DNA of 46,055 nucleotides. It comes from Neolecta irregularis DAH-3. Taxonomy: Eukaryota. Below are positions 1 to 46,055 of this stretch, one piece after another. Positions within the stretch are counted from its first letter, which is position 1, and every line of letters begins with the position of its first letter. The translations under genes were made by a program, and so were the position numbers. The DNA lies in contig LXFE01000181.1 of NCBI GenBank assembly GCA_001929475.1, positions 1 through 46,055 of the forward strand, in the 5' to 3' direction. The notes under the pieces were generated by a model, which made no database searches, was not told the origin of the DNA, and saw only the letters and a program-made list of their open reading frames with translations.

Positions 1-46
1 CTCAATACTCAATACTCAATACTCAATACTCAATACTCATCTCATG
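1..46. repeat. (CTCAATA)5 tandem repeat plus CTCAT x2, running into the TyrRS ATG
   Basis: Five perfect CTCAATA units at 1-35, then ctcat-ctcatg; truncated by the window edge. Confidence 0.95.
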
Positions 47-1313
47 ACCCCACAGGAAAAATTCTCCCTCATCGCTCGCAATCTCCATGAAATCCTCGGC
101 TGCGATCACATAAAAGAGGTCCTGGCCCATCGAGATCTCAAACTATACTGGGTACACCCATCCCATCCCATTCTGACCATAGGGCACGGCCCCCACTGGA
201 AAACCACACTGCGGATACTTTGTCCCCATGACAAAAATCGCAGACTTTTTAAAAGCAGGCGTACACGTAACAATTCTCCTGGTAGTCTGCTCTCTCCAGT
301 ACACTAACTCCCAGGCCGACATTCACGCTTTCCTAGATAATCTAAAAGCCCCCTTTGAGCTAGTAAAACACCGCGCAAAGTACTACGAATTCATAATAAA
401 AGCAATCTTGAAAGCAATAAACGTTCCCATAGAAAAACTCCATTTCGTCCTCGGAAGCTCCTACCAGCTCAACCCCGATTTCTCCCTCGACAACTACAGG
501 CTATCTGCTCTCACCACAGAACACGATGCAAAAAAGGCCGGCGCTGAAGTCGTCAAACAGGTCGATAACCCACTATTAAGCGGTCTTCTCTACCCCGGTC
601 TGCAAGCCCTCGACGAACAATACCTAGACGTAGACGCACAATTCGGCGGCCTCGATCAACGCAAAATATTCACCTTTGCAGAAAAATACTTGCCCCATCT
701 CGGTTACAAAAAACGCTCTCATCTAATGAATCCAATGGTCCCCGGCCTAACAGGCGGTGTACCCCCATTCCACATCCCTTCATCTCACCCCCTAGAAAAT
801 GTCCTCCTCAGACGATGCCTCAAAAATTGATATCCTCGACGACGAAAAAACCGTACAGAAAAAAATCGCTAGCGCCTTTTGCGAACCTAGAACAAAAGAT
901 AAAAACGGCGTGCTCGCTTTCGCAGAAACAGTGCTCTTCCCTTTATCACACTTGAACGGAAAACTAGGCTTGCATATCCCTCGACCAGATAAATACGGCG
1001 GCCCCCTAGACTATACTACCTACGCCCATTGCGAAACTGCTTTTCTTGCTGGAGACGTATGCAATAGCATTCGATTCGCTAATTGACTTTTTAGTTGAGC
1101 CCGCAAGACTTGAAACTTGGCGTCACACAAGCTCTCAATGCTCTTCTCGCCCCTATTCGTCAGGAATTTGCTTCAAATCCAGAGTTTCAAACAGCTCTCA
1201 GTCTCGCCTACCCCGCTCCTGTCTCCCACGCTCCAAAGAAGAAGGAAAAGAAAATTGGCACAATGGTTCCAAACAAGGGCAAAGCAAAGATCCACCCGCC
1301 TCCGCAAAATTAG
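44..1313 (+). CDS. TYS1: Cytosolic tyrosyl-tRNA synthetase (4 introns: 152-182, 282-314, 759-795, 1057-1094)
   Basis: Spliced product has [15 protein letters not shown] (HIGH-like), [29 protein letters not shown] and GGKMSSS; basic C-terminal KKKEKK. Confidence 0.95.
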
Positions 1314-1406
1314 ATCAAGCATCAACTTCTCATCGTAAATGATGGGAATTATTTCTTGTATGCTACAAATAGACGCCAGTAACGCACCTCAACCATAATG
1401 CAACCC

Positions 1407-4400
1407 TCAAAATGTCTCCCATCTAAAAAATCAACAGATATCTAAATGCTACACATTTACCCTCCCTGGTCGTAATTCTGCTCAATGTGAGTTGCAACCT
1501 TGGTAGAAATCATTTGCATCAACCATGCATTACGAACGGTTGTCTCATATCGTTTCTGATGTAGAAACAACCTTCGCCCACGCCTTATCGTTAGCAAAAG
1601 ATGAAAAGTACTGCCTACTTAAGTAGGAGGTCAGTCTCGCCATGAGAATCTAAATATGGAGTCGCAGTAAAACAACCTTGAGTTCGAAACAAGTATACTA
1701 AAACAGATTTTTTGATGACCAAGAAGATTCCAACATCCCCACAACAACTACTAGGTCAGAAAACTATCTAATCATTGTAAAAGGATCCCTTGCAGTATGC
1801 TGGTTGCATTCCCCAGTGCCAGTAGAATCTGTACAACATGTGCTTTGAAAACAAAGCACTGTCCCACAAAAGAGACATATAACAGGCTCATTCGGCACGG
1901 AATTGCATTTAGAGCAAACATACTTGCTGCATAATTGCACCAAAATATCAAAATGTTGAGGCAATGGGATGAGGTCAGGTAATCCAGGGTACGCTAATCG
2001 AATAGGTCGTTCGGGTGTTGGTGAAAATCGATCAGACTTGCGTTGGGCCAGCTGTTCGCACCATCCAAAAATTAAACATCTTGTAATTTGGCAGTCATCT
2101 GGTTGCGTAGTAGGCTCTTCTCTGAAAGGAATTACGAAAATCTCTTGCAAAGAAGGAAGATTTAGTTGCACTTGAAGACGAGCAATTTCCGGTAGCTCGC
2201 TCAAGTCATCATTGGCATCTGGTATGGGGCCCTGGAATCTAGCAAATGCGTAAAGAACTGATTTTCGAAGAAAGGGTACGAGCAACTTCTCCAAAACTTG
2301 AAGGAATAAATGCTCGTTCACTTGCTGTAGTCCTAGGGTAGTCAACTTGCCATCACATCCACTCTGAATCAAAAGCAATCGCGTGAAACGAAGGATGATG
2401 GATTCGGGATCCGAATTAGGGGGTTTGGATGATGCGATGATACTCGATAGCGTTCCTGTCTTCTCAACCGCTTCCGCATTGAGCTGCATCCCTAGAGCTA
2501 GGACAATTTTACATACTTTGGCCATATATATAGTTCGCAGTAAATGGTGAAATTCGAATTGCAATGTTGGAGACAGTGCCATATTTACCTGTACCAGAAC
2601 CTCGAATTGGTCTTGTTGCAGTAATGGCAAATATTCAAAAGCAGATCCCTCATCCGGCTCATAAACAAGTGGATGTCCCATGAAGATCTGCTTGAGTAAC
2701 TTTCCGGTGTGGAATATGAGCTCTTTGACGACGGAATTTTCCGGACCTTGCATAGATCCTATACTCGAATAGCTCAATGCGGTCTCACAAAGTATCCGCA
2801 TGAAGGAGAGCGTCGTTTCATTGAGTTTGTTGAGAACAGACACGTCCTGGGAAATTTCATTTGTACGGTGCGAAGCTTCAACAGAGGATAAAGTATAGGA
2901 CACGAGAGACCAGATTTCTTTGATGTTGGCAATTTCCTTGCGCGAATCAGTTGGCTGAGATGAGACAAGATACTGAAGATGGACATATGATTTTGTGACC
3001 ATTTCATCTGTCTCCTGACTACGAGCCGACGAGTTGGCGATGAAGTTTGCAAGAAATGATTCTAATCGATCGCGGGCATTTATTTCAACCCCATGGTCAG
3101 AATCCTCGAAAGCATATCGTATCTTGGCTTCAGTTAACAAGTGATCACTGATTACATCAGAAACATTCTCCAGCATATAGCTTCGCATAGCATCGTGGAA
3201 TCGACGAGAGCTAAGACTGTCTGTCCGTGAACTGGAAGAGCGAGTTACGGCTTTTCGTGATGATAGAGTGCCTTTCTCTAACCGACAAATCGCAGGTGCA
3301 ACAACAGTATTAAGCCAGTCTTCGTAATTTGTCTTCGTCTGAAGTCCATTCGTACAGCCTTCTATCCTTCCTTTCCAGATAATGGGTATGAAAGCATTAC
3401 CAAGACGTTTACATAAAGGACAAAGAAACTCTCCGCGCTTGGTGTTTTCTGGATGATTGCGGTACTGCTGAGCATGACTGCGATCAAGAATATTATTGTA
3501 GAACCTATCAAAACAGTCCGCATGGATAAGATGACCACAACTAGATGCGTTTGCGCCTTTCAAAATATTGTCAGAAGGGAATGACCTTGCGTGTAAATCT
3601 TCGATCGAATGAACATCAGGTATCTCGAGGGCAACTTCGGGTGTTCTCAGGCCTTCTTTCGTCCAGTATGGGTTTTCTAAAGGCATTGTGCGGTTGATGT
3701 TACTTCGTTGAATGATTGATAACGTTCCAAACAATCTCTCATTGCCTGTCTCTTCCTGACATACAATACAAGTACCCTTTGGAAAATTCCAATGAGTTGA
3801 CATAGAATCGTGTTGGGTTGCGACATCGACGTTCTCATCATCACTCATGTCTTCGCAATTTTGGCTCCAAAAATTCTGCTGAGCTTGTTGCATTTGAGCC
3901 ATTGCTCTTTGCTGCCGTTCCTTTGCGAGAATTCTCTTTGCTGCGTCGGACTCAGAGATGCTTTCGTCGGGAAGCATTTCTGAATCTTCGTCACTACTAG
4001 AATTCGTTTGAAGTCGTGAAATTAGCCTCCCAAGATCATTCCTAACTTCGCTAGTAGATATTGATGAATGAACTATTTTGGCCAATTCCAAGAATGTTTT
4101 CGATTCTTCACGAAGACTGCGCGCAGGAAAAGAATAGGTGACGACTCTCTGAGCAAAGGACGATTCTTGCGGCGTAGCCTTGGTACAAAGTATCGCCAAA
4201 TGTGCAACGTCTTGCAACACAGTTCCTGGCAGTTCTCCTCGCACAAGAACACTCGAATGAATGAAATCCAGCGCGAAAAATACCAGTTGCTGCAGAATCG
4301 CCGAAGAGGCTACATTGTCCAGGTTCTCGTAGATGCCGTCTGTGATAGGTTGTAAAGATGGTTCCATGACTAAATTGGGGGTTTTCTTGATCTCCTTTGC

Positions 4401-7400
4401 CAATAATGCCCTTGCTTCTTCCCTTTCGTTCCGGTCATAATGAAAGAAATATGGATCGACTTGAATGACTTTCTCTGATTTCAACCTAAATCTACCAGGT
4501 TCTTGAGCAATATCTGGATGTTGATAATGAGCAACAGTATTTAAAACATCTTCAAAATCAACGTGATCAGACATTCGTTCAGGAACTGCTTTATGAATTT
4601 GAGAAAACGTCATCGAGCCAAAACATAGGACTTGAATAATTTCTCGAGCAATCTGTTGTTGGATAGTCCATTTGCAGATCTTGCTTCGTTCGCTAAATAG
4701 CACAATGACGAGAAACAAAACCTCCTCGAGCATAGCCACATGACGATGATCATCATGAACATTTGTTGAATACCACGGATCCGTGAAAAGCCATCCACAA
4801 ATATCAAAACGGTCGAGGAGTGTCAACAAGAAGTGGTCAGGCTCGAGAGTCGCAAGCGCAAATTGTAACAACATAAGATCCTTATCTACCGTGTACTCTC
4901 TTATGTCGATAACTCGATAGTGCATGTTCTGTTATTAGCAATGCTTGTATGGTATCGAGTACCTGAGCCTGCATTGCCATGCCGTTCCTTACCCAAAGAT
5001 TTTCTCTGATTTGTGCTTGCAGAACGCATACGCGTAGAGGAAAATCCACGACCAAAGCAAGAAGATAGTTGCGGAGCTTTTTGAGATCATAAAAGTCTCT
5101 TCCAAGGGCAATACTAAGTTCAGTGAGCCATCTTGAATTTGGAGAAATCTCTTGAAGATTATTAAGGTTGCCCATTAAAAGATCGACATCGGGAGCTTGG
5201 GCAGCATGTTGAAGTAAGGAAGCCAACAGCCAGTGCAATGGATGATGAAAACTAATTTCTAATTTGGAAACATCAAACTCTACGATTTTCCAAGGCTGCG
5301 CGTATTGATTTTGAGAATTTATATACCGAAGAGTGGAAAAGTTGGACCCACTGGGTGACTGTAAACTCTGGGAATCTCGGGACGTTGACCAGAGTATAGT
5401 ACGATGCAAAACCACACGAAAGGCTTGGTTTACAAGGACTTGCTGGGCATCGGTGAAGGCATCTGAGAGTAAATCGCAAAGACGAGCCAGTTGGAAAGAA
5501 ATATTGAAGGCAACGTTCCAAGAATCTGACTCAAACTCGACATGTTGAATAGATGCTCGCTTTTGTTTATTCATTCCTTGGAATAACCGAAGAACATCCA
5601 AGAATTGTTTCAGAAATCTAACTTCTTTTTGGAGAATAGGTTTGAAAGCATCGACTTTCAAGAGGTATTGAATGTCATGAAAGATTAGAAAGGCTCTCCG
5701 ACTCTTGAAGTGCGTGGATTCCGCGTCTATAGTAGCATCCAGATCAATTTGATCCACATCCTCTACCTGCTTACGGGTGTAAAATGTATAGAGGATGGCA
5801 GATAGCTTGGTAAAGAAATTATACCGCGTAACGAGCTCTTTGGCTATCGAGGGAGTTGTGAAAATTTGAACTGAGAAGTGAATAATAGAGTGATCAGGTT
5901 CGCGATCAGCAATCAGGAAGGCCCGGGCAAGTTTCGTGTACATGATAGCAAATCGTACGCCTGACGTACTTTAGCAATAATCTTTCAGAAAAGGAGCATA
6001 CCCATAACTTTCTTAAATTCTGTGTTCACAACCATCGAATTGATATAGAGCTCCCTGAGACTAATTCTCGCTTTTTTCCATAGACGTAAATCAAATAGAA
6101 GATACCAGTCTAGACGCATTTGACCTTCTCTCTCGCATGAATTTGGGTTAGACCAATAATTATCTGGGTGGACACTTTTATGCTTTGGTTTGTTACAAGT
6201 ATCCGAGGAAACATCTGGGGAGTTTTCCACAACAGTCAAAGAAGAGTTTGCAGGGCGGGCGGTGGGTAGATTTTCCAACGCGAAATCCATTTCGTCAGGC
6301 TCGCCTTCTCCTTCCATATCAACATCGTCATTGTCTTCGCTCATATCGTCCGGTGAATATTCCTCTTCCGAATCAAAGGCCGGTGCAAGACCATGCAGAC
6401 CCAATCCAGCATTCGAGCCATCTGAACCTCTGCGCCATTCACCACAGAGCTCCTCGCAAACAATCGTTCGCAGTAGAGATGCATCGTCACCGACTGTACA
6501 CATTACAATATCCTTTAGCCACTCAATAATGGTTCCGCATAACTCTTCTCGGAATACGTCTCGTGCAGAGCGAATAGTCACAGCCAATTTGATATGGTCT
6601 AGTAGTTTGGCTATTTGAAGCAATTTGTAGATGTCGGATGACTTTGCCACAGCAAAACGACCGAGTGCGTCAACTTTTTGTGCTGTTTCTTCCGCGAATG
6701 ATCGTTCACATCCAGTAGCCCGTCGTACTTGATGAATAACCTGGTCGAAAGAATGCTTCTCGTCGTTCCAGAGCACTGTAGTGTAGATAGCAGGATCAGT
6801 ATCGGCATTCGGCAGTCCATAAGCTGAAAAGTGCAGTCGCGATGCTCGCTCATCAATGCGAACATCCTCTGAAGTTGCTGGAAGTTTGAAGTTTTCTGGC
6901 GAGCAAGATAGGACGTCGAGCATGAAGTTTAGCACCCTGGCAATTGTTGACCGAATGGACCTCTTGAGATCTTCTGGAATTTGTGAATACTTTCCTGAAT
7001 CGGTCAAAGGATCTGATCCTGAGCCATCCAAACTATGTATGCTACAACAAACAGGGGTTTTCCAGGCTTCCAGGTCTCCACAGTCGCAACATCCACCATT
7101 AGATTTTTCGATAGACATTGATATTTCGTGGCCTTCGTGATTAGAAGCCTGAAAGCACCGTGCACATAGGACACAAGTATCATCAAGAGAACACTGCCTA
7201 TTTATCAGAGATATGTGAGTAAGTGATCTCGTACTTGCATCTGTATACCGCCTCACCTTTTCTCATGATATGACCACATGGCTTTCCGCGATGAGAAGGG
7301 AGATATTCCGCACCGTCAACAGAACCCTGTGCCTTTGATAAAACTGGGTTTTCTTCAAGAGACGGAATGCCATTCGGGAAGAAAAATCGCCAATATTCGT

Positions 7401-7536
7401 TGTTGTAACCGGTCAAAGAACGGAACAGCTCTTGCAATAATTCTTTTTCCATGACAGGAGAATATGCATAGTTGCAACTCGAACCAGCGAGACAGAGGAA
7501 GGCTTCAAGGTTGTTTATTCTAGGATTGTGATTCAT
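1407..7536 (-). CDS. UBR1: N-end rule E3 ubiquitin ligase, UBR1/Ubr11 family (6 introns)
   Basis: UBR box (CGHIMRKGEAVYRCK..CVLCARCF..GGCCDCGD), ClpS-like LWNDEKHSFDQVI, RING-H2 (CIVCQE..SSCGHLIHADC..EFLCPLCK), C-terminal PYLDSHGETD..RRGR..GGWETF*. Introns at 7198-7234, 5961-6001, 4929-4962, 1748-1788, ~1584-1617 and 1423-1460. ATG placed at MNHNPR. Confidence 0.93.
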
Positions 7537-7762
7537 ATTTGGAAGATAGTCTCGTGTATGCTTTCGATCATCAACGTACCGACAAGAATTGGGTGTAGTC
7601 TTACGTTTTGGAAGCACGTGGTTACCATCACGTCATGAAATCAATCAAGATTCGAAGCGGAAGTTCAACAAATTCGTCTTACAAGTATAATTAAACTACA
7701 GAATCAGGGCAAGTAGCGCATATATCGAGAGAATATTTTTGCAATAATAACGATTCACAGTT

Positions 7763-9451
7763 TCAGGGCTCGTGCAATTGCTCCTGCGAAATGCTGTCGA
7801 GTCCCGCTCTAACATCGTTAATAGTTTTGTCGGAAGTTGTGCTATTGGTGCCTATTCTAGTGAACGAATCTCGTCTGGTGGATACATTCCACTTGTAATT
7901 CTGTTCATGGGCGGGCTTACTAGTCAGGTACAGGATAGGACGTGAACATACTACAAGGCGATCATGCTTGCGAGCAACATTTTTCAGGCTTTCGAGGCCG
8001 ATAGCTTCTTCCCGGATAACGGTTGATTGAGTTACAACGACGTTGGTCGCTTTGTTGATCTCATGGTCAGTGATTACTAATAATGCTAAAACGAAACTAC
8101 TCTTAGGTCGTGTGAATCAAGTCCATATGTTAATCCTGGAGCATCCCACGTGTTTGAAATTTTGTTATGCACAGAAGGATTAAGGAGATGTCGTCTCTGT
8201 TCAGCCCGAGCATGGAGAGTAACCTATGATTCAATGATACGATCAGATATACTGAGTACCATAACCGAATGAGTGTAAAGCTTGCCTAAAGATCAGACTT
8301 GGTGGGTCATTTGAATTTACCAAGAGGAAACTGAAGCGCCATGTGAGTCATGTTCTCGGAGCTTTGAGCAACGTAGAACTAGATGGTATGAGAAATGCTG
8401 ACTTGTGGCCAAACATACTATTGTATCTAATACGGCAACAACCGCACTGAGGAACCCAGTTTCCATAGTCAGACGAACAAGTGAGTTCAAGATACTAGAT
8501 GTATTAGAGGGATTAGGAATATTCTTTTCTCTTTTCTACCTGTCTCACAGGGTCAGAGTAAACTGTGGCAAACGATATACCTGTAGTCAAGAATCCTGTT
8601 TTCGACCGATAGAGAAGAATTGTCAACACAGTAGTAAGGCCAACATCAACGACACCTCTGGTCAAATCCAATGGACGATATGAACATACTCGCAGGAACA
8701 AGCCAAACGACGACTTCGACTTTGACATGGGAGACAGTGGACATCCGTCCGACTCTGGCCAAAGCTGCAGCAAGAACAAGGGAACTAATTTGGTAAAATC
8801 TTTGTGTAGTAGATTTCGTACGAGATGAGGCAGAGGATTACGGAAGGCACAAAGATGGCCAAATAGAGCCATCTTGCCGTGGTATGCCGACGCATAAAAG
8901 TCCACGTTCTGTGGATGAAGAACGATTGAACGAGGAAGGCGATCATTCCGTTCAATGCTGGTTCCGTCCAGAAAAGCCAGTTGGTAATATCGAAATAGTC
9001 GAAGTCACCAAAGTGTTTGGCATAGTTCAGGTACAACAAGGAACAATCGCAGCAAGCTAAGCTTGTTCATTGATAAACTTTTGCGGGAATATACTTTGCA
9101 AAACATTTATCACGTAGAGAATCCCGACATACCATTTCATGGATGTTTTGTCTTCCGTGAATATGTGAAAGTAATTCCAGGTTTGCCTGTGGTCAGAACG
9201 AATCACTACAGATGGAGGTACATTGTCAGCATACCCATGAAGAAGATATTGATAATAATGCCCTGTGAAGATATGAGTTTATTCTCAGATAGATAATACA
9301 AGCATATATGCTCCGAGAGAGGCATCTGTATCAGAATAGAAAGCCAAAATCTGATAGTCAAATGTAGCAAGCGTGTAGAGGTTATTACTGAAGAATTGAG
9401 TTGAGCATTACTTTGGGCAATTGCATCAACGAATGCAGGTGCCAGTGGCAT
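7763..9451 (-). CDS. Multi-pass membrane protein, DUF6534-like (about 12-13 introns, including a 4-nt microexon)
   Basis: Spliced product contains LVQSFFIHRTW, WLVPASVVDVGLTTVLTILLYRSKTGFLTTDSILNSLVRLTMETGFLS and GKLYTHSVMVTLHAR, matching my recollection of the DUF6534 consensus. About 7 hydrophobic segments. The 3' end is less certain. Confidence 0.75.
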
Positions 9452-10400
9452 GATAGATTGACAAAGGAATGGACAGGCTGGGAACTAAGCGGTACCCAGA
9501 TTGGAGCTTATATGGAATCATCTCCACTTAATTTGCAGACAAGGGACGATCCCCTCGATCACGATAACAAACGAGCGGAGCATCCGCGACAAACCATTAA
9601 ACATAGCAGACCATGGGGCAGAAGTGTGTTTAGGTCTAGAACAGTGTGGATTACAGAAGGACATTCGTGACGAGAACTACAATCAATGTACGACAATAAC
9701 GTTTGGCCTGGTCTCTGAGTACGTTCTTTGCATGTTTGTACTAGGCGGCTAACTGGAGAGGAGATTGGTGAAAATGACGAGTGGATAGTAGACGGAAACA
9801 GGTTTCACAGCAAAACAGGGATGGCGTAGAAGTATGCGTCCATGAGAATCGCGGCATACAAAGACTAACCGCCATGATGCAACGGAGACTTGTGACACGC
9901 AGGCTGCAAGTCGGGGAGGTTGGGAAATATTTGGATAACTTTTGCTTTGTAAAAACGGTGATAGTTTGAGTGATATGAGGCGGAGAGGGAGAATGGAGGG
10001 TGTGTTGAAGATTGAGCGATAGGGAATGATGAGGTAAAGAGAGAATAAAAGATTGCATGTTCGCTGCTGCAAAAGACTGGCTTCCGGCCCTTACTTATAG
10101 AAAGGAGATAACTCTCATCCCCTTTCTCCTGCAGATAACGTGAGCTACTTATAGAAAGAACAAAATATTAGAGAGAAACTATATAAAAGAGAAAAGCAGA
10201 CGTAGATGCCTGACGCTTATCATATCCTTGATGACAATCGTGTCTGAGATTAGGCCATTTCCTTGACTTCAGTAATGGACAGGTGTTTGTTGAGATAAAT
10301 GTTTGGGTTGTTGTGATTTATTAAAAGAGAGCGTGGGTTTCAAATGTGTTGAATTAGAGTACGGAGTAGCCAAACTAGGAAAAGGGGGAGGAAGATAAAA

Positions 10401-10417
10401 AACCCTAACCCTAACCC
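10401..10417 (+). promoter_or_regulatory. Interstitial telomere-like AACCCTAACCCTAACCC (telobox / AACCCT-box-like)
   Basis: Nearly three CCCTAA-type units in the divergent promoter between the membrane protein and the histidine kinase. Confidence 0.55.
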
Positions 10418-10601
10418 AAAAAGAGGGAGTAAATAGCTGGTGACTTCCGGAGCCGCTTGTTTTTCGGAGGGAGGAATGATAGATGAGAGAGGAAAAGAGG
10501 CAGGTTGTAGGAGCGGTGAGGTTCCGCGGTAAAGGTAATTACTTGAAAAGGTTGTGAAAATTGTCGCAGGAGAATCGGTTCCGAAACGTAGATATCCACC
10601 A

Positions 10602-10639
10602 TTACGTCACCGCCGGTGCCCTTTGGGGCCATTCACGTG
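10602..10639 (+). promoter_or_regulatory. Candidate CRE/ATF site (TTACGTCA) and E-box (CACGTG) upstream of the histidine kinase
   Basis: Exact motif matches at 10602-10609 and 10634-10639. The motifs are short and function is untested. Confidence 0.3.
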
Positions 10640-10664
10640 GCCCGAGGTCTATTCGAGGAACGGC

Positions 10665-13600
10665 ATGCTAACCTCGACTCGCATATTTGATTATCCATCG
10701 CAGCCGCCAATGGCCGAGGAAAAAGCACTTGCTACGCATGAATATACTGCGCGCGAATGCTTGGACCTGCTCGTCGCGACTCTTCATGAGACATACGAAT
10801 TTGATGGACATTCATTTCTGGTGCGGTCTGTCTCAGCGCTAGATGCCTGGTTAGTGCGCGGCAGACACCGGGTATCGCAAATCCTCGTAGTCGCAAAAAT
10901 ATCACCGCATGTCGCAAAGACAGAGCGCGAATACCGTGCACTAGCACGTTTACAGTCAATGGATACAGCTGGAGCAGCAGCAATATGCCATGTGCGAGAA
11001 TTGCACCGCCTGTCAAACGGCCTCGCAGTAATCATATTTCATGACCACGGCCCAAACGGCCTTGCAGAATGGGACGGCTCCTTCTTGCCAATCTCGTTAT
11101 TCTTGGATTTTGCAATCGGCGCATGCGACTGCCTTGATTTTGCGCATTCGAATAATTATGTCCATGGCGAGGTCCGCTCGGATAGTTTTCACTGGGATGT
11201 TGCAAACCGAGTAGTGCGGCTGGCAAACCTCGGAACAGCAAACAAGAGCTTCGTGAGCAGTCTCGCTTCCCAAAACTGGGGATCGCTCTCGTCGGAGAAT
11301 GGTATAGAGGGGCGGCTCATGTTTCTTTCCCCAGAGCAAACAGGCCGCACTGCAAACGAGCCCACCTACAAAACAGACATCTACTCGCTAGGTGATACCC
11401 CTCTTGTAGTGTTTAACTGATCGTTGTGTGCAGGGATCCTATTCTACATCCTCCTGACGAAACAGTATCCCTTTGTCGGGTCATCCATAGAAGTGCTACA
11501 GGACATCTTGTCAAAACGCCTTCCTGCAGCACATGAAATACGGCTCGACACTCCCCATATTTTTAGCATGATCATTGATCGAATGACCGAAAAACACCCC
11601 GAAGCACGCTACAACAGCATCGGCGGAGTGAGAGAAGATTTTATCGAATGCCGGTTGAGGCTTGTAGAATCCGCAGAACCTGAAAGCGATATCTTTGAGC
11701 TGGGAAAACGAGACGTCTCAAGTCATTTCGCAATACCCAACAGACTCATCGGAAGAGCGGCAGAAATTCGCCAGGTGATGTCTATCGTTCGCAAAGTAGC
11801 CAGGCGGCACCACCACTCTCACATTAATCAGCAGGAATCTCAAATGCAATGTGAACTTTCAGATACCCGAGTAAACACTGGATCCAGCTCAACTGAATCT
11901 GGATCAAGTGAATCTTCATCATCAACAAAGTCTAGTCGCTCCTCTGGCGTTCGCTCTCCTGATACTCAAAGCATTCTCGGAAAAGGTCGTTGTGAAGTTG
12001 TTGTGTTGCATGGATCAGCCGGTATCGGCAAATCAAGTTTAATTCAAACTTTGCGCAGCAACATTCGACAATTAGGCTATTTTGCCTCTTCAAAATTCGA
12101 TCAATCTCAACAAACACCCTATAGTCCTATACTGCGAGCATTATCTTCCCTACTAAAGCAACTCCTCACCGAATCTGAGGCCATCATTACTGAATTCTTC
12201 ATCGGACTAAAGAAATTCCTCGGACCACAATGGGGTCATATCCACACATTACTGGATCTCGTGCCAGAACTAAAACCTGTCCTGGCCGCAGAAACAAATT
12301 CAGTGCAACTTTCACGATCAAATTATTCTTATTCTGATCAATTTCACACAGCATCACCGGTCGGCGACGGTACCTATGCAAGTGTAGGCTCAGCAAGTGC
12401 AGCACACGTTGGCGAGCCTGTTTATAGTGGTGGAGCAAGACTGCGTTTCTTGAACATTTTTCTCGATGTTCTTCGTATGTTGTCTCAGACCAGACCAATC
12501 ACCTTATTCCTCGACGATCTGGAATCTGCAGATTCAGCTAGTCTCGATCTTATCAAAAGCATACTACGATCCAACATTTGGATGACTTTTATCATTGCAT
12601 TCAGAGACGATGAATCTATGATGACAACTGCCAAATCAATTGTCGAAACCGATGCCTGTCGACAAACCTGGATAAAGCTAGGTCCTCTTCTTCGATCGTC
12701 AGTAGCCGAACTCGTCTCCGACACACTTCACCAAAAGCCCAAGCAAACTACCTTTTTGGTAGACTTTCTTTATAACAGGTCTGCCGGTTCTCCTTTTGCT
12801 ATACAAGAGATGCTATTGAAATTACATCGCTCTCATTGTTTCCGGTTTGATCGCGAAAGCCGTATATGGCTTTACAACCCTGCAGAAGTTGAAATGGAAT
12901 TACAGCATAAAAGACTTGGCGATACCATCGATTCAAGCTTTTTACTAAACCGATTACGAGAATTACCTCAAGCTGCGCAAGAAGTTCTCCTCTGGGCTAG
13001 TTTTTTGGTACTCCAAGATTTTCCCGATCTAGTGCTAAACTTTTAGGGAGATACGTTCAGCTTCTCAGCTGTGGAGAATTTAATCACTTGTCAGCCAAAC
13101 ACCGATCCATTAAAATCTTCTGGCTCGGGAGACTCAGGAAGACGTTGCGTTAAGTCAATCGCTTTGGATGGTCTCCAAGCAGCTTTAAATTCCAATCTTG
13201 TCGTCTCTGAAGATAATGATACAAACAGATTCCGCTTCGTCAACGAGCAATATGTGAAAGCTAGTCAGCAATTAGTTGACAAAAACAAAAGCCCCGAATC
13301 TATTCATCTGGCAATAGCCCAGGCTTTGATGTCCGAAGATAACTACAACCCCTACACCATCGCAGAGAATATTTCTAAAGCTCTACCGTTGATCTTAATG
13401 AAAGAAACCCGTCGGGAATGGAGAGATATATTATTCGAAGCGGTCGAGAAAGCCTCAGATTCAGGCGCACATGAAAATTCCCTAAAATACTCGCTTCTTT
13501 TGTTGCAGCTGCTGCAAGAGGATCCATGGGACGAAGAGAACCCTGATGTTGACTATCAAGAAACACTTCGTTGCTATCTGCATTGTGCCAAGTGTTATTG

Positions 13601-16600
13601 GTGGAACGATATGACTGAAAAGGCTTTACACATTTTGGATCTCATTCATCACAAGGTCAAATCTCCAATTGATCGAGCAGCCGCCCTTATAATCGAGAAT
13701 CGCATTCTAATTCTACAGGAAAGGTACGGCGAAGTTGTCGAACGGTTCTGCTCTTGCCTGGGCGACCTTGGACTTGATCTTAATCTTGAGCCAGAGAGGC
13801 AATATTTAGAGGATATGTTTGAAGAGACTTGCCAGAAAATAATTGCTACTGGTTACCCGCAAATAATGGAATCAGATCCGATATCCGATGGCAAATTGTT
13901 AAGCATATCAAACTTGCTCCATGAAGCCTCGACCGCTGCTTATTGGAGTTCTCCTAGTTTCTTCTTTTACCTCAATCTCCTAATGATACAATTCTATCTC
14001 AATAATGGCTCATATCCAGCATGCGGTGTTGCATTTCTGTATTTCGGCGCCACTGCTATTGATAGATATGGTATGATACAGTTTGGGATAGATATGGGGA
14101 CCTTGGGTAAGGATATTCTGCAACATGTAATATATGTTTTCGCACCGGCTGATGTTTTAGAATGAGAATCAAGCTATCAACGCACGGGGTTTGTTATGCT
14201 ACTACAACTCGATTTCACATCTTCGGGAGCCTTTGTCAGCTCAGCTCGAAGGTCTTTCCGTATGTCTTAAATTTTCAATATCAGCTGGGGATCGAATAAC
14301 TGCAACACTCTGCTTGTCGTCGCTGGTTGCAGCTCGGTTATTCGCTGGCGTTCGTCTCGATGATATACTTTCATTTTCAGATAACGCCAACCAAGAGCTT
14401 ATGGCTTGGTCATGTGGTTCTGAAGGTCGCAACTTGCTTCTCGCAATCATACAGTGTATCAAAGCACTTAGCGGAAGAACTCCCAATCACGATCCGAGAC
14501 ATATCTTTAGTAATTCCCACTTCGATCAGCAATCTTTTGTAGAGAGGCTTCGGGAACGCTCACCGATTCCCGAAGTACCTCTCAATTGGTTCAACGCATT
14601 CGGAGCTAGCGTGTTTTATCATTATAGACATTACGAGAATGCACTGGAAGCAGGAGAGTACTGCTTTGTTACTTCTTCATTCCATCTTAGGTATGTTTCA
14701 TGTATCCAAAACCTTGTTTACAGGTAGCCATCGGCATACATGCTATGGTATCTTCTTCCAGTCGCTCGCTGCTGTTCAAATACTTCGCACCATTCGTTCC
14801 AGTGATAACCGTGCCGAGATTTTGAGGAAATATATACAACGTAACCAGAATCTCATAGACAGTTGGTCGAAGGTGTGCCCGGAGAATTACATCATTTGGT
14901 ATGATCTCGTCAACGCCGAACTTCAGTCTCTTGAGATCGACTTTAAAGAAACAGCATTATTGTATGAAAAAGTCGCGAAATTGTCTCATGAAAATGGGTT
15001 TTTGCAAGAAGAAGCATTGGCCTATTGCTTGCAAGGAGAATTTTACATACGCAACGGACTTCCTTCAATAGCTCGTAGGCTTTTGCTGGATGCCTGCCGG
15101 ATTTACACCCGGTGGGGAGCCAAGGGAATTTCTGCTTCGCTTTCCTCGATTTACGACGATTTCTTATATGACACCGGAAAAGTGGACATACTTGACCGAT
15201 ATACGCAGACGGAGTCATCGAATATCGAGTTTACGGAAGATTCATGTATCCCACATGAGTTAGTTTCAATTAGCTCTTCACAGCAGTGTCGAGGCTTTAC
15301 TCAGTCGGATCGTAATGCATTCTTTAATGCCTTTGCCCAAATCGATCATGATCATAGCCTCAATTCGACAAACATAAACGACGATACGGTGACATCGCTT
15401 GACATCATCGACCTCAATTCAATAATAAGTTCTAATCGGATTATCTCGAGTGAAATGAATATTGAAACACTTTTGAAACAAATGGTCAATATTATTGTTA
15501 AGAACTCAGGCGCAGAAATATGTTCAATAGTGGTGAAGGAGGATAAATCTTACGCCATCGCAGCACTCGGTACGCACGACCAGTGCATCACATATAAACC
15601 TCCACGTCCCTTGCTCCACCATGATGCAACTGTATCGGTCGAAATTATAAATTATGTGATACACACCCGCGAAGGTTTATTGCTAAACGATTCATTGTAC
15701 GATGATCGCTTCGCAATTGGTTCATGGTTTCGACAAAATACCTCGGGAAAGAGTGTTATATGTCTGCCGATTACTCACAAATCGACACTTGTGGGTTGCC
15801 TTTATGTTCAAGCTCCGGTCAATACATTTACCCATAAACATATGCAAGTTCTATCAACCCTTTCTTTACAAATTGGAATCAGTATTACGAATGCGTTGCT
15901 TTTCAAGAGCGTCCAGAGAGCCACAATGGCAAATATATCTATGATCGAAACACAAAAGCGAGCTCTTCAAGCGGCCCAAGAGGTATATCAAATTTGACAG
16001 ACCTTTTTAAATGATATTTTAGAGCGAGGCAAAATATGTGGCTGTTCTCGAGACAATACCCTGCATCATCTGGACGGCCGATCCTGTTGACGGAAATTTT
16101 GACTATTTCAATGCTCAGTGGTGGAAATTTTGCGGCTCCTCTTCTCCTGAATATGCCAAAGAGCACTATTTAGAATACCTCCACCTGGATGATCGCGAGA
16201 TATTTCGAAAAGCCATGCCAACGGCCGTCCTGAGTGGTGTGTACCCAGAGATCGAGGTCCGAATACGCAGAGAAGATGGAAATTATCGATGGCACACGTG
16301 CAGGAGTACAGCCCTCAAGAATGCGACAGGTGAAACAGTCAAATGGATTGGCGCTTTAATCGATATCGATGATCAAAAGCTGGCGAAGGAGGCAGCTGTT
16401 GAAGCAATGAACCTCAAAGCGAATTTCCTGGCAAATATGTCTCACGAGTTACGTACACCTTTTTCTGGATTTTATGGAATGCTTGCTTTACTAGGCGACA
16501 CCAACCTGGACTTGGAGCAGCGCGATATGGTTATCACAGCAAAACAGAGCTGTGAAATGCTTTTGCAAATTATTGACGATTTGCTCAACTTTAGCAAACT

Positions 16601-18227
16601 CGAAGCTGGAAAAGTCGTTCTCTATCCAGATACTGTGTTTCCCGTCGAATATCTCGTTGCAGATTGCATCGAGCTTATCCAACCATTGGCTGGAAATAAA
16701 GGATTGGACTTGGCATATCACATTGAAAAGGATGTACCCTCCCAGTTGAGTGCTGATAGCAATAAACTACGACAGTAAGTTTTTCTTCTAGGCATATCTT
16801 ATTCATAGAATTATCACCAACCTCCTTGGGAACGCCGTCAAGTTCACTAACTCTGGCTTTGTTTGCATTCGATGTTCATATAGCACCTTGGGTTCTCATG
16901 ATGACGATTGTTTCCTTCGGTTTGAGATACAAGACAGTGGAATTGGTAGCCTTCTGTGTATAGGAAAGAAACCTGATCTAAAAGGAATGTCACCAGAAGA
17001 CACTAGGTCGCTCTTTAAACCATTCAGTCAGATCGATGGCAGTACTACGCGTGTTTATGGTGGCACTGGTCTCGGTTTATCGATATGTCTCGAAATATGT
17101 CGGTTAATGGGTGGAGAAATTGGAGTCGAAACCAAGGCCAATGTCGGATCTACTTTTTGGTTCTACATTCGATGTCGCAAGCGATTGAGTCGAGCTATCT
17201 CAGCAAATATTGAGGAGGAAGTTCGCGCCCTTGAAGGAATTCAGCAATCATTGAGCAAGAATCGAGTTATTCTTGCAACTCCATCACATTTTACTCCCCA
17301 AATGCTCGAAGCATGTATAGCGAGGCCGACAATCGAAAGGGATACTTCTAAAGTCCATGGAAATTTACGGCTTGCGAAAGACAACAGATGCCCATACAGT
17401 CTTTTGATTTGGGACTCTTCTGGAGAATCTTCCTATTCTTCCTTATTACAGATTCTTGGTGATACGGAGCTTGAAGATCTTCAAATCGTCTGGATTTTCA
17501 CACCCTTGGTACAATCTCAGTCTTCTCAAGGAGATTCAAACTTACATAATTTTTCGGTTTACGAAGAGCGAGTTTTACGTTTGTCAAGACCAATTCGAAG
17601 ATCAAAACTTTTTCTTTCTTTTTCCAAAGTTCTCGCGAATTTGAATCAATATGTACCAAGAAAGGCATCGAGTAGTGGTTTTTCGGCGATATCGTCCACC
17701 AATAGGCGCTCATCAGTTGGCGGGGCTTTCAGCATACCTGAGTTAGAAGTACTAAAGGGGCTCAGATCGCTCATAGCAGAAGGTGAATAGGCACTCCGTC
17801 ATATTACAGCTAACCAATGGGTAGACAACCTTGTTGCTCAAAAGCTTCTCTATAAACAACTCACAAGGCTCGGTCTTGCGGTGGATTGCGCAAACAACGG
17901 GCTCGAAGCAATAAAACATTTTCAGTCACACGAGTCCGGATATTATTCTATATTTTTCGCCGACAATCATATGCCTCTGTGCGACGGTCTGGAAGCAACT
18001 CGGCAAATTCGTGAGATAGAATCTGAACGACAAGCAGAAATGAATCTGCCAATAATTGCACTAACCGCTGACATACAACCTGCTGCAATGGAAAAATGTC
18101 TGGAGGTTTGTTTTCAAATATCACACCATCTTCTTATGACGTCTAGGCGGGAATGAATAAATATCTCACCAAACCTCTGCTTCAGCATTCTCTCGTGAAT
18201 ACTATACGACAATTTTTGTTGATCTAG
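10665..18227 (+). CDS. Group X hybrid histidine kinase (S/T kinase-like, AAA, GAF, PAS, HisKA, HATPase, receiver), Chk1/Mak2/Mak3-like; 9 introns
   Basis: SPEQTGR..TDIYSLG kinase-like region, P-loop GSAGIGKS, GAF region (SVICLPI..GCLY), PAS (YRWH..KWIG), FLANMSHELRTP, NLLGNAVKFT, DSGIG, YGGTGLGLSI, receiver IAEDN..ADNHMPLCDG..YLTKP. Start may be 10665 or 10710. Confidence 0.93.
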
Positions 18228-18294
18228 GACATCACTCTGCATTTTTCCACTCGCGTTTTCACCTCAATTTTTTCATTTTGGTTTTGGTTGTTCA

Positions 18295-18366
18295 TTTTGG
18301 TTTTGGTTTTGGTTTTGGTTTTGGTTTTGGTTTTGGTTTTGGTTTTGGTTTTGGTTTTGGTTTTGG
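18295..18366. repeat. (TTTTGG)12 microsatellite
   Basis: Twelve perfect hexamers, plus two more at 18276-18287. Confidence 0.97.
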
Positions 18367-18916
18367 AAACTCGTTTATTCTGATACCTGTAAAATTTCGA
18401 GTTTTAAAAAATCCACCGACCTCATCACCGCCTGCAGTTTGCTACCTGTACAACAGTCCATTTTACACATTCTCACTTGCATTCCCCCATCATGCCTGTT
18501 GCTAAGGACTACGATCCTTTCCTGTCATGTGACCCAGTCGAGATCTTTCAGTGGTGAGGCTGGTGGATTTTATGAAACTCGCGATTTTGCAGATGTATTA
18601 GAACACATTATACTTGGGTTATGGTAGCGAACATTTGAAATGACTTGTAATATATGATAGCATGAATAAGAGTCAACTGAGGCAGCCGAGCGATATGAAT
18701 GCAGAGACACACAGAACTTAAAGAAATTACGGTCTTGGGGACGACTATCACAGCGTTATAGGGTCTGGTGCTGATTTACATCCGAATACGTAAAGGTCTC
18801 TACAACGAATATTGTATTTGTATCCTATCTACATACTATCGCGAGAACTGTTTCGGTGACTTGACTATCTTGCTGGTGGATTTTGTCAAGATTCAATGTA
18901 CCAACAGCTTTGCTTC

Positions 18917-19650
18917 TTAAGGCTTTGTGTTGACAAGTACTTCGTCAATTTCATGTGTTAAAACCTCTTTCTGGACGACATTTCCTTCTTTGTCAAGCCA
19001 GTAAACGATCGGAACACCAGTGTCGCTTGAAGTCAATTCCAAAACCCAGAGAAAGTGCGTACAGTTCACGGGAAACAATTTCTTCACCGCTTAAACCTTC
19101 CAGGCTCATAATCAAGGCACGCATACTGTTGCCATGAGCGGAAATGAGAATCCTCTTTCCGGTGAGAAGCTTTGGCAGTATTTCTTTCTTCCAATATGGA
19201 AGGACGCGTTCAGCAGTTAATTTCAAGCTTTCTCCACCTGGTGGAGCAATATCATAGCTCCTTCGCCATATATGAACTTGTTCCACTCCGAATTTTATCC
19301 GGGCATCATCCTTGTTAAGTCCAGTAAGGTCTCCATAGTCTCGTTCATTGAGCGCCTGATCTTTGGTGACCGGAATATCTTTCTGGTGGATTTTGTCAAG
19401 AATGATATCTAGAGTCTTCTGCGCACGACTCAAGGCTGAGGTGTATGCGAGGTCAAATTTGAAGTTTTTATCAGCAAGAAGATCCCCAGCCTTTTCGGCT
19501 TCCATAATGCCTTGTGCAGTCAAAGGAGGATCTTTCCAGCCAGTAAACCGATTGTCGCAATTCCATGTACTACAACTCAGAAAGGGCATAGTAGAATCTC
19601 AATTACGATTGGCCATGGCGGATGATAACGAGGAGGTTTTTGTCAGGCAT
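18917..19650 (-). CDS. GPM1: 2,3-BPG-dependent phosphoglycerate mutase (2 introns)
   Basis: [68 protein letters not shown]. Confidence 0.95.
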
Positions 19651-19789
19651 GGCAGTCAAGGGTTTGCTCTGGTTTGAAAAGTAGCTCCAAAGTAATAAAC
19701 CGGAAAAAGTCGGGACAACAAACCTGTAGGTCCCTTAGTCGACTTTTTGATATTACTGCAAAGCGGATTATAGAGTCTGGCAATATGAC

Positions 19790-20012
19790 TATAAGTATGA
19801 GACCCCAGTACGAATAAGACTAGAATTTATTTCTAGCTCCAGATACGAGAATCTTTGCTCTCTTTATATATACTATACATAATTCCTTAAATACAGCAAC
19901 GTTCCTGCGTATTATCCTTGTTTGATCCTTCTCCTGCATTTAAGGTATACATATATGTATACCCTTTATCCATGTCATGCGTGCAAGGTACACCAAACCG
20001 TACACCCTTACA
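19790..20012 (+). mobile_element. Degenerate solo-LTR-like element, copy A
   Basis: TATAAG...CTTACA termini; shares AATAAGAC-n-TTATTTCTAGC, ATTATCCT and TAAGGTATAC blocks with copies B and/or C. Confidence 0.5.
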
Positions 20013-20262
20013 TTAGGAATGAGCTCTAAAAGCATACCGACTCTAGATGAGTAGTATTGGCAAGATCACTCATTACATATTCAGAGTAAAGAAAGGTATA
20101 GTATCGTTATATGACTATAGTCCAATATACTTGTTGTCTGAATTGCTCAATGAACTACTTCCGTATGAAGGCACTGCTCCACTGAACCGGGTGACGTTTA
20201 TCTTTAAACCACCACCAATTCACCACCAAAATTCTCGTGACTGATTAGAGGTTTTCATTGAG

Positions 20263-20859
20263 ATGACTGCTCCTTTGCCTCGCCGCATTATAAAGGTTTG
20301 ATAAGCGAACTGACAGCCATTATAATAGCAAGGAAACCGAAAGACTTGTCGCTGAGCCTGTTCATGGAATCAGCGCGACGGTCCACGATGATAATCTTCG
20401 CTATTTTGACGTGCGAATTGACGGACCTTCTCAATCTCCTTACGAAGGTATATGGATGAATTTGCTTTTAGTAATTCACGGATAGGTGGTATATTCAAAC
20501 TTGAATTATTCCTTCCAGAGGAGTATCCGATGGCGCCTCCTAAAGTTCGATTCGTCACAAAGATCTATCACCCCAATATTGACAAGCTCGGTCGGATATG
20601 TTTGGACACTCTCAAGGGTACCGTGAACTTTATTCAAACTCATAAGAAGATAACTGGAGTCCTGCTTTACAAATTCGAACTGTTCTATTAAGTATTCAAG
20701 CTTTATTATCTTCGCCAAATCCAGACGATCCACTAGCCAATGATGTCGCTCAGCGCTGGAAAGAGGACGAGCCAGCTGCTATTCAGACAGGTACATTCAT
20801 ACAAAACACAGGCGATTCATGTTATAGCGCGTGAATGGACCCGAATGCATGCGAGGTGA
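20263..20859 (+). CDS. UBC13: Ubiquitin-conjugating enzyme E2 Ubc13 (4 introns)
   Basis: [77 protein letters not shown]. Confidence 0.95.
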
Positions 20860-21140
20860 ATACATCTATATCTACAGGTTCTAGATTAGATCTGGGTGGG
20901 AATGTTGGTTGCAACTATTTACCAATAGCGTTAAATTCATTCTTGCAAATTTCAAAAATTTCGTTCATAATTTTATCCTTTCAGCGGGTCTCTGCTTTCT
21001 CTGCTTCGAATGTGCGGTATCAATAATACTAACCTCGGATTGTTATTAATTGTAAAATTGCTTTCCGGTAAGATAGCATTCGTTCATCGAACAATATTTG
21101 CCGTCAATTTGCATCTTGAGACTTGATAAGCTCGAGCAAA

Positions 21141-21155
21141 TTTAGGGCAGTCACT
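21141..21155 (+). promoter_or_regulatory. Homol D-like box (CAGTCAC) preceded by TTTAGGG upstream of the ribosomal protein gene
   Basis: tttaggg-CAGTCACt about 100 bp before the RPL24 ATG; CAGTCACA is the fission-yeast ribosomal-protein-gene core promoter element. Confidence 0.6.
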
Positions 21156-21247
21156 TGATTCACCACTACAACCAGCAACCACCCTTCAACCAGTTGTCGT
21201 CCAAAGGTAAATCATATATTTACACTGAGAATTTCAGACAGTACCAG

Positions 21248-21855
21248 ATGAAGTAAGAACTTTGGAGTTGTTCCTCGACATTGATTTTTTTAGGATCGAA
21301 CAGTGCAGCTTCAGCGGAAACAAGATTTACCCAGGAAACGGCCAAATCTATGTCCGTGGAGACAACAAAGTATTATAAACTATCACTTCAGATCACAGTT
21401 TCTCACAGAATGCAGACTTTCCGATTTGTCAGCAGTAAATCGGCCTCGTTATTTCACCAGCGAAAGAACCCTAGAAAGATTTTATGGACAGTACTATGTC
21501 GTCGAATGCACAAAAAAGGCATCACCGAGGAAGAGAAGAAAAAGCGTACTCGGCGAACCATGAAATTCCAACGAGCTATTGTTGGCGCAAACTTGGATGT
21601 CCTTAAAGAACGACGAACTCAGAGACCTGAAGTTCGAGCTGCCCAAAGATCTGAAGCTATCAAGGCCGCAAAAGATAAAAAGGCAGCAAAGGAAACCGAG
21701 AAGAAGCTCGCTAAAGCTAAGACTCAAGCTACGCAAGCCCAGAAGAACGTACAGCCCTATTTCTGGTACGTTGATATTGATATATTTAGATCACGAAGGT
21801 GTCGAAACAAGGTGCTCGAGGAGCCAATGTTAAAGTTGCTGCAAAGTCTCGTTAA
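21248..21855 (+). CDS. RPL24: 60S ribosomal protein eL24 (3 coding introns)
   Basis: [63 protein letters not shown], Lys/Ala-rich tail. Confidence 0.95.
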
Positions 21856-22279
21856 ACTAAATAGATGGTGTATAGCAATATATTGTCATAGCAGTCCGAT
21901 TTTACGGCTTTTCTGAATTGCATCATAGATGTATGTAAGTGACTACGGCCAACATGTACAAGTCACTGAATGGAATGGAATTCAACATGATTTCTATGAA
22001 TATTCTTCGCATTCTTCGTTCATTTATCAGATTCTGTGAATCAAACCAATCTCCAAAGCTGGTGCGCCTTTATGACGAATTCGCAGCTTTTCAAATTACA
22101 GCTGATCCATTCCAGCGTTATTTTGGTCCCAAGAAGAATCTGATGGATTATTTTTGCGAATATCTCAATGGCCCCTGAATGGAAAGAAAGGTGCCGGTCC
22201 TTTAATTGTCGTTCAATTTATAAGCCACCATGTTGTCCAAATTCGGATTATGATCTCACGAGTCACCTGGGTTTCTCAA

Positions 22280-24153
22280 ATGCAATTCCGGCCGCTTTTT
22301 CTAGATACGAAAAATGACAAACTGGTACTTTTCCGGCATCAAAGCCGGTTGTGCCTGAAATTAACCGCTAACCTTCGCCTGCGAACTTTCTCGACATCAA
22401 GAGTCATGGTAAGATGCTCTTATTGCTTATGGTTACTGAAGGAAAAGTCGCTTCCCCAAGCATATAGAATAGAAAAGGACACTTTCGGAGAATTGAGAGT
22501 ATACAATTTTTCTTTCCATATTCTACAAACTTATGTTCAAGGTACCCGCTGATCGGTATTGGGGAGCCCAAACGCAGCGGTAAATTGTGCTTTCATATCC
22601 TTCTAACATCAGGTCTCTTCAAAATTTTGATATCGGCCAACCGACTGACAGGCTGCCTTTGCCTTTAATCAAAGCATTTGGAACACTCAAAAAGGCTGCT
22701 GCAATTGTGAATGTTGAATATGGCCTTGATCCTATAATCGGAAATGCTATCCAGCAAGCAGCAGACGAGGTATTCGACAATTATCCCGAATAAGAACTTA
22801 GATGGGAGATCATATCCGGAACACTAATTGATCACTTTCCTTTGGTTATCTTTCAAACAGGCTCCGGAACCCAGAGCAACATGAACACAAACGAGGTATA
22901 TATTTGTTTCCAGCAGTGTATTAACTTTGGAGGTTATCTCAAATCGAGCAATTGAAATACTTGGAGGAACAATGGGATCCAAGACCCCCGTTCACCCGAA
23001 TGACCATGTCAATATGTCGCAGTCTTCTAACGATACGTACACAGTCTTTCGTGATTTAGATCTAAATGGCAAGATTTCCTACAGTTATGCATATCGCCGC
23101 AACGCTAGAAATTCAACATCATCTTCTGCCCAATTTACAGAAGCTTCTCGCTGCTCTGAAAATCAAAGTCACCGAATTCTCAGATATCATTAAAATTGGA
23201 CGAACTCATCTTCAAGACGCTACTCCGTTGACCCTTGGTCAGGAATTCTCAGGATATGTCACTCAAATACAATATGGTATTGAGAGAGTCGAGAGTACGC
23301 TTCCTCGGTTGAAGAGGCTGGCGCAAGGTGGAACTGCCGTCGGTACTGTAAGTCAGCTCGTATTCTCATAACTGAAAATTCCAGGGTCTCAATACAAAGA
23401 AGGGATTCGATCATAAATTAGCAGAACAGGTTTCTAAACTTACGGGTGTGGCTTTTGAGACAGCGCCAAACAAAGTAAACAGGGTTCAAAACCATCCTGC
23501 TGATATTAGTTTGAAGCATTAGCAGCACATGATGCAATCGTAGAAGCATCAGGAGCTCTCAATACCCTCGCCTGTAGCTTGATGAAAATTGCAAATGACA
23601 TTCGACTACTCGGATCTGGTCCACGTTGTGGCTTGGGCGAGCTCATTTTACCAGAGAATGAGCCGGGTAAGCGTTACATATGATCTAGAAACTAAACAGC
23701 ATAGGTAGTAGTATCATGCCCGGAAAAGTCAATCCGACCCAGTGCGAAGCAATCACTATGGTCTGTGCTCAAGTCATGGGAAACAACACGACAATAACTA
23801 TTGCCGGTGCTAGCGGCCATTTTGAATTGAACGTCTTCAAGCCCGTGATGATTCGAAATCTTCTCCATAGTATTCGACTCATCTCTGACTCCAGCAGAAG
23901 TTTCACCAAAAAGTGTATAGTTGGTATCAAGGCTAACAAAGTACGTATCAGTCAACTTCTCAACGAAAGCCTTATGCTTGTAACCGCATTAAATCCACGA
24001 ATCGGATATGACAATGCTGCAAAGGTTGCAAAAACAGCGTATCAAGAAGGCACCACTCTTAGAGAAGCCGCTCTTAAGTTGGGATTTTTGAATGAAGAGG
24101 AATTTGATAACTGGGTTGATCCAAGCAAGATGCTTGGGCCTCAAGAATCATGA
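22280..24153 (+). CDS. FUM1: Fumarate hydratase class II with a mitochondrial presequence (9 introns)
   Basis: [70 protein letters not shown], signature [15 protein letters not shown]. Start may be 22250 or 22280. Confidence 0.95.
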
Positions 24154-25086
24154 GAATTCTAGTTGTCGTTTTTTCTAGTATGTTGAATTATGAACATCAA
24201 TATCTTATTGTCACATTAGTTGGATGTCATGATGCTATTGAGAGCTGCCAACTTGGGCCTTTCAGAACTTGAAATCAGAACATATTTTCTTTACTGCATT
24301 ATGATAAATTTGACTTTCCCTGTAGTATAACCTAGTCCTTGGTATAATTATGGCTAGTTGGGTATCTTTATAGAGGATATATATTTATAGAAGAGGACAA
24401 AGGTTATCCTGCTTTACGGCCTCTTCTCCTAAAATTGCTGCTATTAATACTTGGAAAATCGAAGAATTACCCGGCAAACTCGAGCTGGCCATGCTGCAAG
24501 AATAAATATAGAACTATGTATATAGACAACTGTCCACTGCGTTGCTGAAATATTGCTACTTATCACATGTTGAATAGGCTTTCGAGATGGTTTATCAAGA
24601 ATACCCTTAATCGTAGTTCGACTGCTTCAGAAGATAAGGAGAGACTGTTAGCTGCTACGTATGGTCAAGATTCTTTTCATAGATTAAGGTGTAGCTCAGA
24701 AGGAGTAGAGGAAAGTAAGATGGACGATTCAATTGCAAGTCATGCTCGACAACTTCCAAAAGCAAGGCAGAACTTTAAAGAACAGGGCCGAATACGAATC
24801 TACGGACTTAGACGATCGTAACAAGATGTCTTGATTGAAGAATAAAGATAATTCTTTGGGACTGGCATGTCCAACCACGATTTTGATAGAATCCCATGGA
24901 AATTTCGAATCCGAACTATGCAATTGTGTATTAAAAATCGATGCAGGCCAGATATTGTGGAAGCGTCACTATGGATCGGTTTAATTAATAGACTTTTCCC
25001 GAGTGCATTAGAATTGGTAACATATTATAATCCTTGTTGTAAATGGTATAAATGATTAGTTTAACCCTATATCTTGAGAGCCAGTT

Positions 25087-25265
25087 TGTAAACTTAACGC
25101 CTGAAGTTACAAATAAGACCTGATATTATTTCTAGCCTAAGTGTTGTAACTTAGGCAGGGTACAACTATATACTCCGCCTTTATGCCTGGCCATTAATGG
25201 CCGTAATATTATCCTGCGCCTTGTTACTGTATTGGTAAGGTATACCGGTTGGGTATTAACTTACA
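25087..25265 (+). mobile_element. Solo-LTR-like element, copy B
   Basis: TGTAAA...CTTACA termini, flanks CAGTT/CTGTT (4/5 target-site duplication); colinear similarity to copy C. Confidence 0.6.
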
Positions 25266-25487
25266 CTGTTCATACCCCACGATGAAATATTCCAGTGAAT
25301 CGGTATATCCTAAAAGATCTTCAGAATATAAATTCTTCATAAATAACATAAAGAATATTTTTTAAAATAACTCGAAAGCCATTTAACATGCAGAAAATAG
25401 ATTGACTACAGAAGAATTGAACATGAACTTTACAAGATCACAGCCATTTCTCCATAAAAGTAATGACAAGGTATCCAACCACCAACT

Positions 25488-29423
<3,936 letters not shown>

Positions 29424-29487
29424 GAAATGCAAGACCTTTTAAATAAAATAGATGTTTAGACCACCTTTGGTATCATGATTTTCTTTT

Positions 29488-30479
29488 CTAGCTTACAAGT
29501 CCCTGTACATGATTATACCGTTGATGTGTCAAGGCTATGCAGTTTGATAATATATCCGGCAAGATATTAGACCCAGCAAATGAAACGTGAGCTAATTGAC
29601 CATCTGATCCATGCATTATGGTGACATTTTCCGAAATCAGGTCTTCTTCGTCTTCTGTTAGATCTGCAAGCACGTGCTTTCTAAAACTGTAAGCTGAGAT
29701 CTCTTGTCTTCCAATACCCCTTAAACAGACCGTATGAGAAGGAATATAATATACGGTTTAAACGTACTGGCCTTTTCCCTTCTTTACACAGTACTGCTTG
29801 TGTATCTTCATTCCAATAAGCAATTGGTAAAGTAGTGCTCTCAAGAGCTGAGATGAAGGCCAACCAAGCTGAATCAAATGCATTGCCGTCAAGGTTTAAG
29901 CAAGTGATTTCTGCGTATAGCACCCAGGCGACCTTTCCCGGCTCAATGCATAGATCTGCTAACGAAAGCAATTTCGAACTACACGTCAAAAGAGCCGAGC
30001 TGAAAATCTTTTTACGACTGAAATATCGAATATATGCGCTCACTCATGGCTTGAGCCATATCGCTGGGTGGTCCAGGTCGCAGCTTTGGTGAACACATTG
30101 GCGAAAAATCCACATTTGGAACTGTATGTGAGTCTTTTATGTTGAATAATCAAATAATATCATACCAACCCATCCTTGGTTGGGATTTTGAATATCTGGT
30201 TCAGCTGTTTCTGCACGGATTCCACAAATAAATATTGTACTTCCACATCTCACTAAACAAGACCCGTTTGTATCTGACAAGGCATTGCTTTGCACAGTCA
30301 ACGATCTTGATTCAGAAAATTTGCGACCGTCTGGCCGTATTCCGTTCTCTATAAATTTTCGTTGATACTCTTCAGGTAATATGCATTTAAAGGCCCTAAA
30401 TAATTGAAACCTCGCTCATCAAAGCACGAGAATACTCTGCAGACAAATCTAGATTATAAGATGCTCCTTGATCTGTCAT
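29488..30479 (-). CDS. RRP43: Exosome complex RNase PH-like subunit Rrp43 (4 introns)
   Basis: RKFIENGIRPDGR, GWVVPNVDFSPMCSPKLRPGPPSDMAQ, DLCIEPGKVAWVLYAEITCLNLDGNAFD, LADLTEDEE. Confidence 0.88.
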
Positions 30480-30566
30480 TTAACAATAATCGTGGTTACT
30501 TCGTGAAATTAGGCAAAAGTCGCGAATTCTTTTGACTCTGGAGGACTTATTCAACAACCACTTGAA

Positions 30567-32427
30567 ATGGACATTTTACGATTACTAACAACTGGCGCAA
30601 AATTCAGAGGAGACAGGAAATTTAAACACGATCACGATGTAGTTGATGGCAAATCATCATCTTCGCATGCGGAAATATCGGCATTATCAAGTGATATCAA
30701 AAAGGAACTCGATTTCTTCCACGATAGGCCTTCACCTGTCAATATATCTGCAAAAGCAAAAAAGGACAAGGCTTCAAAAAAAAGGAAAATAGAGGACGAT
30801 TCTGGTGAAGGTACTCATGAAGCCTATCTACACGACACTCATGAACAAGATCATAAAGTCTTGAGAATATCAGCTCAAGATTTGCGCAAAATCAATCGAA
30901 TCAAAGTCACCGGGTCGGATCCACCGGATCCAATATCTTCCTTTTCAGACCTTCTTTCTCGATATGCCGTCAAACCTTTTCTAAAACAAAATCTTCAAAA
31001 GCACAACTTTTCGACGCCAACTCCTGTGCAAATGCAAGCAATACCTATACTCCTCGAAGGGCGTGATTTGATGACGTGTGCGCCTACTGGCACGGGAAAA
31101 ACTTTGGCTTTTTTAGTCCCATTATTACAAGAACTTATGGGGCACAAAAAGGTTGGCTATAGAGCGGTCATCTTGAGTCCCACTAGAGAGCTGGCAAAGC
31201 AAGTTATGAATACTGCTAGTGTAAATCTGACTTTGAAGATACACAACGAAATTAAATGGCTCTCTGAAGGACGCAACTTTAAGATTTGTATGTTGACAAA
31301 AGCGACAGCTTCTACTCAAGCTCATGATCCAACGGCTCGGGCAAATTACGATATCATTGTTTCAACTCCCCTGAGACTTGTCCACGAACTGAAACAAGGC
31401 CATATCAAACTCGATTCGTACATTAGATCATTTTTCTTGGCTCATTTGTAGTGTACGGCACTTCATTTTTGACGAAGCGGACAAGCTATTTGAACTCAGT
31501 TTTTTGGAGCAGATCGATGAGATACTGGCAGCATGTACTTGTCAGAAGTTGCAGAAAGCCATGTTCAGTGCTACCTTACCTTCAGAAGTAGAGAGAATGG
31601 CCAAAACACTTATGAAAGATCCTATCCGTGTGATAATTGGTACAAAGTATATCAGGATACATGATCTGCAATATTAATCAACTTAGAGACGCCGCCACTA
31701 ATACAGTTGAACAGAGCATTGTGTATACCGGTACAGAAGAAGGGAAACTTACTGCCATTCGTCAGCTTATCAGTTCTGGAGGAATTCAGCCACCTGTGCT
31801 AATATTCGTACAGTCAATAGATCGAGCTAAAGCTCTCTTTACTGAACTCGTCTACGATGGAATAAATGTGGATGTCATCCACGGTGAACGAACGAAAGCA
31901 CAACGTGATGCCGTTATCGAAAGATTCCAGAGCGGAGAGATCTGGGTATTAATATGTAGCGAGATCCTTGCCCGTGGGATTGATTTCAAAGGAGTGGCAA
32001 AGGTTATCAATTACGACTGTCCTCAAACCGTACAAAGCTATGTACACAGGATAGGTCGAACCGGGCGAGCTGGCCGATCCGGTGAAGCTGTAACTTTTGT
32101 TACAAAGGCTGATTCTGAACATTTACGAAGGTAAAACTTGATCATATCAAATTCTGAATTGTAGTATCGCCAATGTGATGAAACAGAGCGGCTGCAAAGT
32201 GTCTAACTGGATGCTGAAGCTTCCTAAACCCAGCAAGAACACCAAGAAAAAGCTAAAGAAACGGCCTGTAACTCGTGAGATTATATCGACTGTACCAAAA
32301 GTACTACAAGAGGCCAGAGCACATAAAAAGTATATCTAACAAACGTGAGTTGGCTGATTCGCACAGGGATATGATTGAAAATTCTAAAAAGCGGATGAAA
32401 ATCGTGTCCAACGAGAAAGGTGTATAA
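30567..32427 (+). CDS. ROK1: DEAD-box RNA helicase Rok1/DDX52 (5 introns)
   Basis: [14 protein letters not shown]-terminus, [65 protein letters not shown]. Confidence 0.94.
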
Positions 32428-32887
32428 TATCACGCCTCTGCTACCATGTAGATGAGTGGCTTTCATCGGTATATTCACAAAAGTTGTAGTCAGTCGTATG
32501 GAAACTCTATATTCGCTTCCTGTGATACTTTCTTGCTCAGAAAATGATCGAATGTCATTGAGGAAGCTATTGATAGACCACAAACACGAATAGATAGGTA
32601 ATTGCCTCCTTTAATATAAATTTGCTATCCTCGTCGAGCAATTCTTTAGGAATTTCATTTCACTATAGTAATTATTCATATCAAAGTTGCACCGTTTTCC
32701 ATCATTTTACAAAATTTATGGAGAAAATTAAAAAAGTATCAAAATCATGCAATCTATCTTTCCTTTGATTGAAGAGCAGTGGTAATTACTTATCACTGAT
32801 ATTCGTGTCGATAAGCTTAAAGGTTTTCGAAAAAGGTACAATCTGATATCTTGCAAAAGGTATTCGGTCGAGGATTAACAGCCTTTT

Positions 32888-33059
32888 TGTAAGTTGTAGG
32901 ACGAAAGTATAAATAAGACAAAGGTTTATTCGCTAGCCTAGTATTGTATACTTGGCTTGGTATATATATCTTATCCTCCCATTATAAATACTTTGCTTTT
33001 AATGGCCCAAAATTATCCTACGCCTCGTTGCCGTATTAGTAAAACGGTATATCCTTACA
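32888..33059 (+). mobile_element. Solo-LTR-like element, copy C
   Basis: Perfect 6-bp terminal inverted repeat TGTAAG/CTTACA; flanks CCTTT(T)/CCTTT approximate a 5-bp target-site duplication. Confidence 0.65.
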
Positions 33060-33669
33060 CCTTTCGAGTGCCAAATATTACTTTACTACTCTTTCGCTTA
33101 GTTTCTCCTATTTTTCAAGAAATAGAAATATCAAGTCCAGTTTAGAGCCTTTGAGTCATTCTGTCAACTCCAACCATTTGAACCTGCTTGCTGACAAAAC
33201 TCTCCAACCATTATGATTCGTCTAGAAAATCGAAAGTATCTCGAAGCTACCGGTCGCCTTGCTTTATTCTAAATTATACGTTTAGCTTTTTCAGTAGTCT
33301 TGTATCATCGAAGAAGGAGTTTACAACCCAAAAAATATCGCACTTGTGTTCTAAACTATTGTTGGTTTTCGGTCGTGATGTCCACCCTCAAAGCTCTCAA
33401 GTTGAAAAAGATACAAGCAGTTTCTCTTGTGTATCAATACAAATATATCACAAATGTTTAATTTTCTCTGGCTTTTAAACTCAGTTAAGCATATGTATAA
33501 TAGCACTTTGCACGATACTGGAGGCACATTAACTTCCAAACCGAGCGACATCCACTCTTCCTCCATCCACCTTCCCATACGGCATTATCTGTTTCGCGTC
33601 TAAAACAAAAGGCTCCTTAGTATATTTCACTTTTCACATCACAAAACTTTCGCGCGGTAAGCGTTAGCA

Positions 33670-35570
33670 ATGTCGGGGCCGTTAGATCTTTCCATGGGTA
33701 GTCCCATCGCGAAATCTCTGCAGGTGTTGATCCTCTTTTTTTTGTTTCAATACCAATGCTTCAGGATCTGATTCAGGCGAAACTTGTTGAGCGCAGATAT
33801 ACGACAGCTGATGGTTTTTATATTCTTGGCATCTTAAGCTAGGGAGACTGACTTTTCAAGATTCATCTCAGTTTGCAGAGTTCATCACCGTTATGGTTTG
33901 CTTGCTCCGCTTGAGATGAAAGCAGTAACCTTTCTTAGATATCAAATGGGAAAAATAGACAGCAAGTATCGGTAGAGTTAGGAGACCGTATGGGTTTTTG
34001 AATGGTGGTTTTAATCAATTAGTCATCGGGCCAGAGTTCGACATTGCGTTCACAGAATGGATATTTAAACAGCTCGAAATATTGCAGTACCCACAAGGCA
34101 ACGGAGAAATTCGGGACGAGACAATAGGCTCAGACCAAATGGATATGGATATTACACCTGGAGGTAAACCCTCTCGCGGAACCGCGCGTTCAAATCCATA
34201 CCCCGCACCAAGGTTTTTCAATCAAATTACCAAATCCATGGAGAGATCAACTTCATCGGATAGAAGACGCCGGTCTCCTCCAAATGTTAGCCCCAATCTA
34301 AGCACGGGGATTCCCACTGGTCCCCGTGCTATGAGGGAAGATCAGCCGAATGGACATCGCAATGTCAGACGGTATAATAACCAAGGCCCGCTTCGAGGAC
34401 CTATGGGAAATGCGAAATTACCATATACGAGTATACCACCACAAGTCGAGAATGGGTTTTTGATCAATCCAAATTTCGGGAGAAACCTACATGAACGAAT
34501 GGGATTGCCAAATCCAGATGAGAACCTCACTGTCGTTACACCAAAACCTAGGTGTCGACATTGGCCTACCTGCCAACTAGGCGCAACCTGTAAATTCTCC
34601 CATCCATCACAACTATGCCAGTAATTTTTTCCTGTTTGAAGTATTGCTGATTTTCTCAAGGAAATTTCCAAATTGTCCGAATATGACAGGTACATGCCCA
34701 GACATTCATCCAGATGATCAAATATTGCAACAACCGCCATCGAGTTTCCAAGTGCCCTTCAACAGTAATCCGTTTCCACAGATGAATCAGTTCAATTCAG
34801 GCCCCTTCCAACCGCCATATTCGTCATTCCAAGTAAAAACTTTTGTTCCGCCGGTTCATCATGTCCCAGATCTTGGTCAGAAAGATCTCAAAGGAGACAG
34901 CCCAGTCTGTAAATTTGCAGATAAGGTATTTATTTTTCGTGTCAACCCAGAGTTAACATTTCCAGTGCACTAAAGCTGATGTATGGAATATATTCTTGCA
35001 GTACTTGTTGACTCGTTAGTGCCCATTCGCTCACCCAACTCCTGCTGCGGAGCCTGGAAAGGGTTTGATTTTAAGAGAGGAAAGATGCGATGCTGGAAAA
35101 CAATGCAGCAACCCCGAAGTACCTGTTTTCCAGAACCATTCCGCTGATTAATAGTGCGATAAAGTTCATCCATCACCAGCTATCCTGACTGAAACCTCTA
35201 CAAATTCTCAAGAAACGTGCAAATTCTTTCCCAACTGCAAGAACCCTTCATGCACGTTTAAACAGTATTTTGCCATACATCATATCCCGACTCACAAATT
35301 AGCGAGGCAACAAAGGTTCCAGTTCTTTGCCGTAATGGAGAAAATTGCACTCGACCCGGCTGCCACTTTATTCATCCGATCCCGGTAAAATGCCGGTTTG
35401 GAGTTCGGTGTACCAATGAAATCTGCCATTTCCAGCATCCGGAACGAGCACCGGTGGTGAGCAGAAACATGGTTTGGAGAGCAGAAGACCATGTTAGTGA
35501 ACGGCCTTTTGCTGCCCCAAGCTCAACAGAAACCTTGGCAGTAATCAAGGATGAGGTAATGGTCGAATAG
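33670..35570 (+). CDS. NAB2: Nuclear poly(A)-binding CCCH zinc-finger protein Nab2-like (9 introns, 15-nt microexon)
   Basis: N-terminal PWI-like region (FAEFITVMISNGKN..FTEWIF) and seven CCCH fingers after splicing, e.g. CRHWPTCQLGATCKFSH, CKFFPNCKNPSCTFKH, CRNGENCTRPGCHFIH; C-terminal HVSERPF. Confidence 0.85.
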
Positions 35571-35711
35571 ATAAAATGATTGGAGAAAAAGAACTGGCTT
35601 TCCTATGTGTATAATAAAATTGGCATTTATGCTTTTGCAATCTACCGAATCCATTTGGAGCAGATTTCGCAAAAAGATTCCTAGACATCCACCAAATATC
35701 TCCACACTGCA

Positions 35712-38700
35712 ATGAAGAAGCCCAAAAAGAAAGGAACAGATTCTTTGCGCAAACATCAAGTAAATAAAAACGAAATCCAGACGATATATGCCAACGTCAA
35801 TAGTTCAAATCGTTTTCGCAGAGAATCGACAATATCCATATTGATGTATCACACCATATCAACCGTCGCATTGATGATGAAGATCACGTAAATTCTGTCG
35901 CGCCTTCTCATCTCATTAGCTATTCTAGTATGCTTCTTATTTTCAAGAGGCCTTAGAATCATGGACTGGATTAAATCTTACGACAAATTTTGTCATGTTC
36001 CATCGCGAGGTACGGGATTTATCTTCAACGTTCCCTCAGCTCCTCTACAACAAAGATCGCGTGGTTGATTTATTGGAAAAATATATTTTGAAAAAAGACC
36101 CACTTTCTCTGCAGCCATTTCTAGAGTATTCATACTTTTTCGTTTGAAAGGATTAACGCAAAGTTTGACCGTGCAACTTATGCGAGATTTTGGTGCGGAT
36201 TCCATGAAATATTTTGAACGGATCATGTCTCTATTGATAGAGCTGGTTTGCGTCCAAGAAGCTGAGACTCTGGAGGTATATTATCCACCTGTGGTGTGAT
36301 AAATTAACGGTCTGTAGCAAATCTTTAGCTGCCTGGCGTCAATATTCAAATTTCTGTCGAAGTATCTTGTTCCAGATCTTCCAAGAGTCTTTGAGTATAT
36401 TATCTCATCTCCAATATTAAAAGCTGAAGAAAAGTATTATACACCCACTCCTTGGCTCTACAAAACAAAAGTCGTTCGTTTCCAGATTCGCTTCCGAAGC
36501 TTTTGCCTTTTTGCTTAGAAGAGCAAGATCCCTGCAAGTGATCGCTTTTATACAACATATAGTTCGTTTCATTGATTCAAACACCCCGGAAAGGCTCATC
36601 ACAAGCGTCTCAATGATTCTTGTTGATGCCGCAAAGGTAATAGCAATTTCACTTTCACCCAAACTTATTTTTAGGGTGCCAATCGAACTTTGCATTCTCG
36701 AGCAACAGATCTATTCGCCAACCTTCTGCAGTGTCAGCAACGGACTGGTATATTCGTTGAATGGACCCATTCTTAAAGTGTAGTACAACTAAATACAATA
36801 ACGTCCAATTTCTTCATCGCCATCCTGAATTTTACCGAGAAAATTCCACTCCAACCACTTATTGTCACATTGGTCGAACAAATTGAAAGATGGAAAGACT
36901 TTTCTGAACTGTGGTCTTCGCAAGGCGAGCTTTTAATCGCTCTTGCTTTGGTGCTGGCGACCTTGAGAAATGGAAATCGTATAGCGGATTGGAGCCAGAT
37001 GGCGGATTTGTGCATTTCGGTTATGGATAAATGCAGGTTTTCTGATGAATTATCGATTCGAGCGTTACTATGGGCGACTGCTATTATTCATTATTCGGAT
37101 TTTCAAACAGTGACAAAAGAAAATAGTGGCTTACTTGATGCTATTCAATCATCTTTAGTAATGCATGGTCAACGTATATTACTAACCATTTCATAGGATC
37201 CCACTTTCTTCATTTCATTCTCTGGTCTTTTGGCCGAGAGGTCGCCTGAGAGATTCACCAATTTTGTTCTCCCAGCCCTCCATCGGTACAGAATATATGC
37301 CTAGATTATACTCATAACAGATTTATAACCGAGAACTGGGCTGAGCAAACCGAACGGATCAAATTACTGTTAATTCGACTACGTTCTCGGGGCATGTTAA
37401 AAGCGGGCAGCGTGTCGAAAATACTTGCAGCTAACGGATCACTGAAAATTTCATCCGGTCATCCATTAATCATTGAACTATCGAACTTTCTCGCCGAGTT
37501 ACAGCGAGAAATATCAAATAAAAATTTCGAACCATCGCAATTCATGGACTCAGCTGAAAAATTGAGTGCTATATGTCTCAATTTTGAATTTATGAAGACA
37601 ATTTCATTTCCAGTCGAATCCTTTCGCGATAAACTGATCAGTCTTATAGTAATGTTGTTCCAAATCGAATCAACGGCAAGTAATACGTCCTCAATCGGAT
37701 TACTCATTGGAAAATTATCAAGTTGTTTATCACATGTTTCAACAGTCGAACCTCCAATAAAATTCGAATTGCCACATGACCTCTGCTTTTCCATGTTAGC
37801 AGGTACAAGAGTCCATGGCCGCAATACAGTATTTCTACAAGGACTTTTTGAAATCATATGTTGCAATCCTGACAATTTCGAGATCAGTGAATCTCAGCTG
37901 ATTGATATCTTGCGAGATTTGGACAGAAATCTAGCCCTACCCGGAGGCCATAGGAGATCATTGACTCTAAGAGTCCTCAACTCAGTGTTTCGTATCGCTA
38001 GAAAATCCGAATCTACTGTCTTGTCTACATGTCAGGCCATCGCAGATTCTCCTCTCGACATCGCCTCTGCTCGGAATGTCTCGTTGCTCTTGCGTAAACT
38101 GCGCACTGAAAGCCTTCTCAGACTAGATGTGTGCTTGGCTCGTGTTTTGCCATTATTTTGTTTCGGTATATCCATCTAGTTATTGAAGTCGCTCATACGA
38201 CAGGAACTTTACTGGTGAATTTCACACCGATCTGGTCTGATGCTATCAAATCAATAACTCATATGGCCGAAAGTTCACCAGAGTTGATCTGGGAGATCAT
38301 TCAGCACCAGCTGTGCGACAAAATGGAAGATCAACTTAGCTTGACGTTGCACAATTCAATTTCAGAGCAACAGAATTCACAGGAAAACTATGGCGATTTG
38401 TCCATGTTTCACTGCATTGAATCAGAGAAGCTTTTTGCTTTGGGAAAACTCTGGCAGAATCTAGCCTTGAAAAATGCTGGAGATTGTCTCAATGTATCAT
38501 TATTAGAACACAATGGCAATACTTATGACATAGATTTCAGAGGACGACTCTACTAACTCACCCGATACGAGATCACAAGCCTTGAAAGTGCTGTTAGAAA
38601 TCCCACATTTCGCAGAGAAATACACGAGAACTCTAGTACCTATCTTTATTCAGCAATTCGAAGAGCAGGCTTCAGGTATCTTAAATCGCTATCCAAGATT

Positions 38701-41700
38701 GACATAAAAGACACGGATGATGTAGAGATAGAAAGCTCCACCAAAGTAACATGGTCTCGGCGCGACAAGATCCAACTGTTAACCATCTTCTCAAAGGTTT
38801 GCAATCCAAAGGCGTTGTTCCGAACAGACGAGGTCAGAGCAATCTTGACGCGCTTACTGGCTAACGCCGACTCCAAAGTCCAGTCTATCGCTCTTGAAGC
38901 CCTTTTATCTTGGAAAGATCCTCAAATCAAGCCCTATATTAAGAATCTCCGCAACTTTCTAGAAGAATCGAAATTTCGAGACGAAATTACGAAACTCTTG
39001 GTAGGTGATCTCCGAGAGTCGGTGATTCAAGATGCACATCGTGATGTCCTAATGCCGGTTATTATTCGTCTGCTTTACGGGAAAGCTCTTTCTCGAAAAC
39101 ATTCTTCGAGTGGTGAGAGGTCCCAGGGAAGTCGTAGAATCACTATTCTTTCTGCATTGGTGAATTTACGAGAGTCCGAATTAGGTGTCTTTATATCTCT
39201 AATGCTCGAACCTTTCCAAGATGTACACATATTCTGCTGTGTCGATACAATTGTCAAAGTAGACGAGCTGCAACTCAATCTTCATGCTGATTTGGCCCTT
39301 CGAAAACAAGCCGGTTTTACTGCAATGATGTGCGATGTCATCCATCAACTTGGTTCCAAGCTAACAAACTCTCTACCGCGACTCTTGGAGATGTTGTTAT
39401 TCTCTTTAATAAGGGCGCAAACCGTAATAGATTCATCCGATAAAGACAATACGGATCGAAAGATCGCTCGCAACATTCGGCAATCAGGTTTCAAGGCATT
39501 GCATAGCCTTTTTGAACACTGTCCAAATTTTGACTGGTTAAATTATATGCCAGTAATCTTTGAAAGAATAGCCAACCAGCTATTGGAGAAGTTTCCAATT
39601 GAAACTTCGCAGTCTCCATCGGGACTTTTGCAATTATTTGGATCTTGGGCGTCATCCAACATATATATCGAATTCCTTGTGCGGTACAACCCGCAAGTGC
39701 TACGACAAATTATCAGATGTCTTCACAAGCACGCAAAAGATAATGTCGTGGCCTTTGTGCTGGATATATTGTTCAATGTTTTGCACTACGTGAAAGAAGC
39801 TCAAGAGGACGGAATGGAAGTGGAATCACGTCAAAATCTTCTTGTCGATCCCTACACGACCGATATACTGGAACAAATAGCTGTACTATTCAACGAGACA
39901 TCAGTTTTACAGGATGCTTCAAGGGTTGTGTTGCTAAATTCAGAAATCAAACTTCTTTCCTGTATTTCGGAATATGTCCATGAAGCGCGGTCGGCTGAAG
40001 TGCTGGTTAGTCTCCTAATACCGTTGCTCGAGCGTCCCGTATCAAGAGTGTCTGAAAGAACAAAAGAGGACATTCTGAAAATAGTCATTCGTTTCCTGCC
40101 AATGTCACAAGAATTTGATCAGGATGAATCGGTGCGAAAAAAGTACTTTTCGACAATCTGCTCTTTATTCGCCTCGATCAAAAATCCAGGTTCTCGGCTG
40201 TTTCTTTCTGGACTGCTTGGTTTATTTGCAGAGAAGATTGATGGTCTTGAACCAGCGGAGAGATTCGTCACCGAGTTTAATTCTACTTCGAAAAAACGTA
40301 TCGGCGAACCTGATTATGACCGGCGCTTCAAAGCGTTCTCGAGTTTGAATGAGGTCGAATACGCAAAGATATCATATATTTCGTGGGTTCCGATCGTTTT
40401 TAACATGTTATACTATATTCAAGACGAAGAACTTTCTGTCCGGAGCAATGCTTCATTCTCTCTGCATCGCTTTGTCGAAATGATGGCTCAGCATGATTCA
40501 GAGTATTCAACGTTCTTCCGCGATTCTATTATCCCTGCTCTGAGAAAAGGCTTTAGACACCCCTCGGCGAATGTACGGGAAGAATATCTGGGGGTTCTTG
40601 GTCACGCCGTTCGATATTGTCAACCGGATTTCTTGATTGCAGATTTGAAAGTCCTCCTTCGTGGCGATGATGAGGAGGCCAACTTTTTCAACAACGTTTT
40701 TCACATTCAGCAGCACCGAAGGATAAGAGCATTAAATCGCTTAGCAGAGACATCTAAGCATAAAATATTTTCTTCTGAAAATGTAGGACAGTTGCTTATT
40801 CCGTTGATTGAAAACTTTGTTTTGCATCCAGAAAAAGATACACATAACCTAGTAACGGCAGGGATTGATGTGATTGGAGCATTGTCGAAGAATTTGACAT
40901 GGAAACAGTACCGTGCCCTTTTCAAACGTTATGTCGATCTTTTGGAAAGAAAACCCGAGTCCACAAAAGTCGTGATCAGATTACTGGAGAGTATTGTCGA
41001 AGCCGTTTCTCAATTTTTCATCTTGGAGGGTTCCTCTGATGCCCTGGATTATGGTACAACTATTCGACAAGATCATGCGCTTGATCGAGCGGTGTTGCTA
41101 AAAGTTGTCACAAAGGATCTTTTTCCCAAACTTTCTTCATATTTGAAGAAGCGCGATGATTCAACTGTCAGCCTACGAGTCCCCGTTGCCGTCGTTCTTG
41201 TGAAATTATTGCGGTTACTGCAAGACGATGAAATTAATCTCATGCTTCCAGCAGTCTTGACAGATGTATGTCATATCCTCAAAAGCAGATCGCAAGTTGA
41301 TCGAGACCTCACGCGAAAAACGCTTGCGGAAATTGTACAACTTCTTGGTCCCCGATATATGGAGTTCATCGTCAAAGAGTTACGTCAGGCACTTTCGAGG
41401 GGGTATCAGTTACATGTCCTCGCATATACACTCCATTCACTTCTCGTCAAGATTTCAGAATGCAACAGAATCGGAGATTTAGATTACTGTATGCCGGCTT
41501 TAGTAGAGATCTTGATTAATGATTTATTTGGAAAAACTGGCACTGAGAAGGAAGCTGAGGATTACAGATCGAGTATGAAGGAAGTAAAAACCTGCAAAAG
41601 TTACGATTCTTTTCAACTACTCGCTTCGCGAACCATGCCATCACAACTCTGCGATTTCATCCGCCCGATAAAAGATGTCCTGCTCGAAACTTGCTCGGTT

Positions 41701-43962
41701 AAGGTTTTCAAAAAGATTGACGAAGTGTTGCGGAGAGTTGTACTGGGTATCTGTGAAAATTCATCGTCCGAGTACCAAGAGATTATTGCCTTTTGCTATA
41801 AATCATATCAGGAGGGAATATCAGCGGACATGAAGTCTTCAGAAGGAGTAATACCTTCTCATGAACAGCATTTCACAGTCGACTTGAAGGGCCACAGACG
41901 TCATTTGCGTATCGTCAACTCTGATGTGACGAGGATCGCCAAATTTGCTCTCGACACTCTGCGAAGTATTTTAATCAAGCATGAAAAGCTGCGAACAGAT
42001 GAGTACGTATCTCGATTTGTTCCAATTCTAGGGGACTCGTTGCTGTCGTCATTTGAAGGACTGGCTTTGTCTGCATTACGTGTGTTGAATACACTAGTAT
42101 CTAGTTCTGTTCCGTCTTTGGATAAAGGAATGTCAGTCTACCTGGACCAAGTTCTTCAATTTGTAAAAGCTTCAACGAATACGAATTCCGAATTATGTCA
42201 AGCGAGTCTCAAGTTTGTTGCGACCGTCTTACGAGACCGACCGACCGTCTTCGTACAGGAAGAATTAGTCGTTTACCTGCTCGAACGAATTAAACCTGAC
42301 ATTGAGCAACCTGATCGCCAAGGCCTGACGTTTTCTCTCATCAAATCAGTCATGGCGCGAGGCTTGGTCATCCCAGAATTGTACGACTTGATGAGCCAAA
42401 TCGCGCGAATGATGGTTACGAATCAGACTAGAGGTGCTAGGAATATCGCTCGAACAGTCTACTTTCAATTTCTTCTGAATTTTCCACAGGGAAAAGGTCG
42501 CTTGCAGAAACAGTACGATTTTCTTGTTCAGAATCTGAGTTATGTATATCAGTCTGGTCGGCAATCGGTCATGGAAGTTGTTCATTTAATACTTGCAAAG
42601 TTTTCCGGAGACTTGCTGCAAGATGTAATTGAGAAGGTGTTTCTTCCGCTCGTGATGTCATTAGTCAACGATGACGCTAACGAATGTCGAGAGATGGCGG
42701 CCTCGTTATTGCAAACGATGATGCGCAAGGCAGATAAACAGCGGTCCGAGATGATTTTGAGAACGATGCGGCAATGGGTTGATGATTTTGAACAACCGAG
42801 TTTGCAAAGAACCGGTCTGGAGCTTTTTGGACTCTACTTTAGTACCGTGGAATCGGTGAAGGATGCCGAGCGCTGCGCTGATGTTATCACCAAACTTTTG
42901 AAAGGCGTCAAGTTTGATGACAGTACTATTGATGAAGCTACGTTGGTGCCTATAGGCTGGGAGACTATCTTCCACGCACTGCACACATTCTCTAAAATCG
43001 TCAACATGGCTCCGTCAATTTCATTCAGTGAGAAATATATTGAACTGTGGCAGGAATTTATACGCTATACTTTATACCCATATGGTCTTGTCCGTCTTGA
43101 AGCCAGTCGACTGGTAGGTTCGTCGTTCGTTTACTGTAAGGATAGTGCTCCTTTGTGGAAAGTCTCCGAAATGATCCAGTTGGCCAAGAAACTCTTTTTT
43201 GTGCTTCAGAGCGCAGAGCTTTTGGATGATCTCGCTTTGCAAACTGTGAAGAATCTCATGTTTATCAGTCAATGGGCGTACAAGACTAAAGCAGAGATGC
43301 CTCTTCAAGGGCTGTCTTCCTGTGTAGACGACCAACACAGCGATGATGAAGAAGAACAGGAGAATATCACAACGGACAGTCTTGAATGTATATCGTGGAT
43401 ATTTATGCGAATATCAAAATTTCTTCGGCACGAACAAAAGGGAAACGAGGTATGATTCTTTGAAGGGTGAAGGCTGACTACAAGTACACGTTAATTTCAC
43501 GCAAGCTTTTGTTGCAGTGGTTACTGACAATGATTGGAATTATTTCCGCCCAAGAAATCACCTCAAACTCTCGTTATATATTTTCTCCTCTATTCCGGTT
43601 CGTAGATACGCCGTCAGGAAAGCACGCAGAGGGTACGCAAACAAATTAAACGCTTTATTAATTTTAGAACTGTTGAATCTTTCGCAAGAGATATTTGATG
43701 CGCTTAAGATCAAGTTGGGTGTGACTGTATTTACCCAATGTTATTCAGAAATCCGGCAAAAGGCAATTGACCGACGACACGACCGTAGACATCAGCGCGC
43801 GGTACAAGCCGTCACTAAGCCTGAATTCGCTGCGAAACGGAGACTAAAGCGGGGTGAACAAGTGCGTTTTTGTGTTGTTTTCTGTTCTAATTGTAGAAAC
43901 GCGATTCGAGGAAGCGCAAAGCTGAAGCGTTTCAAGAATTTCGTAGACGTGGGTTTAAATAG
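35712..43962 (+). CDS. UTP20: U3 snoRNP / SSU processome HEAT-repeat protein Utp20 (about 15 introns)
   Basis: HQFKSFSQRIDNI, WTGLNLTTNF, DEEANFFNNVFHIQQHRRIRAL, RGYQLHVLAYTLH, NLSYVYQSGRQSVME, C-terminal RRHQRAVQAVTKPEFAAKRRLK. Confidence 0.93.
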
Positions 43963-44260
43963 ATATCAAATAGATATCGCGGTAGTCAGCTTGTAGAATC
44001 GGCAGGCAGCAATCAGAGTAGGTAACAGGTAAAGATAAGAGATTAAAAAATGACAGACGGATAAATAACCAAATGTAGGATAATCAACGTACAAGGATTC
44101 CAAGCGAAAAAGGATAAATATAGAAAAACAAAGCATTCATGTAAAACAAACCTTTCAACATATTTTATGTTTACCAATGTAAATATTTACATTTCTAAAA
44201 CAAAAAAAGAAAAAGGAGGAAAGCATGACGAAGAGAAGGACGACGTATATCGACTAATCC

Positions 44261-45964
44261 ATGACAACATCCACAACAAGCAATCAACCCGATTTCTTAC
44301 AACCGGTAATTTCATTATTTGATTGAAGAGCAAGATATTAAAAGAGGTAGGGATTTGATCCGGGGAAGTGTACTGTACCTAGACTTCGTGGTATTTTGTT
44401 AGAATGGGAGATCGATTTCAAATCATCTGCTCGGAAAGGGGAGCTCGTGGAGTTGTACAAGGAACATGTAGCGCCTGCTATTGAATTGATGAGACGACAG
44501 AGGCGCGTGGATACAAGGAGAATCGAGGATCCTATAGAAAGTGACGAGGATCCTGCAGAGAGGATAGTACCGCCTATTCGTCGGTCTAGTCCGAGAAAAT
44601 CTGTGCGTACTGCAGTGCAGTCTGAATCTAGAGGACGTCCAAGTCAAGTGAATACTGAACGAGTCAAGAAAAAGGTAATCTCGGTTTGGATGGTTCTAAG
44701 GAAAAGGAGGTATTTTCTGATTATAACCCATTTCAAACACCTCCTGCGGGTGTGACTGTGTCGCGAAGAAAGGTATGATGGAAAGAGAGTTTATTGATTG
44801 TTAGACTTTTGGTACAGCAATCGATCAAGGGAATAAAGAGGAGGTAATTCAGCAGAAGCGACATATTGAGAATGAATCCGAGACTGAATTTGAACCCGAG
44901 CCTGAATTACCAACCGGCTTTTCAATGCAAAGACGAAAACAATCCCATACGACGCGGAATGCCTTCTTTTTGGTTCTTGTATCAATACTTGCATTAGGAG
45001 TTTATTTATGGAGGAGTGCGAGTATTGCAGCAGGATATTGTGGAGTGGAAGAAACGACAGAGCGAGGTAAATTGACCGCTACAATAACAATTAATGGCAG
45101 TATATGGGGTTTTGGCAAAATGCAAAGAATGTCCCACTCACGCAAAGTGTTTTCCAGGCCTGCGCGCAGAATGCGATCCGGGGTTTGTGCGCGTCGACGA
45201 TTTGCGCAGTTTGATTGGAGTGGCCAGGCCGGGATGTGTGCCTGATCGGGAAACGGGGCGCCGGGTGGCGGCGGTGGCTGACGAAGCTGTGCGGATTCTG
45301 CGGGAAGCCCGCGCGGTGTCTGGGTGTGGCGCAGTGAAGACGGCGGCGGTGGCGGAAGACGCGATTGAAGCGATTCTGATGCGCCGCAAGGCTGTACGTG
45401 GCTGTGCCAGCTGGTACTGATTTGCAGTCTACAGTATCGGATCAACAGCTTTCAGCACTTTGGAAAGAAGCATTTCAGTTTGTATGTGGGCGGCCAGAAG
45501 TAACTGTGCGCAGACAAGAGTGGGCATTCTGTGATATTAATGCTGATAATAGCGGACAGGTATTCCTCGAGAGCAGTTCTCGGGCATATATTTCGTTGAG
45601 ATGCCTGTTCAAACAGATGCTGCGTGCGTGTGTGGTGCCTGCGGGTGCTGCAGTGCTTTTAGCAGTTGTTGGCGCAGGAATATGGCGGTGTAGTGCGCAA
45701 AGGAGACTGGAGAATGGGCGAGTGCGGATGCTGGTGCGGGATGTTTATGCGCGACTGGCACAGAAGAGACGCGACGGAACACAGACTGGGGCAATTTCTG
45801 TAGCACAACTGCGAGATGCAGTACTTGCTGAAATGGACATTAAACAGCGAAGACGGCTGTGGCAGGCAGTGCAGCAGATTGTCGAGGACAATGCAAATGT
45901 ACGAGCTCGCCAGGTGGAACTACGGGGAGAGATCACGCGTGTATGGGAGTGGGTGGGAGATTAG
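44261..45964 (+). CDS. Inner nuclear membrane protein, Src1/Heh1/Man1 family (HeH and MSC domains; 6 introns)
   Basis: DFLQPGFDPGKCTVPRLRGIL..ARKGELVELY (HeH/LEM-like), FSDYNPFQ motif, TM segment then GYCG, CKECPTHAKC..CDPGF..CVPD, second TM, QLRDAVL..LWQAVQQIVEDNANVR..GEITRVWEWVG. Confidence 0.9.
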
Positions 45965-46055
45965 TGAGACGAGTATGAGTGAGATGATATGAGTGAGTAT
46001 GAGAATGAGTGAATACGAGCAAGTAGAGTGAGTGAGTATGAGAATGAGTGAATAC
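45962..46055. repeat. Degenerate TGAG-core tandem repeat including a 27-nt perfect direct repeat (45990-46016 / 46029-46055)
   Basis: Units GAGT, GAGTAT and GAGAAT; tgagtgagtatgagaatgagtgaatac occurs twice, 39 nt apart; truncated by the window edge. Confidence 0.9.

Follow-up and report, generated by a model that had tools for sequence, protein, structure and literature searches.

The two ends of the 46,055-nt window (the whole stretch of DNA analyzed here) probably mark places where a short-read assembly broke in simple repeats beside two ordinary genes with lopsided G/C content, and not the ends of a chromosome. Assembly would have halted in low-complexity repeats, a G-free heptamer array 5´ of a tyrosyl-tRNA synthetase (TyrRS) gene at the left end and a C-poor minisatellite 3´ of a Src1 gene at the right end, and the opposite G/C skews would be a property of these two terminal transcription units rather than marks of molecule ends. 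An earlier note on this DNA had read the same ends as telomere-like; overall, its interpretation was partly supported.

Gene content and terminal repeats

The window carries ~14 genes, mostly housekeeping, and its makeup is that of ordinary fungal nuclear DNA, probably from an ascomycete. Besides TyrRS and Src1, the genes include UBR1, a hybrid histidine kinase, a phosphoglycerate-mutase-family gene, E2, RLP24, fumarase, SMC5, an exosome RNase PH subunit, a DEAD helicase, Nab2, and UTP20, whose protein has 36% identity to its closest match. Introns measure 31-47 nt across the window, as confirmed by spliced contigs, and searches of the entire window found no tRNA and no Rfam family. CpG depletion or a RIP-like signal was rejected, given an observed/expected CpG ratio of 0.97 window-wide and 1.0-1.3 in the skewed zones. 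G+C is 0.47-0.62 in these zones versus 0.43. The coordinates of the features considered below are given in Table 1.

Table 1. Features of the window, with positions counted from its first base.
Feature	Position	Strand	Description
G-free 5´ leader of TyrRS	1-43	+	(CTCAATA)x5.6 at 1-39, then CTCATCTC, stopping 1 nt short of the ATG
Cytosolic tyrosyl-tRNA synthetase (TyrRS) CDS	44-1313	+	Pfam tRNA-synt_1b, E 6.6e-35
TyrRS exons (five)	44-151, 183-281, 315-758, 796-1056, 1095-1313		
Left skew domain	1-1500	.	GC skew about -0.3, AT skew about +0.15
Interior G-rich domain	8781-10580	.	+ strand skew +0.249
C-biased stretch of the hybrid histidine kinase	11663-13157	+	Four-fold skew -0.54, -0.48, -0.69 in three consecutive bins; Pfam AAA_16
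Right skew domain	43600-46055	.	GC skew +0.1 climbing to +0.4
Src1/Heh1-type inner nuclear membrane protein (Src1) CDS	44261-45964	+	HeH/LEM and Man1-Src1p C-terminal domain (Pfam HeH 6.9e-9; MSC 1.4e-35 and 5.3e-20)
Src1 exons (six)	44261-44305, 44351-44674, 44707-44772, 44805-45066, 45101-45393, 45428-45964		
C-poor imperfect TGAG-rich repeat	45965-46055	+	Directly after the Src1 stop; 4 C/91 nt

The contig's first base falls inside the TyrRS leader repeat, and because the ATG lies only 44 nt from the left end, the TyrRS promoter must lie beyond the contig start. The leader contains no G in its 43 nt, the G-free run spanning 1-45, and a dimer of the CTCAATA heptamer occurs only once in the window, at 1-35. 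The spliced TyrRS CDS is open over 376 codons, with introns of 31-38 nt; its product matches TyrRS proteins at identities reaching 86%. Five alternative frames at the left end gave no domain in a Pfam search, and an exact search of metagenome contigs with the 46 nt adjoining the left repeat gave 0 matches. A literature search for the CTCAATA heptamer together with telomeres yielded oligonucleotide coincidences among the matches listed, which does not imply that the combination is absent from print.

At the right end, the Src1 CDS also is open, and its introns 1-3 are confirmed by spliced contigs of a sequencing run, X2. The repeat that follows contains an exact 26-mer twice, at 45991-46016 and 46030-46055 (spacing 39 nt), and the contig terminates inside it. 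Ten - strand frames under Src1 contained no Pfam domain. The observation in the earlier note that the terminal repeats adjoin an ATG and a stop was accurate: the left array ends 5 nt before the ATG at 44, and the right repeat begins directly after the TAG at 45962-45964.

Strand skew at the ends and in the interior

The base counts on which the earlier note built its case are exact (21 C and 10 G at 481-540; 28 G and 14 C at 45241-45300), and we could confirm a C-rich left end and a G-rich right end (1.4 kb at -0.30 and 1.8 kb at +0.28) as the extremes of the window. The left 1400 nt have a GC skew of -0.298, a value reached by only 3 of 4,466 sliding windows, all starting at 1-21, while the interior minimum is -0.147; the right 1800 nt, at +0.280, are the maximum of 8,852 windows. 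Each is the most skewed stretch of its size in the window. The skew is sustained, with all 14 of the 300-nt windows starting at 1-1301 between -0.18 and -0.37 and all 16 of those starting at 44201-45701 between +0.14 and +0.40 (window-wide SD 0.13). As rough context only, 1400-nt windows with an absolute skew of 0.28 or more numbered 277 of 5,881 in a set of 42 metagenome loci 5 kb or longer; they came from 9 of the loci, and the other 33 had none.

Skew limits track transcription-unit limits at both ends. The left domain consists of the TyrRS transcription unit and its 3´ flank and tails off before the convergent UBR1 gene (CDS end at 1764); the right domain starts in the last UTP20 exons, dips in an A-rich spacer at 44000-44200, and spans Src1 and its 3´ repeat. 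TyrRS is C-rich and G-poor along the whole gene (GC skew -0.32 in the first 300 nt), and Src1 is G-rich and C-poor along the whole gene (+0.37 in the last 300 nt and +0.78 in the 3´ flank). A check suggested in the earlier note, of skew at silent sites, was run, and the skew was present at four-fold and intron sites of both genes. The four-fold sites of TyrRS comprise C81 A54 T36 G9 (GC skew -0.80) and its intron interiors C42 G7; the corresponding counts for Src1 are G90 A81 T61 C30 (+0.50) and G36 C14. At two-fold sites, A/(A+G) is 0.70 in TyrRS and T/(T+C) is 0.75 in Src1, with about 0.61 for both in the interior.

The description of the two ends as mirror images stood for GC skew, which is opposite at the two ends, but not for AT skew, since the + strand has more A than T at both (four-fold A54:T36 in TyrRS and A81:T61 in Src1). 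An AT skew that is not mirrored points to a cause tied to the coding strand and away from a mirror-symmetric one. The two most skewed of the 14 genes are the two end genes, for which simple arithmetic on 91 pairs gives a chance of about 1/91. That the end genes are the most skewed needs an extra assumption if the ends are assembly breaks, namely that skewed units carry assembly-breaking repeats.

As a yardstick, we used the interior genes. Four-fold sites pooled from 27 interior exon segments comprise C802 G603 (skew -0.14), with AT slightly negative (A1021:T1112), and ten interior introns contain C54 G48. The four-fold skews of TyrRS and Src1 each lie ~3 SD from those of the 27 segments (mean -0.17, SD 0.22), and this amplitude, together with its extent and the lack of a gradient, speaks against assembly breaks beside genes with gene-linked skew. 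Gene starts were approximate in the tallies of flanks and spacers, our own gene finder having returned partial models; with that limit, 9 of the 12 interior genes have a C-bias over the 200 nt upstream of their start, with values of -0.21 to -0.38 at SMC5, Nab2, E2, and HisPhos. A general 3´ G-bias was not seen among the same 12 genes, another observation against that reading: the mean skew is 0.00 in the 200 nt 3´ of the stop and +0.02 over the final 300 nt. In UTP20, four-fold sites of the last exon have a skew of +0.47. Of the 12 interior genes, 8 are G-richer on their right side than on their left (Wilcoxon p 0.47), and 8 of 13 spacers switch from G to C (p 0.11), both with approximate gene starts, such that the expected independence from gene orientation is right in direction only, a further point against.

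Strong coding-strand C-bias is not limited to the contig ends, as the stretch of the hybrid histidine kinase at 11663-13157 shows. Between this + strand gene and a - strand DUF6534-like gene sits the interior G-rich domain, and this divergent spacer is a G-to-C switch. On its - strand, a CTCA-rich G-free tract (about 9960-10060) comes after two TATAAGT-like boxes (+ strand positions about 10090-10160), and the + strand has C-free runs at 9982-10055 and 10281-10331.

Gene-linked skew has been reported in fungi. According to the published account (PMC3315797), 5´ ends and promoters are C-biased and 3´ ends and 3´ UTRs are G-biased, the skew also appears at four-fold sites and extends into promoters and 3´ UTRs, and coding-strand AT skew is positive and uniform, with GC skew rising from 5´ to 3´ within the gene. 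The assertion in the earlier note that transcription bias cannot explain the skew was therefore wrong. Compared with that account, TyrRS, as a 5´ end, is C-biased and Src1, as a 3´ end, is G-biased, both obeying the sign rule; both have a positive coding-strand AT skew that does not reverse with GC skew; and the bias is found at four-fold sites and in the non-coding parts of both units (PMC3315797). Unlike the genes described there, the end genes are skewed over their full length without a gradient and with large amplitude (-0.8 and +0.5 at four-fold sites), and no 5´-to-3´ rise was observed in the six genes examined here (rho of skew versus position 0.09 in TyrRS, -0.01 in Src1, 0.01 in UBR1, 0.06 in the histidine kinase, 0.00 in SMC5, and 0.09 with p 0.058 in UTP20). 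The interior genes follow the 5´ part of the published pattern weakly and the 3´ part hardly, and the organism is not known as unicellular.

Two other known systems were compared. C exceeds G around transcription and translation starts in plants and some fungi, upstream of start codons (Fujimori et al., 2005; PMC555766); the G-poor, C-rich coding-strand leader of TyrRS and the upstream regions of SMC5, Nab2, E2, and HisPhos are similar, although the start-site peak described there covers about ±100 bp and the skew here 1.4 kb. Core promoters of filamentous fungi contain a TATA box along with a tract rich in pyrimidines (PMC9703631), to which the interior - strand tract 3´ of TATAAGT-like boxes and the TyrRS leader, composed of C, T, and A only and abutting the ATG, are alike; the tracts here differ in being tandem or quasi-tandem CTCA-based repeats.

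On the reading of assembly breaks beside genes with gene-linked skew, the genome has a general coding-strand excess of C over G, greatest toward 5´ ends and promoters, with the 1.3-kb TyrRS gene as the extreme case. The right end coincides with the 3´ end of a gene on the + strand, a position at which G-bias is reported to set in for fungal genes. The combination of 5´ C-bias and 3´ G-bias would make the left side of the + strand rich in C and its right side rich in G regardless of gene direction, so that any intergenic contig cut would tend to telomere-like polarity. The skew itself may be caused by a transcription-linked asymmetry of mutation or repair; judging by base composition, TyrRS may have lost G and gained C, and Src1 may have lost C and gained G. 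Left-end skew is well explained in this way, and the whole-gene G-bias of Src1 only partly.

Telomere features and the read graph at the right end

Telomeric repeats of eukaryotes include the TTAGGG type and the irregular repeats of yeasts. The window resembles a telomere-bounded molecule in that the G-rich strand is oriented 5´ to 3´ toward the right end, the C-rich strand begins at the left end, and short repeats lie at both extremities. In contrast to telomeres, the two ends carry differing repeats of low copy number with a continuing read graph, and these repeats adjoin housekeeping genes, with skew extending 1.4-2.4 kb into unique coding DNA. The proposal that the ends have a CTCA core in common in inverted orientation held for the core itself: with 6 occurrences in the left 43 nt and 11 in the reverse-complemented right 91 nt, CTCA is the most frequent 4-mer of each tract (base shuffles of the right tract average 0.98, with 0 of 10,000 reaching 11). 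It did not hold beyond the core, since the two tracts have two 7-mers and no 8-mer in common, and the units are unlike, a perfect CTCAATA heptamer on the left and an irregular repeat with 39-nt spacing on the right. Of 140 inverted-repeat pairs, the 25 longest include no long terminal inverted repeat linking both ends, and the sole TTAGGG-type repeat in the window is interstitial (10403-10420). With differing repeats, an interstitial TTAGGG-type repeat, and abutting housekeeping genes, telomere-like, resected, or origin-bounded ends and a small linear chromosome are unsupported.

De Bruijn graph assemblies break at repeats. In a read comparison covering 26056-46055, the right part of the window, the main contig (402.6x) of a k=31 assembly of DNA run X1, possibly the window's own source and hence not an independent assembly, ends at 46019 within the right repeat, its break lying within 36 nt of the window's right end. 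Two short pieces covering 45990-46055, of 46 and 53 nt, reach depths of 2937x and 1896x, corresponding to 7.3 and 4.7 copies, and the 53-nt piece extends 3 nt beyond 46055. A 716-nt contig (682x), which could derive from another copy of the right repeat, has 46006-46042 in common with the window and then diverges into a similar C-poor repeat; from the X1 contigs, the repeat seems to extend ~0.7 kb. Molecules thus do not appear to end at the right repeat, and its copy number does not match that of all chromosome ends. Multi-copy words at the contig end coincide with a k=31 break, as in repeat-induced breaks, which likewise give contig ends a few tens of nt into a tandem repeat, short pieces of high depth, and branching continuations. 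We noted no difference from such breaks at the right end; at the left end, the likeness is based on the pure 39-nt heptamer array at base 1. The telomere-like right end proposed in the earlier note is not supported given the break, the multi-copy pieces, and the contig running on, and the more mundane possibility it had named, a contig breaking at repeat islands, is what the evidence favors.

Alternative explanations and meaning

It is unlikely that the ends are mirror-image initiation zones, with CTCA-rich G-free tracts as transcription starts and the first ~2 kb C-rich on the RNA-like strand. The left zone would give rise to the TyrRS mRNA; at the right, a - strand transcript from or beyond the repeat would cross Src1, leaving it passively G-rich, and the published fungal 3´ G-bias would in fact be a C-bias at the 5´ ends of antisense units. 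All three CTCA-rich tracts, at 1-43 (+), about 9960-10060 (-), and 45965-46055 (-), have a C-rich domain downstream in their own direction, the three domains are of similar length (about 1.5-2.8 kb), and the interior tract lies 3´ of two same-strand boxes as in the filamentous-fungal core promoters described in PMC9703631. Because the interior genes lack a general 3´ G-bias, the sign of Src1 also would need a special cause. However, the sample is only three tracts, CTCA is no general leader motif (0-1 occurrences upstream of the other 12 genes), ~0.7 kb is long for a leader, and in Src1 the AT skew goes with the gene's own coding strand. Run X2 is labelled "DNA?" yet yields spliced contigs, which reveal neither strand nor level; contig depth over Src1 in this run (77-102) is not above that of the spliced contig (87.5). 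With no excess of summed depth over the spliced contig, no abundant unspliced second Src1 transcript is evident in the sample, and no antisense RNA was seen, though contigs cannot show strand. The more general form, in which kb-scale strand-asymmetric domains (four-fold skew 0.5 to 0.9) are nucleated at CTCA-type G-free initiation tracts, Src1 lies inside an antisense domain, and fungal 3´ G-bias is the footprint of downstream divergent or antisense initiation, appears rather improbable.

Gene-specific composition, whether from translational codon selection, amino-acid content, or chance, with position being incidental, would be a still more doubtful source of the skew. The Src1 protein has a high content of Arg, Ala, Val, and Gly, and this increases G at first codon positions; 3 of 37 metagenome TyrRS loci (of 70, with 33 omitted as short or intron-broken) are strongly C3-biased, with GC3 skews of -0.48 to -0.51. 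In 28 of these 37 orthologue loci, however, GC3 skew is within ±0.25, and a conserved TyrRS-specific C-bias was rejected. Codon selection cannot be the cause because introns and flanks have the same skew. A preference for A- over G-ending together with C- over T-ending codons is not known as the usual optimal-codon pattern in fungal codon usage, and TyrRS favors A over G (55:23) as well as C over T; the low chance that both end genes would top the 14 also counts against this explanation. That the ends are true boundaries, as telomere-like termini, resection hotspots, or fixed origins where a single-stranded 3´-ending strand leads to mirror mutation bias in a 46-kb unit or small linear chromosome, is highly improbable. 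The polarity fits, G- or C-free repeats with a common CTCA core lie at the very ends, which are also the two most skewed stretches, and depletion at two-fold sites is roughly mirrored. Against such boundaries stand the perfect heptamer on one side and the irregular repeat on the other, the read graph passing the right end at 4.7-7.3 copies, far below a repeat of all chromosome ends, the interstitial position of the only TTAGGG-type repeat, conserved housekeeping genes 44 nt and 91 nt off the ends, the unmirrored AT skew, interior domains nearly as strong, and raised G+C, the reverse of the expectation from cytosine deamination.

Assembly breaks beside two genes with gene-linked skew are mainly a caution: where GC skew is linked to genes, a contig cut between genes would tend to have a C-rich left side and a G-rich right side, however its genes are oriented. 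Telomere-like polarity at contig ends therefore is no evidence of chromosome ends; the check proposed in the earlier note, whether other contig ends have the same polarity, would not discriminate between telomeres and gene skew. The residual interest is the amplitude, with 9 G at 180 four-fold sites in TyrRS and the reverse bias in Src1 43 kb off. If such amplitudes are common genome-wide, the organism would be well suited to work on mutation asymmetry linked to transcription.

Gene content and transcript-like contigs

The window is compact nuclear DNA of a fungus, probably an ascomycete, with 43% G+C across its 46,055 bases and tiny introns (31-47 nt). We assembled reads (k = 31) over the right 20 kb, 26056-46055, from the DNA run X1 and from X2, a run labelled 'DNA?'. 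Many introns are borne out by spliced X2 contigs. Over 26056-46055, the X2 contigs lack introns at GT..AG borders, as expected if X2 derives from the organism's own RNA or cDNA, and they differ from the window at no letter. The best protein match to TyrRS has 86% identity (71-76% for named fungi), and the closest protein found for UTP20 has 36%.

Genes identified from Pfam scans of the window's open frames
Gene	Position	Strand
Cytosolic tyrosyl-tRNA synthetase (TyrRS)	44-1313	+
UBR1-type N-recognin	1764 to about 7536	-
DUF6534-like gene	about 8130-8872 or further	-
Hybrid histidine kinase (AAA_16, GAF, PAS, HisKA, HATPase, receiver)	about 10665-18156	+
Histidine-phosphatase-family gene		-
E2 ubiquitin-conjugating enzyme		+
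RLP24		+
Fumarase		+
SMC5		+
Exosome RNase PH subunit		-
DEAD helicase		+
Nab2		+
UTP20	about 36421-43996	+
Src1/Heh1-type nuclear envelope protein	44261-45964	+

In Nab2, a spliced X2 contig omits 94 nt (34926-35019) but retains 15 letters between, which points to a 15-nt micro-exon between two very short introns. A small dispersed repeat seems to lie between the DEAD helicase and Nab2 genes (32920-33042). Short pieces of this spacer (21 and 35-37 nt) recur, with 3 mismatches, in other X1 contigs (13.9 kb and 1.2 kb), X1 and X2 both have loose ends at 33008 and 33042, and tRNA and Rfam scans gave no match there. A single 5,844-nt X2 contig (39861-46019) spans UTP20 and Src1 minus their introns, including the 264-nt spacer. 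The RNA-like material thus contains the spacer, through either transcriptional read-through or UTRs that overlap, though the contig, as an assembly, does not prove a single UTP20-Src1 transcript.

Terminal repeats and contig ends

Positions 1-39 are filled by (CTCAATA)x5.6, reaching within 5 nt of the TyrRS ATG (44), and a C-poor, TGAG-rich repeat containing an exact 26-mer twice (45991-46016 and 46030-46055) begins directly after the Src1 stop (45964). CTCA is the commonest 4-mer, with 6 copies in the left tract and 11 in the reverse complement of the right tract, a count reached by none of 10,000 shuffles of the latter. The likeness does not go beyond this inverted CTCA core, described in the earlier note: the two tracts have only two 7-mers and no 8-mer in common. 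No long inverted repeat linking both ends was present among the longest 25 of 140 inverted pairs listed. We also noted (TTTTGG)x15 at 18276-18366, where the histidine kinase and histidine-phosphatase genes converge; the array sits in a C-free run of 76 nt. The + strand histidine kinase gene is thus a second one followed by a C-free repeat, yet the contig is unbroken there.

The main X1 contig (402.6x) ends at 46019, within the right repeat and 36 nt before the window's end, in line with the more mundane alternative in the earlier note, a contig breaking at these islands; X1 is possibly the window's own source and hence not independent. Two short X1 pieces cover 45990-46055 at 2937x and 1896x, corresponding to about 7 and 5 copies, one of the two extends 3 nt beyond the window's end, and a 716-nt X1 contig (682x) matches 46006-46042 with one mismatch before continuing into further C-poor repeat. 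A de Bruijn graph commonly looks like this where a tandem or dispersed repeat has tangled it; for a repeat capping every chromosome, 5-7 copies at the right end are far too few. At the left end, a TyrRS ATG 44 nt from the edge leaves no room for a promoter, so the DNA must continue leftward. The window's only TTAGGG-type repeat, (CCCTAA)x2.5 on the + strand at 10403-10420 (mean in shuffles, 0.04 matches), is interstitial, lying upstream of the histidine kinase where promoters diverge; it may act as part of a promoter, and it hints that the organism's true telomere repeat could be TTAGGG. With a right-end read graph that runs on, a low repeat copy number, an interstitial TTAGGG-type repeat and an unmirrored AT skew, the telomere-like reading finds no support.

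Strand skew at the two ends

Base counts reported previously for 481-540 and 45241-45300 were exact on recount. GC skew in the first 1400 nt is -0.298 (C>G), as low in only 3 of 4,466 sliding windows, all at the left end, compared with an interior minimum of -0.147; in the last 1800 nt it is +0.280, the maximum among 8,852 windows. Skew is present at both the synonymous and the intron sites, where its absence would have counted against the earlier note: C to G counts are 81:9 at four-fold sites and 42:7 in intron interiors for TyrRS, and 30:90 and 14:36 for Src1, compared with 802:603 at four-fold sites of 27 interior exon segments and 54:48 in 10 interior introns. Since the RNA-like X2 contigs agree letter for letter over 26056-46055, the skew is no artefact of sequencing but genuine and evolutionary in origin. 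Codon selection or amino-acid content cannot account for skewed introns and flanks. The amplitude of the skew is high but not unheard of, since 9 of 42 unrelated metagenome loci reach comparable values over 1.4 kb. TyrRS orthologues are mostly unskewed, with 28 of 37 loci within ±0.25 and three GC-rich loci near -0.5 (33 of 70 loci were omitted as short or broken). The window's most GC-rich stretch, 45100-45400 (62% G+C; observed/expected 1.29 for CpG and 0.27 for TpA), lies inside the Src1 exon for the first part of the Man1-Src1p C-terminal domain.

If a process worked inwards from both ends and treated the strands symmetrically, base composition at the right should be the reverse complement of that at the left; single strands at telomeric or break ends, or flanking origins, would give C>G and A>T at the left and G>C and T>A at the right. 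Opposite GC skew, the part of the mirror-image proposal that held, was not accompanied by a reversal of AT skew: left and right alike, the + strand has more A than T (four-fold A54:T36 in TyrRS, A81:T61 in Src1). Skewed zones also have higher G+C (0.47-0.62 vs 0.43), whereas cytosine deamination of exposed strands would lower it. Given that both end genes are on the + strand, an AT skew that tracks the coding strand while the GC sign flips indicates a gene-linked cause.

Probable gene-linked asymmetry

According to McLean and Tirosh (PMC3315797), in most fungal genomes studied the coding strand has excess C at the promoter and 5´ end of genes and excess G at the 3´ end and 3´ UTR, also at four-fold sites, with a flat, positive AT skew; Fujimori et al. 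(PMC555766) describe, for some fungi, C>G ahead of the start codon. As the left end is the 5´ end and the right end the 3´ end of + strand genes, the skew signs and AT behaviour fit the pattern of McLean and Tirosh. Such biases give a C-rich left and G-rich right on the + strand for either gene orientation, and contigs cut between genes would thus tend to telomere-like polarity.

The published 5´ pattern fits within the window. Four-fold sites of the interior genes, pooled, have a skew of -0.14; 9 of 12 interior genes have a C-biased coding strand over the 200 nt preceding the start; and three consecutive bins of the histidine kinase (11663-13157) have skews of -0.54, -0.48 and -0.69. TyrRS, a gene of only 1.3 kb, represents the extreme form of this general tendency. 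In the divergent spacer 8781-10580, the + strand has a G excess close to that of the right end (+0.249). On the - strand of this spacer, a G-free tract rich in CTCA comes after two TATAAGT-like boxes, matching the TATA-plus-pyrimidine-tract promoter layout described for filamentous fungi (PMC9703631). The TATAAGT-type box forms a direct repeat of ~12 nt on the - strand (10090-10104 and 10146-10160, 56 nt apart), and the boxes (10090-10160) lie upstream of the CTCA-rich tract in the - direction.

The published 3´ pattern fits poorly. Mean skew of interior genes is 0.00 downstream of the stop and +0.02 in the last 300 nt, within-gene trends are near zero (rho 0.00 to 0.09), the prediction that ignores gene orientation comes true, without reaching significance, for 8 of 12 interior genes and for 8 of 13 spacers, and the only interior counterpart to Src1 is the last exon of UTP20 (+0.47). 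Consequently, the sign of the Src1 skew, and with it the whole-gene G-bias, is only partly explained. Were transcription to initiate at the CTCA tracts, a divergent or antisense RNA with its start at the right end or farther out would place Src1 inside the C-rich first ~2 kb of a - strand unit; all three CTCA-rich tracts in the window (1-43 on the +, about 9960-10060 and 45965-46055 on the - strand) have a C-rich domain downstream in their own direction. We consider this unlikely. The unstranded X2 contigs gave no sign of an abundant unspliced second transcript, and the other 12 upstream regions contain 0-1 CTCA each. Gene-linked strand asymmetry, the reading we prefer, is already known, and the window is a new, rather extreme example of it at a contig's broken ends.

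Follow-up and report, generated by a model that had tools for sequence, protein, structure and literature searches.

A four-base internal exon, probably required, in a DUF6534-type membrane-protein gene with introns of 34-45 nt

Introduction

Do four bases, ACAG, lying between two introns of 37 and 45 nt, make up an exon of their own that a membrane-protein gene needs, and if so, is their inclusion left to ordinary splicing or used as a switch? An earlier note on this DNA had held that the exon is required and that it could work as an on/off switch. We examined the locus within the window, i.e. the whole stretch of 46,055 nt that was analysed. From the sequence and its comparison with relatives, we put at roughly 85% the probability that ACAG is a genuine four-base internal exon of a 14-exon DUF6534 gene, needed for its product and probably constitutive.

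As a chromosomal region of fungal type, the window is unremarkable. Among its genes are those of a Tyr/Trp-type tRNA synthetase, a UBR1-type N-recognin, a large GAF-PAS histidine kinase and a phosphoglycerate-mutase-like protein, along with L24e, fumarase, a DEAD-box helicase, UTP20 and a HeH/MSC inner-nuclear-membrane protein. Rfam and tRNA scans of the window gave no matches.

Results

The gene model and its introns

The gene under study is read on the minus strand.

7763..9451, minus strand: coding region of a DUF6534-type seven-helix membrane protein, with the ATG at 9451..9449 and the stop codon at 7765..7763

When fully spliced, the model has 14 exons and 13 introns and encodes 399 aa with no internal stop. 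The exons measure, in order, 63, 51, 41, 92, 235, 95, 75, 4, 76, 58, 26, 123, 108 and 153 nt, and the introns 38, 37, 35, 38, 37, 34, 37, 45, 40, 35, 36, 41 and 36 nt. Two related proteins, P0001 and P0002, are used for comparison throughout. It should be noted that exon 1 and the first intron (9388..9351) were added afterwards, the support for them being the reading frame and the N-terminus of P0002, whose alignment starts from residue 13 of the model. On searching the window for paralogues by tblastn with P0001, only this gene was returned. The translated stretch 8317..8493 matches Pfam DUF6534 over profile positions 25-66 with a score of 18.8 bits, which is below the cut-off of 28.2. This stretch extends past the 3′ end (8419) of the exon that follows ACAG, into the next intron and beyond.

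All 13 introns of the gene start with GTA and are 34-45 nt long; a single intron of 86 nt or 79 nt would be about twice the longest of them. Their acceptors are TAG in 6 cases, CAG in 3, GAG in 3 and AAG in 1. Seven of the 13 have a CTRAY motif at a distance of 6-19 nt from the 3′ end; in the remaining 6 there is the looser YTNAY. In two introns that are confirmed by P0001 (8689..8656 and 7951..7916), an AG lying 4 nt past the branch A is skipped and the next AG is used. Judged from their sequence, the introns of this gene fit a simple rule, whereby, after a GTA donor and a branch site, the first AG at a distance of some 6 nt or more from the branch would be used. Elsewhere in the window, a GTA intron of 31-42 nt would fit at many junctions between neighbouring long ORFs of other genes (for example 16775..16808, 27329..27368, 28991..29026 and 6001..5961). 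These come from ab initio enumeration with several solutions per junction and are therefore not counted as measured.

The four-base exon and its flanking introns

The features around the exon are the following, a slash marking a splice junction here and below.

8581..8655, minus strand: upstream exon of 75 nt, ending in ...ACT ACA G
8544..8580, minus strand: upstream intron of 37 nt, phase 1, with donor CAG/GTATAT and acceptor GAG (8546..8544)
8552..8556, minus strand: CTGAC, the branch-like site of the upstream intron, whose A (8553) precedes the end of that intron by 9 nt
8540..8543, minus strand: the 4-nt exon ACAG, contributing to the codons of Asp218 (bases 2-3) and Ser219 (bases 1-2)
8538..8542, minus strand: CAG/GT, the second AG, 4 nt past the GAG acceptor and adjoining the next donor
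8495..8539, minus strand: downstream intron of 45 nt, phase 2, with donor CAG/GTAGAA (GTAGAA at 8539..8534) and acceptor TAG
8419..8494, minus strand: downstream exon of 76 nt, starting T ATC TTG AAC (..ILNSLVRLTMETG..)

Read on the minus strand, the region runs ...TTGACTACAG / gtatatcg...ctctgaccctgtgag / ACAG / gtagaaaag...ctctaatacatctag / TATCTTGAAC. In codons it becomes ...TTG ACT ACA G / gtatatcgtttgccacagtttactctgaccctgtgag / AC AG / gtagaaaagagaaaagaatattcctaatccctctaatacatctag / T ATC TTG AAC, with the four bases flanked by two GT-AG introns. Our sequence read coincides exactly with the earlier note on the positions of ACAG (8543..8540) and of the introns 8580..8544 (37 nt) and 8539..8495 (45 nt). 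The note had also assigned to each intron a branch-like site of its own, and both are present: CTGAC with its A at 8553 in the upstream intron, and two copies of CTAAT in the downstream one, whose A residues at 8504 and 8513 precede the intron end by 9 and 18 nt, respectively. Both introns thus carry the full signals typical of this genome, namely a GTA donor and, 9 nt from the 3′ end, a branch-like site, and their lengths fall in the 34-45 nt range of the gene; a G at +5 is missing from both donors. Past the branch-like site of the upstream intron, the first AG to be met is the GAG at 8544, 9 nt from the branch A, and from the same A to the next donor there are 14 nt.

The last four bases of the upstream exon (8581..8655) are ACAG too. 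A duplication test between the two flanking introns gave 16 identical columns among the 37 in which both have a base (45-column alignment), a similarity that does not go beyond the shared splice signals.

With ACAG included, the product reads ...KTGFLTTDSILNSLVRLTMETG across the junction. When it is skipped, the frame becomes G/TA TCT TGA and the product ends in ...TTVS with a stop at codon 219, which is the immediate stop that had been foreseen for skipping. Use of CAG at 8540 as the acceptor is computed to have the same outcome, the exon being lost and a stop following. ACAG is no longer than 15 nt, lies between the AG acceptor and the GT donor of separate introns and gives a premature stop on omission, which, if it is kept in the mature mRNA, would place it among the internal micro-exons as these are defined in PMC12230235.

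Agreement with relatives

P0001 is a protein of 376 aa (source jgi) that was found with the translation of a larger upstream exon; it carries PF20152, and the one contig on which it was seen measures 1226 nt. The gene model and P0001 are identical in 355 of 376 aligned columns (94.4%, one gap), and the model and P0002 in 195 of 350 columns (55.7%). Against the gathering cut-off of 28.2, P0001 scores 56.5 bits and P0002 58.1 bits with Pfam PF20152. Over the junction P0001 reads TTDSIL (...KTGFLTTDSILNSLVRLTMETG), and at the same position P0002 reads STDSLI (...KTGFISTDSLIDKLIRLAMETG).

The 376 residues of P0001 correspond to 1128 coding bases, and the same span in the window takes up 1579 nt, including 451 nt of 12 introns, of which 9 have lengths that are not multiples of three. 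Since 1226 nt is less than the 1579 nt needed with introns, the P0001 contig must be intron-free. As such a contig cannot hold the introns, we have taken P0001 to be transcript-derived, from the spliced RNA of a close relative. The transcript-level support is accordingly a protein sequence, from a relative that differs by 5.6% from the gene.

We then aligned P0001 to the minus strand by spliced dynamic programming, in which any GT..AG intron of 20-300 nt was allowed in any phase. This returned, unprompted, 12 introns of 34-45 nt together with the exon 8543..8540. A near-length search for further close relatives with P0001 found only P0001 itself and P0002. Among shorter protein fragments that might span the junction, there were 9 candidates, none of them at E <= 0.001. 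The nearest relatives beyond P0001 and P0002 are just 21-36% identical.

Alternative isoforms, family profile and chance

All one-intron and two-intron solutions within 8600..8470 were enumerated with GT or GC donors, AG acceptors and introns of at least 20 nt. Fourteen solutions are open and nine of these keep the downstream frame, yet TTDSILNS is given only by the one with the micro-exon. The other eight frame-keeping isoforms put a net 1 to 19 additional residues in place of DS (400-418 aa as against 399). The closest competitor among them makes use of a further donor.

8568..8573, minus strand: rival donor GTTTGC, which with the acceptor at 8495 gives a single 79-nt intron and the product TTGISILNS

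For an independent ranking, 148 distant members of the family went into a profile from which P0001, P0002 and two fragments, P0003 and P0144, were excluded. At 297.7 bits the micro-exon isoform comes out best of the nine, 10.9 bits above the runner-up (286.8 bits), which is the isoform with the GTTTGC donor at 8573; the other seven fall at 264.0-273.5 bits. Alignment scores rank the isoforms alike, with 1843 against 1825 for the next best in the comparison with P0001, and 1022 against 1004 with P0002. Of the 153 rows of the family alignment, 10 show a gap at this place and none carries an insertion within T-D-S-I.

The conserved block of this alignment reads K-T-G-F..T-D...R.T..TG. A family pattern containing TDS had been given for this position in the earlier note. 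Its D holds, being present in 104 of 143 non-gap rows; its S was overstated, because the residue after D varies (D in 42 rows, S in 21, T in 14 and A in 11).

To see what chance would give, the 82 inner bases of the 86-nt stretch were permuted 100,000 times, with the GT and AG ends kept. Some open, frame-restoring internal exon of at most 30 nt was obtained in 20,518 of the 100,000 shuffles, and therefore the mere existence of a frame-restoring solution is weak evidence. The exact peptide TTDSILNS came up in just 119 of the 100,000. The earlier claim that an intact protein depends on the 4-nt exon is borne out by P0001 and P0002, by the spliced alignment, by the family rows free of insertions and by the profile score that is best among the nine isoforms.

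Position in the predicted protein

AlphaFold, run on P0001 together with 71 relatives, gave a model with a mean pLDDT of 79.2, a pTM of 0.74 and seven long helices, with the K-T-G-F loop at residues 188-192 and the sixth long helix at 193-226. The residues specified with the micro-exon (Asp218 and Ser219 of our model, D196 and S197 of P0001) are predicted to lie in the first turn of this sixth long helix, just after the K-T-G-F loop. On searching the PDB for similar folds with the P0001 model, no match was found at E <= 0.001; the best, at E = 6.7e-3, were generic seven-helix receptors and rhodopsins.

Discussion

Regulated inclusion and rival splice solutions

What speaks against the micro-exon is its GAG acceptor with a frame-destroying CAG only 4 nt downstream, together with the missing G at +5 of both donors, the variable Ser position in the family and the ease with which shuffling yields some frame-restoring exon; GAG is the acceptor of 3 of the 13 introns of the gene. 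The same two AGs, GAG and CAG, 4 nt apart and with opposite outcomes, are what would allow the gene to be turned on and off, either by competition between GAG (8544) and CAG/GT (8540) or by skipping of the exon, and a regulated micro-exon has been reported for Xlr2 of Trichoderma virens (PMC11121469). Yet the RNA structure over 8590..8485 is nothing unusual (z = +1.37, with 188 of 200 shuffles folding at least as well), no conserved extra element was seen, and in Coprinopsis cinerea such exons are described as common in ordinary gene models (PMC12230235). We consider a regulated switch of this kind improbable. The same estimate applies when the AG pair is taken as a kinetic switch, in which GAG at 8544 would lead to the productive mRNA and the zero-length recursive CAG/GT at 8540 to an mRNA with a stop. 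If this were true, the choice of AG would set the level of a candidate receptor, the wrong product being cleared by nonsense-mediated decay, and the switch would operate in a genome that has just 14 nt between the branch site of one intron and the donor of the following one.

A second possibility is that ACAG is normally skipped, i.e. that a single 86-nt intron (8580..8495) is removed, the reading stops after ...TTVS and the gene is dead or is silenced through mRNA decay. The donor at 8580 and the acceptor at 8495 are both good sites and one splicing event would suffice; the CAG/GT at 8540/8539 would also reach the same product in two steps. Such an intron would, however, be about twice the longest one of the gene, and the internal branch site with its first AG would have to be ignored. 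Also, the gene is otherwise undamaged, with 399 codons, 13 introns of the GT-AG type and not a single further stop, and P0001, the relative that is 94.4% identical and is taken as expressed, has both codons. Normal skipping is therefore quite improbable in our judgement.

The 79-nt intron from the GTTTGC donor (8573) to the acceptor at 8495 would do away with the micro-exon altogether and give TTGISILNS, one residue longer. It is open and in frame, and it stands second on both scores given above (286.8 bits with the family profile and 1825 with P0001). Its donor, however, is not GTA as in 13 of 13 introns of the gene, its length of 79 nt compares with 34-45 nt for all of them, and a good GTA donor 7 nt upstream must be ignored. 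Moreover, both P0001 and P0002 read TDS, and the extra residue is found in none of the 153 family rows. We hold this solution to be very unlikely.

Least credible, to the point of being almost negligible, is a single 52-nt intron (8580..8529) that makes part of the downstream intron coding and replaces DS by EKNIPNPSNTSS (409 aa as against 399, a net gain of 10 residues), since, for all its GTA donor and its open, in-frame reading, it scores 273.5 bits against 297.7, has to bypass four AGs past the branch site, needs an insertion seen in 0 of 153 family rows and retains a stretch that resembles the 3′ end of an intron (CTAAT ... TAG).

Recursive splicing and stwintrons

The juxtaposition AG/GT is present as CAG/GTAGAA at 8540/8539, and ...ACAG joined to GTAGAA would restore G/GTA; this CAG/GT is the only recursive-type site here. 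From it, recursive or on/off splicing had been proposed in the earlier note, a proposal that finds no support here. The exon starts with AC, so that its joining to the upstream exon rebuilds no 5′ splice site. Recursive use of CAG/GT would remove ACAG and leave an mRNA that contains a stop, the stepwise and the direct routes giving the same non-functional product. The functional mRNA needs the GAG acceptor, and recursion at CAG/GT is no aid to inclusion.

In a stwintron, an outer intron has one of its splice signals split by an inner intron and gains that signal only once the inner one has been removed. Removal of either intron here gives CAG-ACAG or ACAG-TATC, by which no new donor, branch site or acceptor is made or needed. 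A stwintron is therefore excluded, both introns being complete before any splicing.

How the exon may be spliced

Returning to ACAG as a genuine, probably constitutive exon, we infer that it is included in the organism's own mRNA by intron definition, with the introns removed sequentially. Each flanking intron would be recognised as a unit across the intron, because each is equipped with a GTA donor and a branch-like site of its own, and with an AG that follows this site at 9 nt; the exon itself would need no recognition. Intron definition is the mode to be expected since the introns are this short, and in Caenorhabditis elegans short flanking introns are reported to free micro-exons of special requirements (PMC8378409). 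In the upstream intron, the first AG past the branch site (GAG, 8544) would be used rather than the CAG four bases later. This choice would leave ACAG in the RNA and put CAG directly before the next donor, in a CAG/GTA context. Splicing would then consist of two independent intron-defined events, one after the other, and either order would lead to the same mRNA. With no more than 14 nt between the upstream branch site and the downstream donor, the simultaneous presence of two spliceosomes is unlikely and the introns are most likely removed in turn; such one-after-other splicing is plausible.

For annotation, a gene finder that is unable to place a 4-nt exon would yield a truncated or mis-framed gene, and the correct model needs ACAG. 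The locus also offers a clean natural pair of complete introns (37 and 45 nt) only four bases apart, which makes it a convenient substrate for the minimal spacing and the order of intron-defined splicing.

Comparison with known systems

In the open-access literature on fungal and basidiomycete micro-exons, DUF6534 and intron definition, we found no paper on micro-exons in DUF6534 genes; in PMC3990503 and PMC4014442 micro-exons appear just as a read-mapper setting. As for the protein, the DUF6534 proteins of Basidiomycota have been proposed as a candidate new class of GPCRs (bioRxiv 10.1101/2024.11.25.625238). Like the proteins described there, P0001 passes the Pfam cut-off, has seven predicted long helices and contains the K-T-G-F..T-D...R.T..TG block. 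Unlike that set, the present protein has, beyond P0001 and P0002, nearest relatives that are only 21-36% identical, and for this putative receptor the fold search with P0001 gave no more than generic seven-helix similarity.

The closest parallel for the exon is the long-read annotation of Coprinopsis cinerea, where internal exons of at most 15 nt are reported in 1,165 gene models (~9%), omission of the micro-exon leads to a premature stop in 835 of these 1,165, examples as short as 1, 2 and 3 nt are on record and exons of 1-15 nt are said to be frequent in Agaricomycete genes (PMC12230235). ACAG resembles them in being an internal exon of at most 15 nt between short GT-AG introns whose omission gives a premature stop. 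It differs in that the C. cinerea exons are based on long cDNA reads and ACAG on the protein of a relative, and in that the introns here are shorter still (34-45 nt). No new question is opened by the present case, as that long-read work already reported exons of 1-15 nt to be common. In the P450 genes of Phanerochaete chrysosporium, micro-exons and many small introns of 45-55 bp were described in 2005 (PMC1184071). Those genes share with ours the many small introns and the very small coding exons, whereas the shortest exon given there is 6 bp (2 aa), in frame and in another gene family.

Outside fungi, human MPC1 has a 4-base exon that, like ACAG, is not a multiple of three and is essential for the frame; the MPC1 exon is constitutive (PMC9929638). 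In MPC1, however, a strong exon-defining region is described in long flanking introns, whereas introns of 37 and 45 nt make intron definition likely here. For a single-nucleotide exon of Arabidopsis, intron definition was put forward with removal of the flanking introns in turn, as two spliceosomes cannot act at once (PMC4674806). The same reasoning applies to ACAG, with the difference that the Arabidopsis exon, of 1 nt, belongs to a plant gene and was tested by experiment. With recursive splice sites and RS-exons (PMC6224609, PMC6110457), the locus has in common the AG/GT juxtaposition, while the host 'intron' is 86 nt here as against many kilobases there and the exon starts with AC. Given the examples from C. 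cinerea, P. chrysosporium and human MPC1, ACAG is a further case of an established kind of micro-exon, and the only unusual trait that sets it apart is its extreme compactness of 37 + 4 + 45 nt.

Relatives of the DUF6534 gene

A near-length search of a collection of 5.8 billion proteins, covering the size range 206-658 aa, gave two sequences as its sole matches, the close relative P0001 used for the spliced alignment and a second relative, P0002, which are 56% identical to each other. Beyond these two, the next full-length relatives in a library of 1.84 billion representatives are only 21-36% identical, and the same library holds P0144, a 125-aa C-terminal fragment with 50% identity. With P0001 and P0002 as the only close sequences and the next full-length ones at 21-36%, the lineage of this gene is sparsely sampled. 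On aligning the translated gene model with P0001, it was found that Ile314 of the model is absent from P0001. This residue lies at the acceptor of the intron 8060..8100 (minus strand). Either the two sequences really differ by one codon here, or P0001 has a slightly different splice junction.

Other features in the window

10539..18156, plus strand: very large multi-exon gene for a hybrid-type histidine kinase (domains AAA_16, GAF, PAS, HisKA and HATPase_c)
18276..18366: hexanucleotide repeat TTTTGG, 15 copies
1..39: 5.6 perfect tandem copies of the 7-nt unit CTCAATA

Candidate introns of 34-42 nt (for example 16775..16808, GTAAGT...TAG) appear to join the reading frames of the histidine-kinase gene; no domain was assigned to its last long reading frame (17791..18156). 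The TTTTGG repeat is present directly past this frame, and one frame of it translates as a run of GF dipeptides. The CTCAATA repeat occupies the very start of the window, roughly 140 nt ahead of the tRNA-synthetase reading frame.

Exons and introns of the DUF6534 gene

Besides the 4-nt ACAG exon, the spliced alignment and the gene model place two further very small exons in this gene:

8260..8285, minus strand: exon of 26 nt
9222..9262, minus strand: exon of 41 nt

All 13 introns in the model of the gene (7763..9451, minus strand) are 34-45 nt long and start with GTA, with branch-like sites lying 6-19 nt from the 3′ end. In two of them (8689..8656 and 7951..7916, minus strand) the AG located 4 nt past the branch A is skipped and the next AG is used. 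The intron regime of this gene is unusually compact for a fungus.
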